Shown here: positions 1 to 64,000 of the stretch, piece by piece
Layout of the letters: every line of letters starts with the position of its first letter
Numbering within the stretch: the first letter of the stretch is position 1
Notes under the pieces: model-generated
What the model saw: only the letters and a program-made list of their open reading frames with translations
Told to the model about the DNA's origin: nothing
Databases searched by the model: none
NCBI GenBank assembly: GCA_963708025.1
Contig: CAVPSB010000035.1
Coordinates: 10,800 to 74,799 of the forward strand
Source of the DNA: an uncultured Candidatus Rokubacteria bacterium
GTDB taxonomy: Bacteria > Methylomirabilota > Methylomirabilia > Rokubacteriales > DASRDR01
Direction: 5' to 3'
DNA length: 64,000 nucleotides
Translations under genes and position numbers: made by a program

Positions 1-617
1 TCACGGTCCGCCTCGGCGTGACGGCCACCGTCGAGCGCGTCCTGGCCGACCGGCCCGACGCGGTGATCGTGGCGACCGGCGCGGTGCCCCGCCGCCCCGA
101 GCTGCCCGGGGTCGATCTGCCCGGCGTGGCGACCGTGGAGGAGCTGCTGCTGGGCGGGGCGACGCTGGCCGGTCCGCGGTGCCTCGTCGTCGACGGCACC
201 GGCCGGATCCAGGCCGGCCTCGCCGCCGACCTCCTCGCCCGGGAGGGCCGGGCGGTCACCGTCGTCACGCCGTACCACACGGTCTGCGACAACACCGAGC
301 CCTCGACCCGGGAGCCCCTCTACGAGCGGCTCTATCGCGCGGGCGTCACCCTGGTGCCCGACACGATGCTGGCCGGGATCGAGGCGGCCGGCGGCGGTCG
401 GCTCCGTGTCCGCTGCTGGAGCGAGTACTCCGGGCGCGCGTGGACGATCGAGGACCTCGACACCGTCGTCCTCGCCTGGGGCGGGCGGGCCGTGGACGGT
501 CTCTACCGCGGGCTCGAGGGCCGGGTGGCCGAGCGCCACCTGGTGGGCGACGCCATGGCCCCACGGCTCCTCCACGACGCGCTCCTCGAGGGGACGCGCG
601 CCGGCCGCCGCGTGTGA
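1..617 (+). CDS. C-terminal FAD/NAD(P)-binding part of an NADH:flavin oxidoreductase / 2,4-dienoyl-CoA reductase-like enzyme (5' end off-window)
   Basis: ORF 18..617 stays open to base 1. The translation (VIVATGAVPRRPELPGVD ... LVGDAMAPRLLHDALLEGTRAGRRV) parallels the C-terminus of the next gene. Confidence 0.7.
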   Translation, partial: TVRLGVTATVERVLADRPDAVIVATGAVPRRPELPGVDLPGVATVEELLLGGATLAGPRCLVVDGTGRIQAGLAADLLAREGRAVTVVTPYHTVCDNTEPSTREPLYERLYRAGVTLVPDTMLAGIEAAGGGRLRVRCWSEYSGRAWTIEDLDTVVLAWGGRAVDGLYRGLEGRVAERHLVGDAMAPRLLHDALLEGTRAGRRV

Positions 618-627
618 TCGAGGGATC

Positions 628-2592
628 GTGAGCGGGACGCCGTTCCCCCGGCTCTTCAGCCCGCTTCCGCTGGGCCCCCGGATCGCGCGGAACCGGATCG
701 TCAGCACGCCCCACACCACCGGGTTCGCCGTCGACGGCTTCCCCCGGGAGCGCTGGCTCGCCTACGAGCGCGAGAAGGCGCGCGGTGGGTGCGGGACGAT
801 CATGATGTTCGGCTCGGCCTCGGTCCACCCGAGCTCGCCCGTCGCCGCCGCCGGTGGGGTCGAGCTGTGGGACCCGGCGGTGGTGCCGCACCTGCGCCGT
901 ATGGCCGAGGCCGTCCACGCCGAGGGCGCCCTCTGCCTGGCCCAGGTCTCGCACTGGGGCCGGGGCGGGGTCGGGCCCTACGCCGACTGGCCGCTGCTGG
1001 CGCCGTCGGACGAGCCCGACGAGACGCACCACGGGATCCCGCGCGCTCTCTCGAAGGCCGAGATCCACGAGCTGGTCGACGCGTTCGGCCGCGCGGCCGC
1101 TCACGTCAAGCGCGGGCGGCTACGACGGCGTGGACCTCTCCTGCTGGGGCGGGCACCTCACCGAGCAGTTCCTCTCGCCGGTCAGCAACCGGCGGACGGA
1201 CGAGTACGGCGGCTCCCTCGACAACCGCATCCGGTTCTGCCTGGAGACGCTGGAGGCGGTGCGCGCCGCCGTCGGGCCCGACCTGATCGTCGGCGCGCGG
1301 CTGACCGGCGACCAGCTCGTGGAGGGCGGCCTGACCCTGGAAGACACCCAGGCCATCGCCGCCCGGCTGGCGGCCACCGGCCGGCTCGACTACGTCACGG
1401 TGAGCGGCGGCTCGACCGAGCAGTACCGCGCGCTCCCCTACGTCACCCCGACCTACTACGCGCCGCTCGGCCTCTACAACCGCTTCGCCGCCGCGGTGAA
1501 GGCGGTCGTGCAGGTCCCGGTCATCGTCGCCGGGCGGATCGTCCATCCCGCCCAGGCCGAGGAGGTGCTGGCCCAGGGCTGGGCGGACGCCGTCGCCATG
1601 ACCCGCTCGCTCATCGCCGACCCCGCGCTGCCCCGGAAGGCGAGGGACGGGCGGGTGGACGAGATCCGGATCTGCACCGGAGCCAGCGAGGCCTGCATCG
1701 GCCGGCGCATCCAGGGCAAGACGATCGCCTGCATCCAGAACCCGGCGATCGGCCGGGAGGCGGAGCTGGCCGACGTCCGCCCGGCCGACCGCGCGCGCCG
1801 GGTCGTGGTGGCCGGCGGCGGCGTCGCGGGGCTGGAGGCCGCCCGCCTGGCGGCGCGGCGCGGTCACCGGGTCGTCCTCTTCGAGGCGGCCCTCGAGCCG
1901 GGCGGCCAGCTCCGCGCGGTCTGGCGCTCGCCGGCGCGCCAGAGCTACCAGGAGGTCGTGCGCTGGCTCGTCGCCGAGGTCGGGCGGGCAGGGGTGGAGG
2001 TCCGGCTGGGGACCGAGGCGACGGCCGCGTCGGTCCTGGCCGAGCGGCCTGACGTCGTCGTGGTCGCCACCGGGGTCCGCCCTCGCGCGCTCGAGGTGCC
2101 CGTCGCGCCGGACGCCCACGTCGTGACCGCGGAGGACGTGCTGCTCGACCGCGTCGCGCCCGGGCCCCGGTGCCTGGTCGTGGACTACCACGGCCACATG
2201 CCGGGGCCGAGCGCCGCCGAATTCCTCGCCGACCGCGGGTGCCGGGTCGAGATCGCGAGCCGCTTCTTCACCGTCGGCGAGGACATCGACCCCCGGCTCA
2301 AGACCAGCGTGTACACGCGGCTCTACCAGAAGGGCGTGGTGCTGACGCCCCTGGCCGTGGTCCGGGAGATCGGCGCGGGCTGGGTCCGGCTGGCCAACAC
2401 CCTGACCGGCCAGGAGCGGGTCGTCGAGGTGGACACCGTGGTCACGGCCCTCGGCGGCCGGGCGGACGACGCCCTGGCGCGCGGCGCTCGACGGCCAGGG
2501 CCGTCGAGCTCCACGTGGTGGGCGACGCCCTGGCGCCGCGCACGATCCACGACGCCATCCTCACCGCCACCCGCGCCGCCCGGCGCTTCTGA
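628..2592 (+). pseudogene. Old-yellow-enzyme (FMN) plus FAD/NAD(P) domain oxidoreductase, 2,4-dienoyl-CoA reductase family; frame broken about 3 times
   Basis: GTG at 628 follows GAGGGA. The N-terminus (VSGTPFPRLFSPLPLGPRIARNRIVSTPH...) lies in ORF 406..2052. The core (GYDGVDLSCWGGHLTEQFLSPVSNRRTDEYGGSLDNR...VVVAGGGVAGLEAA) lies in ORF 854..2656. The end (VVGDALAPRTIHDAILTATRAARRF) lies in ORF 2170..2592. Frame changes are near 1112, 2487 and 2505. Confidence 0.8.
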
Positions 2593-2667
2593 CCCAGCGG
2601 GGCCGGGCATTGATGAGGGGTCGTGGTTCTTCCGCATAAAAGAGTACGACGAATGACGGAGGCGAAT

Positions 2668-2925
2668 ATGGCAACCAACGTCAAGATCACCAGCCGCCCT
2701 GCTGGCGTGATCCGGCATGCCGGTACTGCGATCCGCTCGGTCAGCCCTGGCGTGATCGCGAAAGCGCTCGGGGCCGAGAAGGCTGTATCCAGGGAGAACG
2801 TTCTCGGCGCTCCGATTAGTCTGCACGCATTGCGACGGGCGCTGGAGAGCCGGGTTCGCTCCACGGGCGGGCGGCCGGCTCTGGAAGGGGCAACGAAGAT
2901 CCAGAAGATTCCGCTGAGAGCCTGA
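2668..2925 (+). CDS. hypothetical small protein; possibly the N-terminal part of a frameshifted ribbon-helix-helix-like protein
   Basis: ATG at 2668 lies 5 nt after GGAGG, inside ORF 2623..2925. The region is less G+C-rich than its flanks. After the stop, the +1 frame reads EDWSRLEELAAQLSQEGVSATAGQVASVMVHSQLQL (2924..3106). Confidence 0.3.
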   Translation: MATNVKITSRPAGVIRHAGTAIRSVSPGVIAKALGAEKAVSRENVLGAPISLHALRRALESRVRSTGGRPALEGATKIQKIPLRA

Positions 2926-3139
2926 AGACTGGTCTCGACTCGAAGAGTTGGCCGCCCAACTCTCTCAGGAAGGCGTCTCGGCTACAGCTGGACAGGTCGC
3001 GAGCGTAATGGTCCACAGCCAGTTGCAGCTCGTCGCACCATCAGCCACGCGCCAAGGGAGAACCTCTCGACGCCCGGCGACGCGGCGGGTAACCGGACAT
3101 CGATGATCACTCGTAGCCCAGGGGCTGCCGCTAGCCACA

Positions 3140-3297
3140 TTGATCTCACTGCATTCGGATACATCGTTCGCGACGACGCCCTGGCCCGCGCGCTCGACGG
3201 GCAGGGCCTCGAGATCGACGTCGTGGGCGACGCCCTGGCGCCGCGCACGATCCACGACGCCATCCTCACCGCCACCCGCGCCGCCCGGCGCATCTGA
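3140..3297 (+). pseudogene. stub B: orphan C-terminal ~50 codons of a flavin reductase paralogue
   Basis: Reads IDLTAFGYIVRDDALARALDGQGLEIDVVGDALAPRTIHDAILTATRAARRI with no upstream body. The last 63 nt (3235..3297) match 2530..2592 at 62/63. Confidence 0.75.
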
Positions 3298-3451
3298 CCC
3301 GGCGGGGCGCGCCACGATCCAGTGGCCGACGGCGAGGGTGCCGATGTGACGCGAGAAGCTCGCGCCCGATCCTCGCGGCAGACCCGGCCGCCAGGCGTGA
3401 CCGAGTGCGCGGCCCGCCAAGGGGTCGCGGGGACGGCAACCGGCGCCGGGC

Positions 3452-4384
3452 TCAGCGGGCCGTGGGGGGCGCCGCCCGGTTGACCACGGTCATGGCGGTC
3501 GCGATCATGGCGCCGATGTCGGCGACGTTGGCGGGCACGATCAGGCTGTTGGTGGTCCGGGCCAGCTCCCCGAACTTGGTGATGTACTGCTCGGCCACCC
3601 GGAGCTGCACCGCCTCGACGCCCCCGGGCACCTGGATCGACTCCGCGACCCGGCGGATGCCCTCCGCGGTGGCGGCGGCGATGGAGAGGATGGCCGAGGC
3701 CGCGCCCTCCGCCTCGTTCATCTCCTGCTGACGCTTCGCCTCGGAGGCCTTGATGACCTGCTGCTTCTGGCCCTCGGCCACGTTGACGGCGGCGTCCCGC
3801 TCGCCCTCGGAGGTCAGGATGACGGCCCGCTTCTCCCGCTCCGCCCGCATCTGCTTCTCCATGGCGGCCAGCACGTCCTTGGGCGGGGTGATGTTCTTGA
3901 TCTCGTAGCGGAGCACCTTGATCCCCCACGGCTCCGATGCCTTGTCCAGCTCGCTGACGACCTGGCTGTTGATTTGGGTGCGCTCCTCGAAGGTGCGGTC
4001 CAGGTCGATCTTGCCGACCTCGCTGCGCAGGGTGGTCTGGGCGAGCTGGCTGATGCCGAACATGTAGTCGGCCACGCCGTAGGAGGCACGCTCCGGGTTC
4101 ATCACCTTGAGGTAGAGGACGCCGTCGACGCCGACCTGGACGTTGTCCCGCGTGATGCAGATCTGCTCGGGGATGTCGACGGCCGTCTCCTTCAGGGAGT
4201 GGCGGTACCGGATGGCGTCGAGGAAGGGGATCAGCAGGTGAAAGCCCGCGTGGAGCGTCGCCCGGTACTTGCCGAGCCGCTCCACGACGTAGGCGCTCTG
4301 CTGCGGTACCACCCTCGCCGTCTTCGCGATGACGATGATGACCAGCACGGCGAGCACCACGAAGACGACCAGCGCTTCCGTCAT
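3452..4384 (-). CDS. SPFH/band-7 (stomatin/prohibitin-like) membrane protein
   Basis: 310 aa with an N-terminal TM helix, then VVPQQSAYVVERLGKY...GVDGVLYLKV...TLRSEVGKIDLDRTFEER...VLRYEIKNITPP and a coiled-coil tail. Confidence 0.95.
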   Translation of the reverse strand: MTEALVVFVVLAVLVIIVIAKTARVVPQQSAYVVERLGKYRATLHAGFHLLIPFLDAIRYRHSLKETAVDIPEQICITRDNVQVGVDGVLYLKVMNPERASYGVADYMFGISQLAQTTLRSEVGKIDLDRTFEERTQINSQVVSELDKASEPWGIKVLRYEIKNITPPKDVLAAMEKQMRAEREKRAVILTSEGERDAAVNVAEGQKQQVIKASEAKRQQEMNEAEGAASAILSIAAATAEGIRRVAESIQVPGGVEAVQLRVAEQYITKFGELARTTNSLIVPANVADIGAMIATAMTVVNRAAPPTAR

Positions 4385-4400
4385 GCGCCCCTCCTCGGGA

Positions 4401-4832
4401 CTACTCGGCGACGACGCCGAGGGTGAGCCCGTCCACGCGCGTCACGCGGCAGCGCTGCCCGCGAGCGAGGGTGGTCGAGCCGTCGTTGTGCGCGGTCCAC
4501 GTCGTGCCACGCAGCTCCACCTTGCCGACCGCGCCCGGCGCCAGATCCTCGATCGGGACGGCGATTTCCCCGACGACGCCGTCGATCACGGGCGCCGACC
4601 CTGGCCCCCGCGTTCGCGCGAGGAGCGGCCCGCGAAGCACCACGAGGGCCAGCACGGACACGACCGAGAACAGCAGCCACTCCATCCACGCCGGGCCGGC
4701 CAGGCCCAGGCCGGCCAGAATGCCCACGACGAGGGCCCCCGTCCCGAAGAAGAGGAAGAAGAACCCCATCGGCGTGAACAGCTCGAGCCCCACCAGCAGG
4801 AAGCCCAGGAGGATCCAGAGCCACCAGGTCAT
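4401..4832 (-). CDS. NfeD-family membrane protein, partner of the SPFH protein
   Basis: Internal ATG at 4832 (MTWWLWILLGFLLVGLELFTP...). TM helices are followed by a C-terminal OB-like GKVELRGTTWTAHN. It lies immediately upstream of the SPFH gene on the same strand. Confidence 0.9.
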   Translation of the reverse strand: MTWWLWILLGFLLVGLELFTPMGFFFLFFGTGALVVGILAGLGLAGPAWMEWLLFSVVSVLALVVLRGPLLARTRGPGSAPVIDGVVGEIAVPIEDLAPGAVGKVELRGTTWTAHNDGSTTLARGQRCRVTRVDGLTLGVVAE

Positions 4833-5016
4833 GCGCGCGCGAGCGTCGGCAGCCGGTCGATGGCGGCGCGAACGGCGCCCGTCACGCCCGGCATTCGAAG
4901 AGGAGTGCGTCGGCCACGGCGCGACGAGTCTAGCGGCCGGGCGTCCGGACGTCAACTGCTCGCATCCGGAGGCGCCTGCTCCGGAGGCGCCACCGGCGAG
5001 CGCCGGGCTCGTGCCG

Positions 5017-5230
5017 TTACCCGCCCCGTCGGCCCGGCGGGAAGATCACGAACGTCGTGCTTTCGCCGGGTCGCGTCTGGTAGCGGATCTGGCCCCCGTG
5101 GGTCTCGATGATCCGCTGGCAGATCGAGAGGCAATTGGCCGAACGCCAGTTGACCGGGAGCCTCTTCAGGCAGATCATCCGGCGCGTCGAGCGGCTCGCT
5201 GGCATCCGACGTGATCGAGAGACCCACCCG
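5017..5230 (-). pseudogene. fragment of a histidine-kinase HATPase_c domain (C-terminal remnant)
   Basis: ORF 5017..5304 ends ...ANCLSICQRIIETHGGQIRYQTRPGESTTFVIFPP, resembling the G2 box to the C-terminus of sensor kinases. There is no HisKA or sensor part upstream. Confidence 0.4.
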
Positions 5231-5429
5231 GGAGCGGAGGCGATGAGGAGCAGGGGTCGAAGCAGCGGAGGTGTCTCTGAACAGGGCCGTCGGATTGACC
5301 ACACTCACAAGCGCGAGGCTGCGGACGGTCCATGCGTCGCGAGCATGACTTTCCTCGACCTACCGGAAAGGATGAACGAGCTGGGCGACTGGGTGATCCG
5401 CCCGTTCAAACGCACGAGGGAGGGGAGAC

Positions 5430-6234
5430 GTGGGTCCATATCGGAAATCCCGGGCTGAGTCGATTCGCGTGCGCGTGTGGGGGCTCGGTGTCCTGTTCGC
5501 GGTCGCGCTGACGATCGCGTTGGCGTCGGCCGAGCCCGTCGCCGTCCGCTACGCCGAGACCGTCACCCACGGCTTCCTCGTGCTGCGCGGGGCGAACGGC
5601 GACGTCCTCGCCTATGGCGAGTTCGTGCAGGCGCCCATCGAGGGGCAGCGCATGGAGAGCCGCCTCGTGTTCCGCTTCAAGAACGGCTCCCTCTGGGACG
5701 AGACGGTGACGTTCACGCAGCAGAAGGTGTTCCGGCTGATGAGCTATCACCACATCGAGCGCGGCCCGTCCTTCCGCGAGTTCGACCGACGTGACCTTCG
5801 ATCGCGACACCGGCCGTTACCGAGCCAAGGTCAACGACAAGACCGACGACGGCAAGATCGAGCTGCCGGAAGACCTCCACAACGGGATCACGGGCACCAT
5901 TTTGAAGAACCTGACGCCCGGCACCGCCGCCGCCGGCCACATGTTCGCGTTCACGCCGAAACCGTACCGGCTCGACACCGAGCTGCGCGCGGAGGGCGAA
6001 GATAGGTTTTCCGTGGGCGACGTCGCGCGCACGGCCACGCGCTACCTCGTGAAGATGGAGCTGCGCGGTCTCACCGGCCTCGTGGCGTCGCTTATCGGCA
6101 AGGACCCCCCCGAGGTGCGCTACTGGATCACGACCGGGCCCGCGCCCGGGTTCGTGAAGTTCGAGGGGCCGATGTACCTGAAGGGCCCGCGCTGGCGCGT
6201 CGAGTTGACGGGGCCGCGCTGGCCCAAGCGCTGA
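5430..6234 (+). CDS. hypothetical secreted protein (one frameshift near 5788)
   Basis: A signal-peptide-like VRVWGLGVLFAVALTIALASA lies in ORF 5430..6005. The continuation VTFDRDTGRYRAKVNDKTDDGKIELPEDL... lies in ORF 5791..6234. Confidence 0.55.
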
Positions 6235-6668
6235 CTCAGCGCTCCGCCGGGCGCCTCGCGCAGCATCGCGATCAGGACCTCGCGGTTCTGCGCGGTTGTG
6301 GTGACCTCGCGCGGGAACGTGATGCGCGCGATCGACAGCGGTTGACGTCCTCGTTTGCCCGCGCTTTACCGGCTCGCGCCGGATCGTGGGCGCGGTGACG
6401 GGGCCCCACGCGGTGGGGCGGCTCCTGACGGCGCTCGGGCTCGCCGCGGAGCCGCCACCGGCCAGCTCCCGCCCGACCCGTTCCTGACCTTGCGGCCTTC
6501 GCCGCGCTCGCCGTTACCCCGGCGCCGGGACCCGCTCTGCCCGCGGCCCCGCCGGGGCCCCTCCCATCCCCGCGGCCCCGACCGTTGCCGGTCCGGCCCG
6601 AGCACGCTACACTCACGCGCATGAAGGTCGGGAGCCGCCCCGAGAGAAGCTCCCGATAGGAGGATCCG

Positions 6669-7970
6669 ATGGCCGAGGACACCGTCGTTGCTCGCCGAGG
6701 CTTCTTGCGCGTGGCCGCTGGTGCGACTGCTGCCGCCGGCGTCACGGGACTCCTGCCCCGGCGCGCGCGGGCCCAGGGACAGGCCGGGCGCGCGCTGAAG
6801 CTCGGATATGTGAGCCCGCAGACGGGGCCGCTCGCCGGCTTCGGCGAGACCGACAGCTTCGTGGTCGGCGGCGTGCGAAAGGCGGCCGGCAAGGGGCTCG
6901 CGATCCGCGATCGCACGCATCCCATCGAGATCCTCGTGCGCGACAGTCAGTCCGATCCCAACCGGGCGGCCGAGGTGGCGTCGCGCTTGATCCTGACCGA
7001 CAAGATCGACCTCATGCTGGTCGCGAGTACGCCGGAGACGACCAACCCCGTGGCCGATCAGTGTGAGGCCAACGGGATGCCCTGCGTCTCCACCATGTGC
7101 CCATGGCAGCCCTGGTTCTTCGGTCGCGGCGGCAAGCCCGAGACCGGTTTCAAGTGGACGTATCACTACTTCTGGGGGCTCGAGGACATCATCGGGGTGT
7201 TCGTCAACATGTGGAACACGCTGCCCACCAACAAGGTCGTCGGGGCCATCTGGCCCAACGACGGCGACGGCAACGCCTGGAGCGACAAGCAGCGCGGCTT
7301 CCCGCCCGAGCTCGCGAAGGCCGGGTACAAGGTCGTGGACCCCGGGCGCTATCCGAATCTGAGCGACGACTTCTCCGCGCAGATTTCCACGTTCAAGAAC
7401 GAGAAGGTCGAGATCGTCACCGGCGTGCCGCTGCCGCCGGACTGGACGACCTTCTGGAAACAGGCCGCCCAGCAGGGCTTCCGCCCCAAGATCGCCACCG
7501 TCGGCAAGGCGCTGCTCTTCCCGCGCTCGGTCGAGGCGCTGGGCGAGCTGGGCGACGGCATGTCCACCGAGGTGTGGTGGTCGCCCCAGCATCCCTTCAA
7601 ATCGTCGCTCACGGGAGCCACGGCGAGTCAGCTCGCCGCCACCTATACGCAAGAGACGAAGAAGCAGTGGACCCAGCCGCTCGGCTTCATCCATTCGCTG
7701 TTCGAGGTCGGATTCGACGTGCTCAAGCGGGCGAGCAGCGTGGACGACAAGAACGCCGTGCTCGCGGCCATCAAGGCGACCAGCCTCGACACGATCGCCG
7801 GGCCCGTCAGCTGGGGCAAGGGGCCGGTGGCGAACGTGACCAAGACGCCGCTGGTCGGCGGCCAGTGGGGGCGCGGCAAGGGCGTTCCCTTCGACATGAC
7901 GGTCGTCACCAACCGGAGCGCGCCCAGCATCCCCACCTCCGGCAAGCTACGGCCGCTCAAGCAGGCGTAG
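6669..7970 (+). CDS. branched-chain amino acid-type ABC transporter substrate-binding protein (type 1 PBP) with Tat signal
   Basis: 433 aa. Contains RRGFLRVAAGATAAAGVTG and LKLGYVSPQTGPLAGFGE. AGGAG precedes the ATG. Confidence 0.9.
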   Translation: MAEDTVVARRGFLRVAAGATAAAGVTGLLPRRARAQGQAGRALKLGYVSPQTGPLAGFGETDSFVVGGVRKAAGKGLAIRDRTHPIEILVRDSQSDPNRAAEVASRLILTDKIDLMLVASTPETTNPVADQCEANGMPCVSTMCPWQPWFFGRGGKPETGFKWTYHYFWGLEDIIGVFVNMWNTLPTNKVVGAIWPNDGDGNAWSDKQRGFPPELAKAGYKVVDPGRYPNLSDDFSAQISTFKNEKVEIVTGVPLPPDWTTFWKQAAQQGFRPKIATVGKALLFPRSVEALGELGDGMSTEVWWSPQHPFKSSLTGATASQLAATYTQETKKQWTQPLGFIHSLFEVGFDVLKRASSVDDKNAVLAAIKATSLDTIAGPVSWGKGPVANVTKTPLVGGQWGRGKGVPFDMTVVTNRSAPSIPTSGKLRPLKQA

Positions 7971-7998
7971 TCCGACGGCGCTTCTCGCGCTCGAGGAG

Positions 7999-8697
7999 GT
8001 GTCCCGGGCGTTCGGCTCGCTGCGGGTCCTCGATCGCCTCACGCTGGCCGTCGGCGAGAACGAGGCGGTGGGTGTCATCGGGCCGAATGGCGCCGGCAAG
8101 ACGACGGCACTCCACCTGATGGCCGGACGCCTCCGCCCCGATCGCGGCCGGGTCGTGTTCGACGGGCGCGACATCACGGGGATGCCGGCTCACACCCGCT
8201 GCCGGGCCGGCATTGCGCTGACGCACCAGATCCCGCATCCCTTCGAGGCCCTGACGGTGTTCGAGAACGTCCTGGTCGGCGCCACGCACGGCGGCGGCCG
8301 GACCGAGCGCGACGCCTATGCCGTCTGCCTCTCGACCCTCGAGCTGGCCGGGCTCACCGACAAGGCGAACGTGCGCGCGGGTGTGCTGACGTTGCTCGAA
8401 CGGAAGCGCCTGGAGCTGGCGCGGGCGCTCGCGACCGGACCGCGCGTCCTCCTGCTCGACGAGATCGCGGGCGGGCTGACCGAGCACGAGGTGCAGGAGG
8501 TGGTCGGCGTCGTCCGGCACGTCCGTGCGCAAGGTGTCGCGATCCTCTGGATCGAGCACATCGTTCACGCGCTCCGCTCGGCCGTGGATCGGCTCGTCGC
8601 CATCCACCTCGGGAGGAGTCTGATGGACGGGCCGCCGGACGCCGTCATGGCGAGTCCCGAAGTGCAGCGGGTCTACCTCGGAATCGACGTGGCGTGA
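7999..8697 (+). CDS. livG: ABC transporter ATP-binding protein, LivG-like
   Basis: Walker A GPNGAGKTT, LLLDEIAGGL, and its position in the liv-type operon. The true start may lie upstream, but no start codon is visible there. Confidence 0.85.
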   Translation: MSRAFGSLRVLDRLTLAVGENEAVGVIGPNGAGKTTALHLMAGRLRPDRGRVVFDGRDITGMPAHTRCRAGIALTHQIPHPFEALTVFENVLVGATHGGGRTERDAYAVCLSTLELAGLTDKANVRAGVLTLLERKRLELARALATGPRVLLLDEIAGGLTEHEVQEVVGVVRHVRAQGVAILWIEHIVHALRSAVDRLVAIHLGRSLMDGPPDAVMASPEVQRVYLGIDVA

Positions 8698-9392
8698 CAC
8701 TGCTCGCCGTCCGCGACCTGTCGGCGTTCTACGGCGACTTCCAGGCCCTCTTCGGCGTCGCGCTCGACGTGGCCGAGGGCGAGACGGTGGCGGTGATCGG
8801 CGCCAACGGCGCCGGCAAGACGACGTTTCTCAGAGCGCTGGCCGGTGCCCTGCCGGTGGCTCGCGGCGCCGTCGTGTTCGCGGGCCGGCCGGTCGGCGGC
8901 CAGCCGCCGCACGTGCTCGTCGACCTCGGCATCGTCCTCGTGCCCGAGGGGCGGCGAATCTTTCCGAGCCTGTCCGTGCAGGAAAACCTTCAGATCGGCG
9001 CCTTCCGGCGGCGCGCCGGGCCGTGGACGCTCGAGCGCGTCTACCGGCTGTTCCCCGTCCTCGGCGAGCGACGCGATCAGCCCGGCACGAACCTCTCGGG
9101 GGGCGAGCAGCAGATGCTCGCGATCGGCCGCGGCCTGATGGCCAACCCGCGCCTCCTGCTCGTCAACGAGATGTCGCTCGGCCTGGCGCCGCTCGCCGTC
9201 AAGCAGCTCTACGAGGTGCTGGCCAGCGTCCAGCGCGAAGGGACCACGCTCCTGGTGGTCGAGGAGGACGTGAGTCAGGTTCTGGCGGTCGCGCAGCGTG
9301 TCTACTGTTTCCGCAAGGGGACTGTCTCGCTCGAGGGCGCACCCGCCGGGCTCAGCCGCGCCCAGATCTCGGCCGCGTACTTCGGAGCCTGA
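8694..9392 (+). CDS. livF: ABC transporter ATP-binding protein, LivF-like
   Basis: GANGAGKTT, LSGGEQQMLAIGRGLM, LLLVNEMSLGLAP. It overlaps the preceding gene by 4 nt. Confidence 0.9.
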   Translation: MTLLAVRDLSAFYGDFQALFGVALDVAEGETVAVIGANGAGKTTFLRALAGALPVARGAVVFAGRPVGGQPPHVLVDLGIVLVPEGRRIFPSLSVQENLQIGAFRRRAGPWTLERVYRLFPVLGERRDQPGTNLSGGEQQMLAIGRGLMANPRLLLVNEMSLGLAPLAVKQLYEVLASVQREGTTLLVVEEDVSQVLAVAQRVYCFRKGTVSLEGAPAGLSRAQISAAYFGA

Positions 9393-9395
9393 TCG

Positions 9396-10268
9396 ATGGC
9401 CTGGCTCGACACCGTCGTGCAGGGCGTCCTGCTCGGCGGCCTCTACGCGCTCTTCGCGACCGGGCTCTCGCTGATCTTCGGCGTCATGCGCCTGGTGAAC
9501 CTCGCCCACGGCGACTTCAGCATCCTGGCGGCCTTTCTCGCCGTCGTCGTCGTGGGGGCCCTCGGGCTCAACCCGCTGGTCGCGCTGGTCGTGGTGGTGC
9601 CCGTCATGGCGATGCTCGGCTACGTGCTGCAGCGGCTGGTGCTCAACCGGCTGCTGGGGCGCGGCATCCTGCCGGCCGTGCTCGTGACGTTCGGCTTCTC
9701 CATCGTCATCCAGAACGGCCTGCTCGAGACGTTCTCCGCGGACTCCCAGCGGCTCAACCCCGGCGGCATCGAGACGGCGAGTCTCGCCCTCGGCGGGGGG
9801 CTGGCCGTCGGCTGGTTTTCGTTGCTGACGTTCGCGGTGGCCGTCGGGCTCCTGGTCGGGCTCCAGCTCCTCATCGGCCGCACGGCGATCGGCCGCGCCT
9901 TTCGGGCGACCTCGGACGACGGCGAGACGGCGGCGCTGATGGGGATCGACACCCGGCGACTCTACGGACTCGCGATGGCGCTGTCGCTGGCCATCGTCGC
10001 GGTCGCCGGGGTCTTCCTCGGCATCCGCACGACCTTCACGTTCGCGAGCGGCCCCGACCGGCTCCTCTTCGCCTTCGAGGCGGTGATCATCGGGGGGCTT
10101 GGCTCCTTGTGGGGCACGCTGGTCGGCGGCGTGATCCTCGGCGTGGCGCAGACGATCGGCGCGAAGCTCTCGCCGGGCTGGGGCGTGCTGACCGGACATC
10201 TGGTGTTCCTCGGTGTCCTGCTGTTGCGCCCGTCCGGTCTGTTCGCGAAGTCCCGGCGCGTGGACTGA
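9396..10268 (+). CDS. livH: branched-chain amino acid ABC permease, LivH-like
   Basis: 290 aa polytopic protein (MAWLDTVVQGVLLGGLYALFATGLSLIFGVMRLVNLAHGDF). Confidence 0.9.
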   Translation: MAWLDTVVQGVLLGGLYALFATGLSLIFGVMRLVNLAHGDFSILAAFLAVVVVGALGLNPLVALVVVVPVMAMLGYVLQRLVLNRLLGRGILPAVLVTFGFSIVIQNGLLETFSADSQRLNPGGIETASLALGGGLAVGWFSLLTFAVAVGLLVGLQLLIGRTAIGRAFRATSDDGETAALMGIDTRRLYGLAMALSLAIVAVAGVFLGIRTTFTFASGPDRLLFAFEAVIIGGLGSLWGTLVGGVILGVAQTIGAKLSPGWGVLTGHLVFLGVLLLRPSGLFAKSRRVD

Positions 10269-11278
10269 TGGCGCCCGCCACCCTGGCGGTCGAGCGCACC
10301 ACCCGGGCCAGCCGCGCCGGCGCGGTCGGCGCCGCTGTCCTGCTCGCCGGGCTGATCGCCCTGCCGTTGACGCGCGACGCTGGACTCATGCGTATGGTCG
10401 TCGAGCTCATCGCGTTCCTGGTGCTGGCGCAGATGTGGAATCTGCTTGCCGGCTATGCGGGCCTCGTCTCGATCGGGCAGCAGGCGTACGTCGGCCTCGG
10501 CGGCTACGCGCTCATCGTGCTGGCCGACGATCTCGGGGTGAATCCGTTCCTCGCGGTGCCTCTCGCCGGCGTGGCGGCGGCCGGATTCGCCCTCCCCACC
10601 GCCGCGCTCGTGTTCCGCTTCCGCGGCGGCTACTTCGCGGTCGGCACTTGGGCGGTCGCCGAGGTCTATCGGCTGCTCATCGCCAACACGACGGCGCTCG
10701 GGCGGGGCACCGGGCGCACGTTGAAGGCGGTGTTCCCGCTCGTCCGGGAGACGCGCGAGCTGGTGACGTATGGCCTCGCCGTGGCGGTTGGCGTCGGCGC
10801 GATGGTCGCCGTGTACTTCTACGTGCGCTCGCGCCTGGGTGTCGGTCTGATGGCCGTTCGTGACAGCGAGCCGGCGTCGGAGAGCCTCGGCGTCAACGTG
10901 TTTCGCACCAGGCTCACGGTCTATCTGATCGCGGCCTTCGGAACGGGAGTGACGGGCGCGCTCATCTACCTGAACCTGCTCCGTATCTCGCCCGACGCGG
11001 CGTTTTCGATCAACTGGACCGCCTACACGATCTTCATCGTCGTGATCGGCGGTCTCGGCACGCTGGAGGGACCGATCGTGGGCGCGGTCGTCTTCTTCCT
11101 GCTCCGCGAGCTGCTGGCCGACTACGGCGCCTGGTACATGATCCTGCTCGGCTCGCTCGCCGTGCTGACGATGATGTGCTATCCGCAGGGCCTGTGGGGT
11201 CTGGTCGCCGAGCGGTGGGATCTGCATCTCTTCCCGGTGCAGCGACGCGTCAGGATGGGCGCAGCCGCGAGGCGATGA
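10268..11278 (+). CDS. livM: branched-chain amino acid ABC permease, LivM-like
   Basis: ATG at 10268 overlaps the livH stop (ATGA). Contains LAQMWNLLAGYAGLVSIGQQAYVGLGGY, taken from the long ORF 9023..11278. Confidence 0.85.
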   Translation: MAPATLAVERTTRASRAGAVGAAVLLAGLIALPLTRDAGLMRMVVELIAFLVLAQMWNLLAGYAGLVSIGQQAYVGLGGYALIVLADDLGVNPFLAVPLAGVAAAGFALPTAALVFRFRGGYFAVGTWAVAEVYRLLIANTTALGRGTGRTLKAVFPLVRETRELVTYGLAVAVGVGAMVAVYFYVRSRLGVGLMAVRDSEPASESLGVNVFRTRLTVYLIAAFGTGVTGALIYLNLLRISPDAAFSINWTAYTIFIVVIGGLGTLEGPIVGAVVFFLLRELLADYGAWYMILLGSLAVLTMMCYPQGLWGLVAERWDLHLFPVQRRVRMGAAARR

Positions 11279-11346
11279 CGAGCGCCGCGACGGAGGTGAG
11301 CTCCGTCGGATACACTTGGGTCCCCATCCCCCCGCCGCGCCCGCCC

Positions 11347-11409
11347 CTGGCGCCGCGCACGATCCACGACGCCATCCTGACCGCCACCTGCGCCGCCCGG
11401 CGCATCTGA
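11347..11409 (+). repeat. stub C: third copy of the last 63 nt (including stop) of the flavin reductase gene
   Basis: 61/63 identical to 3235..3297. Reads LAPRTIHDAILTATCAARRI-stop, with no homologous coding sequence upstream. Confidence 0.85.
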
Positions 11410-11468
11410 CGAGGCCGGGGCGCCCTGTTGTCTTGCACAAGTGCCATCGTCGTATTACACTGGTCGGC

Positions 11469-11720
11469 GTGAAGACCCTCACCGTGCGATTGCCCGAGGC
11501 CCTGGTCGCGGAGATCGAAGCCGAGTCTCGCGAACGTCGGCGCTCGAAGTCCGACGTTGTTCGGGAACGCTTGAGCCGCGTCGCCGGGCCGCGCGCGAGG
11601 CCCGCGTCCCCGGCCATTGCCGATCTCGTGGGCTCGGTCGGTGGGTTGCCGGCCGATCTGAGTGGGCAGAAGAAGGCCTACTTGAAGACCACGGGTTATG
11701 GCCGGAAGCGCGCTCGTTGA
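11469..11720 (+). CDS. vapB: ribbon-helix-helix (CopG/VapB-type) antitoxin
   Basis: GTG at 11469. Reads VKTLTVRLPEALVAEIEAESRERRRSKSDVVRERL. It overlaps the PIN gene by 23 nt. Confidence 0.8.
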   Translation: MKTLTVRLPEALVAEIEAESRERRRSKSDVVRERLSRVAGPRARPASPAIADLVGSVGGLPADLSGQKKAYLKTTGYGRKRAR

Positions 11721-12108
11721 CGCCGGTTTTCTGATCGCCCTTCTGAGCCGCCGGGACCGCCATCACGCATGGGCGGCGGCCCAATCCCCGGGTCTTGCCC
11801 CGCCTTGGAAAACCTGCGAAGCGGCCCTCTCGGAGGCCTTCCATCTTCTCGGGGCTCGGGGCCGACCTAGCCTCGCCACGCTTCTTCGCCGCAGCGCTGT
11901 GGTCTCCGCCTTCGACCTCACGGACGAACTGGACCGAGTCTTGAATCTCATGCAGAAGTACGCCGACGTCCCGATGAGTCTTGCGGATGCCTGCCTCGTG
12001 AGGATGAGCGAAACCCTGGCCGATCCTGTCATCCTGACCACCGATGCTGATTTCCGCATCTATCGCCGCCACGGTCGTCACGTTGTTCCCTGCGTGACCC
12101 CGTACTGA
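11698..12108 (+). CDS. vapC: PIN-domain ribonuclease toxin VapC
   Basis: 136 aa. Contains ALVDAGFLIALL...CEAALSEAFHLL...MSLADACLV...ILTTDADFRIY, the acidic PIN signature. Confidence 0.85.
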   Translation: MAGSALVDAGFLIALLSRRDRHHAWAAAQSPGLAPPWKTCEAALSEAFHLLGARGRPSLATLLRRSAVVSAFDLTDELDRVLNLMQKYADVPMSLADACLVRMSETLADPVILTTDADFRIYRRHGRHVVPCVTPY

Positions 12109-12168
12109 CGGAATTCGAACCCGCGTGTGGGTCTGCCACGCTGCGACGTCGGGAGCCGGACGACCCGG

Positions 12169-12353
12169 CCTACTCCGGTGGCGGAATGAGATTCAGCAGG
12201 GGGCTCGTCCCGGGTGGCCATCTCCGCCCGCGCCACGTTGACGAGGACGGCGGTCGGCTTCATGGCCCGAAGCTCGCGGTCCCGACGAGGCCGCGGGTCC
12301 GGGGCGTGAGCGGCAGCGCGAGCGCCGGGTAGTCGGCGCGCCTCAGCACGCTG
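12169..12353 (-). pseudogene. internally deleted remnant of the 3' third of the 2-hydroxyacid dehydrogenase gene
   Basis: Aligns to 13212..13262 and 13482..13616 of the intact gene, with about 219 nt missing between. ORF 12078..12434 contains LRAMKPTAVLVNVARAEM, versus LRAMKPTALLVNVARAEI in the intact gene. Confidence 0.8.
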
Positions 12354-12554
12354 TAGCGCACGGCTGAGGTCAACCCCCAACAAATCTCTCGCGTCGTCGT
12401 CGCGCGAGCTGATGAACGCGGCGGGGAGCGTCAACGGTCGGAGGTAGCTCCGGGTGGGCAGTTGGACGGGCCGCGCTCGAGGTCACGGGCCGGTGAAACG
12501 CCCTGCCACTCTACGCTATCATCGGGTGGCCGCCAGGCCGAGGGGGATGCCGCC

Positions 12555-13049
12555 ATGACGATGTACTGGAAGGAGATCACGGTCAACTGGGGTGAGTCCG
12601 ACCCGTTCGGGCTCGTCTACTACCCCCGGATCGTCGCCTGGTTCAACGACACCGAGCACGAGCTGTTCCGGACCATCGGCTACCCGATCGAACAGATGAT
12701 CAAGAACGATCGCACGACCTTCGTGATGGGCGAGATCCACTTCCGCTTCATCGGCCCCGCCGCCTACGGCGACCGGATCATCACGACCATCACGCTGGCC
12801 GAGATCGGCGAGCACACGCTGCACTGGAACTGCAAGGCCAAGAACGCGCTCACCGGCGCGGAGGTCAGCGAGGGCCGGGCCACCCGTGTGTACGCGCGCA
12901 TCAACGAGGACGGCACGCTGAAGGCACACCCCATCCCGGAAGAGATGCGGAGCGCGCTCCGCGAGCTGGGCGATCTCAAGCATCTCCGGCCGAACAGCGG
13001 GCCGTCCAAGCTGCCGGCCGCGAGCCACCTGCGGCAGCAGCCGCCCTAG
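12555..13049 (+). CDS. 4HBT/YbgC-like acyl-CoA thioesterase
   Basis: ATG at 12555 follows AGGGGGA. Reads MTMYWKEITVNWGESDPFGLVYYPRIVAWFNDTEHELFR, a hot-dog fold signature. Confidence 0.8.
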   Translation: MTMYWKEITVNWGESDPFGLVYYPRIVAWFNDTEHELFRTIGYPIEQMIKNDRTTFVMGEIHFRFIGPAAYGDRIITTITLAEIGEHTLHWNCKAKNALTGAEVSEGRATRVYARINEDGTLKAHPIPEEMRSALRELGDLKHLRPNSGPSKLPAASHLRQQPP

Positions 13050-13052
13050 ATG

Positions 13053-13205
13053 CTTCGGGGGGGTGTCGGAACACCCCCCCGATGCCCCCCCGCCGTTGCG
13101 CCGGCGAAGCCGGCGCTCGGAGCGCTGTTCGATGCACGCCTCGCGGATCGACTTTCGCGAGGCTACGCCGACACGCCCTAGGCCATTTCGGGAGGCTCGG
13201 AAAGC
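13053..13205 (-). repeat. REP-A element (inverted orientation) with G7-hairpin core
   Basis: cttcgggggggtgtcggaacacccccccgatgcccccccg... aligns to the reverse complement of 18091..18210. Confidence 0.7.
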
Positions 13206-13213
13206 CCTTGGTC

Positions 13214-14195
13214 CTACTCCGGTGACGAGATCTGATTCAGGGGGGGCTCGCCCCGCGCGGCCCGGTGGATGTTCTCCGCGATGAGGGTCGCGCGCGCCTC
13301 CACCATGCCTTCGGTCCAGCCGGACACGTGCGGCGTCATGAGGACGTTCGGCAGCTCGTGGAACGGCCGTTGCGCGGGCAGCGTCGGGTGGGGATCGGAC
13401 GGGTACCGGTACCAGACGTCGAGGGCGGCGCCCGCGATCCGCCGCTCGGCCAGCGCCTCGTAGAGCGCGTCCTCGTCGACGATCTCCGCCCGCGCCACGT
13501 TGACGAGGAGGGCGGTCGGCTTCATGGCCCGAAGCTCCGGGTCCCCGAGGAGGCCGCGGGTCTCGGGGGTGAGCGGCAGGGTGATCGCCAGGTAGTCGGC
13601 GCGCGTCAGCACGCTGCTCGAGGGCGTCGGGCCCCCGGAGGACGACGAGGCCCTGGCGGTCGGGCTGCGTGGCGTCGCGGCGGATCGCCAGGACCGTCAT
13701 GTCGAACGCCCGGGCGCGCCGGGCCAGGGCCTGGCCGATCCGGCCGTAGCCGAGGATGCCGAGCGTCTTGCCGGCCAGCTCCGGCCAGGGCGCCGGGGGC
13801 GGCGCCGACACCGCCCACTGGCTCTCCCAGTCTCCGCGCCGGAGGCGGGCGTCGAGGCGGCAAAAGCCGCGGCTCAGTGCCAGCATGGCCCCGATCACGT
13901 ACTCCGCGATGCCGCGCTCGTGGCCATAGGCATTCGCCAGCCACGTGCCGGGCGAAAGCGCGGCTCGGTCGATCCGGTCGAGGCTGGCGCCGGGCACCTG
14001 GACGAGCCTGAGGCGTTGGGCCGACGCCCCCATCTCGCGGGTGAACGCCATGCTGACGAGGACGTCCACATCGGGAAGCGGGGAGCCGATCCCGGCCTCC
14101 TCGTCCACGACGACGTCGCACGGGATCGCCAGGTGGGACCGGATTGGCTCCGCGAGGCGGGCCGCGAAGACACCGGCGAAGGCGACGCGAAGCAT
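13214..14195 (-). CDS. D-isomer-specific 2-hydroxyacid dehydrogenase (glyoxylate/hydroxypyruvate reductase-like), one frameshift near 13615
   Basis: The N-terminus MLRVAFAGVF...GKTLGILGYGRIGQALARRARAFDMTVLAIRR lies in ORF 12519..14270. The C-terminus LTRADYLAITLPLTPETRGLL...LMTPHVSGWT lies in ORF 13214..13612. Confidence 0.85.
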
Positions 14196-14281
14196 GCTTG
14201 GCCATCTTGTTCGGCAACGACCAGGGATGCAATTACCTGGCAGGTAATGTCCGCCAAAGGCTGCCGGCATATACTGGCGGG

Positions 14282-15127
14282 GTGAAGACGCGGCGGGGCG
14301 CGACGAGACAGCTCGACGAGGCGACGGCGAGTCGCGTGGGCCGGCTGCTCAAGCAGTGGCGCGAGCGGCGCCGGATGAGCCAGCTCGGGCTGGCCGCGGA
14401 GGCCGAGATCTCGACGCGCCATCTGAGCTTCCTCGAGACGGGTCGCGCCCAGCCGAGCCGCGAGATGCTCCAGCTCCTCTCCAGGGCGCTGGAGGTGCCG
14501 CTGCGCGCCCGCAACGAGCTGCTGACCGCCGCGGGGTATGCACCGATCTACCGAGAGACGGGGCTGGATGCGCCGGAGATGGCGCAGGTGCGCCGCGCGA
14601 TCGACTTCATGCTGCGCCAGCAGGAGCCCTATCCCGCGGTCGTCCTCGACCGGCACTGGAACATCGTCCGGGCCAACGAGGCGATCGGCCGGGTCATGGG
14701 CCTGTTCCTGAGCGCGGACGAGGCGGCGGCGGCCGGGGCGCCGAACGTCATGCGGCTCACTTACCACCCGCGGGGCCTGCGCTCCTGGATCGCCAACTGG
14801 GAGCAGACCGCCTCGGCCTACGTCCAGTGGCTGCACCGCGACCTGCTGCGCACCGGCGACGCGAGGACGGGCGCCCTGCTCGACGAGCTGCTGTCCTACC
14901 CCGGCATCCCGCGCACGTGGCTCTCGCTCGACCTCGATGCCTCGACCGCGCCGTTCCTGGCGATGGAGTTCCGCAAGGACGACGTGCGCCTGAACTTCTT
15001 CACGACCATCGCCAGCCTGGGCACGCCCTACGACATCACGCTCCACGAGCTCAGGATCGAGTGTTTCTTTCCCGCCGACGAGGCGACCGAGGGGGCGCTT
15101 CGCCGCCTCGCCGCCGCGGCACCCTAG
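14282..15127 (+). CDS. XRE-family HTH regulator with MmyB-like C-terminal domain
   Basis: Contains LKQWRERRRMSQLGLAAEAEISTRHLSFLETGRAQPSREML, then YPAVVLDRHWNIVRAN. It is divergent from the dehydrogenase. Confidence 0.85.
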   Translation: MKTRRGATRQLDEATASRVGRLLKQWRERRRMSQLGLAAEAEISTRHLSFLETGRAQPSREMLQLLSRALEVPLRARNELLTAAGYAPIYRETGLDAPEMAQVRRAIDFMLRQQEPYPAVVLDRHWNIVRANEAIGRVMGLFLSADEAAAAGAPNVMRLTYHPRGLRSWIANWEQTASAYVQWLHRDLLRTGDARTGALLDELLSYPGIPRTWLSLDLDASTAPFLAMEFRKDDVRLNFFTTIASLGTPYDITLHELRIECFFPADEATEGALRRLAAAAP

Positions 15128-15381
15128 TGACCACCCTGTCGTCCATGGCGGGTCCATGACCGCCGGCCGCGCATCAGTCCTCCCGCACGTGCCCATCCGC
15201 CAGTCGCCCGTGTGAAAGCGTCGAACCCCGACTGCTCGACTGCCCAGGCGTGACACTCGAACCGATCACGAGATTGCTGGTCGGGACTCTGCCCCTTGGC
15301 CGGGTAGACGTACGGCTGGGCGCTCGCGCTCGCGAGCCAGGCAGTCCCCAGGATCGCCGACAGTGCGACGATCCGCCGCAC
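15124..15381 (-). CDS. small secreted protein, hypothetical
   Basis: Signal peptide MRRIVALSAILGTAWLASASA, then QPYVYPAKGQSPDQQSRDRFECHAWAVEQSGFD. The tail looks degenerate. Confidence 0.5.
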   Translation of the reverse strand: MRRIVALSAILGTAWLASASAQPYVYPAKGQSPDQQSRDRFECHAWAVEQSGFDAFTRATGGWARAGGLMRGRRSWTRHGRQGGH

Positions 15382-15417
15382 CGCTCCGCGGTGTCTCGTC
15401 CGGCTCCGCCTCGCGAC

Positions 15418-15912
15418 TCAGGCCTTGACGCCGACCGCTGCGGCCAGATCCTTCAGTGCCGCGGTTTCCTGTTCGCTCACCTGCGTGCCGCCGAAGCCGA
15501 GGAAGCCGCCCTCCTTCGCTGCCTCGGCCACACGCTGACCGATCGCCACCAGCCAGCGCCTGAATCCCTCGCTTTCCTCTGGGCTGGTCTTCCGCCCGAC
15601 CGTCTCGGTGACGCTGCGGATGCCCGCGAGCGCCTCGCTCCTGAGGGCGTCGGGCGTTTTCCCCGACAGCTCGGACGCGCTCGCCTGCCCGCGTCCTTCG
15701 GGAGCGCCCAGGTCGGCGACCACAGCCTTGACCAGCGCGTTCGCCGGCCCCTGGCTCTTCGCCTCGGCCAGGACCTTGCCGACCGCGAACATCTCCTTCA
15801 GGACGCCGAGCGGGCCGCTGGGGCTCGCGGCCACGACGACCAGACCGGCCATGAAGGGTGCCCGCAGGATCTTCTGCCACTCGTCCGGGGTGAAGTCAGC
15901 TTTCGTCGCCAC
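15418..15912 (-). CDS. hypothetical protein
   Basis: 164 aa clean ORF ([36 protein letters not shown]...) with coding-like composition. Confidence 0.6.
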
Positions 15913-15946
15913 CGTGCACCTCCGTTGGGGAAATGGTCACACACGC

Positions 15947-16726
15947 TCAGTGCTCTCGCAGCTCGATTCGCCGCAGGAACGCCCGGAGCCGGTCGTTGGT
16001 GGGCGCGGCCAGGACCTCGCGCGGCGTGCCTTCGACCTGGATGCGGCCGCCGTCCATGAAGACGATCCGGGAGCCGACGTCGCGGGCGAAGACCATCTCG
16101 TGGGTGACCACGACCATCGTCATCCCGTCGCGGGCCAGCTCCTGGACCACGGTCAGCACCTCGCCCACCAGCTCGGGGTCGAGGGCGGAGGTGATCTCGT
16201 CGAGTAGCAGCACCTTCGGGTCCATCGCGACGGCGCGCGCGATGGCGACCCGCTGCTGCTGGCCGCCGGAGAGCTGGGCCGGGAGGCTGTCGAGCTTGTC
16301 GCCGAGGCCGACCCGGCCGAGCCACTGGGTGGCGACCCGGGCCGCCTCGGCCCGCGACAGGCCGCGGACCTTGCGGAGTCCCAGCACGACGTTCCCCAGG
16401 GCGGTCAGGTGCGGGAACAGGTTGAAGAGCTGGAAGACCATGCCGATGTCGGCGCGGATCCGGGCCAGCTCCCGCTCGCTCCGTCGCCGCCGCCGTCCGC
16501 CGGCGCCGTCGTGGAAGCCGACCTCCACGCCATCGACGCGGACCGAGCCCTCGTCGTAGGGCTCGAGCAGGTTGATGCACCGCAGGAGGGTGGTCTTGCC
16601 GCTGCCCGACGGGCCGATCACCACCACCACCTTCCCCTTCGGCACGTCGAGGTCGATGCCGTCGAGGACGCGATTCGCGCCGAACGTCTTCCGGAGCCCC
16701 CGGATCTCGACGACCGGCACGGCCAT
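15947..16726 (-). CDS. polar amino acid ABC transporter ATP-binding protein
   Basis: [48 protein letters not shown]. Confidence 0.95.
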
Positions 16727-16753
16727 CAGAGGGCGCCTCCGGTCGTCCCGCGC

Positions 16754-17401
16754 CTATTCCCGGACATAGACGAAGCGCGCTTCGAGCCGCCGGCTGGTCA
16801 GCGAGAGGCTGTAGTTGATGACGAAGTACATGAGGGCCCCCAGGACGTAGAGCGGCATCGGCTCGTAGGTCCGGCCGATCACCTGCTGGATCGCCAGCAT
16901 CAGGTCGACGATCCCGACCAGGGACACGAGCGCGCTGCCCTTCACCGTGTCCACGACCGCGTTGATCCACGGCGGGAGGAACCGCCGCGCGGCTTGCGGG
17001 GCGATCACCCAGAGAAGGCGCTGGCCGAGGGTCAGCCCGATGGCCTTGCCGGCGTCGGTCTGACCTCGCGGGATGGACTGCACGGCACCCCGCACCAGCT
17101 CGATGACGTGGGCCGTCTTGAAGGCCGAGAGCGCGAGGATGGCGGCCGCGAAGCTGGTCAGGTTGATCTTGAATGCCGGCAGCCCGTAGTAGACGAAGAA
17201 GATGAGGACCAGTAGCGGGATGCCGCGGAAGAAGTCGCTGTAGAGTCGGATGGGCCAGTACAGCCAGCGCGGTCCGAATGCGAGAGCGACGCCGAGGACG
17301 ATCCCGGCCGCCAGCGAGCAGATCACCACCAGCGCCGAGACGTGCAGCGTCACCAGGAGCCCGTCCCAGAGGAAGGGCAGGCTTCTGAGGGCGAGGCTCA
17401 T
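16754..17401 (-). CDS. polar amino acid ABC transporter permease
   Basis: ATG at 17401 overlaps the upstream stop (ATGA). Contains the EAA-loop-like [20 protein letters not shown]. Confidence 0.9.
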
Positions 17402-18063
17402 CAGCCGATCGCGAAGCGCCGCTCGAGCCGGCGAAGCCCGAACAGCAGCAGGTAGCCCGTCACCAGGTACATCGGGGTGACCACCGCCCACACCTCGATG
17501 ACCCGGAACGAGTTGGTCTTGATCCACTGGGCGCCGTAGGTCAATTCGGGGACGGCGATGACGGACGCCAGCGCGGTGTCCTTGAAGAGCGAGATGTACG
17601 CGTTCGACAGCGATGGCAGCACTACCCGGAACATCGTGGGCAGCCGGACGTGGACGAGGCGCTGCCAGGGGGTCAGGCCGATCGCCTTCCCGGCGTCGAG
17701 GAGTCCACCCGGCACCGCGTCGAGGCCGGCCCGGAAGACTTCCACCAGGTAGGCGCCGGCGTAGGCCGAGAGCGTGATGACGAAGCTCGTCGTGGCGTCG
17801 TAGGCGAAGCCGCCCACGCTCGGGATGCCGTAGAAGACGAGGTAGACGAGCAGGAGCAGGGGAACGTTACGGATGAACTCCACGTAGGCCGCCACCGCGC
17901 CGCGGACGATCCGGCCGCCGCCGGTGTAGGCGAGGGCCAGGCCCAGTCCGATGACCATGCCGATCAGGATCGAGGCCAGGGCGAGCTGGAGGGAGAGCGC
18001 GAGCCCGTCGGTCAGCTTGTCGAGGTGCCGCCAGACGTAGGTGAAGTTGAAATGATACGTCAT
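17401..18063 (-). CDS. polar amino acid ABC transporter permease
   Basis: 220 aa. Contains [26 protein letters not shown]. Confidence 0.9.
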
Positions 18064-18090
18064 AGCTCGCGACCCCTGATCCGCCGCCCG

Positions 18091-18210
18091 TCGGCTTCTC
18101 GCAACGCTCCAACTCCGGCCTCACGGCCTAGGCGTTCCACTCCGAGCCGCGGCTTCGCCGCGGCCTCCGGGGGGGGCATCGGGGGGGGTCTTCCCAGACC
18201 CCCCGAAGAA
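18091..18210 (+). repeat. REP-A element (about 120 nt) between the permease and binding-protein genes
   Basis: tcggcttctcgcaa...ccgagccgcggcttcgccgcggcctccggggggggcatcggggggggtcttcccagaccccccgaag. It aligns along its length with 47015..47133. Confidence 0.8.
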
Positions 18211-19089
18211 CTAGATCGGGGGGAAGCCGGGCTTTCGGTCGGGCGGCTTCACGCCGAAGAACTCGTCGAGGGCGGCGTCGTATATGTCGTTCTGGTGTCC
18301 GAACATGGCCACGGTGAACGTCGTGTTGACCCACTGCTGCCAGTCGGGGTCGCCCTGCCGCATGGCGGCACCGTAGAGCATCGAGTTGTAGCTGTGCCCG
18401 GCGTCGACGTACCTGGTCGCGTCCCGCTTGACCAGCCAGCGGACGGTGGACAGATCCACCACCCCCACGTCGGCTCGCCCGGAATCGAGCGCCTGGATGA
18501 CGTTGGCCTGGGTGTCGAGCTGCATCACCTGGGCCTGGGGCAGCGCCTTGTGCACCAGCTTGTCGGCGTCAACGTTCTGGAGCACGGAGGCCCGGACGCT
18601 CTTGCCGGCGGCCGTGAGCGCCTTGAAGGTCTTGTGCTTGCCCTTGGGCGAGGTGAGGAGGGCGGCGCCCTCGACGTAGTAGGGCCGGGAGAACGCCACC
18701 AGCTGGGCCCGGGCTGGCGAGATGGTCATGAACTGGATCACGATGTCCACCTTGCCGGTGGTGATGTTGGGAATGCGCGCGGCCGGGTCCTGCTTGACGA
18801 ACTCGACCTTCCCGGCGTCGTCGAAGAGGCCCTTGGCCAGGATCCGGGCCATGGTGATGTCCATGCCGGTGAGCTGCCCCTTGTCGTCCTCGAAATGCCA
18901 GGGGGCGTTCGTGCTCCCGGTTCCGACCATCAGCTTGCCCCGATCGAGCACGGTCCGGAGCAGGCTGTCGGTGCGCGCCTGCGCGTAGGCCCGCCGCGGT
19001 GAGAAGGCGGCGCCGGCCGACGCGACGCCGGCCGCGAGCCCCAGCCCGCCCAGCTTGAGGAGATCACGACGCTCTGTGGATCGATCCAT
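18211..19089 (-). CDS. polar amino acid ABC transporter substrate-binding protein (family 3) with Tat signal
   Basis: ATG at 19089 follows GGAGGGAGG. Reads MDRSTERRDLLKLGGLGLAAGVASAGA...LMVGTGSTNAPWHFEDDKGQLTGMDI. Confidence 0.9.
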   Translation of the reverse strand: MDRSTERRDLLKLGGLGLAAGVASAGAAFSPRRAYAQARTDSLLRTVLDRGKLMVGTGSTNAPWHFEDDKGQLTGMDITMARILAKGLFDDAGKVEFVKQDPAARIPNITTGKVDIVIQFMTISPARAQLVAFSRPYYVEGAALLTSPKGKHKTFKALTAAGKSVRASVLQNVDADKLVHKALPQAQVMQLDTQANVIQALDSGRADVGVVDLSTVRWLVKRDATRYVDAGHSYNSMLYGAAMRQGDPDWQQWVNTTFTVAMFGHQNDIYDAALDEFFGVKPPDRKPGFPPI

Positions 19090-19326
19090 CTGAACCTCCC
19101 TCCGTCGGAGCACTGGCCAGCGCCGGATGCCACCGATCGACGCCGGGCGGCGCTCGTCGCGGTCAGCCCACGAGCTCACGGTCGCCCCTCCCGGGGCAAC
19201 TCGCCCGCCAGGATAGGCCATCTCGAACGGGGTTACCAGGGGCCGTATCAAGCCATCCGGGGCCAGCGCGCGATCGTGGATTTTCGGATATCATCCCCAC
19301 CAGACTCCGCTTGCCGGGAGGTCGCC

Positions 19327-20787
19327 ATGTCCACCGACGGTCAGACCGAGGCTCGGAAGCTCCGCTCCCGCCTCAGCCACCCGATCATCGACGCCGACGG
19401 GCACTGGCTCGAGTACGCGCCGCTCATGCGGGAGGAGTTCCGGCGCATCGGCGGCGACGCGGCCGCCGAGGCCCTGGCGCTTGCCAGCCGGCGCATTCCC
19501 GGCTCGCTCGAGATGTCGCTGGCCGAGCGGCGCCGGCGGCGGATCGGCCAGGAGGCGTTCTGGTCGTCGCCGTGCGAGAACGTGCTCGACCGGGCGACGG
19601 CGATGCTGCCCCGCCTCATGTACGAGCGCCTCGATGACCTCGGCATCGACTTCTGCGTCGTCTACCCGACGGCCGGGCTCGGCTACCATCGCATGCCGGA
19701 CACCCGGCTTCGCCGGGCCATCTGTCGCGCCTACAACGTGTTCGCCGCCGACCAGTTCCGCGGCCTCTCCGACCGCCTCATCCCCGCCGCGATCATTCCG
19801 ATGTACACGCCGGAGGAGGGCATCGAGGAGCTGGAGTTCGCCGTGAAGCAGCTCGGCTACAAGGTCGCGATGGTCGGCGGCCTCATGCGCCGCCCGGTCC
19901 CCGCCCTCGTCGAGGAGCACCCGGACGCCGCCCGCTTCGTCGAGTGGTACGACGTCATCGGCATCGACAGCGACCACGACTACGATCCGGTGTGGGCCAG
20001 GTGCCGGGAGCTCCGCGTGGCCCCGAGCTTCCACAACGGCGCGCGCTCCATCCTCCTCCGCAACTCGCCGTCCAACTTCTGCTACAACCACATCGGCCAC
20101 TTCGCCTCCGCCGGCCACGCGGTCGCCAAGGCGCTCTTCTTCGGCGGCGTGACGCGCCGCTTCCCCGATCTGAACTTCGCCTTCCTGGAAGGCGGCGTCG
20201 GCTGGGCCTGCATGCTCTACGCGGACCTGATCGGGCACTGGGAGAAGCGGAACCGCCAGGCGATCGAGCGCACGAATCCGAACAAGCTGGACCGCGCGGC
20301 TCTGTTGCAGCTCGTGCAGAAGTACGGCAGCCGCGCGGTGGCCGAGGCCGTGAGCCGTGGCGAGGGCCTGGAGGGCGACTCGCACTCGAAGCTGACCGGC
20401 GGCATCGAGGACCTCGACGACTACTTCCGCTGCCAGATCGGGCGCAAGGAAGACATCCGCGAGCTCTTCGTCCCGCGCTTCTACTTCGGCTGTGAGGCGG
20501 ACGATCCCATCAACGCGTGGGCCTTCGACCACCGCGCCAATCCGCTGAGCGCCCGCCTCAATGCGCTCTTCAGCTCCGACATCGGACACTTCGACGTCCC
20601 CGACATGACAGACGTCGTGCCGGAGGCGCACGAACTGGTCGAGCACGGGCTCATCACCGCCGGCGACTTCCGCGACTTCATGTTCGCCAACGCCGTCCGC
20701 TTCTGGGGCGAGGTGAATCCCGACTTCTTCCAGGGCACGGTGGTCGAGAGGCAGGCCGCGGACGTGCTGGCTCGCGCGCGCCGGTGA
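19327..20787 (+). CDS. amidohydrolase-2 family metal-dependent hydrolase
   Basis: ATG at 19327 follows GGGAGG. Contains HPIIDADGHWLE ... FSSDIGHFD, typical of the ACMSD-like amidohydrolase superfamily. Confidence 0.8.
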   Translation: MSTDGQTEARKLRSRLSHPIIDADGHWLEYAPLMREEFRRIGGDAAAEALALASRRIPGSLEMSLAERRRRRIGQEAFWSSPCENVLDRATAMLPRLMYERLDDLGIDFCVVYPTAGLGYHRMPDTRLRRAICRAYNVFAADQFRGLSDRLIPAAIIPMYTPEEGIEELEFAVKQLGYKVAMVGGLMRRPVPALVEEHPDAARFVEWYDVIGIDSDHDYDPVWARCRELRVAPSFHNGARSILLRNSPSNFCYNHIGHFASAGHAVAKALFFGGVTRRFPDLNFAFLEGGVGWACMLYADLIGHWEKRNRQAIERTNPNKLDRAALLQLVQKYGSRAVAEAVSRGEGLEGDSHSKLTGGIEDLDDYFRCQIGRKEDIRELFVPRFYFGCEADDPINAWAFDHRANPLSARLNALFSSDIGHFDVPDMTDVVPEAHELVEHGLITAGDFRDFMFANAVRFWGEVNPDFFQGTVVERQAADVLARARR

Positions 20788-20827
20788 GCGTTCCCCGGTG
20801 ACCCTCGGGAGAGGCCTCCCCCGGTAG

Positions 20828-21853
20828 CTACGTCGTTCCGGCGGCTCCCTGCGCGCGGCGGCGGAGCTGCTCCTCGTAGGCGTGCAGCACCTCGCCGGCG
20901 GCGAATCGCTGCGCCCTCAACGCCTGCAGGATCGAGACCAGACAGTCGTCACGCTTCCGCTCGAGCTCGACGATGGACCGTCCGCCGGCCTGGGCGTCGG
21001 ACTGCGCGGCGATCTTGTCCAGGAAGGGATCCGTCAGCTCCGGCACGTCGGTCAGCTTGGTCCACGGCCACTGCAAGGCGGGGCCGAATTGCGCCAGGAA
21101 GTGGCGCATGCCGCCCTCGCCGCCGGCGATGCGGTAGACCATGAATGTACCCATGAGGGCCCACCGGAGGCCGGCGCCGAACCGGATCGCGTCGTCCACG
21201 TCCTCCACCGTGGCGACGTCGTCGTGGACGAGCCACAGCGCTTCCCGCCAGAGCGCCTCCAGCAGCCGGTCGGCGACGAACCCGTCGATCTCCTTGCGGA
21301 TGCGGAGTGGGCGCATGCCGATCGAGTGATAGAAGGCGACCGCCCGCTCGACGTGGGCCGGGGCGGTCTTCTCGCCGCCGCACACCTCCACCAGGGGCAG
21401 CAGATAGACCGGGTTGAAGGGGTGCCCGACCATGAACCGGTCCGGCCGGGCCATGTCCGCCTGGAGGCGGGAGGGCCGGAGGCCCGACGTGGACGAGCAG
21501 ACGAGCGCATCGGGCCGGGCGTGGGCGTCGATCTCGGCGAGGAGCCGGCGCTTCAGGCTTTCCTGCTCGGGCGCGCTTTCCTGGACGAAGCCGGCGTCGC
21601 GGACGGCGTCGGCGAGGCTGGGCGCGAAGGCCAGGCGCCCCTTCGGGGGCGGCGGCGCCGACGTCAGCGCGCCGAGCGCCCGCTCCGCGCTCTCCAGCAC
21701 CTCGCCCAGCCGCCGGGCCACCGCCGGGTCCGGATCGTAGACAGCCACGTCGATGCCGTTCCACAGGAGGCGCGCCGCCCAGCCCGCGCCGATGACGCCG
21801 CCGCCGATGCAGGCGGCCCGACCGGCGTCGGTCGTCGGCACGCCCTCAGCCAC
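20828..21853 (-). CDS. 3-hydroxyacyl-CoA dehydrogenase family protein (L-carnitine dehydrogenase-like)
   Basis: AACIGGGVIGAGWAARLLWNGIDVAVYDP, HPFNPVYLLPLVEV, GFVADRLLEALWREALWLV. Confidence 0.85.
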   Translation of the reverse strand: MAEGVPTTDAGRAACIGGGVIGAGWAARLLWNGIDVAVYDPDPAVARRLGEVLESAERALGALTSAPPPPKGRLAFAPSLADAVRDAGFVQESAPEQESLKRRLLAEIDAHARPDALVCSSTSGLRPSRLQADMARPDRFMVGHPFNPVYLLPLVEVCGGEKTAPAHVERAVAFYHSIGMRPLRIRKEIDGFVADRLLEALWREALWLVHDDVATVEDVDDAIRFGAGLRWALMGTFMVYRIAGGEGGMRHFLAQFGPALQWPWTKLTDVPELTDPFLDKIAAQSDAQAGGRSIVELERKRDDCLVSILQALRAQRFAAGEVLHAYEEQLRRRAQGAAGTT

Positions 21854-22748
21854 GCTTCTTGAGCTTGAGCTTGCGGCGCACGTCCTCGGGCCCGAGCACC
21901 TTGACGTTCATGGAATGCAGGATGGTGACGGCTCGCTCCACCAGTTGCGCGTTCGTCGCCTTGACGCCTCGCGACAGGTAGAGGTTGTCCTCGAGGCCCA
22001 CGCGCACGTTGCCGCCCGCCAGGACGGCCATGGCGATGTACGGGATCTGCATCCGGCCGATGGAGAAGGCGGAGAAGACGGCGCCCGGGGGCAGGTGGTC
22101 CACCATGGCCAGCAGGGTGAGCGGGTCGTCCGGCGCGCCCCACGGGATCCCCATGCAGAGCTGGACCATGACCGGGTCGTCGATGAGCCCCTCCTTGACG
22201 AGCTGTTTCACGAAGACGAGGTGGCCGGTGTCGAAGACCTCGAGCTCGGGGCGGACGCCGAGCTGCTGGACGCGCCGGGCCATGGCCCGCAGGACGCCGG
22301 GGGTGTTCGTCATGACGTAGTCGCCCTCGGCGAAGTTCATGGTGCCGCAGTCCAGGGTGGTGATCTCCGGGAGCAGCTGCTCGACGTGCGCGAGCCGCTC
22401 GGTGGCGCCGGCCATGTCGGTCCCCCGGGGATCGAGCGGCAGCGGCGTCTCGGCGCCGCCGAAGACGAGGTCGCCCCCCATGCCCGCCGTGAGGTTCAGC
22501 ACGACGTCGACGCTGGACGACCGGACGCGGTCGACGACCTCGGCGAAGTGCTTCGGGCTCCGTCCCCCCTTTCCGGTCTCGGGATCGCGGACGTGGACGT
22601 GAACGATGGCCGCGCCCGCCCTGGCCGCTTCGATCGCGCTCTCGGCGATGGCCTGGGGGGCGACCGGCACGTGCTCGCTCTTGCCGACCGTGTCGCCGGC
22701 TCCGGTCAGGGCGCACGTGATGAAGGCTTCCCAGTTCATGGCCGCCAT
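21846..22748 (-). CDS. beta-keto acid cleavage enzyme (BKACE/DUF849; 3-keto-5-aminohexanoate cleavage enzyme family)
   Basis: 300 aa. Contains ITCALTGAGDT...IVHVHVRDPETG...VLNLTAGMGG...VRVGLEDNLY. It overlaps the dehydrogenase gene by 8 nt. Confidence 0.9.
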   Translation of the reverse strand: MAAMNWEAFITCALTGAGDTVGKSEHVPVAPQAIAESAIEAARAGAAIVHVHVRDPETGKGGRSPKHFAEVVDRVRSSSVDVVLNLTAGMGGDLVFGGAETPLPLDPRGTDMAGATERLAHVEQLLPEITTLDCGTMNFAEGDYVMTNTPGVLRAMARRVQQLGVRPELEVFDTGHLVFVKQLVKEGLIDDPVMVQLCMGIPWGAPDDPLTLLAMVDHLPPGAVFSAFSIGRMQIPYIAMAVLAGGNVRVGLEDNLYLSRGVKATNAQLVERAVTILHSMNVKVLGPEDVRRKLKLKKRG

Positions 22749-22754
22749 ATCGGA

Positions 22755-22851
22755 ACCTCCCGCCTACCCCGATCCGTCGACGGCCTTCGGCCTTTGGCCC
22801 CCTTCCCCACTGTTCGACGGCCTTCGGCCTTTGGCTGGGGGGAGGGGAGGT
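22755..22851. repeat. REP-B palindromic element
   Basis: Arms acctcccgcctacccc / ggggggaggggaggt enclose two copies of gacggccttcggcctttgg. Confidence 0.7.
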
Positions 22852-22877
22852 CGGACGACCGCCGCCTTCGCGCGCTC

Positions 22878-24443
22878 TCATCCCACCCACCACCGCTCGA
22901 TGCACTTCCAGCCGTCGAGGTCGTAGTTCGAGCCGAGCGCGGGCCCGCGGGCGGTCTTCTTCGACCGGGCGTCGACGAAGTTGGCGTACATCGGCACGAT
23001 GACCCCGCCCTCGTCGCGCACGATCTGCTGCATCTCCCGGTACATGGTCCGCCGCCTGCCGTCGTCGAGCTCGGCCCGCGCCTCGACGAGCAGCGTGTTG
23101 AAGCGCTCGTGGTTCCAGTGCGTGTCGTTCCAGCGCGCGTCCTTCGCGTAGGCCTGGCTGAACATCCAGTCCTCGGTCGGCCGGCCGGCCCAGAAGCACA
23201 TGACGAAGGGCTTCTTCGTCCACACCCGCGTCCAGTACCCGTCGTTCGGCTCGCGCACCACGTTGATGTCGATGCCGGCCTTGGCGGCGTGCTCCTTGAA
23301 GAGGACCGCGGTGTCCACCGCCCCGTTGAAGGCCGCGTCGGCCGCCGAGAGGTCGACCTTCAGGGTGGCGTGCCCGGCCTTCTTGAGGTGGAACTTCGCC
23401 TTCTCCGGATCGTACTCGCGGATCGGGATGTCCCGGGCGTAGTAGCGGTTGGCCGGCGTGATCGGGCTGTCGTTGCCGGGCTGGCCATGGCCGCGCAGGA
23501 TCGACTGCACGAGGGCCTTGCGGTCGATGGCGTACTTGAGAGCCAGCCGCACGTCGTTGCTGGTGAAGGGCTCGGTGTCGGTGAACATGGGGATGGTGAA
23601 GTGCTGCGTCCCCGTCACTTCCTCCACGACGACGTCCGGGCTGCGCTGCAGTAGCGTGAGCGCCTTGATGTCAACCCGGCCGATGGCGTCAACCTCGCCG
23701 GTGACGACGGCGTTCATCCGGGCCGCGGCGTCCGGGATGCCGATCAGCTCGACGTCGTCGAAATGGGCGCGGCCGGCTTTCCAGTAGCCGGTGCTGCGCT
23801 TGAGGACCATGCGGACGCCGCGCTGGTGAGAGACGAGCGTGTAACCCCCGGTCCCCTGCGCCGCTTCCCAGTCGATCTTGCCGTCCTTCACCGGGCCGAT
23901 CACCAGGTGGTAGCCGGTCGTCAGGTAGGGGAAATCGGCGTTCCCGGAGGCGAGCTCGAAGATCACCGTCCCTTTGCCGTCCGCGCGGATGCTCACGATG
24001 GGGTCAACGACGCCCTTGGCGCCCGATTTCGACTCCGGCCCGCGGTGGTGGTTGAACGACGCCACGACGTCGTCGGCGTCGAGGGCCTTGCCGTTGTGGA
24101 AGGTCACCCCCTTCCGCAGCTTGAACACCCAGGTCTTGGCGTCCTTCGACGGCTCGACGCTCTCGGCCAGCTCGGGCACGAGCTTCCCGTCCGGGGCCAC
24201 CTCCATCAGGTTGTTGTACACCGCTCCCCACAGGCCGATGTTCGTGAAGCTCGACGTCCCCCAGGTCGCCGGATTGTGCGAATCGGTCGTGTTCGCCCCG
24301 CTCAGCCCGAGGCGGAACCGGCCGCCCTTCTTCGGCCCGGCCTGGGCCAGGGCCATCGCGGGGAGCGCCGGGATGAGCAGCGCGGCGGCTCCGGTCTGCA
24401 GAAAGCGCCGGCGGTCAACGTGGGGGCCAGCGATGTCCGTCAT
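22878..24443 (-). CDS. ABC transporter substrate-binding protein, family 5 (peptide/opine/nickel type) with Tat signal
   Basis: 521 aa. Reads VDRRRFLQTGAAALLIPALPAMALAQ and has a family 5 body. Confidence 0.9.
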   Translation of the reverse strand: MTDIAGPHVDRRRFLQTGAAALLIPALPAMALAQAGPKKGGRFRLGLSGANTTDSHNPATWGTSSFTNIGLWGAVYNNLMEVAPDGKLVPELAESVEPSKDAKTWVFKLRKGVTFHNGKALDADDVVASFNHHRGPESKSGAKGVVDPIVSIRADGKGTVIFELASGNADFPYLTTGYHLVIGPVKDGKIDWEAAQGTGGYTLVSHQRGVRMVLKRSTGYWKAGRAHFDDVELIGIPDAAARMNAVVTGEVDAIGRVDIKALTLLQRSPDVVVEEVTGTQHFTIPMFTDTEPFTSNDVRLALKYAIDRKALVQSILRGHGQPGNDSPITPANRYYARDIPIREYDPEKAKFHLKKAGHATLKVDLSAADAAFNGAVDTAVLFKEHAAKAGIDINVVREPNDGYWTRVWTKKPFVMCFWAGRPTEDWMFSQAYAKDARWNDTHWNHERFNTLLVEARAELDDGRRRTMYREMQQIVRDEGGVIVPMYANFVDARSKKTARGPALGSNYDLDGWKCIERWWVG

Positions 24444-24514
24444 GGCGTCCTCCTCGGTGAGAGAGTGGCCACCAGTATACGGCTAGTGGGCGGGGCCGAT
24501 GAGTGTCGCAACGC

Positions 24515-24630
24515 GTCGTCGTTCGGACGGCCTTCGGCCTTTGGGGTCGTCGCCGATCCTCGGCGTACTCGGAGTACGCCTGCGGTCGGCGACTCCCTGC
24601 GTCTCTTGGACGGCCTTCGGCCTGGGGGCG
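24515..24630. repeat. composite palindromic repeat in the 5' leader of the binding-protein gene
   Basis: Two ggacggccttcggcct motifs flank a perfect 9-bp inverted repeat, ggcgtactc-g-gagtacgcc (24562..24580). Confidence 0.65.
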
Positions 24631-24671
24631 CTGCTCGCTCCTCGGCCCCGCCCCCGAGAACCTTGACTCAT

Positions 24672-26346
24672 CTACCATGACTTTGGCGCGTCAAGGACGC
24701 TAAGGGCCATCGCCGCGCGGCGGGTCGCCAGCAGGCGATCGAGCCAGTCGGGATCCATCTCGGGAACGGAGGACAGCAGGAGCTCGGTGTAGGGGTCGTG
24801 CGGCGGCGCGAAGATCCGCTCCTTGGGCCCCGCCTCGATCACGCGTCCGTCCTTCATCACCACGACCTCGTCCGCGATCGCGCGGACGGTGGCCAGATCG
24901 TGGGTGATGAAGATGATCGTCAGGCCGAGGTCGTGCTGCAGCCGGGACAGGAGCCTCAGCATCTCCTCGGCGACGAGCTGGTCGAGCGATGACGTCACCT
25001 CGTCGCAGATGAGGAGCGACGGCCCCGCGGCCAGCGCCCGGGCGATGGCGATCCGCTGCTTCTGCCCGCCGGACAGCTCGCCCGGGTAGCGATCGCGGTA
25101 GGTCACGGGGTCCAGCTCGATCGCCTCCAGGAGGGCCGCCACCTGCCGGTCGTTTTCGCGACCACGCACGCCCGCTTGCAAGGCGAGCGGCCGCCCGATC
25201 GCGTCCCGCACGCGCTGGCGTGGATTCAGCGCCGTGTCCGGCATCTGCGCGATCATCTGGATCCGGCCGAGCGTCTGTCGGGATCGCCCCCGATAGCCGG
25301 GCGCCAGCGGCTCCCCGTCGAGGAGAACCCGTCCGGCCCGGGGCGGCAGGAGGCCGGTGATCACCCGGGCCAGCGTCGACTTGCCCGACCCGGACTCGCC
25401 GACGATCGCCGCGGTGCGACCCCGTGCCACGGCGACCGAGACGTCGTGCAGCACGGCGACCGCGCCGTAGGCCGCCGTCACGCTCTCGACGGCCAGGAGC
25501 GGGCGACTCCCGGCCGGCGGCGCCGGCTTGGGCGCGGCCCGGAAGGACCGCACGGCCCAGAGCGACCTCGTGTAGTCCGTCCGCGGGGCCGCGAGCATGG
25601 TGCGGGTCTCGGCTTCCTCGACCATCTGGCCGTGGCGCAGGACGATGATCCGGTCCGCCATCTGCGCGACCAGCGCCAGATCGTGGCTGATGTAGAGGGC
25701 GGCGGTGCCGAGGGCGGCCACGGCCTCCCGGATGGCCGCCAGCACCTCGATCTGCGTGGTCACGTCGAGGGCGGTCGTCGGCTCGTCGAAGACGATGAGG
25801 GCCGGCCGGGTCACCATCGCCATCGCGGTCATCGCGCGCTGGAGCTGCCCACCCGAGACCTGGTGCGGATAGCGGAAGCCGATCTCGGCGGGGTCGGGGA
25901 GCTGCAGCCGGCGATAGAGCGCGACCGCCTCGGCGACCGCCGCCTCCCGGTCGAGGAGGCGGTGCTGGACCGCGGCCTCGACGCACTGGTCGATCAGTCG
26001 ATGGGCCGGGTTGAAGCAGGCGGCCGCCGACTGCGCGACGTAGGCGATGCGCGAGCCGCGCAGGGCCCGGCGGGTGGCCTCGGGAGCGGTGGCCAGCTCG
26101 ATGCCGTCGAAGCGGATCGAGCCGGCGGCGATCCGGCAGCCGTCCCGGGCGTAGCCCATGGCCGCGAGGCCGACCGTGGACTTGCCGGCGCCCGACTCGC
26201 CGATGAGGCCGAGGATCTCGCCGGCCCGCACGGTGAAGCTGACCGCGTCGAACGATGCGGGTGACGGCGTCATCGGTCCGCGCCTCGACGACCAGGCCGT
26301 CGACGGCGAGGAGGGGCTCTCCCGGCGCGCCGCCCGCCCCCGTCAC
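24672..26346 (-). CDS. fused double ABC ATPase of the Dpp/Opp-type transporter (one frameshift near 26255)
   Basis: Two Walker A motifs (GESGAGKST, GESGSGKST) and two signatures (VSGGQLQR, LSGGQKQR). The first ~30 codons (MTGAGGAPGEPLLAVDGLVVEARTDDAVTRIV) are in ORF 24700..26346. Confidence 0.85.
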
Positions 26347-26347
26347 G

Positions 26348-27175
26348 TCAGTCCTTCAACCCGCTCGCGCGGTGCAGGATCCAGTCGACCACGAAGTTCA
26401 CGGCCACCGTCAGGAGCGCGATGGCGGCGGCCGGCAAGAGCGGCGTGACGTCGCCGAAGGTGATGAGGGACGCGTTGTCCCGCACCATGCTGCCCCATTC
26501 GGCGGTGGGCGGCTTGATGCCGAGTCCGAGGAAGCTCAGCGCCGCGATGAACAGGAAGACGAAGCAGAATCGCAGCCCGAACTCCGCGACCAGCGGCGGG
26601 GCGGCGTTCGGCAGCACCTCCCGGAGGATGAGCCAGGCCAGACCCTCGCCGCGAAGCCGGGCCGCATCGACGTAGTCCATCACGGCGATCCCCAGGGACA
26701 CGGCGCGGGCGAGGCGGAAGACCCGCGTCGCTTCCAGGACGGCGATGACCAGGATCATCACCGGGATCGACGTGCCGAAGATCGTGAGCAGCAGCAGCGC
26801 CAGGATCAGCGACGGCATCGCCATCAGGATGTCGACGGCCCAGGCCAGGATCCGGTCAACGAGACCCCCGAGCGTGCCCGCGACCAGCCCCAGGGCGCCG
26901 CCGAGCCCGAAGGCCAGCAGTGTCGTCGCCGACGCGATGGCCACCATGTTGCGCGCGCCGTAGATGAGGCGGGTGAGCATGTCGCGGCCGAGGTTGTCGG
27001 TGCCGAGCAGGTGTGGGCCCGACCACGGCGCGAAGACGGGTCCGACGACCTCGCGCTCGCCGAATGGCGCGATGATCGGCGCCAGGGTGGCGACCGCGAC
27101 ATAGACCCCGATGACGACGAGCCCGAAGTGCGCCGCCGGGGGCGCCGTCCGCAGGGCCCGGGCGAGTCCCGCCAT
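26348..27175 (-). CDS. ABC transporter permease, DppC/OppC-like
   Basis: 275 aa. Contains HLLGTDNLGRDMLTRLIYGARN. Confidence 0.9.
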   Translation of the reverse strand: MAGLARALRTAPPAAHFGLVVIGVYVAVATLAPIIAPFGEREVVGPVFAPWSGPHLLGTDNLGRDMLTRLIYGARNMVAIASATTLLAFGLGGALGLVAGTLGGLVDRILAWAVDILMAMPSLILALLLLTIFGTSIPVMILVIAVLEATRVFRLARAVSLGIAVMDYVDAARLRGEGLAWLILREVLPNAAPPLVAEFGLRFCFVFLFIAALSFLGLGIKPPTAEWGSMVRDNASLITFGDVTPLLPAAAIALLTVAVNFVVDWILHRASGLKD

Positions 27176-27178
27176 CGC

Positions 27179-28125
27179 CTACCAGCCGTGCCGGAGCCGT
27201 GGCGTGGTGGCGATCGACAGGATGTCCGCGGCGAGGTTGAGGACGACGTAGGTCGCGGCGAAGATGAGGCTGGCGGCCTGCACGACGGTCACGTCGCGCT
27301 TCGAGACGGAATCGACGAGGAGCTGGCCGAGGCCCGGGTAGGCGAAGACCACCTCGACGACCACGACGCCCACCACCAGATAGGCGAGGTTGAGGGCCAC
27401 CACGTTGATGATCGGGGCGAGCGCGTTGGGCAGGGCATGGCGGACGATGACGCGCGACGGCGACAGCCCCTTGAGGCGCGCCATCTCGATGTAGGGGCTC
27501 GCCAGCAGGTTGACGATCGCCGCGCGCGTCATCCGCATCATGTGGGCGGTGACGCCGAGCGTGAGCGTGAGCGCCGGGAGGATCAGCCGGTAGAGCCGCT
27601 CGACGAGCGACGAATCCGGGCTGACCGTGGCCAGGGAGGGGAACACCCGCCACTGCACGGCGAGCAGGAAGATCAGGATGTAGGCGATGAAGAACTCGGG
27701 CAGCGAGATCGCCGTGAGGGAGCCGGCGGTGATGGCCCGATCGACGGCCCGGCCCCGATAGAGCGCGGCGACCATCCCCAGCCCGAGCGACAGGGGCACG
27801 GCGACGAGCGCGGCGTACGCGGCGAGGAAGAGCGTGTTGCCGAGGCGCACGCCGATCAGCTCGGACACCGGCCGCCCCGAGGCGAGCGAGCTTCCGAAAT
27901 CCCCGGTGAGGACGCCGCGACCCACGCCAGATAGCGCTCGAGGACCGGCCGGTCGAGGCCGAGCTCGCGGCGGAGCGCCGCCACGGTCTCCGGCGTCCGG
28001 TTCTGACCGAGGATCTCCTCGGCCAGATCGCCGGGGAGCAGGTTGACGGCGCCGAAGACGATGATCGAGATGGCCCCGAGCGTGAGGAGCCCGAGTCCCA
28101 GCCGCACCAGGATCAGCCGCGTCAC
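27179..28125 (-). CDS. ABC transporter permease, DppB/OppB-like (one frameshift near 27930)
   Basis: The N-terminus VTRLILVRLGLGLLTLGAISIIVFGAVNLLPGD lies at the end of ORF 27856..30102. The rest lies in ORF 27179..28186. The GTGA start overlaps the upstream stop. Confidence 0.85.
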
Positions 28126-30173
28126 CGGATGCGTCCCTCCGGACGCGGCACCGCGTCGGTCCACCGGCGGGCGAAGACGGGCGCATCGCCCTCGAACGCC
28201 TCGAGCGCGATGTCGATGCGGAGCTCGGCGGCGGTGCAGGTCACCGTGCTCCGCGTCGTCGCGGCCGCCGACCAGGCGCCCCGGGCGAAGCGCCAGCGCG
28301 TCTCCATCTCCAGGACGGCCGAGGTGGGATCTCCGGGGTGGATCCGGAAGCGTCGCTCGGTGACGTCTTCGAGCTCGAGCCCGATGGCATCGAGGCGGAA
28401 GACCCCGGTGTCGTCCGCGATCGCCAGCGTGCGGGCGCCGGTCGCCGGATCGGTCTCGACCCGGCGACGGTAGGCCGCCGGCTTCATCACCGTCCAGGGC
28501 AGCGACGGAGCCGCCTCCGGGGGCGGAAACGGCGCCGGGGGCTCCGCGTCCAGGTCCCGAGGCCGGACCGGCAGCGCGAGACGGCTGCCTCCCGTGAAGA
28601 CCGTCAGCGTGACGGCACCCGGAGCCGGCCAGAGCGTCGGCCAGTACGCGCTGGACAGCGCCAGGCGGGCGCGGTGACCGGCGGCGAAGCCGTCGGCGAC
28701 GGGGTACAGCGGCACGCGCACCCGGACGCGCCGCCCGGGCTCGAGCGGCCGCGGCGGATCGTGTCCGTCCCGGTGAGCGAGGTTCAGGGCGCCGTAGGTG
28801 ACCCGCCGCGAGCTGCCGTCCGGCGCCACCTCGCACAGCCGCGCCGCGATCAGCCCGAAGGACCGATCGCTCGACAGCTCCAGGGTGACCTCCGGTGTCC
28901 CGAGGATCTCGACCCGGTCCGGGAGGGGCGCGCTGTCGAAGCAGAGGGCGCCGGCGTCGTCCGGGCGCTGGTCGCCGGCCAGCTCCGGGTTCGGCCCTGT
29001 CGTGAAGATCGGCATCGCCTCGCCCGCCGCCTCGCCGATGTCCTGCCTCGACGCCAGGCGCAGCGGGACGTCGGGCCCGGCCTCCTCGCCCAGCTGGCCG
29101 GGATTCATCGCGAGATGCCGCGCTGTGATCCGCGGAGACGGCCATACCGGCTCCGACACCCATCGGCCGGGGACGTCCTCGGGCGTCTGGCGCACCGCCG
29201 ACCTCGCCGGCATGAAGACCCGGAGCATCGGCTCGGCCATGATCCCGGTCTCGGCACCCTTCATCCAGCAATCGAGCCACCGCAGGACCTCTTGTAGGAA
29301 CCCGATCGCTGGCCCGGGCAGCCCGAAGTGGGGATAGCGATGCGCCCAGGGGCCGATCACGCCTTTCCGGGGCACCTCCAGCCCGGCGAGCAGCCGCAGG
29401 AGCGCGCTGGCGAAATCCGGATCGGCCCAGCCCGCGGCGGCGAGAACCGGACACGCGATGCGGCGATACTCGTCCAGCACCGCCCCGTCCCGCCAGTATT
29501 CGTCGCGGCCCGGGTGCCGCAGCCAGCGTCCGACCAGGGGCTCGACCCGCTCGAGGCGCGCGCGCCAGGCGGCCCGCCAGCCGGGACCCACGACCTCCGG
29601 ATCCGGCGGCCGGGTCGCGTACGTGATCCGGGCCACGCTCGCCACCAGCGCCGAGGTCGCGAGGCAGCCGCCGGGCAGCCGCAGCGCGTACTGGTCGTCC
29701 GTGCCGGCCACGCAGACGATCGTCTTGAGGGCAGGGGGCCGGCGGGCCGCCACCTGCAGGGCGCTGGCGCCGCCCCAGGAGAGCCCGAACATGGCCACCC
29801 CGCCCCCGCACCAGGGCTGCGCCGCCAGCCAGGCGATCACCTCCACGGCGTCGTCGGTGTGGCGGCGCGACAGCTGGTCGGCGTACAGCCCGTCGGAGTC
29901 GCCGGTGCCGCGCACGTCGACCCGCAGGCAGGCGTAGCCGTGCCCGGCCAGATAACCGTGCGTCGCCGAATCGCGGAGCGCGGTCATGTCGCGCTTGCGG
30001 TAGGGAATGTACTCGAGGATCGCGGGGACCGGTCCCCGCTCGGCGTCGGCCGGCAGCCACAGCTTGCCGGCCAGCCGGCAGCCGTCCGCCAGCGGGATCC
30101 ACACGTTCTCGACGATCCGGACGGGGTGCGGCAGATCCGTGACGCGTCGCATGCGCCGGGTGATATCAAGCAC
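28122..30173 (-). CDS. CocE/NonD family hydrolase (S15 X-Pro dipeptidyl-peptidase-like)
   Basis: 683 aa. Contains LEYIPYRKRD, VDVRGTGDSDG, GLSWGG (nucleophile elbow). Confidence 0.9.
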   Translation of the reverse strand: MLDITRRMRRVTDLPHPVRIVENVWIPLADGCRLAGKLWLPADAERGPVPAILEYIPYRKRDMTALRDSATHGYLAGHGYACLRVDVRGTGDSDGLYADQLSRRHTDDAVEVIAWLAAQPWCGGGVAMFGLSWGGASALQVAARRPPALKTIVCVAGTDDQYALRLPGGCLATSALVASVARITYATRPPDPEVVGPGWRAAWRARLERVEPLVGRWLRHPGRDEYWRDGAVLDEYRRIACPVLAAAGWADPDFASALLRLLAGLEVPRKGVIGPWAHRYPHFGLPGPAIGFLQEVLRWLDCWMKGAETGIMAEPMLRVFMPARSAVRQTPEDVPGRWVSEPVWPSPRITARHLAMNPGQLGEEAGPDVPLRLASRQDIGEAAGEAMPIFTTGPNPELAGDQRPDDAGALCFDSAPLPDRVEILGTPEVTLELSSDRSFGLIAARLCEVAPDGSSRRVTYGALNLAHRDGHDPPRPLEPGRRVRVRVPLYPVADGFAAGHRARLALSSAYWPTLWPAPGAVTLTVFTGGSRLALPVRPRDLDAEPPAPFPPPEAAPSLPWTVMKPAAYRRRVETDPATGARTLAIADDTGVFRLDAIGLELEDVTERRFRIHPGDPTSAVLEMETRWRFARGAWSAAATTRSTVTCTAAELRIDIALEAFEGDAPVFARRWTDAVPRPEGRIR

Positions 30174-30244
30174 GCTTTCCGGCGCGGCGTCAAGCCGCGG
30201 ACGCCCCGAAGGTCGGTGATTCGCGCTCGGGCTGGCCTACGACC

Positions 30245-31697
30245 TCATCGCGGTCGGCCGGATGATCGTCCCCTTCGCGGTCTTCCAGCGGCACGGCCCG
30301 GCCGGCCGGGGGCGGCGGAGGACGGCTCTCCGCTCGCCGCGTGCTGGGTCCAGTAGTGGTGCGTCTTGGCGACGGCGGTCACCACGTTCCGGATCTCGCC
30401 GTCCAGGGCGAACCGGGGCCCCGCCGGGAGGTAGAGGACTGCGCCCTCGCGCCGCGCCATCACGTTCTCGACGACGATCGCGCGCAGCAGCCAGACAGCC
30501 ATCGTCTCACTCGCGCACGCGATGCCGATCCAGCCGGGTGGCCCGTCGTCGACGATGTCGAGCCCGGTGATCATCCGGATCCCTCGCGCGAGCTCCTCCA
30601 GCACCGCGTGGTAGCCCTCGGGGTCCGCCAGAACCTCCTCCCGCGAGACGGGCTCGAGCAGTGTCCCCCGGTGCGGCGGTCCCCCGGCCAGCGCCAGCTC
30701 GCAGAAGCCCTGCCACATCACGTCCCACGCCACGCGCCCGTCGGGATCGCGCTGCACGGCCGCCGCGCCCATCGGCGCGCTGCTCACGGAGACGCCGGGG
30801 TCCCGGTAGCGCGGGGGGAGCAGGGCTGCCATCCGGGCCTCGACGTCGGCGAGGGAGGCGCCGTCGTGGGCATGGGCCTGCCGGAGCTCCTGGACGACCC
30901 GGGCATCCAGGAGCGCCTCGACGTAGCGCCGCACGATCGCCGGGAGGAGCGCCGGGTGAGGGTCGAGCGGCCGGGCGAGCACGACCGCGACGCCCGAGGC
31001 CTTCGCGCCGGCACGAGCCTGCTCGGCCAGCCGGCGATACGTCCGTCCCGCGAAGAGGAGGTGGGGCACGACGACGATCCGGCGCGCGCCCAGCCGCGCC
31101 CATCGACGGATCGCGTCGGCGCACGGTGGGGGCGGTCAGGTCGACGAAGGCGTAGCCGACGTCGGCGAAGCGATGCGCCTCGTAGACGAGCCGCGCCAGC
31201 CGGGCCAGCTCGGCGTTGCCGACGGGATTGGCCCCGCCGCCCCCGGCGATCACGACCACCACCTCGCCGGAGGCGGAGGACCGGCGAGAGCGCCCGCCCG
31301 CCGCCGCGCGCGCGCGGTCGCCGAGGATGCGGGCGACGTCGTCGGTGTCCGGTGGCTCGCCGCGGTGGACGCGCAGGCTGCGGCCAGCGCTGGGCGATCC
31401 GGGCCAGCAGCGTCCCGAGGCGCCCCGCCGGCTCGCCGGCCAGGCCCAGCACGAGCGGCAGCGCGACGAGCCGGGCGGCGCCGCGGGCGACGGCCCGCTC
31501 GACGGCGCCGGCCAGCGGGTCGTCGGGGGCCGTCCAGGCAGGCACGGCTCGACCGCGTGCCCGAGCCGCGCCGCGAGCCGGCCGGCCAGGCGCCGGAGGG
31601 CGTCGCCCGAGCCGGGGTCGCGCAGCGCGAGCAGCAGGGTGACGGGGCGGTCGGCTCCCGGGCCGGAAGCGAGGCGGTGAGGGGGTGTCCGTGGCAT
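30245..31697 (-). pseudogene. CbiX/SirB-type double-domain chelatase-like protein with C-terminal extension; at least 3 frameshifts
   Basis: Pieces lie in three frames: MPRTPPHRLASGPGADRPVTLLLAL..., AVERAVARGAARLVALPLVL..., GEVVVVIAGGGGANPVGNAELARLARLV..., and RIVVVPHLLFAGRTY.... Frame changes are near 31545, 31385 and 31115. Confidence 0.6.
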
Positions 31698-31778
31698 CGC
31701 CCGACGCGTCGATGATACGATACACGCGCGACGGACGGACGATCCACCCACGCCCGGACTCTCACAGGAGCGACGACC

Positions 31779-32888
31779 ATGGCGGAAGCGCGGCTGAACC
31801 TGCCCTTCACCGGGCTCGTGTCCTTCATGCGCGTCCCGGCCTGCACGGATCTCACGGCCATCGACGCGGACATCGCGATCCTGGGCACGCCGACCGACGA
31901 GGGCTCGCCGTGGAAGCCGGGCGCCCGCTTCGCGCCGCGGAAGATCCGGGAGCTGTCGGTCAAGTACGCGGGGTACGGGCCGACGCAGAACCAGCTCGGC
32001 TACTACGACATCGAGGAGGACCGGCGCTACCTGGAGTACGAGCGGCAGCACCGCCGCATCGTCGACTGCGGGGACTCCGACATCATCTACACCAACGTCC
32101 GGCGCACCTTCGACAACATCACGCGCGACGTCAAGGCGATCCTGAAGGCGGGGGCCTTCCCGGTGGTCATCGGCGGCGACCACGCCGTCACCTACCCGGT
32201 CGTCCGGGCCTACCAGGAGCGGCTCAACGTCGTCCACTTCGACGCCCACCTGGACTACCGGCCGTTCATCCACGGGGTGCAGTGGGCCAACGGGAATCCC
32301 ATCCGGAACGTCTCGCAGCTCAAGAACTGCCACCACATCATCCAGGTCGGCATCCGGAGCCTCCGCACGAGCCAGGCCGACGTGGCGGACTCGCGGGCGC
32401 GCGGGAACGACGTCGTGACCATCCCCGAGTTCCGGCGGCGGGGTCACCAGGCCATCGTCGACCGGCTGCCCAAGGGCGAGCCGGTCTACGTCTCGATCGA
32501 CATCGACGTCCTGGACCTGCCGCTGGTTCCGGGGTGCGCGTCGTCGGAGGTGAACGGGCTCACCTACGACGAGCTGCGCCAGACGCTCTTCGCCATCGCG
32601 CGGAGCCGGGAAGTCATCGGCTTCGACCTGGTCGAGGTGAACCCGATGCTCGACGTGGCCTCGGACAACACCTCGCTGATCGCCGCCCAGCTCATCATCG
32701 AGTTCCTCGGGCGGATCGTCGAGCACCCGGGCTACCGCAAGCGCCACCCCATGCGCGAGGCCGCCCCCACCAACGGCCGCGGCCGCCCGGCGCCGGGCCG
32801 GCCGGCGCCGGCGACCTCCTCGGACGGCGGCCGTCTGCGGACCGGCAGCGCCCGGGTGGGAGCCGCCCGCTCAGCTCGAAGGCGGTGA
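31779..32888 (+). CDS. arginase/agmatinase/formiminoglutamase-family ureohydrolase
   Basis: Contains ILGTPTDEGS, GGDHAVTYP, HFDAHLDY, SIDIDVLD and GFDLVEVNP, the Mn-binding motifs. Confidence 0.9.
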   Translation: MAEARLNLPFTGLVSFMRVPACTDLTAIDADIAILGTPTDEGSPWKPGARFAPRKIRELSVKYAGYGPTQNQLGYYDIEEDRRYLEYERQHRRIVDCGDSDIIYTNVRRTFDNITRDVKAILKAGAFPVVIGGDHAVTYPVVRAYQERLNVVHFDAHLDYRPFIHGVQWANGNPIRNVSQLKNCHHIIQVGIRSLRTSQADVADSRARGNDVVTIPEFRRRGHQAIVDRLPKGEPVYVSIDIDVLDLPLVPGCASSEVNGLTYDELRQTLFAIARSREVIGFDLVEVNPMLDVASDNTSLIAAQLIIEFLGRIVEHPGYRKRHPMREAAPTNGRGRPAPGRPAPATSSDGGRLRTGSARVGAARSARRR

Positions 32889-32946
32889 GCGCCTCCTCTG
32901 GCTGCTTCATGCTGACTACCCCCCGGGGTATACTCCGAAGCAGAGT

Positions 32947-33546
32947 GTGCTGATGGCGACCGCCTTGGCCTCACGACACTTCACCGCACTGGAGTTCGAG
33001 CGGATGGCTGCGATGGCCATCTTCGGCGACGACGAGCGTGTCGAGCTGCTGGATGGAGTGGTTGTCCCCATGACGCCGATCGGTGACCGCCACATCGGTT
33101 GTGTCAACTACCTCACGGACTGTCTGGGCGACCGCCTCCGGGGCCGCGCCCTCATCCAGGCTCAGAGCGCGATCCAGCTCGCGCCCGACTGGGTTCCCCA
33201 GCCGGATGTCGCCATCCTGCGACGCCGCCAGGACTACTATCGGAAGGGCAAGGCTCGGCCTGAGGAGGTCTTCCTGCTCATCGAGGTGGCGGACACTTCG
33301 GCCAGCCTCGATCGCGACGTCAAGCTGCCAGGCTACGCCCGCGGGGGAATCCCGGAGGTGTGGCTGGTCGATCTCGACGCCGATCTCATCCTGGTGGCAC
33401 GCGACCCGAAACCGGCGGGGTACGCGGTCATCGCCTCCCATGCTCGCGGCTCGGCTCTCCGACTCCCCGGCTTCCCGGACGTCACGCTGACCGTCGATGA
33501 GATACTCGGTCCGCTGGCATCCGACGCGCGTGGCGACAGCCGGTAG
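32947..33546 (+). CDS. Uma2-family (DUF820) restriction-endonuclease-fold protein
   Basis: 199 aa. Contains FERMAAMAIFGDDERVELLDGVVVPMTPIG..H and PDVAIL...LLIEVADTS...D...K...Y...GIPEVWLVDL. The start could also be the ATG at 32953. Confidence 0.85.
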   Translation: MLMATALASRHFTALEFERMAAMAIFGDDERVELLDGVVVPMTPIGDRHIGCVNYLTDCLGDRLRGRALIQAQSAIQLAPDWVPQPDVAILRRRQDYYRKGKARPEEVFLLIEVADTSASLDRDVKLPGYARGGIPEVWLVDLDADLILVARDPKPAGYAVIASHARGSALRLPGFPDVTLTVDEILGPLASDARGDSR

Positions 33547-33548
33547 AC

Positions 33549-33715
33549 GACAACACGTCGCTGATCGCCGCCCAGGTCATCATCGAGTTCCTCGGGCGGA
33601 TCGTCGAGCACCCGGGCTACCGCAAGCGCCACCCCAGGCGGGAGGCCGCCCCCACCAACGGCCGCGGCCGCCCGGCCCGGAGACCGGTCGGCTCGAAGGC
33701 GGTGAGCGCCTCTCT
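33549..33715 (+). pseudogene. displaced duplicate of the agmatinase 3' end
   Basis: It starts 2 nt after the Uma2 stop. The first 128 nt differ from 32664..32791 at 4 positions by my manual alignment. Reads DNTSLIAAQVIIEFLGRIVEHPGYRKRHP. Confidence 0.85.
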
Positions 33716-33733
33716 AGCCGCTCGCCGATAGCC

Positions 33734-34726
33734 ATGCCGGAGCATTCACGGCGCGTCCTGCTGGCCGCGCTCGCGCTCGGTCTCCTCGCGGCATCGCTCG
33801 CCGTCGAGGCGCAGCCCGCGGGACGCGTGTATCGTGTCGGGATCCTCCTCGAGGTCGCGCCACCCGCCCCGTCGGACCGTGCCACGCAGTCGGTCCTGGT
33901 CCCGGACGCCCTGCGTGAGCTGGGGTACGCCGAAGGCCAGAACCTCCTCGTCGAGCGGCGATTCGCCGGGGGCAAGCGGGACCGCCTGTCCGGGCTGGCC
34001 CGGGAGCTGGTCCAGCTGCGGGTGGACGTCATCGTCGCGGTCAGCAACGAGGCCACCCAGGCGGCCAAAGACGCGACGAAGACAATCCCCATCGTCATGC
34101 TCGGCGGCTCGGTGGTGGAGCGGGGGTTCGTCGCGAGCCTTGCTCAGCCCGGCGGGAACATCACCGGGGTTGCCATATCGGAGACCACCCTGGCCGCCAA
34201 GCGCCTGGAGCTTCTCAAGGCAGCGGTCCCTCGCGCCACGCGGATCGCGGTCCTCGCCAGCGGCGCGGAATACCAGGCGACCCAGCTGCGAGAGGCGCAG
34301 GAGGCGGCGGCATCCCTCGGCATCACGCTGGTTGTCGTCGAGGCCCGGGACGCGGACTACGGCCGCGCATTCGTCCGGATGGTCTCCGAGCGGGCCCAGG
34401 CCCTCTCCGTGTTCTCCAGCCCGCTTCTCCATCGCGATCGGAGGCGGATCATCGAGCTGGCCGCGAAGCACCGGCTCCCCGCGATCTACCAGTGGCGCGA
34501 GCACGTGATGGAGGGAGGCCTGATGGCGTATGGCAGCAGCCTCTCCGGGCTCGCCCGGCGCATCGCGGCCTACGTCGATCGGATCCTCAAGGGGGCGAGG
34601 CCGGCCGACCTGCCGGTGGAGCAGCCGATCGTCTACGAGCTGGCCGTCAACCTGAAGACCGCCAGAACTCTCGGCCTCACGATCCCGCCGTCGGTGCTGG
34701 CGCGAGCGGACGAGGTCGTCGAATGA
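33734..34726 (+). CDS. PF04392-type (ABC_sub_bind) periplasmic binding protein
   Basis: Contains signal peptide, AQPAGRVYRVGIL, GGNITG, RILKGARPADLPVEQP and NLKTARTLGLTIPPSVLARADEVVE. Confidence 0.9.
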   Translation: MPEHSRRVLLAALALGLLAASLAVEAQPAGRVYRVGILLEVAPPAPSDRATQSVLVPDALRELGYAEGQNLLVERRFAGGKRDRLSGLARELVQLRVDVIVAVSNEATQAAKDATKTIPIVMLGGSVVERGFVASLAQPGGNITGVAISETTLAAKRLELLKAAVPRATRIAVLASGAEYQATQLREAQEAAASLGITLVVVEARDADYGRAFVRMVSERAQALSVFSSPLLHRDRRRIIELAAKHRLPAIYQWREHVMEGGLMAYGSSLSGLARRIAAYVDRILKGARPADLPVEQPIVYELAVNLKTARTLGLTIPPSVLARADEVVE

Positions 34727-34754
34727 CGCGGCAGCGAGCCCGCGTCGTCGCCGG

Positions 34755-35354
34755 TCACATGAGCCGGACCCGGAGGTCGGCCGGGCGGCCGGCGTTGGTC
34801 GGCGCCAGGTCCTGGGGGCACGCCGAGCAGGCCGCGATCAGGTCGAGGCGCGCCAGCAGCGTGACGTAGTCGTCCGGCCTCGCGGTGGACGCCGCGCTCA
34901 GGAACCGGCCGTCCGGCAGCACCGGGGAGTTCTGGAACAGGTTGACCGGGTCCGGCACCCGCCAGTCCGGGATCCCGTGGGGCGCCAGCACCTCCACGAA
35001 GTTCATCCGGCAGCTCCGGTGGTCCTCGACCCCGAAGTCGCGGCGGTAGCGATAGGGGTCGCAGGCGGCGGCCAGGATGTCGTGGACGCCGACGGTGTCC
35101 TCGACCAGGTCCACGATCTCCCGGCGGTGGTTCGTGAAGAGGCTCTGGCCCTTCCCGATCCGCCACGCGGCCAGGCAGCGCCGGGTGTGGCTCGGGCTCA
35201 GGAACTCGGTGAGGTCGGCGGCGTTGAAGGCGATGAAGTCGCCGACCTGCTGGCCCCGGGTCTGGGCGATGGTCACCCGATCGCCGGCCCGCATCGACCA
35301 GAGGCGGGCGTGGCCGGCGGGAATGACGAACTCTCGCGGACTACTGTCGCTCAT
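34755..35354 (-). CDS. DUF1989 (urea carboxylase-associated) family protein
   Basis: 199 aa. Contains VIPAGHARLWSMRAGDRVTIAQTRGQQVGDFIAFNAADLTEFLSPSHTR. Confidence 0.8.
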   Translation of the reverse strand: MSDSSPREFVIPAGHARLWSMRAGDRVTIAQTRGQQVGDFIAFNAADLTEFLSPSHTRRCLAAWRIGKGQSLFTNHRREIVDLVEDTVGVHDILAAACDPYRYRRDFGVEDHRSCRMNFVEVLAPHGIPDWRVPDPVNLFQNSPVLPDGRFLSAASTARPDDYVTLLARLDLIAACSACPQDLAPTNAGRPADLRVRLM

Positions 35355-35387
35355 CCACCACTCTCCATTCGACCAGGCGGTGGTCCG

Positions 35388-36386
35388 CTACTCGATGACC
35401 TGATCCGCCCGCGCCAGCACCGAGGGCGGGATCGTGAGCCCGAGGGCCTTCGCGGTCTTCAGGTTGATCACCAGCTCGAACGTGGTGGGCTGCTCGATGG
35501 GCAGGTCGGCAGGCTTGCCCCCTCGGAGGATCCGGTCCACGTAACCGGCCGCGCGCCGATACATGTTGACCGTATTGGCTCCGTAGGCCATGAGGCCTCC
35601 CGCCGTCGCAAAGTCCCTCTGCCCGGCAATCGCGGGCAACCGGTGCCTGGCTGCGAGCCCGGTGACCTCGGTTGTGTGAGCGTTCAGCGGCGCAACATTC
35701 GCCACGAGGAGCGCTTGCGTGCCGTCCTTGACCATGGTCGAGAACGCACCCGCGAGATCGCTCGGGCCGCGCACCCCGTGGCGCTGGAGCTGCATTCCCA
35801 ACGCCCGGCCTGCCGCGCCCATGTCCTTCCAGTTGGCCTCGGCGACGGGTCCCGGCTGAATCCCCGGAACCCAGAGATACCCCACGCGGAGAGCATTCGG
35901 CAGGGCCTCCTTCAGTAGCTCCAGCCGCTTCAGGGTGAGCTCGAAGTCCTGCATGGAAAGCCCGGTCACGTTGCCACCGGGCCGGGCGAGGCTCGCCACG
36001 AGCCCGCTCTCGTCTGGCTGGCCGACCGACGCCATGACGATGGGAATCGTGGTCGTCGCTTGCTTGGCGGCCCGCGAGCCGGGCGTGCCGTGGGTCACGA
36101 TGAGGTCGACCTTGAGGCCCACCAGCTCGGCCGCCAGGCCCGGCAAGCGGTCGTACTTCCCCTCGGCCCAGCGATATGCGATGACGAGGTTCTTGCCTTC
36201 GTCGTACCCGGCGTCCCGGAGCCCCTGTCGCAGCGCGGCGATCTGGCGCGCGTGTTCCGAAGCGGACGTCTCGCCGAGGAAGCCGATCCGATACATCCTT
36301 CCAGCCGGCTGCGCCTCGGCGGCGAGCGGCGAGACGAGGAGGCCGAGCGTCAGAATGACTCCGAGGGCGAGCCGTGAAGCGGTCAT
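35388..36386 (-). CDS. PF04392-type (ABC_sub_bind) periplasmic binding protein
   Basis: ATG at 36386 follows AGGAGA. Contains AQPAGRMYRIGFLG...GGNVTG...RILRGGKPADLPIEQP...NLKTAKALGLTIPPSVLARADQVIE. Confidence 0.9.
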   Translation of the reverse strand: MTASRLALGVILTLGLLVSPLAAEAQPAGRMYRIGFLGETSASEHARQIAALRQGLRDAGYDEGKNLVIAYRWAEGKYDRLPGLAAELVGLKVDLIVTHGTPGSRAAKQATTTIPIVMASVGQPDESGLVASLARPGGNVTGLSMQDFELTLKRLELLKEALPNALRVGYLWVPGIQPGPVAEANWKDMGAAGRALGMQLQRHGVRGPSDLAGAFSTMVKDGTQALLVANVAPLNAHTTEVTGLAARHRLPAIAGQRDFATAGGLMAYGANTVNMYRRAAGYVDRILRGGKPADLPIEQPTTFELVINLKTAKALGLTIPPSVLARADQVIE

Positions 36387-36448
36387 GCTCTCTCCTGCGG
36401 CCCGAGATCGTGACGCTTCATCGGAGGTCTGCCGATACCCCGGACGGT

Positions 36449-38030
36449 CTACGGGACGGCCTGGCCGGCCAGGATGCCGGTGCAGCGCTCGCCGTCCACC
36501 GCGACCTGGCCGTTGACGACGACGTACGGGATCCCGCTCGGGAACCGGCAGGGGTCGTCGTAGGTGGAGTTGTCGATCACGCGCTCGGCGTCGAACACCA
36601 CGACGTCGGCGAAGTGGCCGGCCACCAGGCGCCCCCGGCCCGTCAGCCCGAACCGCCGGGCCGGGGCCTCGGTCATCCGCTGGACCATCGTCTCCAGGGG
36701 CGGGCCGTCCAGCTCCCGGCGGAGCCGGCCGAGGAAGCGGGGGAACGCCCCGTAGCTCCGCGGGTGGGGGAAGCTCCCGGCGGGGGTGATGTCGCTGCAC
36801 GCCATGTAGTCCGGCCGGGCCAGCAGGGTCAGGCAGTCGCGGCTGACCTGGCGCCAGAGCGCCGCGCTCCGGGGCGGGGCGGTGACGTGGCCGACGGCGA
36901 GCTCCCCCTCGAGCAAGAGCTCACAGAGCGCCTCGCCCGGCGAGCAGCCGCGCCGGGCGGCCAGGTCCGGCATGCTCATCCCCTCGAGGTCGGGCTGGCG
37001 CGGGGCGTACGACACGACGAGGTCGGCGAGGGGGATCGTCTCGTCGCGCTCGAGCGCGTCGGCGATCTTCCGCCGCTCGCCCGGATCGGCGAGGCGGGCC
37101 AGGATGGCGTCGGGCCCGCCGTCGTGGACCGCGCTCGGCAGGAGGCTGATCGCGATGGAGCTGCCCGACGGGTAGGGGTAGACGTCGAAGGTGACGTCGA
37201 GGCCCTCGGCCTTCGCGGGGTCGATGCGGGCCATGATCCGGTCGATCCGCCCGGCCGTCTCCGGCGCCGTGCGATAGTGGGCGAAGTGGAGCCGCACGCC
37301 GGAGCGGCGCGCCACCTCCAGCGCCTCCGCCACGCCGTCGCCGCCGGCGGCCCGGTCGAGGTTGGCCCGGCGCGGCTCGCACATGTAGACGCCGCCGGCC
37401 TCTTGCACCGGTCCGCGCGAGCGCGATCAGCTCCGCCGTGTCGCCCCAGGGACCGGGGTAGTACTTGGAGCCCGTCGAGAAGCCGACGGCGCCCTGCTCG
37501 AGCCCCTCGCGGACGAGCCGGCGGGCGGCCTCCAGCGCCTCGCCCACGAGCGGAGCGTCCCGGAAGCCGAGCACCTCGAGCCGCACCGTGCCGTGCGGCA
37601 CCAGGTACGCGGTGTTGACCGCGACCTTCCGGTGGTAGTGGGCGCGGAAGGCGGCGACGCTCCGCATGTCGAGGTCCTCGGGCGGCTCGCCGAGGAGCCC
37701 GCCGAGCCAGCGGCGATAGGCGCGATAGTTCGCCGGCGACAGCGGGGCGTAGGACATCCCATCGATCCCCAGGAACTCGGTCGTGATCCCCTGGCGGAGA
37801 CCCATCGCGTGCTGGGGGTCCGTGAGGAGGGCACCCTCGGCGTGGGTGTGGGGGTCGATGAAGCCGGGCGCGACGGTGAGGCCGGTCGCGTCGATCACCC
37901 GCCCGGCGTCGGCGCGGGCGAGGTCGTCGACGGCGGCGATGGTCTCGCCCTGCACGCCGACGTCGGCCCGGCGGCCCGGACCGCCGGAGCCGTCCACGAC
38001 CGTGCCACCGCGGATCACCAGGTCGAACAC
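36449..38030 (-). CDS. N-acyl-D-amino-acid deacylase (D-aminoacylase) family amidohydrolase, one frameshift near 37410
   Basis: GTG at 38030 follows GGGAGGAG. The N-terminus FDLVIRGGTVVDGSGGPGRRADVGV...APGFIDPHTH lies in ORF 36921..39950. The C-terminus lies in ORF 36449..37408 (...ADVVVFDAERVIDNSTYDDP...VVVNGQVAV). Confidence 0.85.
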
Positions 38031-38050
38031 GAGGGTCTCCTCCCGCCCAC

Positions 38051-39209
38051 CTACCGGACCGTCAGGTCGCGGTCGAGGGCCGTCAGTCGCTCCACGCCGG
38101 TGTCGGTGACCAGGACCGGGTCGCCGAGCGCCACGTAGACGCTCGAGTCCGGGGCCAGCAGCCCCGAGTGGAAGAGGAACGTCATCCCGGGCTGGAGGAC
38201 GTGGGTGTCGGTCTCCTTGATCCGGAGGTTGTCGATCCAGGTCGGCGGGTAGCCGAGGCCGATGCCGTAGCCGACGTGCTGGCCGCGGCGCGAGTAGCCG
38301 TGCGTGGCCATCGTCTCGTGGACCCGCCGGGCGACGTCGGCCGTCGGGACCCCGGGCTTGATCAGCGGCGAGGCCGGCGTCGGTCGCCTCGCGGATGGCG
38401 TCGTGCATCGACTGCATGCGCGGGCTCGGACGACCGAGCGAGGCCGTGCGCATGTTCACCGCGTGGTAGCGGCGGAAGCAGCCGCCGACCTCGAGCAGGA
38501 ACGGATCGCCGGCCCGCACCTCGCGGGTGGTCGCCGCCCCGTGGGTCTGGGTGAGGGTGCGCGGCCCGGTCCCCATCGGCGGCGCCACCGACGGGTGCTC
38601 GCCGCCCGCCGTGTACATGGCGTGGACGACGGCGGCGTGGACGTCGCACTCGCGGATCCCCGGCCGCAGGACGTCGAAGGCCGCCCGCGCGCCGGCGTCC
38701 ATGATCTGCCCGGCCCGCCGCATGCAGGCGATCTCGGCCGGCGACTTGATCAGGCGCAGCTCGGTGACGAGATCGGAGGCGTCCACCAGCTCGGCCTCGC
38801 GAGCGCCTCCCGCAGGAGGTCGTAGTAGTAGGGCAGGAGGGCGTGGCTCTTTCGCTCGATGCCCGATGCGGCGGCCGCCCGAGCAGGCCCACGCTCGCGC
38901 AGCACGTCGGCGGTCTGCTGGGCCGGGTCGCGGGTGGCGTCGTCGAGCCAGACCCGCACGTCGTCCACGATGCCGCCCTCCCGCACCAGCAGCTCGTCGA
39001 CCTTGCGCACGATCGCGGTCATCGGCTGGTCGGCGGCCGGCACCACCAGGACCTGGTAGACCCAGTAGCCGATCTGGTCGTAGCCGGCCAGGTAGAACAT
39101 GTGCTCCTGGTGGAAGACCAGGAGGACGTCGAGGCCGGCCTCGCGCATCGCGGCGCGGGTCCGGCGCAGCCGCGTCGTCGTACTCGGACCGGGCGAAGGG
39201 CAGGCTCAT
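38051..39209 (-). pseudogene. M24 family peptidase (creatinase / Xaa-Pro dipeptidase-like); at least 3 frameshifts
   Basis: MSLPFARSEYDD / MREAGLDVLLVFHQEHMFYLAGY (ORF 38750..39148) / LIKSPAEIACMRRAGQIMDAG...FLLEVGGCFRRYH / HETMATHGYSRRGQHVGYGIGL (ORF 38051..38311). Frame changes are near 39170, 38800 and 38370. Confidence 0.75.
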
Positions 39210-40598
39210 GGTGTTGGCTCCGGTGTCAGCGCGGCAGTCAGGTCGGCCACGGTCTCGAGCGTTTCCAGCTTCTCCACCAGCGCGCGCACGGCGGCCGCCC
39301 GCTCCGGTCCCAGGACCGGCTCCGCCAGCTCGCGGTACTTCTGCTCGACCTCGGCTCCGGACAGCGGGTCGTCGGGGCCGCCCCGGGCGCCGGCCCGCGT
39401 CCGCTCGACGCGGCCGCGCGCCGTGTCGATCACGACGGTGGCCGGGATCCGCGCCGAGTCGCGCCGGGTCGCGTACGCGGTCTGAGCGACCTCGCTCGTC
39501 TCCAGCTCGATGCGGTCCATCAGCGCGTGGACCGCCGGGTCGCTGCGGTTCGTGGCCTGCCACCATTCCGACCGGGGCCGGTCGAGCAGGACCATGGCCA
39601 CCGCGTGGGGCACGCTGAACTCGGCGTCCACCAGCGTGGCCGGCCGGCGGGAGTGGAACCAGTCCCGGAACGACTCGATGCCGTGCACGGTGACGCGCTC
39701 CACCTCGTCCGGCCGGATCCCGTGCTCGATCACCAGCTCGCGCACGGCGTCCAGCGTCGAGTGGATCCAGCGGCAGCAGGGGTACGGCTTGAGCGACACG
39801 CGCAGCAGCTCGTAGTCCCCGCCCAGGCCGCGCGTCATGCGGTCGGGATCGCAGCGGTCCGAGCCGGCCATCAGCCAGAGCCCCTTGCTCGCCGTCGAGG
39901 ATCGTGCGGGTGGCCGGGAAGCCCTCGGCCGCCAGGAGGGCGGCCCGCACGCCCGCCCTCGGCGGGCCACGCCATGTTGTCCTTCACCCAGGAGAGCCGC
40001 CCTTCCTCCCAGCCGATCTTGCCCTCGTGGGGGAGCGGCGCGAAGGCGCCGGCCAGGCCGAAGGCGGCGAGCATCTGCTCGGCGTCCAGCTCCACGAGCC
40101 GGGCGACCGCGACGGCGGCGCCGAAGGTCTGGGTCACGCCGTTCCCGTAGACCCGGGTCCGTCGCTCCCAGCGTCGGCTGGATCGCGCCCGCGATGCGGG
40201 ACCAGACCTCGTAGCCGGCGAGGACCGCCTCGAGCAGCGCGGCGCCGGATCGGCCCCGGGTCTCGGCGACGGCCAGCGCGGCCGGGATGATCGTGCACCC
40301 GGGATGCCCGGTGGCGCCGGTGTCGTCGTAGTCGAGCGCATTGGCCGCGGTGGCGTTGGCGAAGGCGGCCGGCCCCGGCGCCGCCCGACGGCCGGTGCCG
40401 ACCACGGTGGCCGCGCCGGCGGTCGGCCGTCGCGACCGCCGCCGCCGCGCGGCCGAGCGGCGTGCGACTCCCGCCGAGCGCGCAGCCGAGGTGGTCGAGG
40501 ACCAGTGTCTTGAGCCGGTCGATCACGGCGGCCGGCGCGTCGTCGAGCGCCAGCGTGCGGGCGTGGCGGGCGAGGGTCTCGGTCGGTCCGGCGGTCAT
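39206..40598 (-). pseudogene. MmgE/PrpD family protein; about 4 frameshifts
   Basis: MTAGPTETLARHARTLALDDAPAAVIDRLKTLVLDHLGCALGG / AFANATAANALDYDDTGATGHPG / YGNGVTQTFGAAVAVARLVELD / SLKPYPCCRWIHSTLDA. Frame changes are near 40410, 40160, 39955 and 39885. AGGAGG precedes the ATG at 40598. Confidence 0.75.
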
Positions 40599-40611
40599 GC
40601 GGGCCTCCTGG

Positions 40612-41022
40612 TCAGTCCGGGTCATCGATGAAGCCCCAGGCGTCGATCTCGATCAGCAGCTCCTCGGTCGCCAGGCCCTTGACGACGACCCCCGTCTGGC
40701 ACGGCCGCGGCTCGCCGAAGTAGCTCCGGATGACCGGGTAGGCTGCCGCCCGGTAGGCCCGGTCGGTGATGTAGACGGTCATCTTCACGACGTCCGCCAT
40801 CGTCCCGCCCGCCATCTCCATCAGGGCCTTGATGTTCTCGCACGCCTGCCGGGCCTGCGCGGCCGGGTCCCCGGCCCCGACCAGCTTCCCCTCGAACGTG
40901 AACGCCGTCTGACCGGTCAGGTAGACGAAGTTCCCCAGCCGGTAGCACTCGGTCCGCCGGCCGGCGCTGCCGGGCATCCCCATCGGGCCCACGTCGACCT
41001 GGTAGATCACTTTCTTCTTCAT
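40612..41022 (-). CDS. RidA/YjgF/L-PSP family enamine/imine deaminase
   Basis: 136 aa. Contains FVYLTGQTAF...GDPAAQARQACENIKALMEMAGGTMADVVKMTVYITD. Confidence 0.9.
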   Translation of the reverse strand: MKKKVIYQVDVGPMGMPGSAGRRTECYRLGNFVYLTGQTAFTFEGKLVGAGDPAAQARQACENIKALMEMAGGTMADVVKMTVYITDRAYRAAAYPVIRSYFGEPRPCQTGVVVKGLATEELLIEIDAWGFIDDPD

Positions 41023-41071
41023 CGCTCCTCCATGTGGATCCTTCGACTCCCAGCGTGGGTCGGATCGGCCG

Positions 41072-43125
41072 TCACCCTCCGGCGGCCGCGGGCGCGCCGG
41101 GCGCCTGAAGCCGGCGGAGCTCCTCCGGCGGGATGTGGCACGCGATGGCGTGGCCCCACGCGGTCGGCGCCAGCCGCGGCGCCTCGGTCTCGCAGATCGG
41201 CCCCACCTTGCGGGGGCACCGCGGGTGGAACGGGCAGCCCGCGAGCGGGGCGGTCAGGTCGGGCGGCGGCCCCTCGAGGCGGATGGCCGCTCCGGCCCGC
41301 GTCGCCGAGAGGGACGGCACGGCGAGCAGGAGCGCCTCGGTGTACGGGTGCCAGGGCGGCGCGAAGACGTCCTCGGTCCGCCCGGTCTCGCACACCCGGC
41401 CCAGGTAGAGGACGGCGACCCGATCGGCGATGTGCCGCACCACCGAGAGGTCGTGCGAGATGAAGAGGTACGAGGCAGCCCTCGCCGGCCTGGAGCTCGG
41501 CCAGCAGGTTCAGGACCGTCGCCTGGACGGAGACGTCGAGGGCAGAGGTCGGCTCGTCGCAGACGACGAGGTCGGGCCGGCACGCGAACGCGCGCGCGAT
41601 GGCGACGCGCTGGCGCTGGCCGCCGCTGATCTGGGCGGGGAAGGCGTCCAGGTGGCGCTCGCCCAGCCCCACCGCCTCCAGCAGGCGGCCCGCGCGGGCG
41701 CGCCGGGTCCGCCGGTCGGCGAGGCCGAACAGCTCGAGCGGGCGCGCCACCGCGTCGAGGATCGTCCGCCGCGGGTTCAGCGTGAGGTCCGGGTTCTGGA
41801 ACACGATCTGGAGCCGCCGGCGGAGCGCCCGGGGCCAGGCGAGGAGCCGCCGGGGCAGGGCCGTCCCCTCCAGCCGGATCCGGCCCCCGGTGGGACGCAG
41901 CAGGCCGACCACGCAGCGCGCGACCGTGGTCTTGCCCGAGCCGCTCTCGCCCACGACCGCCAGGGTCTCGCCGACCGCGACATCGAGCGAGACGCCGTCG
42001 AGCGCCCGCACGACGCGCCGCCCCCACCCGGCGGGTCCCGCCGCCGTGCGGTACTGGTGGACGAGGTCCTCCGCCGCCAGGAGCGGCCGCTCGGGGCGGG
42101 CGCCGGTCATGCTTGCCGGCCGCGCCTCCCGGCCGCGCTCGCCCGGCGCGGGCACCCGGTCCGCGAAGAAGCAGCGCGAGCCGTGGCCGGGCTCCGTCTC
42201 GACCCAGGGCGGCGGCTCCTGGCGGCAGCGGTCCGCCACGAGCCCGCAGCGCGGGGCGAACTGGCAGCCGTGGAGCTCGCCGGCGGGGTCGGGCAGCGAG
42301 CCCTCGATGGCGGCCAGGGTCCGGCTGGCCGGCGGGGCGTTCGACCCGCGGCAGGCAGTCGAGCAGGGCCACCGTGTACGGATGGCGCGGTCGCGCGAAG
42401 ACCTGCTGGGCCGGCCCCTGCTCGACGACCTCCCCCGCGTACATCACGGCGACCTCGTCGCAGAGCCGGTGGATCACGCCGAGGTTGTGGGTGATGTACA
42501 GGATGGCGGCGGGGGACCGGTGCCGGAGCGAGTCCACCAGGTCCAGGATGCGCGCCTCCGTGGTGACGTCGAGACCGGTGGTCGGCTCGTCCAGCACCAG
42601 GAGGTCGGGGTCGCAGGCGAGCGCGATCGCGATCGACACCCGCTGCTGCTGGCCGCCGGAGAGCTGATGGGGATAGCGCCGGGCCAGCTCGACCGGGCTC
42701 GGGAGCCGGACGGCGTCGAACAGCTCGAGCATCCGGCGCCGGGCGTCGCCGCCGGTGAGCCGCTCGTGCTCGCGCAGGACCTCGACGACCTGCTCACCCA
42801 CGGTCAGCACCGGGTTCAGCGTGCTGGCGGGATCCTGGAAGACCATGGCCAGCCGGCGGCCCCACAGCCGCCGCAGCTCGCGCTCGGGCCGCGCCAGGAG
42901 ATCGTCCCCCCGGTAGCGGACCTCGCCCGCGACGCGCGCGCGGCCCGCCAGCGCCCCCATGACCGCCTGGGCCACCGTGCTCTTGCCGGACCCGGACTCG
43001 CCCACCAGGCCGAAGATGCGCGCGGGGGGGATCGCGAGGGAGACGCCGCGCACCGCGTGGACCGGGCCGCGGCGGGTCCCGTACGTCACGTGGAGGTCGC
43101 GGACGGTCAGGACGGGCTCGCTCAC
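41072..43125 (-). CDS. fused double ABC ATPase (DppD-DppF-like) of the second peptide-type transporter; 2 frameshifts
   Basis: GESGSGKST twice, [12 protein letters not shown] and ISGGQRQRVAIA. There is no stop between the halves in ORF 41019..42239. Frame changes are near 42320 and 41460. The GTGA start overlaps the upstream stop. Confidence 0.8.
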
Positions 43126-44024
43126 GGGAGCTCCCCGGATCGGCGCAACGCGAGCGCCTCCTGCAAGCCGTCCCCGAGGAGGTTGGCTCCCACCACCGCG
43201 GACGAGATCGCCGCCGCCGGGAGGATGGCCAGCCACGGGGCCTGGCTGAGGAAGGGGAGGGCCTCGTTGATCATGAGGCCCCAGTCGGGCGCCGGCGGCT
43301 GGGCGCCGAGGCCGAGGAAGCCGAGCGAGGTCGCCAGGAGGATCGCGTAGGCGAACCGGATCGTCACCTCGACGGTGATCGGGGCCCACGCGTTCGGCAG
43401 CATCTCGCGGAAGAGGATGTACGCCCCGCGCTCCCCCCGGACGCGGGCCGCGTCGATGAACTCGGAGGCGGCCAGGCTCAGCGCCACGCCGCGCACGACG
43501 CGCGCCGAGCGCGGCATGAACACGACCGCGATCCCGAGGACGACGTAGACGGGCTTCGCCCCGACGGTGGTGAGGAGCAGCATGGCCAGGAGCAGCGCCG
43601 GCAGCGCCATCAGCGCGTCCATGAGCCGCATCAGGATCTCGTCGAGGAGCCCGCGATAGAAGCCGCCGACCATCCCGATCACCACCCCGAGCCCGACCCC
43701 CAGGATCGTGCTGACCGACGCCAGCGCCAGGGTGCCCCGGGCCCCCCACATGACCCGGCTCCACTGGTCGCGCCCGAACTGGTCGGTGCCGCCCCAGAAC
43801 GCGCGGGAGGGCGGCTCCAGCGGGTGGGCCATGTGGAACTCGGCGTACGGGTACCGGGCGAGGGTGGGGCCGCCGAGCGCCAGGCCGAGGTGGAGGGCGA
43901 GCAGCGCGGCCCCCACCGCGACGGCCGGGGACCGCACGAGGAGGCGCCGGGCGGCGCTGGCGCCGGGCCGCGCACTCGCCCACGGCGGTGGGACCGAGAC
44001 TGTCGTGCTTTCTGGCTCCGTCAT
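43122..44024 (-). CDS. ABC transporter permease, DppC/OppC-like
   Basis: ATG at 44024 (MTEPESTTV...). Contains FWGGTDQFGRDQWSRVMWGARG. Confidence 0.85.
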   Translation of the reverse strand: MTEPESTTVSVPPPWASARPGASAARRLLVRSPAVAVGAALLALHLGLALGGPTLARYPYAEFHMAHPLEPPSRAFWGGTDQFGRDQWSRVMWGARGTLALASVSTILGVGLGVVIGMVGGFYRGLLDEILMRLMDALMALPALLLAMLLLTTVGAKPVYVVLGIAVVFMPRSARVVRGVALSLAASEFIDAARVRGERGAYILFREMLPNAWAPITVEVTIRFAYAILLATSLGFLGLGAQPPAPDWGLMINEALPFLSQAPWLAILPAAAISSAVVGANLLGDGLQEALALRRSGELP

Positions 44025-44162
44025 CGAATGTCCAACCGCCCGGGCCGAGACCCGAGCAGCCCTAGGACGCAGGGAGGAGGCGGGCCGAGGCGTATGCCGC
44101 ATACGTCGAGGCCCGCCGACGACCGAGGACGACGGGATGCGACGGGTATCGGCCCGGGCATC

Positions 44163-45110
44163 TCAGTATCGGATGCGGGGATCGAGGTAGGCATAGACCA
44201 CGTCGGCGGCCAGGTTGGCCAGCGCGTAGCTCAGCGCGATCACGAGCGCCGCCATCTGGATCACCGGGACGTCGCGGTGGTTGACCGCGTCCACCATGAG
44301 CCGGCCCAGGCCCGGGTAGGCGAACACCGTCTCGACCACGACGATGCCGCCCAGGAGGAAGCCGACGTTGATGGCCACGATGCCCACCGTGGGGAGCAGC
44401 GCGTTGCGGAGCGCGTGGCGCAGGATGACCTTTCGCGGGCGCAGGCCCCGGAGCCGGGCCGATCGGACGTACGGCTGATCGAGTACCTCGATCATGCTGG
44501 CCCGGGTCATCCGCGTCATGTGGGCCAGGAGCGCGAGCACGAGCGTCAGCGCGGGCAGGACCAGGCTCGGCGCGATGGCCGCGAGGCCGGCGCGGGGATC
44601 GATGAGGCTCGAGGGGGGGAAGATCGGGAGCCAGAACGCGAGCAGGAGGATGAGGACGGTTCCCGAGATGAACTCGGGGAGCGACACCGAGACCAGCGTG
44701 ACGAGGCCCACCACCTGGTCGAGGAGGCGATGGCGGCGGAGGGCCGAGAGGACGCCGAGCCCGATCGACAGCGGCACGGCGACCCCGAGCGCGAGGACGG
44801 CGAGCAGGGCCGACTGGCGGAGGCGCTCGAGCACCAGGGGGCGGACCGGGACCTGGTAGAGGAGGGAGGTCCCCCACTCGCCCCGGATCGCTCCCGTGAT
44901 CCAGTCGGCGTAGCGGAGGACGGCGGGCCGGTCGAGGCCGAGCTTCACCCGGAGGGCGGCGAGATCCTGGGGGGTGGCCGACGTCCCCAGGATCATCACC
45001 GCCACGTCGCCGGGCAGGAGCTGGACGATCCCGAAGATCAGGACCGACACGACCAGCATCACCAGCGCCACCAGCAGGAGGCGCCGAGCCACGAACGTTA
45101 GAGTCCTCAC
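44163..45110 (-). CDS. ABC transporter permease, DppB/OppB-like
   Basis: 315 aa. Reads MRTLTFVARRLLLVALVMLVVSVLIFGIVQLLPGD. Confidence 0.9.
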   Translation of the reverse strand: MRTLTFVARRLLLVALVMLVVSVLIFGIVQLLPGDVAVMILGTSATPQDLAALRVKLGLDRPAVLRYADWITGAIRGEWGTSLLYQVPVRPLVLERLRQSALLAVLALGVAVPLSIGLGVLSALRRHRLLDQVVGLVTLVSVSLPEFISGTVLILLLAFWLPIFPPSSLIDPRAGLAAIAPSLVLPALTLVLALLAHMTRMTRASMIEVLDQPYVRSARLRGLRPRKVILRHALRNALLPTVGIVAINVGFLLGGIVVVETVFAYPGLGRLMVDAVNHRDVPVIQMAALVIALSYALANLAADVVYAYLDPRIRY

Positions 45111-45247
45111 GGTCTATTCGGGGGGGACTCGGAAGACCCCCCGAGGCCTCCCCGTCGTGGCATCGGGCCCACCCTCACCCCAGCCCTCTCCCTCCCGAGG
45201 GAGGGAGGGAGGAGAGGGAGCCGACGGGAGACCACGGCTTCCGCTGC

Positions 45248-46825
45248 TCAGGCCTCGAGCCAGGTGTTGCGGAAGTCGCACCACCGCAGGGGGTGGAGCG
45301 TGTAGCCCTTGACGGCGGTGCGCATGGCGCTCACGTACTGGGTGTGGTAGGCCACGGCGTAGTGGCCCTCGTCCGAGATGACCTTCTGCACCTCGGCGTA
45401 GAGCTCCTTGCGCTTGCCCGGGTCGGTGGACGAGCGCCCGTCGTCGAGCAGCTTGTCGAGCTTCGGGTTCGAGTACTCGCCCTCGTTCCAGCTCCCGCCC
45501 GTCCGGAAAAAGGGGTAGAGCGTCTCGTCGATGGTGGCCCGACCGAACCAGTTGTTGACGTAGAGCGCCTTCTTCTTGTAGATGGTGGCATTGAAGACGG
45601 ACCACGGCACGGTCTTCACCTCGAGCTTGATGCCCGCCGACGCCACCATCTGCTGGACGGCGACCGCCAGCTCCTGCAGGCCGACGCGCTCGTTGGACGT
45701 CCAGATCTCCTCGCTGAAGCCCTGGGCCAGCCCGGCCTCGGCCAGGAGCGCCTTGGCCCGCCCGACGTCCTGCGTGCGCTGGGGGAGGGAGGTCCAGAAG
45801 GGGTTGATCTCGGGGACGGGGTGGTCGTTGGCCACCGAGCCGCGCCCCTGCCAGAGCGCCTTGACGATGCCGTCGCGGTCCAGGAGGTACTTCAGCGCCA
45901 GGCGGACCTTGTTGTCGCTGAACGGCTTCTGGGCCGTGTTCATGACGACCGGCTGGAACGACGTGCTCTTCACGCTGACCAGCGACACCCCGGGCGCCCG
46001 CTCCAGCGCCCCGATGAACGGCACCGGCACCTCGAACATCATCTGGACGTCGCCGCCGGAGAGCGAGGCGACCTGGCTCGGCTGCTGCGGGATGTTCACC
46101 TGCCACAGCTCGCTCAGGTGCGGGCGCGGCTTGTCCCAGTAGTCGGCGAAGCGGACCAGGCGCGTGCGCTCGCCCGGCTTGAATTCCGCGACCCGGAAGG
46201 GGCCGGTGCCGGACGGCTCGCTCACGATCTTGTCGGCGCGGTCGGCGGGCAGGATGCGGCCGAAGCTGGAGCCCAGGCTCACCGGGAGATCGGCGTAGGA
46301 CGCGGACATCCGGAAGCGCACCGTGTAGTCGTCGGCGGCCTCGACCTTCTCGATCGGCCCCAGGGCCGTGCGGCCGGGGGAGGCCGTCTTCGGATCCAGG
46401 ATCCGCTCGAAGGTGAACACGACGTCGCTGGCCTTGAGCTCCCGCCCGTGGTGGAACTTCACGCCCTGGCGCAGGGTGAAGGTCCAGACCCGCGCCTGGG
46501 GGTCGGCCGTCCACCGGGTGGCCAGCAGCGGCTGGGGCTGGAGCTTCTCGTCGACCCGCGTCAGGTTGTCGTAGACGTTCTGGGTGATCATGTACTCGTC
46601 GCCCTGGATGGCGAGCGCGGGGTCGATCGTCCGGGGCGAGCTGGCCCAGGCCATCTTGAGGATGCCGCCTTGCCGCGGGGCCTGGGCCCAGGCCTGGCCC
46701 GCCTCGCGCCGCCCGACCGGCGGCGCGACGCCGACCGCGCCCGCCGCCGCCGCGAGCTGGAGGAGCCGCCGCCGCGTGATCGCTGCCGACCCACCCGTTC
46801 CGCCCACACCCTGTCTCATCGCCAT
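45248..46825 (-). CDS. ABC transporter substrate-binding protein, family 5, Tat signal
   Basis: ATG at 46825 follows AAGGAGG. Reads MAMRQGVGGTGGSAAITRRRLLQLAAAAGAVGVA and has a family 5 body. Taken from the long ORF 45248..47728. Confidence 0.9.
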   Translation of the reverse strand: MAMRQGVGGTGGSAAITRRRLLQLAAAAGAVGVAPPVGRREAGQAWAQAPRQGGILKMAWASSPRTIDPALAIQGDEYMITQNVYDNLTRVDEKLQPQPLLATRWTADPQARVWTFTLRQGVKFHHGRELKASDVVFTFERILDPKTASPGRTALGPIEKVEAADDYTVRFRMSASYADLPVSLGSSFGRILPADRADKIVSEPSGTGPFRVAEFKPGERTRLVRFADYWDKPRPHLSELWQVNIPQQPSQVASLSGGDVQMMFEVPVPFIGALERAPGVSLVSVKSTSFQPVVMNTAQKPFSDNKVRLALKYLLDRDGIVKALWQGRGSVANDHPVPEINPFWTSLPQRTQDVGRAKALLAEAGLAQGFSEEIWTSNERVGLQELAVAVQQMVASAGIKLEVKTVPWSVFNATIYKKKALYVNNWFGRATIDETLYPFFRTGGSWNEGEYSNPKLDKLLDDGRSSTDPGKRKELYAEVQKVISDEGHYAVAYHTQYVSAMRTAVKGYTLHPLRWCDFRNTWLEA

Positions 46826-46851
46826 GCCTCCTTGTCTGGTGAATGCTCGGG

Positions 46852-46960
46852 ACCTCCCGCCTACCCCCCCAACCCCCCCGTTTGACGGGATCGCCGACGG
46901 CTCGGTCCGACGGCCTTCGGACGTCCCGCCCTTTGGCTCGGGGGGAGGGGGGGCCGGAGG
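46852..46960. repeat. REP-B element in the leader of the binding-protein gene
   Basis: It starts acctcccgcctaccccccc, as at 22755. It contains gacggccttcgg and ends gggggagggggggccggagg. Confidence 0.6.
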
Positions 46961-47014
46961 CCCATACGCTCTCGGCGCGTCGTTAGCCAGGCGGTTCCGA
47001 TTCCTTCCCTTCCA

Positions 47015-47133
47015 TCGGCTTCTCGCAATCCTCTGACGTTGGCCACGCGGCCGTGGCGTTCCGCTTCGAGCCGCGGCTTCGCCGCGGCCTCCGAAGGGGG
47101 GGCCTCGGGGGGTCTTCCGAGACCCCCCCGAGG
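47015..47133 (+). repeat. REP-A element
   Basis: tcggcttctcgcaa...cgagccgcggcttcgccgcggcctccgaagggggggcctcggggggtcttccgagacccccccgagg. Confidence 0.8.
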
Positions 47134-47136
47134 TTC

Positions 47137-47542
47137 TCAACGGTCGATCACCGCGAAGGCGTCGATCTCGACGAACAGCTCCGGGCAGCGCCAGGCCGGA
47201 GACCACGACACCGGTGCTGCAGTGGTGGACACCCTCGAAGTACTTGTCGATCTGGGCGTAGACCGACGGGCGATAGGCCACGTCGGTCACGTAGACCGTG
47301 AGCTTGCAGACGTCCTTGATGGTGCCGCCCGCCTCGGTCATGAGCTGCACGATGTTCTTGCACGCCTGCTCGGCTTGCGCCCCGGCGTCGCCCCGGCCGA
47401 CGAACTTGCCGTCGAGATCGAAGCCGGTCTGCCCCCGGAGGAAGACGTAGTCGCCCCGGGTGCGGATCGCCATGGAGTAGGTGCCGTGGGCGTGGTACTT
47501 GTAGGCCGACGCGTCGAACTTCCGGATGAACTGCTTGGCCAT
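47137..47542 (-). CDS. RidA/YjgF family protein (one frameshift near 47195)
   Basis: MAKQFIRKFDASAYKYHAHGTYSMAIRTRGDYVFLRGQTGF...KLTVYVTDVAY. The expected end, PELFVEIDAFAVIDR-stop, is one base out of frame at a CCC run. Confidence 0.8.
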
Positions 47543-47570
47543 AAGCGGTCTCCTCGGGTTCGGGTGACGG

Positions 47571-49085
47571 TCAGGCCGGCGCCCCGGACGCCAGTACCCG
47601 GGCGCGGTCGAGGAGCGCCGCGATCGCCCGCTCGACGTAGGCGCTCTTCTCGGCGTGCCAGCGGGCATGGACCGCCAGGGCCGTCTCGGCCTGCGCGACG
47701 TGCGCCAGCACCTCGCGCGGATTGACACTCCCCTCGGTGACGCGTGTCTCGACGAAGTGACGGGGGTCCAGCAGCCGGCGGATCTCGGCCACGGTGACCT
47801 CGACCTCCAGGCCGGCGACCTCCCGGAGGGCCCGGGTCAGCAGCTCGGGCGCGGCGTCGGCCGGTCCCTGCCGCCGCTCGAGGGCGTCCCGGACGAAGCG
47901 GGCGACGACGTGGTGCGCCGTGCGGAACGGGAGGTCGTGGCGCCGCACCAGCTCGTCGGCGAGGTGGCTCGCCGTGCTCCAGAAGGCGCCGGCCTTGGCG
48001 GCCATCGCGTCCTCGTGGACGACCAGGGTCCGGATCACCTCGGTCATGAGCCGGAGGGCGCCGAGGACGGCGTCCCCGTACGGCGTCACGACGTCGTCGC
48101 CGAACGCCAGGTCGAGGTCGGTCGAGAGCACGGTACGCTGGCAGCCCATCACCGTCGGCAGCCAGCCGATGGCCTGGCCGGCCACCGCCTTGACGTGCTC
48201 GAGGGCGTGCGGGTTCTTCTTCTGGGGCATGATGCTGCTCGTCCCCGCCAGCCCGTCCGCCACCTCCACGAAGCCGAACTCCCACGCGTGCCAGACGTAG
48301 AGGTCGGTGGCGAGCCGCCCGAGGTTCGCCATCAGGAGCGCCAGGACCGCGACGACCTCCTCGATGTAGTCGCGGGCGAAGACGCCCGCGTCCGACGAGT
48401 TCAGGACCAGCCCCTCGTGTCCGAGCAGCTCGGCGGTCCGGCGCCGGCTCACCGGCCAGGACGTGCCGGCGTTGGCGGCGCCGCCGAGGCCGCTCCGGTT
48501 CGTCCGGGCGAACGCGCCGGCGAGCCGCTCCAGGTCGCGCTCGAGCCCGCTGGCCTGCCGCATGAGGTAGTGGCCGAAGGTCCAGGGCTGGGCGTGCTGG
48601 AAATGGGTGTAGCCCGGCATCACGGTGGCGGCGTGCTCGCGCGCCCGGCCGAGGAGCGCGCCCTGGAGGGCGAGGAGGTCCGCGACGACCCCGAGGAGCA
48701 GGTCGCGCAGGAACAGGCGGTCGGCCGCGGCGTCCTGGTCGTTGCGGCTCCGCCCGGTCTGGAGCCGGCCGGCGACGTCCTCGCCCAGCCGGCCGCCGAG
48801 GAAGTGCTCGATCTGGACCAGGTACGAGCCCGACCGGGGATCCCACGGGAAGCGCTCGGGCCCGAGGTCGAAGACCTCGAGCAGCCCCTGGAGGAGCCGC
48901 GGGCCCCGATGCCCGCCGACGATGCCCGTCTCGGCCAGCATCACCGCGTGGGCGAGGTCGACCAGCGCGTACTCGCGGAACCGGCGCCGCAGGTAGCCGA
49001 GCTTCGGCGCCTCGTCGTAGGTCACCAGCACCGGGTTCCGGGGACCGAGGCGCGCTTCCTCCAGGAACAGGTCCTGCTTCGTCAT
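47571..49085 (-). CDS. argininosuccinate lyase-like member of the fumarase/aspartase (C-N lyase) superfamily
   Basis: ATG at 49085 (MTKQDLF...). Contains TGRSRNDQ, MPGYTHFQHAQP and the signature GTSSIMPQKKNP. Confidence 0.85.
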   Translation of the reverse strand: MTKQDLFLEEARLGPRNPVLVTYDEAPKLGYLRRRFREYALVDLAHAVMLAETGIVGGHRGPRLLQGLLEVFDLGPERFPWDPRSGSYLVQIEHFLGGRLGEDVAGRLQTGRSRNDQDAAADRLFLRDLLLGVVADLLALQGALLGRAREHAATVMPGYTHFQHAQPWTFGHYLMRQASGLERDLERLAGAFARTNRSGLGGAANAGTSWPVSRRRTAELLGHEGLVLNSSDAGVFARDYIEEVVAVLALLMANLGRLATDLYVWHAWEFGFVEVADGLAGTSSIMPQKKNPHALEHVKAVAGQAIGWLPTVMGCQRTVLSTDLDLAFGDDVVTPYGDAVLGALRLMTEVIRTLVVHEDAMAAKAGAFWSTASHLADELVRRHDLPFRTAHHVVARFVRDALERRQGPADAAPELLTRALREVAGLEVEVTVAEIRRLLDPRHFVETRVTEGSVNPREVLAHVAQAETALAVHARWHAEKSAYVERAIAALLDRARVLASGAPA

Positions 49086-49514
49086 GCGCGACGTCCTCCT
49101 GGCCGGCCCCGACGCGCGGCGAAAGGGCAAGGCGAGAGCGAGGGTCGAAGATCCACGCCGTTGTGGCCTTCTTTGTACACCGCCGCGACCCGGGGTCGCA
49201 AGGCGCCCCTCGGAAAGCGGGACGGCTCAGGCCTCGGCGCCGGCACGCATCGCGCCGGCGGCGATCAGCGCGTCGATCTCCCGGGGCGAGGGTTCGGGCG
49301 CTGCGCCGCGCAGCGCGCGCCACCTCTGCCGCTCGGCCCCGCCTCGGTTAGCCTACACCGGAGGGGACATCCAAACCTTCGCATCGGCTCACGAATGGAG
49401 TCCCGGTGCGATGACACCTTCTCGGGTTCATCGTCGCCAGGCTTCGCCCCCAAGCATCGAAGTGGGTTCCCAGGGGCACCCCGTCAGAGGACGTCTTGCT
49501 TGGCCGAGCTCCTG

Positions 49515-49532
49515 GGACCAAGGTCCAATAGC
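49515..49532 (+). repeat. 18-nt motif GGACCAAGGTCCAATAGC, copy 1
   Basis: Identical to 53447..53464. It is followed after 18 nt by CTAGTGT. Confidence 0.8.
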
Positions 49533-49651
49533 GGCCCTCCCGAGCGGTTGCTAGTGTGGCCGTGTACCGGCCGGTCCTGCGATCAAACGCCACCTGCATC
49601 GTGGGGAAACTCGCGCCGGCCCCGAAACTCCGAGCCCGACAGGAGACCGCC

Positions 49652-49750
49652 ATGGCCGAGAAGAATCGCCGGAAGACCGCCCGGATGCGCGCCGCCCTCA
49701 AGAAGAAGCAGAAGAACCGCAAGGCTCGCGTCGCCGGCCGATCCCGCTGA
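49652..49750 (+). CDS. very basic 32-aa protein, hypothetical
   Basis: AGGAGA lies 6 nt before the ATG. Reads MAEKNRRKTARMRAALKKKQKNRKARVAGRSR. Confidence 0.4.
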   Translation: MAEKNRRKTARMRAALKKKQKNRKARVAGRSR

Positions 49751-49789
49751 GCGAGCCGCTGGTATCGACGATCAGACCTTTACGGGGAT

Positions 49790-49960
49790 GTAAGAACCTC
49801 TACCGCGCAACTGGACCTGGGCGGCCCTCAGCGGCGGGCGTTCGCGATCGACGTGTTGGCATGCCCCCGCTGTGGCGGCCCGCTGCGCGTGCCCCGTCCG
49901 ACATCCCGATGACAATGTCTCGGATCTTCTCCGACGCGGTGAAGTGCGTCTCGACGTCCT
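49790..49960 (+). mobile_element. scar of an IS91-family (Y2 rolling-circle) transposase C-terminus
   Basis: Reads ...RRAFAIDVLACPRCGGPLRV, then (frameshifted) RHPDDNVSDLLRRGEV. This resembles the conserved ...VF.IDVL.CP.CGG.M..IA.I..P.V...IL.HLGL tail. No transposase body is present. Confidence 0.45.
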
Positions 49961-50147
49961 ACCGAATGCGGAGGTCGCGCAACGAGCCCAGGACACCGAA
50001 TGTCTGCAACAGCCAGATGACGACCACGATGACGACCACGACATTGAGGATCGTCTTGATCTTCGGATCCATCGGCACGTAGTTGTTGATCAGCCAGAGC
50101 AGAACCCCGACAACCACCAGCGTGATGATGAGTCCGATCAGGCTCAT
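49959..50147 (-). CDS. Thivi_2564-family small membrane protein
   Basis: 62 aa. Reads MSLIGLIITLVVVGVLLWLINNYVPMDPKIKTILNVVVVIVVVIWLLQTFGVLG. Confidence 0.8.
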   Translation of the reverse strand: MSLIGLIITLVVVGVLLWLINNYVPMDPKIKTILNVVVVIVVVIWLLQTFGVLGSLRDLRIR

Positions 50148-50225
50148 GTCGGCTCCTCTCTCATTACTGCACGACGAAGCTCGTGGTTCCGCGTGACAGC
50201 CGGTCGCCCACGGAGACGGTCACTC

Positions 50226-50447
50226 TTACGACGTTCGAGCTCCGACGATGACCAACACCACGCCGCCGGCAAGTGCCAAGACGCCGACGATCGGAGGCAG
50301 GGGGATGCTCTTTTCCTTGTCGACCGAGGCCTTGAACGGTCCAAGGTCGATGACCTTCTCGCGAGTCGTGTACGTGATGCCCTGGTAGGCCAGGGCGAGC
50401 ACGCCGAGAACGATCAGGGCGACACCGACGAGAGTCACGGGTTTCAC
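50226..50447 (-). CDS. small two-TM membrane protein
   Basis: 73 aa. Reads MKPVTLVGVALIVLGVLALAYQGITYTTREKVIDLGPFKASVDKEKSIPLPPIVGVLALAGGVVLVIVG. Confidence 0.75.
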   Translation of the reverse strand: MKPVTLVGVALIVLGVLALAYQGITYTTREKVIDLGPFKASVDKEKSIPLPPIVGVLALAGGVVLVIVGARTS

Positions 50448-50479
50448 GGCGCTCTCCTCCCTCTCGTGGTCATGCTTTT

Positions 50480-50761
50480 CTAGGTGCTGGTGCGGGGCGA
50501 ATCGCTTCCTGCCCTGCCCGGAGCGCCTCGCTCGACATGCTCCTTCGTGTCCTGCAAGAATTCGTCAGCCCGACGCAGGGCATCTCCGCCGCGGTCCAGC
50601 ACCTTCCCAGCCGTCTCCTCTACCGCCCGGACGCTCTCCGCTGCCCTCGTGCGCACCCCGCGCGTCTTCTCCTCCACGTACTCCTCCATCTCCCGTCCCC
50701 ACAGCCACACGACGGCTGCCCCCATGATCGCTCCCAGGACAAAGGCCCCACTGGTTCGCAT
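50480..50761 (-). CDS. YtxH-domain protein (TM helix plus coiled coil)
   Basis: ATG at 50761 follows GAGGAGG. Reads MRTSGAFVLGAIMGAAVVWLWGREMEEYVEEKTRGVRTRAAESVRAVEE. Confidence 0.7.
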   Translation of the reverse strand: MRTSGAFVLGAIMGAAVVWLWGREMEEYVEEKTRGVRTRAAESVRAVEETAGKVLDRGGDALRRADEFLQDTKEHVERGAPGRAGSDSPRTST

Positions 50762-50945
50762 CGCAGTCCTCCTCGTTTGCGATTTCAAGTTATCCCGTCG
50801 CGAACTCGGTCTGGCGTCACTTGATCCGCATGTCATTCTTGACGGACCTCACGCCCGCGACCCGCGTGCGACACGTTCTCGTCGTAAGAGCGCGACCTCG
50901 TGGGGCACCGACGTGAGCCCCACCGCACGCCTCACCGCGGCGCCG

Positions 50946-51095
50946 TCAGACGGATCGGCGGCCGGCAATGAACTGGAACAGGACGACAATAACCGCGATG
51001 ACCAGCAGTAGATGGACCAACCCGCCGGCCGTGTACGAAGTGACCAAGCCGAGCGCCCACAGCACCAGAAGAATCACAGCAATCGTCCACAGCAT
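50946..51095 (-). CDS. lmo0937-family small membrane protein
   Basis: 49 aa. AAGGAGGG precedes the ATG. Reads MLWTIAVILLVLWALGLVTSYTAGGLVHLLLVIAVIVVLFQFIAGRRSV. Confidence 0.8.
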   Translation of the reverse strand: MLWTIAVILLVLWALGLVTSYTAGGLVHLLLVIAVIVVLFQFIAGRRSV

Positions 51096-51168
51096 GGCCC
51101 CCTCCTTCTCTGTCCTCGGGTCTGTTGCAGGGCCCCCGACCGCCTGCGGAGTCAAAGTTCTCCTCTGA

Positions 51169-51183
51169 GCAACAGAGGTGCCA
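51169..51183 (-). promoter_or_regulatory. sigma-54 (RpoN) -24/-12 promoter match facing the lmo0937-family gene
   Basis: The minus strand reads CC-TGGCAC-CTCTG-TTGC-T, with all ten fixed positions of TGGCAC-N5-TTGC matched. The -12 element lies about 74 nt upstream of the ATG at 51095. Confidence 0.65.
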
Positions 51184-51527
51184 GGAAACAACATGCTAAG
51201 GATTCTGGAATCTTGGCCGAGGAACTCTGTCCTCGAGTGGGGCAGTCTCGCCTCTCTGGGGCATGGGTGCCCCACCACCCCGCGAAGCACGATGCTGGGC
51301 ACACGGACAGTGGGCTGTGCCGCCGTGCGATCCGGGTGAGCGAAATGCGACCTCCCTCTGCGGACCCCCCAGCCTGGGACCGCACTCGTTGAATGCCAGG
51401 CCATCCTCGTCGAGTACGGCCGGAATACGGCAACGGGCACGGATGTCCCACTCCGGAAGAGTCCTCCTTCGACGGGGCAGTGGACGGCTTCGAGCGGAAG
51501 CTCCCGCCTCACATTGAAAGTTCGGTT

Positions 51528-51542
51528 TGGCACCGCGCTTGC
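51528..51542 (+). promoter_or_regulatory. sigma-54 (RpoN) -24/-12 promoter match facing the cupin gene
   Basis: The plus strand reads T-TGGCAC-CGCGC-TTGC-G, about 100 nt upstream of the ATG at 51644. Confidence 0.65.
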
Positions 51543-51643
51543 GATCCGATCGCTATCGACTGAACGGCGGGTCCGATGGCAACTCTTCACCCCTGGGCAC
51601 GTCGAGGTTGGCTTCCGAGCCGAAAGACGATGAGGGGACGACA

Positions 51644-52036
51644 ATGACAGGCTACGTTGGACCGATCGAAAGCCAGACCCTGAACAACACCTACTTCCGC
51701 CGGGTATTGTTCACCGGCAAGCACGCCCAGCTCGTGGTCATGTGCCTGCAGCCGGGCGAAGAGATCGGTAGGGAGGTGCACACGAACGTCGATCAATTCT
51801 TTCGCATCGAGCAGGGTGAGGCGAAGCTTGTCTTCAACGTGAAGGAGGAACATGTCGTGCGCGATGGGGACGCAATTCTGGTCCCCGCGGGCACCTACCA
51901 TAACGTCATCAATGTGTCGAAGACGAAGCCCTTGATGCTATACACGATCTATTCTCCGCCGAACCACCCCGATGGAGCGGTGCACAAGACCAAGAATGAG
52001 GCAGCGGCGGCCGAAGCGGCGGAGCATCATTCCTAG
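51644..52036 (+). CDS. cupin-domain protein
   Basis: 130 aa. Contains LQPGEEIGREVHTNVDQFFRIEQGEAKLVFNVKEEHVVRDGDAILVPAGTYHNVIN. Confidence 0.85.
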   Translation: MTGYVGPIESQTLNNTYFRRVLFTGKHAQLVVMCLQPGEEIGREVHTNVDQFFRIEQGEAKLVFNVKEEHVVRDGDAILVPAGTYHNVINVSKTKPLMLYTIYSPPNHPDGAVHKTKNEAAAAEAAEHHS

Positions 52037-52059
52037 TCACAAGATGAAAGGGGACTTCG

Positions 52060-52212
52060 ATGCTACTACTGATTATTGTTCTGCTCCTGCTGTTCGGCGG
52101 AGGCGGCGGCTATTACGGGTATTCCAGATGGGGGAGCCGCGGGGGCCTGGGGGTAGTCGGGACGGTCCTGCTCATCTTGGTGGTCTTGTACTTGGTCGGC
52201 GCGTTGCGTTGA
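52060..52212 (+). CDS. 50-aa Gly-rich small membrane protein (DUF3309-like)
   Basis: Not in the ORF track because it is under 60 aa. AAAGGGGA precedes the ATG. Reads MLLLIIVLLLLFGGGGGYYGYSRWGSRGGLGVVGTVLLILVVLYLVGALR. Confidence 0.65.
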   Translation: MLLLIIVLLLLFGGGGGYYGYSRWGSRGGLGVVGTVLLILVVLYLVGALR

Positions 52213-52520
52213 CCTCGGAAAATAGCGGGTGCGGCTCCTCCGGGATTCCCGGGACAGCCGTCACCCCGGGCGCCAGAGTGCTCGAGCGCCCGCGCGATGG
52301 ACCTCGCGCACGACCGGGTGACGCGTTGAACTCGCCCAGGGCCGAAACCCGGCCGACGTGCGTCAGATCCTGCCGGAGTCTTGCCTCGGAGTTCCCCTGC
52401 CTCCAGGACAATAGCGATTCCGATCCGGCTAGTCCCGCCGAACACGGACGTCCTCGTTCCGTTGCCACGACCCCTCCGACCGCTGGGCGCCGCTTGACGC
52501 CGTCGGCTCCATGAACTCAG

Positions 52521-52658
52521 CTACCGGTGAAGCAGGCCGAGCGCCCCGACCACGATCAAATACGCTGCCACGATGTAGCTCAGCAACCTGGGGATAACCA
52601 AGATCAAAATGCCAGCGATTAGGGAAATCAACGGCTGGAGCGGGAGGCCCACCACCAT
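52521..52658 (-). CDS. DUF3096-like small membrane protein
   Basis: 45 aa, not in the ORF track. GGAGG lies 6 nt before the ATG. Reads MVVGLPLQPLISLIAGILILVIPRLLSYIVAAYLIVVGALGLLHR. Confidence 0.65.
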   Translation of the reverse strand: MVVGLPLQPLISLIAGILILVIPRLLSYIVAAYLIVVGALGLLHR

Positions 52659-52721
52659 GTCAACCTCCGTTCGGTGATCCGTCGTTCATAGCTCTCCGGA
52701 GCAAGCCGGCCCGCGCCGCCC

Positions 52722-52913
52722 CTACTTCTTGAGTTCGTCTACGGCCTTGTCGATCCGCTCGCCAGCCTTCTCGATTGGTCCCTTCCCGCTCAACTTGTCC
52801 AGAGCCTTGTCGAGCTTCTCACCCACCTTCTCGGCTGGCCCTTTCTCGCACCCGAGCAAGACACCACTCCCCAGCAACCCGAGGAGGACCATGCCCACGA
52901 CGAACTGGTTCAT
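52722..52913 (-). CDS. small lipoprotein with repeated Kx(L/I)DKA(L/V)D motifs
   Basis: ATG at 52913 follows AGGAGA. Reads MNQFVVGMVLLGLLGSGVLLGC (lipobox), then EKGPAEKVGEKLDKALDKLSGKGPIEKAGERIDKAVDELKK. Confidence 0.7.
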   Translation of the reverse strand: MNQFVVGMVLLGLLGSGVLLGCEKGPAEKVGEKLDKALDKLSGKGPIEKAGERIDKAVDELKK

Positions 52914-53051
52914 CACGTTTCTCCTGTTTCTCACAGCCGCAAGCGTTTGAGGACCTCGCTGGGATGTCTCCTGGTCCAGCGACGAGCTCGACCGGCGAGT
53001 CTCTCAGGGAAACCGATCGCCGGCCGCTCAGTAGCGGGTAGGCTCCCGATC

Positions 53052-53126
53052 CTAACGGAACCCGAGGTATCCCAGGACGACGAGCACGACGACCACAACT
53101 CCGATGATGTAGAAGATGTTGTTCAT
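53052..53126 (-). CDS. 24-aa hydrophobic peptide
   Basis: GAGGAAG precedes the ATG. Reads MNNIFYIIGVVVVVLVVLGYLGFR. Not in the ORF track. Confidence 0.4.
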   Translation of the reverse strand: MNNIFYIIGVVVVVLVVLGYLGFR

Positions 53127-53446
53127 GTTCTTCCTCGTCTCGTTCTGCTGTTCTGTTGATGACGAGTCGGAGCCAGAGATGGCACCGGCCCATGGCAGCA
53201 TTCCCCGAGCCGTCGCTCAGCCACTTCCGTCATCGCTTGCTCCTCCGTCCGCGCCGCTCCGAGCCCACACTTAGTTAACAACACCGCGGGTCCGCCGCCC
53301 ATTGGCCTTTGGTCCAATGAGGCCAAGCCCACCCAATGACGCAGGGCGTCACCCGGGTCTCAGCTGGCGAGACGAACGGCGCTGGCCTCGACGAGCCGAC
53401 GCTCGACCGTCCGGGCCCGAGCCGTGATGGCGGCACGGCGTCGGTT

Positions 53447-53464
53447 GGACCAAGGTCCAATAGC
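53447..53464 (+). repeat. 18-nt motif GGACCAAGGTCCAATAGC, copy 2
   Basis: Identical to 49515..49532. It is followed after 19 nt by CTAGAGT. Confidence 0.8.
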
Positions 53465-53745
53465 TGGGACGGGACCGTGTCGACTAGAGTCAGGACCATG
53501 AAGTCTGGAAGCCTCTCCCCACGCGCGCTCGAGGGGCCGAGCGTGGGTAATCGAATCGGGCAACGGGACCGGTTGACTGGCTTCGTCGGCGGCGACCTGC
53601 TGGCTTTCCATGTGCCGCCGAACTCCTGTTCAGTGTCCACGCGGGCCGGCGAGCGGCCTCGGGTGGGGCACCTGCCAGGAGAATGCGCCATCTCACTGGT
53701 CCCCGCGAATCGGGACACCGCCAGAACTCAACGGAGGGGAAGCCG

Positions 53746-53901
53746 ATGCTTACAACGATTCTCATTGTGGTCCTGATCCTCGCGCTCCTCGGGGCGCTGC
53801 CGACGTGGGGACACAGTCGGAGCTGGGGCTATGGCCCGAGTGGAGGCGTCGGCCTCCTTCTGTTGATCCTCGTCGTCCTGTTCATGACTGGCCGCATATG
53901 A
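53746..53901 (+). CDS. DUF3309-family small membrane protein
   Basis: GGAGGGGA precedes the ATG at 53746. Reads MLTTILIVVLILALLGALPTWGHSRSWGYGPSGGVGLLLLILVVLFMTGRI. Confidence 0.8.
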   Translation: MLTTILIVVLILALLGALPTWGHSRSWGYGPSGGVGLLLLILVVLFMTGRI

Positions 53902-54118
53902 GGGCAGCCGCGAGTCACAGGCTGATCCGCCGGCAACCGACGGACCAGCCTGAGCACGTCATCGAGGGCGGCGGCGTCCTGCCAGACCAGCCGCGGCCCA
54001 GCATCCGGGAGCTGGCCGGTTTCCTCGGCAATTGATCCGAATTCCGTCGCGCGCATCATCGAGGCTAACAGCCTGAGGGTCCACCTGGTTCGATGACCGA
54101 GGGGCGAGGACTCTGCGC

Positions 54119-56509
54119 GTGGGGCAGGAACCGAGGATCCCGATGACTCTCCTCGCCGAAGCCGGCGCGGCTTCCCAGGCGGCCCACGCCGAACCCGCGA
54201 GCGGAGCCGACGTGGCTCGCGAGCGGCTCCGGGCCGTCGTCGCTCGGCTGTGCGACGCCCGCTCCTCTGCGGCCGCGTGGCTCCGCGTCGCCCGGGGCCG
54301 CGTGGCCACGAGACTGACGGCCACGTCGTGGCGTCGCGCGGCCTGCTTCGCGGCGCCGCCGCTGGTTCTGCTCCTCCTGCCCGCGAGCCTGGCCTACCAC
54401 GTCTTCTTCGACCGCAGCGGGCTGCCCGACATCGAGCCCTTCATCCGCTTCAAGCCCCCGACGATCGGCGAGGTCTACGACGCCCGAGGCACGGTGCTCA
54501 TCACGCTGGCGCGGGAATACCGGCGCGTGGTGTCCTACGACGAGATCCCGACCGTCCTTCGGCACGCGATCCTCTCGGCCGAGGACAAGAACTTCTTCAC
54601 CCACTCCGGCGTCGACTACCGCGTGCTGCCCCGGGTGCTGCAGAAAGGCGCGGTGCGCTCCCTGGCCGGGTGGGGACCAGGCGAAGCGGGGTTCCGGCTA
54701 CTGTTCCGCCACGGGGGATCGACGCTCACGCAGCAGCTCGTCCGCGGCTACTTCCTCCACAACTTGACCAGCCGCGAGGGCGCCGACGTGCTGGTGCACC
54801 GCGGTCTGACGCCGCGACTCCTCACCACGGCCCTGGGTGTCCCCGCCACCAACAAGCTCCTGCGGAAGCTGGAGGAGGTCCGGCTGGCCCTCTGGCTCGA
54901 GGCGGAGATGCGGCGGCGCTACGGCTCGTCGGAGCGCGCCAAGCGCGAGATCTTCGCACGCTACGCGAGCTTCATCTACCTGGGCAACGGCCGATACGGC
55001 TTCGCCACGGGCAGCGAGTACTACTTCGGCAAGCCGCTGTCGAGCTACGGGCCGGAGGATGCGGGGAAGGCGGCGCTGCTGGCCGCGATCATGAAGTCGC
55101 CCCGGGACTACGCCCCCGTCCCCGGAGACCCGAGGCCGCTGCGCCGCCGCAACCAGATCCTGGCTCTGATGGCGCGCAACGGGCACATCCCCGAGGACCT
55201 GGCGAAGCGTGGCCAGGCCGAACCGATCCGTGTCGCAGCGCGCAGCCCGGTGAAGACCCACGCCCCCGCGGCGATCGAGCACGTCTTCCACGAGCTGAAG
55301 CGCCACGGCGGCGAGCGCTTCGGGGCCGAGGACTTGGTACACGGGCGGATCTCGGTCCGCTCCACGGTGGACGAGCGGGTCCAGGCTATCGTCAACGAGG
55401 CCTTGGAGACCGGCCTCGCCCTCTACGAGCGGCGCCACCCGGAGGCGAAGGGACTGATCCAGGGCTCGGTGGTGGTGTTGCGCAACGCCGACGGGGCGAT
55501 CCTGGCCGAGGCCGGCGGCCGGCAGGTCTACCAGGACCGTCACACCCGTTACTCCGACTACAACCGCGTCACCGGCTCGCGGCGCCAGCCGGGGTCGGCG
55601 TTCAAGCCGTTGCTCTACCTGGCGGCGTTCCGCCAGGGCCTGGACCTCGACACCACGGTGCCCGACGAGCCCATCGGCGTTCCCCTGGGCGCCAACCGCG
55701 GCGTGAAGTTCATCGCCAACTACGACAACCGGTTCAAGGGCCCGATGCCCCTCCGCCAGGCGCTGGCCGAGTCGCGCAACGCGGTGGCCGTCTGGATCGC
55801 CCGGGAGATCGGCGTGGACAAGGTGATCCGGACGGCCCGGGAGCTGGGGATCCGCACGCCGCTTCAGCCCTACGTCAGCACGGCGCTGGGGGCGTCCGAA
55901 GTCGGGCTCCTCGAGCTGGCGGGCGCCTACCGGGCGATCGCGTCGGGGGTCCTGGCCGAGCCCCACGTCATCGAGCGCGTGCACGACGCCGCCGGCGAAG
56001 TCCTCTACGAGGCGCCGCGACGCGTCCGGGAGATCGGGTCCGCGGATCTGCGCCTGATCCAGGAGGGGCTGCGGGGCGTGATCCGCCTCCCGAGCGGCAC
56101 CGCCCACGCCCTCGACGGGCGCGACTTCCCGATCCCGGTGATGGGGAAGACCGGCACCACCAGCGACTTCCGGGACGCGCTCTTTGTGGGCTCGACCTAC
56201 GGCCGGACGGGGATCACGGTGGCGGTGCGGATCGGCTTCGACGACAACCGGGAGCTGGGCGACAAGGAGACCGGTGGGCGCGCCGCGCTCCCGATCTTCC
56301 GCGAGATCATGCTCCGGGTCTACCGCGACGAGCTGGTGGGGCCGGTGCCGGAGTTCCCCCCGGCGATCGAGGACGGGATCGAAGAGTACCTCGCGACGCG
56401 GGCCGCGCTGGAGACGGGCCACGAGGAGCCTCCGCAGCCCGCCCTCGACGACGGGCTCATCGTCCCGCCTCCCACCGCCCCGCCGGTGACGGTCTCCGAC
56501 TCCCGCTGA
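54119..56509 (+). CDS. class A penicillin-binding protein (transglycosylase plus transpeptidase, PBP1A family)
   Basis: GT51 motifs RHAILSAEDKNFFTHSGVD and GGSTLTQQL. Transpeptidase motifs SAFKP, ESRN and KTGTT. The start could be the ATG at 54143. Confidence 0.9.
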   Translation: MGQEPRIPMTLLAEAGAASQAAHAEPASGADVARERLRAVVARLCDARSSAAAWLRVARGRVATRLTATSWRRAACFAAPPLVLLLLPASLAYHVFFDRSGLPDIEPFIRFKPPTIGEVYDARGTVLITLAREYRRVVSYDEIPTVLRHAILSAEDKNFFTHSGVDYRVLPRVLQKGAVRSLAGWGPGEAGFRLLFRHGGSTLTQQLVRGYFLHNLTSREGADVLVHRGLTPRLLTTALGVPATNKLLRKLEEVRLALWLEAEMRRRYGSSERAKREIFARYASFIYLGNGRYGFATGSEYYFGKPLSSYGPEDAGKAALLAAIMKSPRDYAPVPGDPRPLRRRNQILALMARNGHIPEDLAKRGQAEPIRVAARSPVKTHAPAAIEHVFHELKRHGGERFGAEDLVHGRISVRSTVDERVQAIVNEALETGLALYERRHPEAKGLIQGSVVVLRNADGAILAEAGGRQVYQDRHTRYSDYNRVTGSRRQPGSAFKPLLYLAAFRQGLDLDTTVPDEPIGVPLGANRGVKFIANYDNRFKGPMPLRQALAESRNAVAVWIAREIGVDKVIRTARELGIRTPLQPYVSTALGASEVGLLELAGAYRAIASGVLAEPHVIERVHDAAGEVLYEAPRRVREIGSADLRLIQEGLRGVIRLPSGTAHALDGRDFPIPVMGKTGTTSDFRDALFVGSTYGRTGITVAVRIGFDDNRELGDKETGGRAALPIFREIMLRVYRDELVGPVPEFPPAIEDGIEEYLATRAALETGHEEPPQPALDDGLIVPPPTAPPVTVSDSR

Positions 56510-56794
56510 TCCGGCGGGGCTGCCTCCCGCCGCCGTCGCCGGCCCTTCGCTCGCTCTGCGCCGGCGACCACCGACGCCTCGTCGCCGCGCAGGATCTGCA
56601 CGTCGCCCTGGAAGAGGCGCACCAGGATCGGCGGCTCGCCTGCCCGGAGCGCCGCCTCGACGGCGGTCGGCGTGCGGTCCCACTCGGCGATGACTACCTC
56701 CCGCCTGCCTGCGGGGCGGCTACGGACGGGAAGGGCATCGCCGCCCGGCCCGGGTGGTCGCCTGCCGGGACGGCCCGGTTCCGCCTCTGCTATC

Positions 56795-57673
56795 ATGGCC
56801 ACCATTGGGCAGGCAGCCCCGCTCATGCTGACCGATCTAGCGTCCTCCGGAGCGCTGGCCGACCACGCGCGGCTCGAGGCCGTGGCTCGCGAGTACCCGC
56901 ACGCGGAGCCCTATCCCCACGCCGTCCTCGACGACTTCCTCGACCCGGCCGTCGCCCGACAGGTGATGCGGGAATTCCCGCCGATCGATCCGTCGGCATG
57001 GATCAACTACACGCACGTCAACGAACGCAAGTACGGATGGCGCGACCGGCGGAGCTTCCCGACGACGATCGGCCAGGTCGTGGACGAGTTGAACTCGTCC
57101 CGCTTCATCTCCCGGCTCGAGCGGCTCACCGGCATCGCCGGGCTCCTCGCTGACCCGAGCCTCGAGGGGGGTGGGCTCCACCAGTCGACCCGTGGGGGCC
57201 ACCTCAACATCCACGCCGACTTCACGGGCCACCCGCACCAGCCGACGTGGCGGCGCCGGGTCAACCTCCTGATCTACTTGAACGAGGGCTGGCAGGACGA
57301 GTACGGTGGGCATCTGGAGCTGTGGAGCCGTGACATGAAGCGCTGCGTCCGCAGGATCCTGCCGATCTTCAACCGGGCCGTCATCTTCAACACCGACGGC
57401 GACGCGTTCCATGGGCACCCCGAGCCCATGGACTGTCCCGCGCACGTCACCCGGAAGTCTCTCGCACTGTATTACTTCACGGCCGAGACCAGGCCCTTCC
57501 TCGTCCGCTCCACGGAGTACCGCGCCCGCCCCGGCGACGGTCTGGGGCGTGTCGCCATCTACCTCGACAAGATGGCCCTCCGGGGCTACGACCGGGCCAA
57601 GCGCGTCCTCGGCCTGGACGACCGGTTCGCGAGCCGGCTCCTCGGACTCCTCTCGCGCTTCCGGGGCCGGTAG
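56795..57673 (+). CDS. 2OG-Fe(II) oxygenase (prolyl 4-hydroxylase-like) family protein
   Basis: Contains [19 protein letters not shown]...[11 protein letters not shown]...GGHLELW...NRAVIFNT...FHGHP. The start is ATG 56795 or 56825. Confidence 0.8.
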
Positions 57674-57704
57674 GCGACCACCACGGAAGGCGGATCGCGG
57701 CGGC

Positions 57705-58466
57705 ATGGGGGCACCCGTGGGGCGCCGTCTGGTCGTCGTCATGCCGGCCTACAACGCCGAAGCCACGCTCGAGCGGACCTGGCTCGACCTCCCGCGGGAC
57801 GCGGTGCACGAGGTCATCCTGGTGGACGACGGTAGCCGTGACCGGACCGTGGAAATCGCCCGCCGGCTCGGCCTGACGGTGCTCCAGCACCCCGAGAACC
57901 GGGGGTACGGTGCCAACCAGAAGACGTGCTACCGAGCCGCGCTGGAGCGCGGAGCCGACATCGTGGCCATGATCCACCCCGACTACCAGTACGACGCGCG
58001 GCTCCTCCCGCTCCTGACGGGCTTCGTCGACTTCGGGATCTGCGACATCGTGCTCGGCTCCCGCATCCGGAGCCGAGGGGAGGCCTTGGGGGGCGGGATG
58101 CCGGCCTGGAAGTATCTCGCCAATCGCACCCTCACCATGCTGGAGAACCTGGTGCTGGGTCAGAATCTGGGGGACTTCCACTCCGGCTTCCGCGTCTACA
58201 CGCGCCGGGTCCTCGAGACAATCCCCTTCGAGGCCAACTCGGACGACTTCGTGTTCGACTCCGAGCTCCTCGCCCAGGCAGCGTGCTTCGGCTTTCGCAT
58301 CGGAGACGTCCCCGTCCCGGCCCGCTACCTGCCGGAGGCGTCCTCGATCAACTTCCGCCGGAGCGTCGTCTACGGACTCGGCATCCTGCGCGTGCTGGCC
58401 CAGTATGTCGGGCATCGCAGCGGCCTGATCCAGTCCTCGCTCTTTCGGCCGCGCCCCCCGATGTGA
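57705..58466 (+). CDS. family 2 glycosyltransferase
   Basis: Contains [16 protein letters not shown]...[13 protein letters not shown]...NRGYGANQK. Confidence 0.85.
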
Positions 58467-58503
58467 TCCTCCGGGCCTCGTCGGCACCGGTCAGATGACG
58501 CGC

Positions 58504-58695
58504 TCACTTCTCGAATCGGGCGCGCCTCCACATCGTGTCCGGAACATAGCGGTACCCCGCGGGAAGCTGGGGAAAGTCCGGCGGGGCGACGGCGCGGAGC
58601 ATCGGCTCGGTGATCACGACGCCGTCGGGATTCGGGATCCGCGTCCTGTTCGCTTCATACCACTCGTTGCTTGCCGCGAGTGGGCGGCACAGCAA
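58504..58695 (-). CDS. hypothetical; possibly a C-terminal gene fragment
   Basis: ORF of 63 aa (...NEWYEANRTRIPNPDGVVITEPMLRAVAPPDFPQLPAGYRYVPDTMWRRARFEK). No RBS or family is recognised. Confidence 0.25.
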   Translation of the reverse strand: MLCRPLAASNEWYEANRTRIPNPDGVVITEPMLRAVAPPDFPQLPAGYRYVPDTMWRRARFEK

Positions 58696-58840
58696 GCTCG
58701 CCGGGGTGGCCTACCTGGTCCTCCTCGGCCTCCAGGCGCTGCGCAGCACGCTGTCTCCCCCTTGAGGGGTAGGCGAGAACGGGGCTCTGAGTTGACTCCC
58801 CGAGCCGGCGCCTCGCCGCCGAATCGCCCGCGCGCGCGGG

Positions 58841-60184
58841 ATGAGTTCTGGTACAGTCCTTCGCATCGTGCCGGAGCGGGTGGGGCGGGTGACGGCGGCG
58901 ATCGCGCAGCGTGCGGACATCTACGTGGGCCGGCTGCGGGAGCTCGTCCGTGTGGCGCAGGACGGCGAGGGCGCCACCCAGGAGTGGGTGGCGTCGGCCC
59001 TGCGTGAGGCCGGTTGCGCGGTGGAGAGCTTTCGCTACGCGCCTCGCCGCCTGTCCGCCGCCCATCAGTTCGCGAAGGATGCGAGCGGCCCCGCCGAGCG
59101 TACCTGCGTGGTCGGTCGCCTGGGCGCCGACCGACCGGAGGCTGCCCGGTTGCTCCTCTTCGCCCACCCCGACGTCGAGCCGGTGGCCGGCGTCGAGCGG
59201 TGGCGGCACGCACCCTTCGCGGGGGCCTTGGAGAACGGCCGCGTCTACGGGTGGGGCGTCGCCGACGACCTGGCTGGCGTGGCAACGATGCTGAGCGCGG
59301 TGGCCGCCGTCCGGGACGCCGGTCTCGCTCTGCGCCGCGGCCTGATCGCCGCCAGCACGCCGAGCAAGCGGTCCGGCCTGGGGATCGTCGCCCTCCTCGA
59401 CCGTGGCCACCACGCCGACGGGGCCGTGTACCTCCACCCCGCCGAGTCCGGGCGTGGGCTCACCGAGATCAAGGCGGTGACCCCGGGGCTCCTCCGCTTC
59501 CGGCTGACCGTGCCGGGCCGGCCGGCCGACACGCGCGAACCCGAGCAGACGCCGTTCCACCATCACGCGATCAATCCCATCGAGAAGGCGTGCGACCTGG
59601 TGGGGGCTCTCCGGACGCTCGCCGAGCGCCGGGCCGGCCGCGTCCGTCACGCCGCGCTGGACGCGGCGATCGGGCGCGCGACCAACCTCCAGCTCGCGTA
59701 CGTGCACGCCGGTGAGCCGGATCACTTGGGCTGGGTGAGCGGGGCGTGCGTGCTGGCCGGCACGGTGACGTTCCCGCCGGACGAACGGATGGAGGACGTG
59801 CAGAAGGAGGTTGCCGACGCCGTCACTGGGGCGGTCGCCGGCGACCCGTGGCTCCGCGACCATGCCCCGGCCCTCGAGTGGCTCGCCGGCGCGCGCGGCG
59901 CAGCGGTGGCCTCCGAGGACCCCCTGCGCCGCGCGCTCGCCGGGACCATCGAGGCCGTGACGGGGTGCGAGCCCGCCGTCAACGCGCTCCACGCCTCGAG
60001 CGACATCGGCCACCCGATCCTTCATGCCGGCATCCCGACGCTCGGCTTCGGGCCGCGGGCCGGCGACCTCGTGCAGGCCGGTGGATACGACGAGTGGGTG
60101 GACGTGCCCGACTACATCCGGGCGATCACGGTCACGGCGCGGCTGGTCGCCGACTGGTGCGACGCCGCCGAGGCGCGCCCGTGA
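58841..60184 (+). CDS. M20 family metallopeptidase / deacylase (ArgE/DapE-like)
   Basis: 447 aa. Contains LLLFAHPDVEP...GWGVADDLAG. Confidence 0.8.
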   Translation: MSSGTVLRIVPERVGRVTAAIAQRADIYVGRLRELVRVAQDGEGATQEWVASALREAGCAVESFRYAPRRLSAAHQFAKDASGPAERTCVVGRLGADRPEAARLLLFAHPDVEPVAGVERWRHAPFAGALENGRVYGWGVADDLAGVATMLSAVAAVRDAGLALRRGLIAASTPSKRSGLGIVALLDRGHHADGAVYLHPAESGRGLTEIKAVTPGLLRFRLTVPGRPADTREPEQTPFHHHAINPIEKACDLVGALRTLAERRAGRVRHAALDAAIGRATNLQLAYVHAGEPDHLGWVSGACVLAGTVTFPPDERMEDVQKEVADAVTGAVAGDPWLRDHAPALEWLAGARGAAVASEDPLRRALAGTIEAVTGCEPAVNALHASSDIGHPILHAGIPTLGFGPRAGDLVQAGGYDEWVDVPDYIRAITVTARLVADWCDAAEARP

Positions 60185-61197
60185 TCTATCGCCAGCTCGG
60201 TCGCGCCGGCCTCCGCGTCTCCTGCCTCACGCTCGGGGGCGGGAACTTCGGGGACATGACCTCCGAGGAGACGGCCGGCCAGATCATGCAGGAGGCGATC
60301 GACCGGGGGATCAACGCCTTCGATACCGCGGACGCCTACGTGGGCGGCGAGAGCGAGCGGATCATCGGCCGGTTCCTCCGGACCACCGGCCAGCGCGACC
60401 GGGTCCTCGTCGTGACCAAGGTGTACTATCCCACCGGCCCGGGACCGAACGACCAGGGACTGAGCCGGCACCACATCCTGCGCGCCTGCGAGGACTCGCT
60501 CCGACGGCTCCAGACCGACCGCATCGACCTCTACCTCACGCACCGGACCGCGAGCCTGGTCACGCCCATCGAGGAGACCCTCGAGGCTCTGACCGACCTC
60601 GTGCGCCAGGGCAAGGTCACCTACGTCGGGTGCTCCACCTACCCGGCGTGGCAGGTCATGGAAGCGCTCGGGGCCAGTGAGCGGCACGACTACGCGCGGT
60701 TCGTCGCGGAGTCGCCGCCCTACAACCTGCTGGACCGCCGCGCCGAGAACGAGCGGATCCCACTCTGCCTGAAGCACGGGCTCGGCGTGCTGCCCTGGTC
60801 GCCGCTGGCGATGGGGCTGCTGGCCGGGCGTTATCCGGCCGACGGGTCGTTCCCGGCGGGCTCCCGGGCGGCGCAGAACCCGCAAGGCATCTACGCCCAG
60901 CGGGTGAACCCGGCCGGCGCCCGGGTCGGCGCCCGGCTGGTCGAGCTGGCCACGAAGTACGGGCTGACCGCGGGGCAGCTCGCCCTGCTGTGGCTGAAGG
61001 ACCAGCCCGGGGTCACCTCGCCCATCGTGGGGCCGCGCACACCCGAGCAGCTCGACGAGATGCTCGAGATCGCCGATCGCGCGGCCGACGACGAGCTGCG
61101 GGCGAGTCTCGATGGCCTGAACCCGCCGGGGACGGCGGTCGCCAACTTCCACAACACGAGCGGCTGGATGAAGGAGCGGATCGACGACCCGGCGTGA
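60181..61197 (+). CDS. aldo/keto reductase
   Basis: GTG at 60181 overlaps the upstream stop. Contains YRQLGRAGLRVSCLTLGGGNFG...FDTADAYVGGESERIIG...IDLYLTHR...GKVTYVGCS. Confidence 0.9.
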   Translation: MIYRQLGRAGLRVSCLTLGGGNFGDMTSEETAGQIMQEAIDRGINAFDTADAYVGGESERIIGRFLRTTGQRDRVLVVTKVYYPTGPGPNDQGLSRHHILRACEDSLRRLQTDRIDLYLTHRTASLVTPIEETLEALTDLVRQGKVTYVGCSTYPAWQVMEALGASERHDYARFVAESPPYNLLDRRAENERIPLCLKHGLGVLPWSPLAMGLLAGRYPADGSFPAGSRAAQNPQGIYAQRVNPAGARVGARLVELATKYGLTAGQLALLWLKDQPGVTSPIVGPRTPEQLDEMLEIADRAADDELRASLDGLNPPGTAVANFHNTSGWMKERIDDPA

Positions 61198-61225
61198 GAC
61201 GGGATCGGCGAAGGAGGGTGCGCGC

Positions 61226-62056
61226 ATGAAGGCGAGACTCGTCCTTGCACTCGCGGTTTGGCTCACCGTGTCGCTCGCGGCCGGTCCGGTGTCCGGCCAG
61301 TCGCTCGGGGCGCCGCCGCTGCTGAACGCCGGCAAGCTGGTGGCCGCCACCAACGCGACGATCCCGCCCTACCAGTTCATCGACGCGACCGGCAAGCTCC
61401 AGGGGCTGCGGATCGAGCTCGCCGAGGAGATCGCCCGGCGGCTGGGGATCAAGATGGAGTGGGTCAACGTCGGCTTCGAGACCCACATCCCGGGGCTCCA
61501 GAGCGGCCGCTGGGACGCGAGCATCACCGGCATGTTCTTCACGCCGGAGCGGGCGAAGATCCTCTACCTGATCCCCTACGAGCTGCAGGCGATCAGCATC
61601 TCGGTCACGAAGGGCAATCCCGGCAAGATCGCCTCCCCGCGCGACCTGGCCGGCAAGCGCGTGGCCGTCGAGATCGGCGGCTACGAGTTTCGCCAGATCA
61701 ACCGGATCAACGACGAGCAGAAGGCGGCCGGCCTGGCCGCGATGGAGATCCGGACCTTCAGCACCTTCGCCGACGCCTACCAGGCGCTGCGCGCGGGCCA
61801 GGTCGACGCCGTCGTCAGCGTGGACGTGACCGCCAAGTTCTACCAGGACCGCGGCGAGTTCGAGCGGGCGGTCTCGGGGCTGGCCGGATCCCCGGCCACG
61901 CTCGCCTTCCGCTCCAAGGACGTCGCCGCCGCGGTGCTCCGGGTGCTGAACGAGATGCGACAGGACGGCGCCTACGACCGCCTGCTCGACAAGTGGGGCG
62001 CGGCCAAGATGCCGGCGGAGCGACCGCTCGAGCTGAAGGGCCCCGACCTCCCGTAG
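61226..62056 (+). CDS. polar amino acid ABC transporter substrate-binding protein (family 3)
   Basis: Signal peptide MKARLVLALAVWLTVSLAAGPVSG. Contains PPYQFIDATGKLQGLRIELAEEIARRLG. Confidence 0.9.
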   Translation: MKARLVLALAVWLTVSLAAGPVSGQSLGAPPLLNAGKLVAATNATIPPYQFIDATGKLQGLRIELAEEIARRLGIKMEWVNVGFETHIPGLQSGRWDASITGMFFTPERAKILYLIPYELQAISISVTKGNPGKIASPRDLAGKRVAVEIGGYEFRQINRINDEQKAAGLAAMEIRTFSTFADAYQALRAGQVDAVVSVDVTAKFYQDRGEFERAVSGLAGSPATLAFRSKDVAAAVLRVLNEMRQDGAYDRLLDKWGAAKMPAERPLELKGPDLP

Positions 62057-62082
62057 GGTCTCTCCCGGGCACGGAGGTAGAC

Positions 62083-63487
62083 ATGCGACACTCGCGCGCG
62101 AAGCTGTTCGCCTTCACGACCGCCGCCGGCGACCCGGCCCGTCTGGTCACCCGGATCATCGACCTCCATCGGTGGCGCCGGCGCTTCCCGGCCGGGCCGC
62201 AATGCTGCGCGAGTACCTCGCCTCCAGCGCGACGTGGCTAGCCTTCCACGACACCACGTTCGCCGACTACGTCGCCGGCTTTCCGCCGACGTCGGTGAAC
62301 GTGATCCTGCAGGTCGGCCACAACACGCTGCGCCTAATGATGGCGGGGCTCGACAGCCGGCCGCTGAGGGCCGACGAGCTCGCCACGATGGAGCGTCTGC
62401 TGGAGGAGGCGCTCGCCGCCGGCGCCTGGGGCTTGACGTCCGGCCTCTTCACCGCGCCCGGCAACTTCGCAGACGCCGCCGAGATTCATGCCCTCGCGCG
62501 CGTGCTACGCCGCCACGGCGCCGCGTACTCCACGCACGTGCGCGACGAGGCGGATCAAGTCTTCGAGGCCGTGCGGGAGGCGATCGCCGTCGCCGAAGCC
62601 ATCGGCGTCCACGTGCAGATCGCGCACCTCAAGCTCTCCGGCGTCAACAATTGGGGGGGCGCCGCCCGGTTCCTCGCGGAGATCGAGGCTGCGCGCGACC
62701 GCGGCGTGCCGATCGACTGCGACGCGTATCCCTACGACACTGCCACCAATCCGCTGCGGAACCTGCTGCCCCGCTGGGTGATGGAGGGCGGCATCCCGGC
62801 GATGTTGGAACGGCTCCGCGTCCGCGAAGTGCGCACCCGCATCCGCGACGAGATCGCGCGGACCGGGCTCACCAATTTCGGGCGCATCCCGTCCTGGGAC
62901 GCGGTGCGCGTGGCCATCTCGCCGCACCTGCCCGAGCACGCCGGGCGCACGCTGGGTGACATCGCACGCAGCCGCGGGGTCGATCCGATCGACGCTGTCG
63001 CCGACTACGTGGTGGCCGATCGCGGCGAGACCCGCATCCTCATCACGTCGATGACCGACGCGGACGTGCACGAGATCACCCGGGCGCCGTGGGTCACGGT
63101 GGGCTCGGACGGCAACGCGCTGGCCGTCACCGGCGTCACCGGCCAGGGCAAGCCCCACCCGCGTTACTACGGCACCCACGCGCACGTGCTGGGTCCGTGC
63201 GTGCGCGACCTCCGGTTGCTGACGCTGGAGACGGCGATCGCCAAGATGACCGGCGTCGCCGCCGGGCCCTGGGGCTGCGGGATCGCGGCCTGCTGCGGAC
63301 CGGCGCGTGGGCGGACGTGGCCGTGTTCGACCCCGCCCGGATCGCCGATCGCTCGACGTATGAGGACCCGCATCGTTACGCGGTCGGAGTCTCCACCGTG
63401 GTGGTCAACGGCCAGATCGTGATCGACGGCGGCGACCACACGGGCGCGCTCCCCGGCCGCGTGCTCCGGCGCTCGGCGGCTTCCTGA
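62083..63487 (+). pseudogene. N-acyl-D-amino-acid deacylase paralogue, N-terminally collapsed and frameshifted near 63260
   Basis: Only LVTRIIDLH remains of the PGFIDxH motif, and the following ~60 residues are missing. The body lies in ORF 62172..63422 (YSTHVRDEAD...QIAHLKLSG...DCDAYPYD). The end lies in ORF 63089..63487 (ADVAVFDPARIADRSTYEDP...VVVNGQIVI). Confidence 0.75.
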
Positions 63488-63663
63488 CGTCGGCGCCCGG
63501 CTTCCTTCATGTACCCCTCCTCGCCGCGCCGCTCGCCGCCGACGCCCAGCCGGGAAGGTCTACCGGATCGGCTACATGGGGACCACCCCGCCTCCGCCTC
63601 ACCGGTTGTACAGTGGGTCCCCTCCGTTTAGTGTAGACGCCTGTCGGAGTATGTGGGCGCCCC

Positions 63664-63770
63664 TCGGTTGCCGAAGCACCACCAGTTGGTCTTCCCGCTC
63701 CGAGCGCGGGCTTTGCCGGCGCCACCTCCGCGGGGGGGCATCGGGGGCGGCTTCCGAGACCCCCCCGAGG
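63664..63770 (+). repeat. REP-A element
   Basis: ...cttcccgctccgagcgcgggctttgccggcgccacctccgcgggggggcatcgggggcggcttccgagacccccccgagg. Confidence 0.7.
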
Positions 63771-63777
63771 ACCTAGC

Positions 63778-64000
63778 ATGCCAGGGTGGGACTGGTCGGC
63801 GTTCGGCCGTTACCTGCTGAGCCCCTACCTGCTGGAAGGGGCCTGGACCACGGTCTGGCTGTCGGTGGTCACCATGAGCCTCGGGCTCGCCCTCGGCCTC
63901 GTCGCGGCGCTCATGAACATGTCCCGGCACCGGGCGCTCCAGCAAGTGGCGCACTTCTACATCTGGCTGATGCGGGGGACGCCCCTCCTCGTGCAGCTCA
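63778..64000 (+). CDS. polar amino acid ABC transporter permease, N-terminal part (runs off window)
   Basis: ATG at 63778. Reads MPGWDWSAFGRYLLSPYLLEGAWTTVWLSVVTMSLGLALGLVAALMNMSRHRALQQVAHFYIWLMRGTPLLVQL. Confidence 0.8.
   Translation, partial: MPGWDWSAFGRYLLSPYLLEGAWTTVWLSVVTMSLGLALGLVAALMNMSRHRALQQVAHFYIWLMRGTPLLVQL

Follow-up and report, generated by a model that had tools for sequence, protein, structure and literature searches.

In the window, the whole 64,000-nt stretch of DNA analysed here (GC about 70%, Rokubacteria-like), three metabolic enzyme genes are each accompanied by unrelated accessory genes and by a headless, same-orientation copy of their own 3′ end. These stubs are probably the scars of sequential displacement by homology-facilitated illegitimate recombination (HFIR), with the host's own recombination joining DNA of relatives; we infer both this process and the direction of each event. 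The layout does not look as though a mobile element of a new kind had produced it. The original prediction had proposed a discrete 3′-end-targeting cassette element of unassigned class, and this is not supported, given the unit that is present or absent in a related contig, the variable stubs and cassette flanks, the lack of a core and the microhomologies at the junctions.

Duplicated gene ends at three loci

Recomputed repeat alignments bear out the predicted topology of gene, cargo and displaced end at all three loci: every duplicated end is present, all are direct repeats, and their coordinates fall close to those originally given. Stub lengths vary from about 50 to about 400 nt. The order of a full gene followed by one or more headless 3′ fragments in the same orientation is found at the three window loci and also at two loci elsewhere, L080 and L001. 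Gene-end repeat pairs number five in the 64-kb window versus two in 357 kb of other Rokubacteria loci, an approximately 14-fold density, and one in loci of other phyla totalling 985 kb.

The oxidoreductase locus has three such ends. The OYE-type flavin oxidoreductase gene (Oxidored_FMN and Pyr_redox_2; 640–2592, plus strand) was delimited by Pfam on two frame segments, ORF translations and a frame plot, and reads in three frames in the assembly, with shifts near 1100, 2478 and 2500. The end on the full-length gene, copy 2 (2465–2605, plus strand), carries two 1-nt insertions that copy 3 lacks; its stop codon is at 2590–2592 and the shared sequence continues about 13 nt past it. It is followed by cargo 1 (2606–3171, plus strand, defined by composition and Pfam), a lower-GC segment with one small ORF, which starts at 2668, has an apparent frameshift near 2915 and matched no known family in family searches including Pfam. 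A Uma2 nuclease had been assigned to the wrong locus in the original prediction: Uma2 is the agmatinase cargo (Pfam 8e-29), and the small ORF of cargo 1 matches no family. Stub 3 (3172–3310, plus strand) consists of the last 42 codons of the gene, in frame and with the stop codon kept; 2465–2603 and 3172–3308 are 93.5% identical across 139 nt. Beyond it, an 8-kb block (3311–11344, from Pfam and ORF translations) holds an SPFH gene (3452–4384, minus strand), an NfeD gene (4401–4955, minus strand), a frameshifted gene of no assigned family (5430–6234) and a LivK/G/F/H/M-type ABC transporter (6669–11278). Stub 4 (11345–11428, plus strand) comprises the last ~68 nt of the oxidoreductase gene and 16 nt beyond the stop codon, and over 11345–11423 (the last 66–79 nt) is 94–95% identical to copies 2 and 3.

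Exactly where stub 4 ends, a vapBC cassette (RHH antitoxin and PIN toxin; 11429–12108, plus strand, from Pfam and comparison with other contexts) begins, with a -35-like promoter hexamer at its start and the vapC stop codon at its end. Two unrelated contexts (L166 and L176) contain copies with 80% nt identity. The tRNA T-arm-like scar that had been reported between the sites was not borne out and is attributable to chance: GGTTCGAATYC occurs at chance frequency, ARAGORN found 0 tRNA genes and Rfam gave no tRNA match even at E ≤ 10. The remnant of a tRNA-gene-targeted island was rejected on the same searches, which detected no tRNA or tRNA fragment.

At the second locus, the full-length 2-hydroxyacid dehydrogenase gene (2-Hacid_dh; 13214–14170, minus strand, from Pfam, ORF translations and a frame plot) contains a frameshift at most ~25 nt from the upstream repeat edge, in a G5 run or in CAG[C]GTG. 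Its cargo (12537–13213, plus strand, from Pfam and comparison with other contexts) carries a 4HBT_2 thioesterase (12555–13049, plus strand), whose ORF is followed by three GC-rich hairpins; copies of this ORF with 90–91% nucleotide identity lie in L177 and L185, each time in another gene context. The stub (12169–12353, minus strand, from repeat alignment) is not the plain 3′ end that had been described; it joins an internal piece of about 150 nt to the last ~40 nt with the stop codon, and the ~200 nt between them are deleted. Identity between 13482–13616 and 12220–12353 on the minus strand is about 88–90%.

The agmatinase gene (Arginase family; 31779–32888, plus strand, from Pfam and orthologue comparison) is intact and bears copy A of the duplicated end (32664–32893, plus strand). 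A single-gene cassette encoding a member of the Uma2 PD-(D/E)XK nuclease family follows (32911–33548, plus strand, from Pfam and comparison with other contexts); it is sharply bounded, its ~636 nt opening with a TATACT promoter-like box and closing with the stop codon. The stub, copy B (33549–33712, plus strand), spans codon ~295 to past the stop region. Identity is 94–97% between 32664–32806 and 33549–33692, and the repeat reaches 32893 and 33712, further than originally reported, with a ~70-nt indel in the tail between the copies. Next come an ABC_sub_bind gene (33735–34726, plus strand) and a DUF1989 gene (34755–35354, minus strand), the right-hand shared flank, both assigned from Pfam and comparison with the related contig described below. 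In L004–L006 DUF1989 lies directly after agmatinase but inverted.

A polymorphic unit and cargoes in other gene contexts

L163, a metagenome contig related to the window, shows colinearity with it at 94–96% identity through the agmatinase end (tail 94% over 32 nt), the Uma2 cassette (96%) and the DUF1989 gene (94%), and its agmatinase tail is A-type. In place of 33549–34749, the 1201 nt that hold the agmatinase stub and ABC_sub_bind in the window, L163 has 51 unrelated nt. As exactly these two are missing, the stub travels with its downstream gene, and the gene order of L163 indicates that the agmatinase-Uma2-DUF1989 arrangement exists on its own. We infer that two parental gene orders were merged at this locus. 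The expectation of empty sites in relatives was thereby correct as to an occupied/empty polymorphism but not as to its unit, which is the stub and downstream gene instead of the cargo and a replacement end; this sole polymorphism found keeps the cargo, and an empty site equal to the occupied site minus cargo and one repeat was not matched in the comparison of L163 with the window. Among the available loci, which omit this species, we found neither the second parents (agmatinase-ABC_sub_bind, and oxidoreductase-vapBC or oxidoreductase-SPFH) nor a parental arrangement for the dehydrogenase locus.

The same cargo does occur behind other genes, a pattern that the original prediction had proposed to look for. 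Uma2 cassettes sit behind three different upstream genes, namely agmatinase (the window and L163), MR_MLE (L080) and a glycosyltransferase gene (L164 and L165), always just past the stop codon of a co-oriented gene; the window cassette has 95–96% nt identity to those of L080 and L163, and the glycosyltransferase-associated copies are 89% identical. In the window, L080 and L165, Uma2 is followed by a displaced piece of the gene upstream of it (in L080 a piece of MR_MLE, 2979–3029 versus 3923–3990). The glycosyltransferase fragment downstream in L165 is 99% identical to the L164 allele, and only 84% identical to the end of L165's own upstream gene. Sequence around the cassette varies by copy: Uma2 is immediately followed, in L164 and L165, by a headless methyltransferase fragment (92% identical to each other over 110 nt), in L080 the MR_MLE stub is adjoined by 38 nt that match a stretch situated more distally in that fragment (89%), and in L080 and L165 methyltransferase-derived DNA separates Uma2 from the displaced fragment. 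This position suggests that a scrap of a former neighbour was carried along. Another Rokubacteria genome shows the layout at L001, where a methyltransferase gene lies downstream of a channel gene and upstream of a 65-nt stub of that channel gene.

Short identities mark the junctions. CTCGGA, found after the Uma2 stop codon of L163 and L080, is also present in agmatinase exactly at the start of the stub; the observed Uma2/agmatinase-stub junction equals the microhomology prediction minus 3 nt. At the L080 junction CCTC is common to the methyltransferase remnant and the MR_MLE stub, and the homology tracts overlap by 4 nt. Microhomologies of 4–6 nt were thus present at both junctions for which the two partners are known (2/2). 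The direction of the Uma2 event is uncertain, because the cassette flanks of L163 and L080 are only weakly similar beyond CTCGGA.

Several of these features would also fit a homing-like spread, in which the Uma2-family enzyme putatively cuts near gene ends and a donor with the nuclease gene and a spare end is copied during repair, so that the host gene survives. The sharp bounds of the cassette and its near-identity behind agmatinase and MR_MLE, the more diverged copies behind the glycosyltransferase gene, the invariable position after a stop codon, the displaced fragments and CTCGGA at the junction all agree with such a process, and the Uma2 family is an expanded one whose members have been seen as solo toxins or selfish genes (PMC2701414). 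The same layout, however, occurs elsewhere without a nuclease cargo (the thioesterase, the no-family ORF, the 8-kb transporter block and the methyltransferase of L001), L163 has Uma2 after agmatinase without the 130-nt stub, and the cassette ends are not constant, and we regard homing as rather improbable.

The near-identity of the stubs to their neighbouring full genes (93–97%, versus 70–77% for true paralogues) likewise makes it quite unlikely that they are decayed tandem paralogues, that is, additional gene copies truncated by loss of their 5′ parts, without any insertion. Tandem paralogy does exist in the oxidoreductase, where an upstream paralogue ends at 524–628 with 70% identity, and in L003 and L010, where a second agmatinase paralogue is found near DUF1989; the dehydrogenase stub, moreover, is old by its identity and internally deleted. 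Decay alone does not account for remnants that are all 3′ ends in the same orientation, reach the stop codon and adjoin the next gene, nor for the polymorphism of stub and ABC_sub_bind relative to L163. Agmatinase copies A and B also have in common a lineage-specific hypervariable tail that is absent from 9 orthologues, which argues for foreign DNA or DNA of a relative and not for old tandem paralogues.

A further alternative is that an error-prone long-read assembly of mixed strains concatenated alternative haplotypes. Compared with the orthologous L005, the window has at least 7 uncompensated +1 indels in 2.75 kb, outside homopolymers, and several further split genes as far as 43.1 kb; so many non-homopolymer indels point to a low-accuracy consensus. 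Only agmatinase among the full-length genes is intact as predicted, while the oxidoreductase and the dehydrogenase are frameshifted in the assembly. Both inferred parental arrangements of the agmatinase locus could, in addition, coexist in one sample. Even so, an artefact is very improbable: the copies differ by 3–12% and by indels, which is not what assembly stutter produces, the junctions between cargo and stub have no sequence overlap able to mislead an assembler, and the layout recurs in independent assemblies of other samples (L080, L165 and L001, of which L001 bears the name of a k127 contig).

Recombination machinery and common motifs

The original prediction had noted no integrase, recombinase or transposase in the cargoes, and a Pfam scan of the cargo ORFs agrees. 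Neither these ORFs nor 20 further sizeable ORFs at 14.5–37 and 45–64 kb matched a recombinase, integrase or transposase family, the only matches being to metabolic, transport, toxin-antitoxin and Uma2 families; ORFs in 37.4–43.2 kb and 49–54.3 kb were read as translations only, and those in 43.1–45.2, 47.6–49.2, 54.1–56.5 and 60.2–62.1 kb lie outside the scan. The core motif sought at the junctions did not materialize, since k-mer sharing among the oxidoreductase, dehydrogenase, agmatinase, L080 and L001 stubs is no greater than in shuffles. Folds of stubs and junctions were no better than shuffles (z -1.6 to +1.0), with no sign of attC-like or RNA structure, and no inverted repeats flank a cargo among the pairs listed by the inverted-repeat scan. 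A transposon, IS or MITE was rejected given no transposase match, no listed flanking inverted repeats and duplications of variable length. An integron cassette array was rejected as well: the cargoes resemble integron cassettes in that each is ORF-sized or a single promoter-plus-ORF unit, recurs across many contexts and stacks in arrays, but the window has no attC-type hairpins and no IntI or other integrase match among the scanned ORFs, the boundaries are not fixed and the flanking repeats are host gene ends.

These results bear most directly on site-specific integration with a tyrosine or serine recombinase that is supplied in trans or has disappeared, whereby the cargoes would be decayed CIME-like elements accreted in tandem at attB sites in gene 3′ ends, each with a replacement end. 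ICE/CIME systems are known to integrate into the 3′ ends of protein genes and to accrete in tandem. As in those systems, direct repeats of the gene end flank the cargo in an attL/cargo/attR-like topology, the oxidoreductase gene has a tandem array of three direct copies, and the replacement end keeps the gene whole; the last 66 nt are 94–97% conserved among oxidoreductase copies 2–4, and the part upstream diverges more. We give this explanation little probability, as cargoes can be as small as one 0.6-kb gene, the scanned ORFs and the stubs yielded neither a recombinase match nor a core common to the three loci beyond chance, stub lengths differ widely, the present/absent unit at the agmatinase locus is stub and downstream gene, and cassette boundaries vary, with an apparent scrap of a former neighbour carried along.

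Displacement by HFIR and its closest known counterparts

Under HFIR, one conserved gene (oxidoreductase, dehydrogenase or agmatinase) would have different accessory genes downstream in different relatives. DNA of a relative would enter the cell, or a paralogous locus of the same genome would serve as partner; one side would pair by homology, in the conserved gene or in a far flank, and the other would be joined illegitimately at a microhomology. If the joined fragment begins or ends within the conserved gene, both versions of its 3′ end are kept: one would remain on the full gene with the cargo, and the other would persist as a headless stub on its former downstream gene. Repeated rounds would stack such arrangements, as at the oxidoreductase locus with its three ends. 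We propose that the Uma2, vapBC and thioesterase cargoes, small promoter-plus-ORF units of many contexts, are passengers and not the engine. Some observations weigh against HFIR. It would have to account for four events within 31 kb although it is rare in experiments (PMC5361080), and in its simple form it does not predict the frameshifts that two supposedly intact genes have near the upstream edge of the repeat; these may be consensus errors, given that the window is full of +1 indels. The first arrival of Uma2 at three unrelated loci is left unexplained.

Among known systems, Neisseria minimal mobile elements and chromosomal integration hotspots hold different small cassettes in one slot between conserved genes, depending on the strain, and these are exchanged by host recombination without machinery of their own. 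The window has similar small cassettes between conserved genes that lack machinery of their own, but the Neisseria exchanges proceed by double homologous crossover and leave no duplicated gene ends, whereas in the window arrangements are added, not swapped. HFIR in naturally transformable bacteria (de Vries & Wackernagel 2002, Prudhomme 2002, Meier & Wackernagel 2003, as cited in PMC5361080 and PMC2884548) likewise combines one homologous anchor with one microhomology junction (4–6 nt here) and adds foreign DNA without a recombinase. It is a rare event defined in laboratory transformation assays, and it differs in that the window junction falls inside the anchor gene's own span, which leaves a duplication.

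The closest counterparts are the Rhs, CDI and T6SS loci, which have arrays of orphan 3′ ends and for which HFIR has already been proposed (Kirchberger 2017, PMC5361080); C-terminal displacement arrays including cdiA-CT/cdiI orphans are attributed there to Jackson 2009. In both settings an intact gene precedes headless same-orientation 3′ fragments, no integrase is evident, and the proposed HFIR has its homologous anchor in the conserved part. The fragments of those arrays are still joined to their former downstream gene, with the newest arrivals next to the intact gene, and the same would hold for the window stubs. The 3′ ends of those arrays, however, are divergent toxin domains under diversifying selection with immunity genes as neighbours, whereas the window ends are near-identical (93–97%) and belong to ordinary metabolic enzymes, an Oxidored_FMN reductase, a 2-Hacid_dh and an arginase-family agmatinase; none of these genes has a variable toxin 3′ domain with a cognate immunity gene. 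As the neighbours of the window stubs are unrelated accessory genes, there is no evident selective logic for keeping the orphans.

Another, unlikely reading of the same sequences is a recombinase-free spread of selfish single-gene cassettes, in which breaks made near host-gene ends by the predicted Uma2 nuclease would be repaired by copying the cassette and a spare end, and vapBC, the thioesterase and the methyltransferase would ride the same breaks. The host gene would survive, with its old end pushed downstream, and if this were true, gene 3′ ends would be a general landing pad in Rokubacteria. With displacement by HFIR, which we prefer, the type of process is one known from toxin loci, and its occurrence here in ordinary enzyme genes would be what is new.

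Repeated gene ends in the window

The original prediction held that at three loci an intact gene is followed by cargo and then by a headless, displaced copy of the gene's own 3′ end (stub), and all three repeats were indeed present, direct and close to where it had placed them, well above chance. The end of an OYE-type oxidoreductase gene, initially read as a flavin reductase, recurs as stub 3 (2465-2603 vs 3172-3308; 93.5% over 139 nt), and its last 66-79 nt are found a third time at 11345-11423 (stub 4; 94-95%), while the end of an upstream tandem paralogue (524-628) shows 70% identity. The repeat of the 2-hydroxyacid dehydrogenase lies on the minus strand (13482-13616 vs 12220-12353; 90%), and its stub also keeps the final ~40 nt and the stop codon, beyond an internal deletion of ~200 nt. 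The agmatinase repeat is direct (32664-32806 vs 33549-33692; 94-97%) and runs on to 32893 and 33712 past a ~70-nt indel. Stub lengths range from ~50 to ~400 nt. Candidate junctions were placed at approximately 2605, 3171/3172, 3310, 11344/11345, 12353/12354 and 13213, and, at the agmatinase locus, 32893/32911, 33548/33549 and 34749/34750. When one fixed criterion was applied (direct pairs of at least 50 nt and at least 80% identity, 0.3-12 kb apart), the window yielded five pairs in 64 kb, other Rokubacteria loci two in 357 kb and loci from other phyla one in 985 kb; pair density in the window is far above background.

Genes in the window matched the Pfam families Oxidored_FMN and Pyr_redox_2, 2-Hacid_dh_C, Arginase, SPFH/NfeD, RHH and PIN (vapBC), 4HBT_2 thioesterase, Uma2 and ABC_sub_bind. 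The cargoes had to be reassigned, as Uma2 belongs to the agmatinase locus and the small ORF 3′ of the first oxidoreductase copy matched no family. The 9-mer TCGGATACA has only two occurrences in the window, at 3155-3163 and 11306-11314 (0.11 expected in 64 kb), preceding stub 3 by 9 nt and stub 4 by ~31 nt. The pair may be due to chance or be a trace of a common history of the two stubs; since the two sites do not correspond in the alignment, we treat it as unexplained or chance. The gap between the thioesterase and the dehydrogenase stop (13050-13213) contains three perfect hairpins, and repeated GC-rich, REP-like hairpins (GGACGGCCTTCGGCC type) occur at 22770-22835 and 24517-24628, 3′ of two SBP_bac_5-region genes. 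No tRNA genes or Rfam families were found in the window, and the predicted tRNA T-arm-like scar was rejected as a chance motif.

The window has a GC content of ~70% with a strong third-position bias. A lower-GC block at 49300-54000 (58-67%) is devoid of the usual codon-position bias; its ORFs, judged by eye, are small and of stress type (YtxH-like, cupin, small membrane protein), and an integrase-like ORF was not evident in the translations. Frameshifts split many genes: the oxidoreductase breaks near 1100, 2478 and 2500, an unknown gene (5430-6234) near 5800 and the dehydrogenase near 13615-13640 (or instead in a G5 run ~25 nt off), and several further genes are broken up in the stretch 37.4-43.1 kb. 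The split genes at 1-14300 and 36400-43100 include a D-aminoacylase-like amidohydrolase, an M24 peptidase, a PrpD-like gene and an oligopeptide ABC ATPase. Against the orthologous contig L005, the region 36.4-39.2 kb contains at least seven uncompensated single-base indels in 2.75 kb, most of them +1 insertions and none in homopolymer runs. This pattern looks like an error-prone long-read consensus; alternatively, it might reflect massive pseudogenisation. In two of the 'intact' genes, the oxidoreductase and the dehydrogenase, a frameshift lies near the upstream repeat edge. The idea that such frameshifts are junction scars is weakened by the abundance of +1 indels across the window, and we therefore put no weight on them. 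The repeats themselves are unlikely to have been created in assembly, as their copies differ, there is no overlap at the junctions and the layout is also seen in independent assemblies from other samples.

Polymorphism at the agmatinase locus

L163, a JGI contig of 1047 nt, is colinear with the window over the agmatinase tail (2-33 vs 32862-32893; 94%, 32 nt), the Uma2 cassette (96-738 vs 32906-33548; 96%) and a DUF1989 gene in the same orientation (790-1047 vs 34750-35007; 94%). The interval between Uma2 and DUF1989 is 51 nt in L163 vs 1201 nt in the window, where it holds the agmatinase stub and an ABC_sub_bind gene. The occupied/empty polymorphism that the original prediction suggested looking for is thus real, but its unit is the stub with the downstream gene, not cargo with a replacement end. 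In a genome scan the nearest relatives of the agmatinase came from Candidatus Rokuibacteriota/Methylomirabilota MAGs and were only species-level (77-90% amino acid identity); their downstream neighbour differs in nearly every case, and hence no clean empty site was found among them. Look-ups for exact matches to the agmatinase and Uma2 proteins of the window gave no entry.

The order agmatinase-Uma2-DUF1989 exists independently in L163, and the window looks like a merger of this order with a second one, agmatinase followed by ABC_sub_bind. The copy on the gene (A) and the stub (B) have a common tail that is hypervariable among nine orthologues; the ~70-nt indel separates A from B, the tail of L163 is A-type, and at three of four variable sites the state seen in the stub is derived. 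The common tail, the indel and the derived states fit the view of two alleles. That the stubs are instead decayed tandem paralogues is unlikely given the 93-97% identity of the copies, the common lineage-specific tail and the polymorphism in L163. Extended similarity between the cassette flanks of L163 and those of L080, a further cassette-bearing contig, was weaker than the by-eye impression, and any direction assigned to the agmatinase event is therefore tentative.

Downstream, two convergent ABC_sub_bind paralogues flank DUF1989, and their 3′ ends form an inverted repeat (34556-34722/35392-35558; 167 nt, 77%). In contigs L004-L006, DUF1989 lies directly 3′ of agmatinase in the opposite orientation, which suggests an inversion between the repeat arms.

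Cargoes in other genomic contexts

The Uma2 cassette is a sharply bounded unit of ~636 nt, from GCTGACTACCCCCCGG(G/C)GTATACT to the stop codon, recognizable by GCTGACTMCCCCCCGGSGTATACT and, at its 3′ end, GACAGYCGGTAG. Close relatives of its protein are present in other metagenomes, and the cassette itself stands behind three unrelated genes at 89-96% nucleotide identity. In L080 it lies 3′ of an unrelated MR_MLE gene (95%) and is followed by a displaced piece of that gene (2979-3029 vs 3923-3990). The contigs L164 and L165 have an 89% copy 3′ of a glycosyltransferase gene, with a headless methyltransferase fragment after it. L165 carries, 3′ of this fragment, a glycosyltransferase fragment that is 99% identical to the L164 allele, whereas its own upstream glycosyltransferase end is only 84% identical to that fragment. 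The 38 nt directly before the MR_MLE stub in L080 match the L164 methyltransferase fragment at 89% identity. Judging from these alignments, the cassette appears to have taken along a scrap of a former neighbour, and the moved DNA has no fixed boundaries. Both points speak against a transposase or integrase that works on defined ends and for repeated imprecise recombination. Also in L080, an AbiEii-type toxin gene (weak Pfam match) and a small ORF upstream, on the minus strand (3962-4790), truncate the MR_MLE stub before its stop, which suggests that this spot received another insertion.

The most interesting alternative is a homing-like spread driven by Uma2 itself. It could account for one cassette at three unrelated gene ends but would leave the nuclease-free cargoes unexplained, and we give it low weight. 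The Uma2 family is large and uncharacterised, and the cassette is a testable side lead that merits a biochemical test. A metagenome scan with Uma2 returned only relatives of 41-59%, about a third of which have flanking repeats; the inspected cases were mostly tandem arrays of Uma2 paralogues, and the scan was dropped as a test. Such arrays occur in other phyla (L090, also L106, L147 and L152), and the spacers in L090 (3746-3884, 4579-4716) contain repeated CCCCCTCTCC...GGAGAGGGGG REP-like hairpins, not host-gene stubs.

Other cargoes also recur. The vapBC unit (11429-12108), which starts with TGTCTTGCAC and spans everything between a promoter-like box and the end of vapC at its stop, has copies of 80% nucleotide identity beside unrelated genes (L166, L176). 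In other Rokubacteria contigs, too, its gene contexts are unrelated, and homology covers the unit between the promoter box and the stop. The toxin has close homologues by the thousand, and the family is very abundant, with 7806 proteins at E ≤ 1e-15, the best 120 of the 7806 being 81-95% identical. Stub 4 ends exactly where this unit starts, consistent with vapBC having once adjoined the oxidoreductase. In two other contexts the thioesterase ORF recurs at 90-91% nucleotide identity. Context look-ups of vapC and the thioesterase gave unrelated neighbourhoods only, and for the parental arrangements of the oxidoreductase and dehydrogenase no homologues of at least 55% were found in the compared loci. 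The gene/cargo/stub layout recurs in L001, from another Rokubacteria genome, where a methyltransferase gene separates a channel gene from its own 65-nt stub. In L008, a Rokubacteria MAG, a perfect direct repeat of ~50 nt (16377-16426/17092-17141) surrounds an opposite-strand DinB-like gene; this repeat is exact, unlike the stubs, and may mark a small element, as its genuine att or target duplication.

Junctions and the proposed mechanism

In keeping with the original prediction, which saw no integrase, recombinase or transposase in the cargoes, a Pfam scan of the cargo ORFs and 20 further sizeable ORFs of the window gave no match to recombinase or transposase families (ORFs of 37.4-43.2 kb and 49-54.3 kb were judged from translations only). 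Stubs of different loci have no sequence core, such as an att core, in common above shuffles. A function of the stubs as structured RNA or terminator was tested and found no support, the stubs folding no better than shuffles. A 3′-end-targeting element of a new class, as originally proposed, is not supported, given the absent core, the variable boundaries and a polymorphic unit made of stub and downstream gene. The same features disagree with a trans-acting integrase or CIME-type accretion, which agrees with the topology and to which we assign low weight.

At both junctions with two known partners (n = 2) the join falls in microhomology. CTCGGA stands directly 3′ of the Uma2 stop in L163 and L080 and also in agmatinase, exactly at the stub start, and the observed Uma2/agmatinase-stub junction matches the prediction except for 3 missing nt. 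In L080, the tract homologous to the methyltransferase fragment stops at 3926 and the MR_MLE stub starts at 3923, an overlap of 4 nt (CCTC).

Sequential displacement by homology-facilitated illegitimate recombination (HFIR), a process that we infer, fits the combined results. A fragment from a relative or a paralogous locus would pair homologously on one side and be joined at microhomology on the other; where the join falls inside the span of the conserved gene, two copies of the gene end would be retained, and repeated rounds would stack such arrangements. The topological insight that incoming DNA brings a replacement gene end is sound. Which partner was resident in each event can be proposed only tentatively, and the oxidoreductase and dehydrogenase loci presumably had the same history as the agmatinase locus. 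For effector loci of Rhs, CDI and T6SS, with their orphaned 3′ regions, the same topology and mechanism have already been proposed (PMC5361080), and homology-assisted illegitimate recombination has been argued to be the source of much small-scale genome diversity (PMC2884548). In contrast to those toxin loci, the ends concerned here are near-identical and belong to genes of ordinary enzymes, and four events lie inside 31 kb; displacement of orphan ends outside toxin loci is what is new here.

In practice, direct gene-end repeats around a small cargo should not be taken for att sites unless there is a recombinase or a fixed core. If the proposed mechanism is true, orphan gene ends are not confined to polymorphic-toxin loci, and additive, homology-anchored illegitimate recombination would generally leave them as its footprint. 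Stubs would then be dated fossils of former gene neighbourhoods, and could trace the build-up of accessory genes in very large soil-bacterial genomes with few classical mobile elements.

Follow-up and report, generated by a model that had tools for sequence, protein, structure and literature searches.

The Reductase Locus and Its Repeated Gene End

The DNA analyzed here, a 64-kb stretch from a soil Rokubacteria genome that we refer to as the window, contains three direct copies of the 3' end of a flavin reductase gene. The gene itself (FadH/OYE-type, 623..2592, + strand) encodes 653 amino acids once three extra single bases at ~1117, 2484, and 2503 are removed, and the stitched protein is 97% identical to the 653-aa protein P0001 over 100% of its length. 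None of the three bases is present in the related metagenome contig L094, in the second copy of the gene end, or in any orthologue, and the assembly from which the window derives has many 1-nt indels. Upstream lies the 3' part of a tandem reductase paralogue (3..617, + strand, Pyr_redox_2 match), which by self-BLAST shares 66% nucleotide identity with 2033-2592; the same order, paralogue then reductase, is found in relatives. An apparent fourth copy at 524-628 (70% identical) proved to be the end of this paralogue.

A sequence search places the 63-nt core of the repeat, TGA included, where the preliminary description had it, at 2530-2592 (copy A), 3235-3297 (B), and 11347-11409 (C), all on the + strand; in 100 dinucleotide-preserving shuffles it had no match. 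The cores are identical at 62/63 (A-B), 61/63 (B-C), and 60/63 (A-C) positions; the 61/63 first given for the third copy thus holds against B and not against A. The longest perfect match is 69 nt between A and B and 34 nt for both B-C and A-C. In gapped self-BLAST the A/B repeat extends to 139 nt (2465-2603 vs 3172-3308, 93.5% identical, two single-base gaps), in agreement with the earlier observation of homology beyond the core, here ~65 nt upstream and 11 nt past the stop. The B/C repeat comprises 79 nt (3233-3310 vs 11345-11423, 93.7% identical), that is, the core with 2 nt upstream and ~14 nt past the stop. Self-BLAST and alignments identify copy A as the gene-attached end with 11 post-stop nt (2465..2603, + strand) and stub B as a displaced end of 125 coding nt with its post-stop flank (3172..3308, + strand), in frame with the reductase orthologues. 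Stub C, an older displaced end located by self-BLAST (11345..11423, + strand), consists of 2 nt, the 63-nt core, and ~14 post-stop nt.

Copies A and B and the corresponding end in L094 are about equidistant from one another. The left end of copy A shows a cluster of private changes, two 1-nt insertions among them, which may be consensus error, and three substitutions clustered in a variable linker set B apart from both A and L094. Stub C retains, like distant orthologues, the ancestral G at ATCCTGACC, which is changed in A, B, and L094.

Between A and B lies block 1 (2604..3171, + strand), a foreign insert of 568 nt and 62% GC that is absent from L094. It is poorer in G+C, as had been noted (62–65% vs 71–80% in the flanks), the small inserts in general being below genome level; no codon-phase GC3 signal was seen in it. 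Its one complete gene (2668-3106, + strand, broken in the window by a 1-nt frameshift at ~2925) had been described as RHH-like, a reading that the absence of any Pfam hit does not sustain; it encodes a 145-aa conserved hypothetical protein of a 201-member family with no Pfam domain. The block opens on what remains of a truncated first gene, its final 12 codons, and 2614-3127 is 94.7% identical to 1341-1853 of contig L110, its closest relative, where the homologue is the second gene of an operon encoding 136 and 150 aa in an unrelated context. The cut falls inside gene 1 of this two-gene module, 39 nt from the gene end. On these alignments, block 1 is a random fragment of a foreign two-gene module.

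Stub B is directly contiguous with block 2 (3311..11344), whose left end is common to L094 and right end to the contigs L106-L109. Pfam and the translations bear out the content first ascribed to it: SPFH (3452-4384) and NfeD (4381-4824) genes and a histidine-kinase C-terminal remnant (~5017-5200) on the - strand, followed on the + strand by a frameshift-split secreted protein (5430-6234) and LivK/G/F/H/M (6669-11278). Block 2 has 70% GC and is ordinary host-like DNA. The vapBC module (11441..12108, + strand, PIN hit in VapC) directly follows copy C, as stated previously; the VapC family is very abundant (7634 hits). Farther on is a second stub, the 3' end of a 2-hydroxyacid dehydrogenase gene (12169..12353, - strand), which self-BLAST shows to be a repeat of 13213-13616 from which 219 internal nt and one further nt have been deleted. 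A 4HBT_2 thioesterase gene (12558..13049, + strand, domain match) separates it from the full dehydrogenase gene (13214..14232, - strand), in which the 2-Hacid_dh_C domain is split over two frames by a frameshift at ~13627-13658, near the repeat boundary at 13616.

A Pfam search that covered essentially every coding segment detected no integrase, transposase, or excisionase, whether in the blocks or in the rest of the 64 kb, and no transfer genes in either. There was no tRNA or Rfam hit, and no conserved ends common to the inserts were found.

Relatives and the Order of Events

An arrangement of the kind the preliminary description had suggested looking for, with the reductase followed by block 2 only, is present in L094 (95.5% nucleotide identity), where the reductase, a single copy of its end, and block 2 form an exact empty site. 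The window exceeds L094 by exactly the 568-nt insert and one repeat unit, a clean 705-nt indel. The L094 equivalent of stub B is this single gene-attached end. L094 agrees with A at the middle sites and, from the last site onward, with B, a pattern that fits one crossover within the 69-nt identical core. In strain R (L106-L109, 95–98% nucleotide identity), LivM is followed by the reductase post-stop flank, vapBC, and the thioesterase; the coding part of stub C has been lost and the flank GGCGGGGCGCGCC kept in its place. The flank 13-mer found in strain R occurs once in the window, at B, and the flank is kept at the position of C in four independent contigs. On the contig of P0002 (93% amino acid identity) the thioesterase directly follows the reductase with nothing between, and vapBC is absent. 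Block 2 and C are thus common to other strains whereas block 1 is not, and block 1 is by this comparison a strain-specific insertion; vapBC is the oldest of three neighbors stacked behind the reductase.

The window shows the layout of gene, insert, and 3' stub at two further genes, and two other MAGs have it as well. The dehydrogenase end brackets the thioesterase as the reductase end brackets its inserts, with a convergent gene as the anchor, and an agmatinase end brackets a Uma2 gene; the layout is also present in L003 and, with the same thioesterase family, in the betaproteobacterial MAG L189. Four such scars lie in the 64 kb compared with about five in each comparison set of other loci (1.4 Mb and 0.77 Mb), an enrichment that we list among the points against the displacement of gene ends proposed below.

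Proposed Origin of the Repeated Gene Ends

We favor the hypothesis, to which we assign a probability of about one half, that successive insertions, each adding DNA and anchored on the reductase 3' end, left the three copies as scars, a process we term 3'-end displacement. Incoming DNA would carry the last 80–140 nt of the gene and the hairpin spanning its stop codon, joined to a new neighbor, and would recombine with the resident gene through the homologous end, either by a single crossover of a circularized fragment or with one homologous and one illegitimate end. Host recombination enzymes should suffice for this, so that no element-encoded recombinase would be needed. In the arrangement seen at the locus, the reductase remains complete with the new DNA directly behind it, and the previous end, together with its old neighbor, has been shifted downstream as a dead stub. 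Two rounds would have yielded A-block 1-B-block 2-C-vapBC with the youngest insertion nearest the gene; stubs would then decay through small deletions, as they have in strain R, and the direct repeats (69 and 34 nt perfect) could permit the blocks to loop out by homologous recombination. All three insertions start 11–17 nt past the stop, at the 3' foot of the stop-codon hairpin, as an anchor on the gene end predicts. The first joining of block 1 to a reductase end would necessarily have been illegitimate. Further observations count against displacement: divergence from L094 is uniform along the reductase, with no donor tract visible; the donor arrangement, a reductase followed by block 1 without stub B, was not found; and the near-equal distances among A, B, and L094, the private changes of copy A, and the many 1-nt indels of the assembly weigh on the same side.

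The near-perfect core needs no attachment function: its sequence specifies the best-conserved motif at the C terminus of the reductase, and a homologous crossover would be expected to fall there. Of the "attachment or recombination core" of the preliminary description, the second part is plausible in the RecA sense.

Taken by itself, the resulting structure is the same for circle integration, one-ended homologous recombination, and duplication-insertion in situ. In the last case, which we consider rather unlikely, a break or stalled fork at the post-stop hairpin would be repaired by template switching or end joining, and repair would copy in foreign DNA and resume 80–400 nt upstream, giving a long "target duplication" in one step. 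Such a model requires one event, and the truncated block 1 demands at least one illegitimate join in any case. It also accords with the terminal GGCCGGGC of copy A, which equals the 8 nt preceding the repeat unit in the gene (2457-2464, 2596-2603) and resembles a tandem-duplication junction, with short GC-rich microhomologies between both boundaries in other cases, and with right-hand boundaries that all lie 0–30 nt past a stop codon, adjoined by the hairpin in the reductase case. However, it offers no reason for three successive insertions at the same position with the youngest nearest the gene, and the three clustered linker substitutions of B resemble another strain's allele more than neutral decay. 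To our knowledge, templated insertions with duplications of 80–400 nt are not established as an outcome of bacterial repair.

It is improbable that a tandem array of site-specific integrative elements with gene-completing 3' ends once stood here and decayed, its integrase genes being lost. Gene-completing att duplications are known from integrase-driven elements such as phage 21/e14 at icd, ICESt/CIME accretion at fda, and tRNA-island arrays, which likewise double a gene 3' end in direct orientation around an insert, form three-copy tandem arrays, and have empty sites in relatives. Here, three direct copies with a 34-nt exact core bracket two blocks and an exact empty site exists; moreover, both stubs have their left boundaries at the motif GACGCCCTGGCGC, present twice in the gene, and TCGGATACA, found at just two places in the window, lies 17 nt from stub B and 39 nt from stub C, upstream in both cases. 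This 9-mer coincidence is weakly significant, since with at most one mismatch there are 8 matches against ~6 expected. Unlike those elements, the reductase locus has neither an integrase nor excisionase, transfer, or other mobility genes in the 64 kb, nor tRNA or Rfam hits or conserved element ends. The repeat boundaries vary (on the left, 139 nt for B vs 79 nt for C), one supposed element is a truncated 568-nt piece of a foreign operon, and block 2, with its SPFH/NfeD and liv genes, is host-like. The recurrence of the architecture at unrelated genes with unrelated sequences would require as many lost integrases, of differing specificities, as the three or four other genes concerned. A reading of the core as a site-specific attachment site is not supported.

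That the locus reflects errors of assembly or consensus in a mixed-strain metagenome seems highly improbable. The window does contain many 1-nt frameshifts, two of them within copy A near the repeat boundary, its bracketing repeats are far denser than those of other loci, and 0/5 of its exact proteins looked up were in the public collection, so that the junctions A-block 1 and block 1-B have no independent confirmation. Against this, the copies also differ by substitutions, their flanks are unique with real homologues elsewhere (L094, L110, L106-L109), and a 63–139-nt repeat is too short for a long-read mis-join; the flank kept at the C position in four independent contigs and the like architecture in the independent assemblies L003 and L189 point the same way. 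Finally, deletion remnants of full-length tandem paralogues with a core homogenized by gene conversion can be set aside as extremely improbable: although a real paralogue lies directly upstream in a pair common to relatives, it is 66% identical as against 93–95% for the stubs, L094 differs by a clean indel, and no relative has reductase copies, full-length or otherwise, at the stub positions, data that already contradict this reading and uphold the initial view of the copies as brackets around inserted DNA.

Comparison with Known Systems

By analogy, 3'-end displacement at the reductase would have the same geometry as models published for Rhs proteins, where C-terminal displacement via circular intermediates was proposed (Jackson et al. 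2009, PMC2935791), and for T6SS effector-immunity arrays, where homology-facilitated illegitimate recombination was proposed (Kirchberger et al. 2017, PMC5361080). As in rhs, cdiA, mafB, and T6SS arrays, detached 3' fragments of variable length lie in series and in direct orientation behind an intact gene with which they have conserved sequence in common. The most recent insertion adjoins the gene and earlier ones have been pushed downstream, there is no dedicated recombinase, and the routes proposed are a circular intermediate that enters by a single crossover, or homology-facilitated illegitimate recombination. In contrast to those arrays, the resident gene here codes for a metabolic flavin reductase, and its displaced ends are almost the same as the resident end rather than alternative toxin tips; unrelated cargo is carried (a hypothetical-gene fragment, SPFH/NfeD with a liv operon, and vapBC), and selection for swapping is not obvious.

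The microcin H47 island is bounded by direct repeats and encodes no site-specific recombinase, so that its mobility must come from host functions (PMC5426353). The reductase inserts share both features, although their repeats are gene ends of 79–139 nt rather than short att-like repeats with RecA-independent excision. A further parallel is homology-facilitated illegitimate recombination in transformable bacteria (de Vries and Wackernagel 2002, Prudhomme et al. 2002, and Meier and Wackernagel 2003, as cited in PMC5361080 and PMC2884548). A one-sided homologous anchor draws in adjoining foreign DNA, and such an anchor would account for insertions that start where gene homology ends. Experimental events of this kind usually involve deletion of recipient DNA, whereas here a non-homologous join inside the anchor would be needed, giving a duplication.

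In this Rokubacteria population, the downstream neighbor of the reductase varies by strain, being the thioesterase, vapBC, the SPFH-to-liv block, or the block 1 fragment. With no recombinase involved, the locus is a clear yet fairly ordinary record of gene gain.

Three Copies of the Reductase Gene End

The preliminary description of this region reported that the end of a flavin reductase gene occurs three times in direct orientation, and self-comparison confirms it. The 63-nt core, which includes the TGA stop codon, lies on the plus strand at 2530-2592 (copy A), 3235-3297 (copy B), and 11347-11409 (copy C), the latter two being displaced stubs. A and B are identical at 62/63 positions, B and C at 61/63, and A and C at 60/63, and 100 dinucleotide-preserving shuffles gave no match to the core. 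In gapped self-comparison, the A/B repeat covers 139 nt (2465-2603 against 3172-3308, at 93.5% identity and with a 1-nt gap in two places) and the B/C repeat covers 79 nt (3233-3310 vs. 11345-11423; 93.7% identical). The longest perfect identity is 69 nt between A and B and 34 nt for both B-C and A-C, a 34-nt exact core being common to all three copies, and the homology starts at unequal points on the left (139 nt in B, 79 nt in C). Perfect identities of 69 and 34 nt are probably long enough for RecA-type recombination. At its left end, copy A carries a clustered set of changes found in no other copy. The stop codon sits in the loop of a hairpin, and each insertion layer begins 11-17 nt past the stop, at the hairpin foot. 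Furthermore, the 9-mer TCGGATACA has exactly two occurrences in the window (3155-3163 and 11306-11314), the first 17 nt upstream of stub B and the second 39 nt upstream of stub C, a coincidence that is statistically weak. A similar motif is found, inverted, at the corresponding place in a related strain (strain R; L107 237-243, minus strand).

The gene encodes a FadH/OYE-type flavin reductase (Oxidored_FMN and Pyr_redox_2), and the nearest genomes are Candidatus Rokubacteria (Methylomirabilota) MAGs. It reads through only once three extra single bases (at about 1117, 2484, and 2503), absent from copy B and from every orthologue, are removed; the repaired product, 653 aa long, matches the metagenome protein P0001 (also 653 aa) from end to end at 97% identity. 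The SPFH and NfeD genes of L094, a related metagenome contig, carry 1-nt deletions of their own. Because 1-nt indels thus separate the window and L094 in both directions, pseudogenization of the reductase cannot be claimed. Besides the reductase, which is split three times, single-base frameshifts (about 2925, about 5790, about 13640, and 36400-41000) split a small ORF downstream of the reductase, a secreted protein, a dehydrogenase, and the Amidohydro_3 and Peptidase_M24 genes; these indels are probable long-read consensus errors and no proof of a pseudogene. Directly upstream, positions 3-617 hold the end of a paralogous reductase with 66% nucleotide identity to the reductase, and the pair is kept in relatives.

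The Inserted DNA

Block 1, the insert between A and B (2604-3171), has a GC content of 62-65% compared with 71-80% in its surroundings, in agreement with the lower G+C first noted for it, and lacks a codon-phase signal. Its ORF, repaired over the frameshift at about 2925, encodes 145 aa and belongs to a conserved family (201 matches) without a Pfam domain. Elsewhere this gene comes second in a two-gene operon whose products have 136 aa and 150 aa and whose genes overlap by 4 nt. One such operon (locus L110) matches window 2614-3127 at 94.7% identity, the homology beginning within the first gene, 39 nt short of its end, and running to 21 nt past the second. Since block 1 is cut inside the first gene of the operon, it is a random fragment of foreign DNA and no self-contained cassette.

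Block 2, the DNA between B and C, has a GC content of 70% and looks like ordinary host DNA, and its gene content is as originally described, running from SPFH/NfeD to a liv-type ABC operon. Block 2 also holds another gene-end stub, at about 5017-5200 on the minus strand, which is what is left of the C-terminus of a histidine kinase (HATPase_c G2-box region, ending ...LSICQRIIETHGGQIRYQTRPGESTTFVIFPP before its stop); it is an orphan, its partner copy being absent from the window. Beyond copy C lie vapBC and then a 163-aa 4HBT_2 thioesterase (12558-13049). Among loci L121-L200, many Rokubacteria/Methylomirabilota MAGs carry the thioesterase at 82-93% identity and proteobacterial MAGs carry it at 69-82%, and the gene context differs every time, which suggests frequent horizontal relocation of this single gene.

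Occupied and Empty Sites in Relatives

L094, which is 3.8 kb long and has 95.5% nucleotide identity to the window, aligns with window 476-2592 and then continues uninterrupted on to window 3171-4945; the gene end is present once, with SPFH/NfeD directly after it. Based on this uninterrupted alignment, the window carries an extra 705 nt, consisting of a 568-nt insert and one repeat unit. L094 is therefore an exact empty site for block 1, although such a site is also expected under rival models. Inside the repeat, L094 agrees with A at the middle differences, and it sides with B at the final one and throughout the flank that follows, the pattern that would be expected if one crossover inside the identical core related the two arrangements. 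A sliding comparison of divergence from L094, in search of a donor tract, gave a flat profile.

A second relative, the 75.8-kb P0002 contig (93% protein identity), has the order paralogue, reductase, 4HBT_2 thioesterase, YceI, ABC transporter, and further genes, and lacks vapBC. Its thioesterase and transporter correspond to window 12558-13049 and 15947 onward, and thus the window sequence from 2593 to about 12500 is missing in this contig. Strain R, represented in four samples (L106-L109) and 95-98% identical to the window at the nucleotide level, has the order LivM, 76-nt spacer, vapBC, 53-nt spacer, thioesterase. The first spacer is without the coding part of stub C and starts, directly after ...GCGACG, with AGGCGGGGCGCGCCCTG, which is the reductase post-stop flank; in the window, the 13-mer GGCGGGGCGCGCC has a single exact occurrence, at B. 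On the simplest reading of this junction, a stub was present in the common ancestor and then suffered a microhomology deletion (GACG / GACGAGG) of 117 nt. At L107 1554-1642, a 43-nt remnant of the dehydrogenase 3' end is fused to a 48-nt remnant of an MmyB-like regulator gene, adjoining a YceI gene that the window lacks; these fused remnants are further evidence of a regional indel hot spot.

In the distant orthologues (L001-L004, L010, L013, and L095), the reductase is followed by unrelated genes, and therefore a recurrent synteny breakpoint lies just behind it. Against GTDB species representatives, the reductase alone matches (81-83% identity) and none of the downstream sequence does. A search of metagenome contigs with the core returned orthologues of up to 87% identity, none of them syntenic, and a locus search based on SPFH was uninformative, this protein being too conserved across phyla. 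Five proteins encoded by the window, looked up by exact sequence, had no entry.

Bracketing Duplications at Other Genes

The same architecture is found at other genes. A convergent 2-hydroxyacid dehydrogenase gene on the minus strand has its 3' end (13213-13616) present a second time at 12169-12353, so that the two copies bracket the thioesterase; the copy at 12169-12353 is a stub that has lost 219 nt internally and contains a frameshift. In the complete dehydrogenase gene, a frameshift lies at about 13627-13658, near its repeat boundary. Similarly, the 3' end of the agmatinase gene (31779-32888) together with the intergenic region (32664-32905) is repeated at 33549-33718 with about 94% identity and brackets a single gene for a Uma2-family endonuclease (32947-33546), the proximal copy having about 68 extra nt. 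In another Rokubacteria MAG (L003), a 99-nt gene end is duplicated (4639-4737 and 5894-5992) around a gene assigned by sequence inspection, not by Pfam, as a DmpA-like peptidase. In a betaproteobacterial MAG (L189), the last ~50 nt of a gene for an 1100-aa protein are duplicated (5816-5865 and 6509-6560) around an insert of the same thioesterase family as in the window. In every case the proximal copy ends 0-30 nt past the stop codon.

Brackets of this kind are generally rare. Four are found in the window, a high local density of scars, compared with about five in each of two sets of other loci (1.4 Mb in one, 0.77 Mb in the other), some of the latter brackets being tandem repeats or repeat elements. 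No bracketing duplications were found around other copies of vapBC, and L189 was the only case among 73 other thioesterase loci. Insertions of vapBC or of a thioesterase do not regularly come with brackets.

Other features of the window include a family of intergenic repeats scattered over 13055-13124, 18088-18214, 45118-45157, 47012-47133, and 63695-63776. Its members have a G7/C7 hairpin as their basis (GGGGGGGTCTCGGAAGACCCCCCC...) and resemble a REP element or a terminator; one copy separates the thioesterase from the dehydrogenase. A 5-kb stretch at 49100-54200 (61-65% GC, without a codon-phase GC3 signal) showed a DUF5670 protein and a cupin as its only recognizable products and no gene for mobility; its DNA is probably of foreign origin or degraded. 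Finally, two diverged ABC_sub_bind genes (33774-34722 and 35392-36349) are 66-72% identical and inverted, with a DUF1989 gene between them.

Origin of the Insertions

Several lines of evidence place the layers in sequence. Block 1 occurs in the window alone, block 2 and stub C are also present in L094 and/or strain R, copy C keeps at ATCCTGACC the ancestral G of distant orthologues where A, B, and L094 have C, and vapBC is outermost. We therefore conclude that the layers are youngest nearest the gene. The data show insertions that are accompanied by duplication of the gene end and are polymorphic among close strains, that carry neither recombinase genes nor defined ends, and whose stubs decay by deletion. 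The insertions were probably anchored by homology to the gene end, because this is the sole feature common to three events at one position; with such an anchor, homology would always stop at the point beyond which strains have different genes next to the reductase. The reductase locus is a real feature, which we read as a set of homology-anchored insertion scars at a metabolic gene of an uncultured phylum. We call this 3'-end displacement: an intact gene is followed by 3' fragments in direct orientation that vary in length and have a conserved sequence in common, the newest insertion lying next to the gene and older layers farther downstream.

Precedents exist in polymorphic toxin loci, the known home of C-terminal displacement. 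For Rhs genes, a single crossover with a circular fragment carrying a piece of the conserved gene has been proposed (PMC2935791), and homology-facilitated illegitimate recombination was put forward to account for T6SS effector-immunity arrays and for Rhs orphans (PMC5361080; background in PMC2884548). Both models yield exactly the geometry seen at the reductase. The dehydrogenase bracket around the thioesterase follows the same logic; it would represent two alternative neighbours (vapBC and the thioesterase) of two convergent anchor genes, stacked together. Here, however, the anchor is a metabolic gene, the stub tips are 95-98% identical to the resident end instead of being non-homologous toxin tips with immunity genes, and the cargo, vapBC excepted, is unrelated to toxin-immunity pairs.

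The alternative that survives best is that duplication and insertion may have occurred in situ, in one step, by template switching at the hairpin. The 8-nt match GGCCGGGC, at 2457-2464 and again at 2596-2603, makes the junction between A and block 1 resemble a tandem-duplication joint, and block 1 must, under any model, have been joined illegitimately at least once. By comparison, a decayed array of integrase sites is poorly supported. The preliminary description had likened the core to an attachment site, and this proposal found no support: Pfam scans that covered virtually every coding segment in the 64 kb detected no integrase (neither tyrosine nor serine recombinase in or near the inserts), transposase, excisionase, or reverse transcriptase. 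The inserts have no common ends or arm sites, the search for shared motifs at their ends gave nothing beyond noise, and block 1 is cut within a gene. Nor does the window contain tRNA or Rfam families. A transposon or insertion sequence is further rejected by the absence of inverted repeats at the insert ends and by duplications of varying length (79-403 nt). A diversity-generating retroelement is rejected because, in addition to the missing reverse transcriptase, the A/B mismatches go beyond adenine changes (G/C, C/A, C/G, and T/A) and include indels. Integron and Xer/dif systems have no supporting features. An assembly artefact is likewise poorly supported as the source of the arrangement. 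Lastly, decay of tandem paralogues is contradicted, and the original view of the blocks as insertions is borne out, by stubs that are 93-95% identical to the gene end compared with 66% for the paralogue and by the lack of full-length reductase copies at the stub positions in the relatives examined.

The proposed homology-anchored insertion behind the reductase could also be one instance of a wider process. Any DNA downstream of a conserved gene with a stop-codon hairpin at its end would act as a cassette; the flanking gene-end repeats would let it leave as a circle, and host homologous recombination would integrate it behind the same gene in other strains, such that alternative neighbours would be stacked and not replaced. 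That gene-end-anchored additive integration is a general, recombinase-free way to acquire genes, with unusual activity in this Rokubacteria lineage, with cassettes circling out and re-integrating elsewhere, seems to us unlikely, at roughly one chance in five.

The value of the reductase locus is mainly that of a well-documented natural example. If our reading is correct, it is an unusually legible natural record of gene addition without mobile-element machinery, with three insertion layers behind one gene and related strains that preserve intermediate and decayed states, and the geometry of C-terminal displacement, familiar from polymorphic toxin loci, would extend to an ordinary gene of metabolism. 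The locus would also suggest that homology-anchored additive integration feeds hot spots of the flexible genome in an uncultured soil phylum with large genomes, and 3'-end stubs could mark the date and order of gene gains in metagenome-assembled genomes.

Follow-up and report, generated by a model that had tools for sequence, protein, structure and literature searches.

The window, by which we mean the whole analysed stretch of 64,000 nucleotides from the genome of a soil member of the Rokubacteria, contains an arginase-family gene (31779..32888, + strand) that encodes an intact protein of 369 aa and matches Pfam PF00491 with E=8e-67. Its TIGR01230 score of 173.2 falls just below the cut-off of 174.3, and the label "agmatinase" used for it here is approximate. 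The C-terminus of this agmatinase-like protein, ...ARRR*, is of the native type, and the same ending is found in the relatives P0241 and P0242. The last 74 codons, with the stop codon at 32886-32888 and 7 nt more, constitute the first copy (H1, 32664..32895, +) of a direct repeat, and H1 belongs to the working gene. It is followed by a leader (32896..32952, +) with a conserved GTATACT, in which the -10-like TATACT of the preliminary description is present at 32929-32934, and by a Uma2 gene (32953..33546, +) for a protein of 197 aa with a PD-(D/E)XK fold (PF05685, E=8e-29). Between the Uma2 stop codon (TAG, 33544-33546) and GACAACAC, the beginning of the second copy (H2, 33549..33712, +), lies a non-homologous junction of the two letters AC (33547..33548, +), and H2 thus starts 2 nt past the stop codon, as had been described. 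H2 is a promoterless, 5′-truncated fragment of the agmatinase 3′ end, frame-shifted and with an internal 68-nt deletion, in which the agmatinase stop triplet is still kept at 33703-33705; it is thus a pseudogene remnant. The native agmatinase-ABC1 spacer (33713..33733, +) leads to ABC1, a gene for an ABC_sub_bind (PF04392) solute-binding protein (33734..34726, +; Pfam E=1e-44), and a DUF1989 gene on the opposite strand (34755..35354, -) closes the locus on the right. The Uma2 gene is the sole one in the window, in agreement with its earlier description as solitary. Its neighbours are metabolic and transport genes.

Repeat search and alignment showed that the 128 nt at 32664-32791 recur at 33549-33676 with 124/128 identical positions (97%), and thus with exactly the four mismatches counted before; the tail reported as common to both copies (32867-32895 and 33684-33712) comprises 29 nt at 93% identity. 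With the tail included, copy 1 measures 232 nt (32664-32895) and copy 2 164 nt (33549-33712), 75 nt of copy 1 (32792-32866) being replaced by 7 nt in copy 2. In a self-BLAST of the window, the pair 32664-32806 / 33549-33692 is the strongest direct repeat of the entire 64 kb (E=1e-57), and the duplication is therefore far beyond chance. Between the two copies there are 653 nt of insert (32896-33548), not the 643 nt first given. On the H1 side the coding sequence runs seamlessly to its native end, and at the junction of Uma2 with H2 there is no homology. Copy 2 carries HPRRE, a variant that also occurs in P0241, another natural agmatinase allele; this is compatible with a separate allelic origin of copy 2 without proving it.

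An independent metagenome contig from another sample, L166, is 92.4% identical to the window across 31685-34726. Agmatinase, Uma2, copy 2 and ABC1 follow one another there as in the window, and the junction between Uma2 and copy 2 is again exactly TAG-AC-GACAACAC. The synonymous divergence between the two contigs is similar for all three genes, being 0.111 for Uma2, 0.076 for the agmatinase gene and 0.122 for ABC1. Since order and junction are kept at this level of identity and the genes have diverged alike, the agmatinase 3′ repeat is both real and old. In L166 (repeat 2460-2679 versus 3312-3524, 220 nt at 85%) copy 2 has its full length and retains the stretch missing in the window, so that copy 2 of the window underwent a later deletion. 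H2 evolves neutrally, its divergence between the window and L166 being 7.3%, close to the neutral dS of 0.076, with frameshifts and indels. An assembly artefact, named at the outset as something that would dissolve the duplication, might be imagined as a concatenation of two strain haplotypes, given that the window stems from an uncultured, strain-rich lineage and contains three similar structures. However, the identical junction in another sample, at 8% neutral divergence and with indels of its own, speaks against it, the k-mers spanning the junction would be impossible without real reads, and we consider the chance of such an artefact negligible.

Between the agmatinase-like gene and the DUF1989 gene convergent with it lies a variable slot, with the latter gene as its right edge. 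Depending on the strain, it holds nothing much, the Uma2 cassette, or the ABC-type binding-protein gene, ABC1 being the second slot cargo in the window. The two bordering genes converge in the window, in the backbone contig of a close relative and in contig L165. According to its gene table, the backbone contig has CbiX and agmatinase facing DUF1989, Amidohydro_3, M24 and PrpD, with neither Uma2 nor ABC1. An agmatinase-binding-protein junction lacking Uma2, which the preliminary description had proposed to look for, is seen in the gene table of contig RrmNdtvH, where agmatinase is directly followed by the ABC1 orthologue in another upstream context; the stop-to-start spacing is ~26 nt there versus 28 nt from the TGA of H2 to the ATG of ABC1. 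L165 has the agmatinase tail, Uma2 and DUF1989 (-) without copy 2 or ABC1, its junction of H1 with Uma2 is at the same position as in the window, and its leader is the longest. Filled alleles are thus represented by the window, L166 and L165, and empty ones, as gene tables of contigs from the JGI samples 3300043331 and 3300047160, by RrmNdtvH and the backbone contig. The 61-nt 3′ flank of L165 resembles the repeat weakly (p about 0.002-0.03; 0.0003-0.05 by shuffling, with one of six control windows as high), and if this similarity is real, L165 would have arisen from the duplicated state by deletion and would not represent a parent. No ABC1 remnant is detectable in a 33-nt piece of L165. Among species-representative genomes there is no close relative of ABC1 (best 66%) and none adjoining agmatinase; one ABC1 homologue, P0128, was discarded as lying in an unrelated FitA/PIN context.

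In Cyanobacteria, Chloroflexi, Rokubacteria and other groups, few uncharacterised nuclease-fold genes are as abundant as those of Uma2/COG4636. The window's protein is assigned to this PD-(D/E)XK nuclease-fold family by its match to PF05685 (E=7.6e-29, profile positions 3-171 of 172), and its PD..E..K motif positions align with their equivalents in PDB 9y1l. ELLDG, PQPD, LLIEVAD and DRDVK are kept at the sequence level in 7/7 subfamily members. Purifying selection acts on the gene (dN/dS 0.2-0.3), its GC3 is 0.82 versus 0.97 in its neighbours, and the leader before it has a GC content of 0.60. The HMM of the PADLOC candidate defence gene PDC-S03 (PDLC04833) matches it with E=2.7e-14, this being a candidate family. 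No biochemical data on Uma2 nuclease activity were found in the literature. The exact-protein look-up returned no match for the Uma2 or the agmatinase-like protein, species-representative genomes contained no close Uma2 relative (best 49%), a metagenome scan gave at best 59% identity in a collection without the newer JGI samples, and the viral contigs searched held no relatives.

Because relatives have the slot without Uma2, L165 has Uma2 without copy 2 and ABC1, and closely similar cassettes lie in unrelated loci, Uma2 is recognised as an insertion, which behaves as a mobile cassette of a single gene. The DNA shared among the cassettes begins ~25-76 nt upstream, includes the conserved GTATACT and ends near the stop codon, and the leader stretch 32906-32952 is common to the window, L165 and L161. 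At 88-95% DNA identity the cassette is found in two unrelated loci, following a mandelate-racemase-type (MR_MLE) gene in L161, where AbiEii adjoins Uma2, and a glycosyltransferase gene in L256/L257. The precise boundaries claimed for the insert are not borne out, since leader and tail lengths differ by context, L161 carrying 166 nt that came from an earlier downstream neighbour. Upstream of the cassette in L161 and L256 there is no agmatinase sequence, which is why the idea of an element bringing its own replacement agmatinase end was discarded. The flank repeats of the cassette copies measure 15, ~60 and 232 nt. In L161, a ~60-nt copy of the 3′ region of the upstream gene comes right after the cassette (E=9e-8, with CCTC microhomology), and in L257 a piece of the upstream glycosyltransferase lies downstream of it; in L256 no flank repeat surrounds the same cassette. 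The insert of the window contains Uma2 as its only ORF, with no transposase or integrase and no Rfam element (an Mcr7 match of 22 bits against a gathering score of 380 being due to chance), no recombinase gene was found in 30-37 kb, and the four cassette copies have no terminal inverted repeats. The leader gave no complete match to the sigma-70 consensus, and no terminator consensus was found. An insertion sequence or transposon was dismissed given the lack of a transposase and of terminal inverted repeats and the uneven flank repeats, and an integrative element with att in the gene 3′ end given the lack of a recombinase and the cassettes without an agmatinase end. A 20-nt motif common to the downstream flanks of L161 and L256 has six genome matches in unrelated taxa and was likewise attributed to chance.

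The architecture of gene 3′ end, insert and gene 3′ end occurs two more times in the window, around non-nuclease cargos. One repeat involves an Oxidored_FMN/Pyr_redox_2 gene (2465-2603/3172-3308 in the window self-BLAST), and in the other, which surrounds a thioesterase gene, the 3′ part of a 2-Hacid_dh gene recurs at 12168-12355. In 3/3 structures the repeat ends 3-18 nt past the stop codon, the lengths of the repeats differ greatly (~140, 232 and 400 nt), and no common motif marks their left boundaries. The oxidoreductase 3′ end with the same 18 nt past the stop occurs three times, followed each time by different DNA, one of these copies being located 9 kb away upstream of an RHH-PIN pair. 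Three scars of this kind are thus present in the 64 kb, versus none in 270 kb from 25 other Rokubacteria-type loci; no recombinase gene adjoins any of the three inserts. The cargos seen in such structures are Uma2, TA-like genes, a thioesterase and a binding protein. As the same layout surrounds two non-nuclease cargos, the duplication needs no Uma2 nuclease, and it is not specific to Uma2. A wider association between Uma2 and duplicated flanks had also been expected, and its absence was named as evidence against the original idea; in ~130 more distant Uma2 loci, the flank repeats turned out to be tandem Uma2 arrays or REP-like elements, so that for the family at large the absence is what was found.

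Why, then, is the 3′ end of one gene present twice? The reading that we prefer, with a roughly even chance of being right, is that the two ends are a recombination scar left by one homologous crossover and one end-join, which stacked two alternative cargos. The donor segment would have begun inside the agmatinase gene, at codon 296, and ended 2 nt after the Uma2 stop of an agmatinase-Uma2 allele, and the recipient would have been an agmatinase-ABC1 allele, or the roles may have been reversed. The crossover would have taken place within the agmatinase 3′ end and the other side been closed by a non-homologous end-join, through Campbell-type integration of a circularised fragment or, equivalently, homology-facilitated illegitimate recombination. 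Duplication of the homology segment would follow automatically from such an event. Copy 1 would complete the working gene, and copy 2 would be a promoterless leftover, still at its native distance from ABC1 and degraded since then, by the 68-nt deletion here and by small indels in L166. Uma2 would be a mobile, self-promoted single-gene accessory cassette whose nuclease was unnecessary for the event. The locus has the marks of such a scar: the direct repeats correspond to part of the gene next to them, one copy is intact and the other 5′-truncated, and one junction is free of homology. Arrangements resembling both parents are seen in L165 (agmatinase-Uma2) and, as a gene table in another upstream context, in RrmNdtvH (agmatinase-ABC1). 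Parsimony does not separate the possible orders of events, the models needing 3 and 3-4 steps. The duplication probably reflects the stacking of accessory genes by this genome and not a special homing trick of Uma2, and on this reading it is neither a functional element nor a transposase-type target duplication. Against the crossover, the ~60-nt flank copy in L161 hints that duplications may accompany the cassette itself.

The hint would fit a fairly unlikely alternative, in which an incoming Uma2 cassette was captured a few nt past the agmatinase stop in an agmatinase-ABC1 locus and ~220 nt of flank were duplicated in the same event, via a wide staggered break or an MMBIR-like template switch, possibly provoked by Uma2, with L165 as a later deletion derivative. 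The same topology in L161, the glycosyltransferase fragment in L257, the weak resemblance of the L165 flank to the repeat, and the occurrence of CTCGGA(C) both in the 3′ tail of the cassette (L165/L161) and at the agmatinase site that borders the repeat on its left are consistent with it, as is the recombinogenic nuclease activity proposed by Feder & Bujnicki (PMC551604). However, the two non-nuclease cargos, the ~130 Uma2 loci and the repeat-free L256 argue in the other direction, deriving L165 requires a clean 1.15-kb deletion, and the predicted microhomology product is absent at the junction, which is 3 nt short. Site-specific accretion, in which the host-gene 3′ end serves as the attachment site for a recombinase encoded elsewhere and integrase-less, CIME-like cassettes are added serially with regeneration of the gene end to give gene-H-cargo-H-cargo arrays, seems decidedly improbable to us. 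It would account for the clustering of three scars, their constant ends 3-18 nt past the stop and the thrice-used oxidoreductase end, but the missing recombinase gene next to the inserts, the very different repeat lengths with unlike left boundaries, the L161 cassette without an agmatinase end and the appearance of the Uma2-H2 junction as a blunt end-join all weigh against it. A classical homing endonuclease gene, with Uma2 cutting Uma2-less alleles here and being copied in by homologous repair, is very improbable: its PD-(D/E)XK motifs are intact and the same junction is polymorphic for its presence, but homologous repair yields no duplication where 232 nt of flank are duplicated, and the cassette sits at three or more unrelated sites with varying boundaries. 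What stands of the homing-type selfish cassette first proposed is therefore a mobile single-gene insertion, with filled and empty alleles and unrelated loci, and not strict homing.

Returning to the crossover and end-join, three scars in 64 kb suggest a dedicated mechanism, generic recombination being maybe insufficient. It is a long shot that this Rokubacteria lineage serially installs small promoter-plus-ORF genes 3-18 nt past host stops, each regenerating the host-gene 3′ end as a 140-400-nt direct repeat, with either a novel recombinase or nucleases of the Uma2 kind as the driving enzyme. If true, this would be a previously undescribed stacking of cassettes with the gene end as attachment site; in any case, the cluster offers a small lead on accessory-gene accumulation in an uncultured phylum.

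Among known systems, Campbell-type or homology-facilitated illegitimate integration combines one homologous crossover in a gene fragment with one non-homologous join, and is reportedly exemplified in natural transformation by the work of de Vries and Wackernagel in 2002. As here, the insert is surrounded by direct repeats, with one intact and one 5′-truncated copy, and there is no transposase, terminal inverted repeat or short target duplication; different from it, the parental alleles are here deduced from metagenome contigs, and the circular intermediate and the donor are proposed only. To our knowledge, such scars have rarely been documented as conserved natural features. The elements e14 and phage 21 in icd and tRNA-gene islands integrate into a gene 3′ end and bring a replacement end. 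They likewise leave the host gene intact and the insert flanked by a duplicated, slightly diverged 3′ end, whereas here the 653-nt insert has no integrase, the junction is not a conserved att core, and the cassette lacks the agmatinase end at other sites (L161, L256). Free-standing homing endonuclease genes also consist of a single nuclease-fold ORF just after a host gene with filled and empty alleles, but the Uma2 cassette differs in its several unrelated sites, flank duplication and variable ends. The view of Uma2 as a solo toxin (Makarova et al. 2009, PMC2701414), together with PDC-S03, agrees with the solitary gene behind a promoter-like leader, the AbiEii neighbour in L161 and the HMM match; in contrast, the window's Uma2 has metabolic and transport neighbours.

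The selfish, homing-like idea for COG4636/Uma2 is not new; it was published by Feder & Bujnicki in 2005 (PMC551604). Their proposal shares with the present case the family, the erratic positions, the recent movement and the adjacent rearrangements. Since flank duplication surrounds unrelated cargos too, it is no proof of nuclease-driven homing. The 2005 proposal built on phylogenomic distribution only, and when Uma2 was proposed to be selfish 20 years ago, the moving unit was left undescribed. Here that unit is delimited as the ORF together with a short leader in which GTATACT is conserved, the duplication is seen not to be peculiar to Uma2, and filled and empty alleles are identified, among which the uninterrupted agmatinase-ABC1 junction provides a concrete substrate for a cleavage test.

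An arginase-family, agmatinase-like gene (31779–32888, plus strand), which falls just below the cut-off of the agmatinase equivalog model, is followed on the same strand by the only Uma2 gene in the window (PF05685, 32953–33546) and by an ABC_sub_bind gene, ABC1 (33734–34726). A DUF1989 gene (34755–35354) and a second ABC_sub_bind gene (35388–36329) come next on the minus strand (all by Pfam; window G+C, 71%). The 3′ end of the agmatinase-like gene (copy 1, 32664–32895) recurs downstream of Uma2 (copy 2, 33549–33712), and this is the strongest direct repeat of the window in a self-BLAST (E=1e-57). The preliminary description had reported a 128-nt repeat with four mismatches, a common tail, and a second copy beginning 2 nt past the Uma2 stop codon. 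All three were reproduced: 32664–32791 matches 33549–33676 at 97% with four core mismatches in the alignment, repeat search returns the tail (32867–32895 and 33684–33712), and the window sequence places the start of copy 2 as described. In the pairwise alignment, copy 1 has 75 nt (32792–32866) versus 7 nt at the equivalent place in copy 2.

That 75-nt segment encodes, past about residue 326, a G+C-rich-encoded, low-complexity Arg/Pro/Gly-rich extension that is different in every orthologue; copy 1 of the window further contains an internal duplication of 15 nt (PGRPA) that L166, a related metagenome contig, lacks. The two ABC_sub_bind paralogues lie on either side of DUF1989 in inverted orientation and form inverted repeats (34556–34722/35392–35558, 167 nt, 77%; 33745–33853/36270–36378, 109 nt, 72%), through which the DUF1989 segment could become inverted. 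The orientation of DUF1989 relative to the agmatinase gene in the related loci L002 and L004–L006 is opposite to that in the window.

L166 (4.8 kb), which comes from a different JGI sample, has the order agmatinase, Uma2, copy 2 and ABC1, with 92.4% identity over 31685–34726, and its Uma2/copy 2 junction, TAG-AC-GACAACAC, is identical to that of the window. The same junction in an independent contig leaves an assembly artefact with next to no credibility. Copy 2 of L166 is full length (2460–2679 versus 3312–3524, 220 nt, 85%), and therefore the 68-nt deletion in the window's copy 2 is secondary. Synonymous divergence between the two loci is 0.111 for Uma2, 0.076 for the agmatinase core and 0.122 for ABC1, a co-divergence dating from before the split of the two lineages. 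Core divergence between the copy 2 sequences of window and L166 is 7.3%, which equals the neutral rate, and in both the agmatinase reading frame is shifted. The copy 1 C-terminus (...ARRR*) is of the native type seen in other alleles. A few positions common to copy 1 and copy 2 within one genome suggest some gene conversion. About 50 nt comprising the copy 2 tail and the spacer to the ABC1 start are identical in the window (33660–33740) and L166 (3490–3550), against ~8% neutral divergence elsewhere; this stretch may now contribute to the promoter or leader of ABC1.

The space between the agmatinase and DUF1989 genes is a variable slot, since its contents (none, Uma2 or ABC1) differ among relatives. 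In Rokubacteria/Methylomirabilota MAGs, Uma2 and ABC1 are both missing behind the agmatinase gene at orthologous loci, and in L002 and L004–L006 the very next gene is DUF1989, in the same orientation. The window's backbone recurs without Uma2 and ABC1 in a 75.8-kb contig whose agmatinase is 90% identical, in the order CbiX(−), agmatinase(+), a 91-aa ORF(−), DUF1989(−), Amidohydro_3, M24 and PrpD (gene table only). A junction of agmatinase and binding-protein genes lacking Uma2 was looked for, and contig RrmNdtvH has it: by its gene table only, an 86%-identical ABC1 starts ~26 nt after the agmatinase stop, versus 28 nt from the copy 2 TGA to ABC1 in the window. In the 1-kb contig L165, an agmatinase tail, Uma2, 61 nt and DUF1989(−) follow one another, and ABC1 and a complete copy 2 are absent; its proteins are 96% (Uma2) and 97.6% (DUF1989) identical to the window's, and its copy 1/Uma2 junction lies at the same position with a longer leader. 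In the gene table of contig GV31LOQW, the same ABC1-like protein has no complete agmatinase ahead of it; the sole preceding gene is a 93-aa ORF whose end coincides with the agmatinase-stop position, perhaps a further truncated 3′ fragment of agmatinase joined to this binding-protein gene. Arginase-family and DUF1989 domains are fused in single 531-aa proteins (P0338, P0358), and the two genes are adjacent and overlapping in several Rokubacteria (L004–L006), which points to a putative functional link.

Uma2 proteins 87–95% identical to the window's occur in other contexts, namely between MR_MLE and AbiEii(−) in L161 and between a glycosyltransferase and a truncated methyltransferase in L256 and L257; a 75% relative adjoins SSB/RadC genes (L162–L164). 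DNA homology to the window is limited to 32911–33546 (L161), 32906–33548 (L165) and 32922–33517 (L256). The leaders have 25–47 nt in common, with a conserved GTATACT, and those of L165 and L161 have 76 nt in common. The precise boundaries claimed for the insert did not hold, because L161 carries 166 nt downstream of Uma2, including a 38-nt match to the methyltransferase remnant of L256. Uma2 retains its motif residues and has a dN/dS of 0.2–0.3; its GC3 (0.82) is below that of the agmatinase gene and DUF1989 (0.97). Terminal inverted repeats, a transposase, an Rfam element and viral relatives of the cassette were looked for and not found, and the closest Uma2 relative in 185,579 species-representative genomes is 49% identical. 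Judging by these sequence comparisons, the Uma2 gene is a mobile cassette.

Duplicated flanks occur at some of these loci. In L161, ~60 nt from the MR_MLE 3′ region are repeated, starting exactly at the cassette tail end (E=9e-8, CCTC microhomology); L257 has a glycosyltransferase fragment downstream of Uma2, L165 has a 15-nt exact repeat (1–15/747–761), and L256 has no flank repeat around the cassette. This hints that flank duplication may be tied to the close Uma2 subfamily. The L257 fragment (915–1150), followed by an MqsA-like zinc-finger ORF, matches the upstream glycosyltransferase of L256 (1–90) almost perfectly; the remainder of the two loci is only 84–91% identical. Flanking direct repeats of at least 40 bits were found at 14 of 132 distant Uma2 loci versus 7 of 341 shifted controls. 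Those inspected are tandem Uma2 arrays, REP-like intergenic elements or a whole flanking paralogue, and none is a duplicated upstream-gene end, so that a general association of Uma2 with such ends fails among these ~130 loci. In Gemmatimonadales and other MAGs (L087, L173, L189, L100, L191), Uma2 paralogues stand in tandem arrays with ~140-nt REP-like G+C-rich elements between them, or with repeated leaders in common. In L220/L222, a distant Uma2 lies between two copies of a small coiled-coil protein gene (83% over 196 nt), the upstream copy's stop overlapping the Uma2 start.

The same layout surrounds other cargos in the window. An Oxidored_FMN/Pyr_redox_2 gene (stop 2590–2592) has its final ~140 nt (repeat 2465–2603, reaching ~15 nt beyond the stop) duplicated at 3172–3308 with 93.5% identity, the two copies enclosing 563 nt of lower GC (2609–3171) with antitoxin-like remnants and a 100-aa ORF without Pfam match. 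The 3′ ~400 nt (13214–13616) of a minus-strand 2-Hacid_dh gene (stop 13214–13216) recur at 12168–12355 with an internal ~225-nt deletion, enclosing an 854-nt insert (12356–13213) that bears a 4HBT thioesterase gene in the opposite orientation. Each of the three window structures has a repeat that ends 3–18 nt past the stop codon. The oxidoreductase 3′ end occurs a third time (75 nt, 11345–11423, the same ~18 nt after the stop), directly upstream of an RHH-PIN (VapBC-like) pair (11316–12108) and 9 kb from the oxidoreductase gene; this copy looks like a fragment of a former neighbour travelling with the toxin–antitoxin module. Against three such repeats in the 64-kb window, 25 other Rokubacteria-type loci (270 kb) have none and other loci (669 kb) have two; the cluster could be a peculiarity of the lineage or of the region. 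That a lineage-specific process stacks cassettes using gene ends is improbable.

How might the duplication have arisen? A seamless copy 1 completing an intact gene, a cargo, a homology-free junction and a 5′-truncated copy 2 natively spaced to the next gene are what one homologous crossover in the agmatinase 3′ end plus one end-join would yield, and we therefore propose such an event, at about even odds. Allele types resembling both parents are seen among relatives, the agmatinase–ABC1 type as a gene table only and in another upstream context. Events of this kind are known as homology-facilitated illegitimate recombination or, where the incoming fragment has circularised, as Campbell-type integration. 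The main rival, one-step duplicative capture of the cassette, possibly nuclease-provoked, has perhaps one chance in four. It is favoured by the upstream-gene copy of L161 and the glycosyltransferase fragment of L257, by CTCGGA(C), which the cassette tail has in common with the agmatinase sequence immediately left of the repeat, and by the weak similarity of the L165 flank to the repeat (p 0.0003–0.05), yet one of six controls scored as high; against it, the junction is 3 nt shorter than the predicted microhomology product. Recombinase/att-type accretion, to which the clustering of scars and the common post-stop boundary lend some support, has a slim chance of about one in ten. Strict homing by Uma2, in line with the homing-type selfish nuclease cassette first proposed, is far less probable still. 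The same layout around two unrelated cargos means that duplication needs no nuclease cargo.

COG4636/Uma2 genes have been proposed as selfish, homing-like recombinogenic elements (Feder & Bujnicki 2005, PMC551604) and called likely solo toxins (Makarova et al. 2009, PMC2701414); PADLOC lists the family as candidate PDC-S03, and no functional study of Uma2 was found in the literature searched. The selfish-element idea has accordingly been known since 2005. The flank duplication is, on a roughly equal balance of chances, a recombination scar of a known general type, and the locus is a new, well-delimited instance of a mobile Uma2 cassette for which both filled and empty alleles are known.
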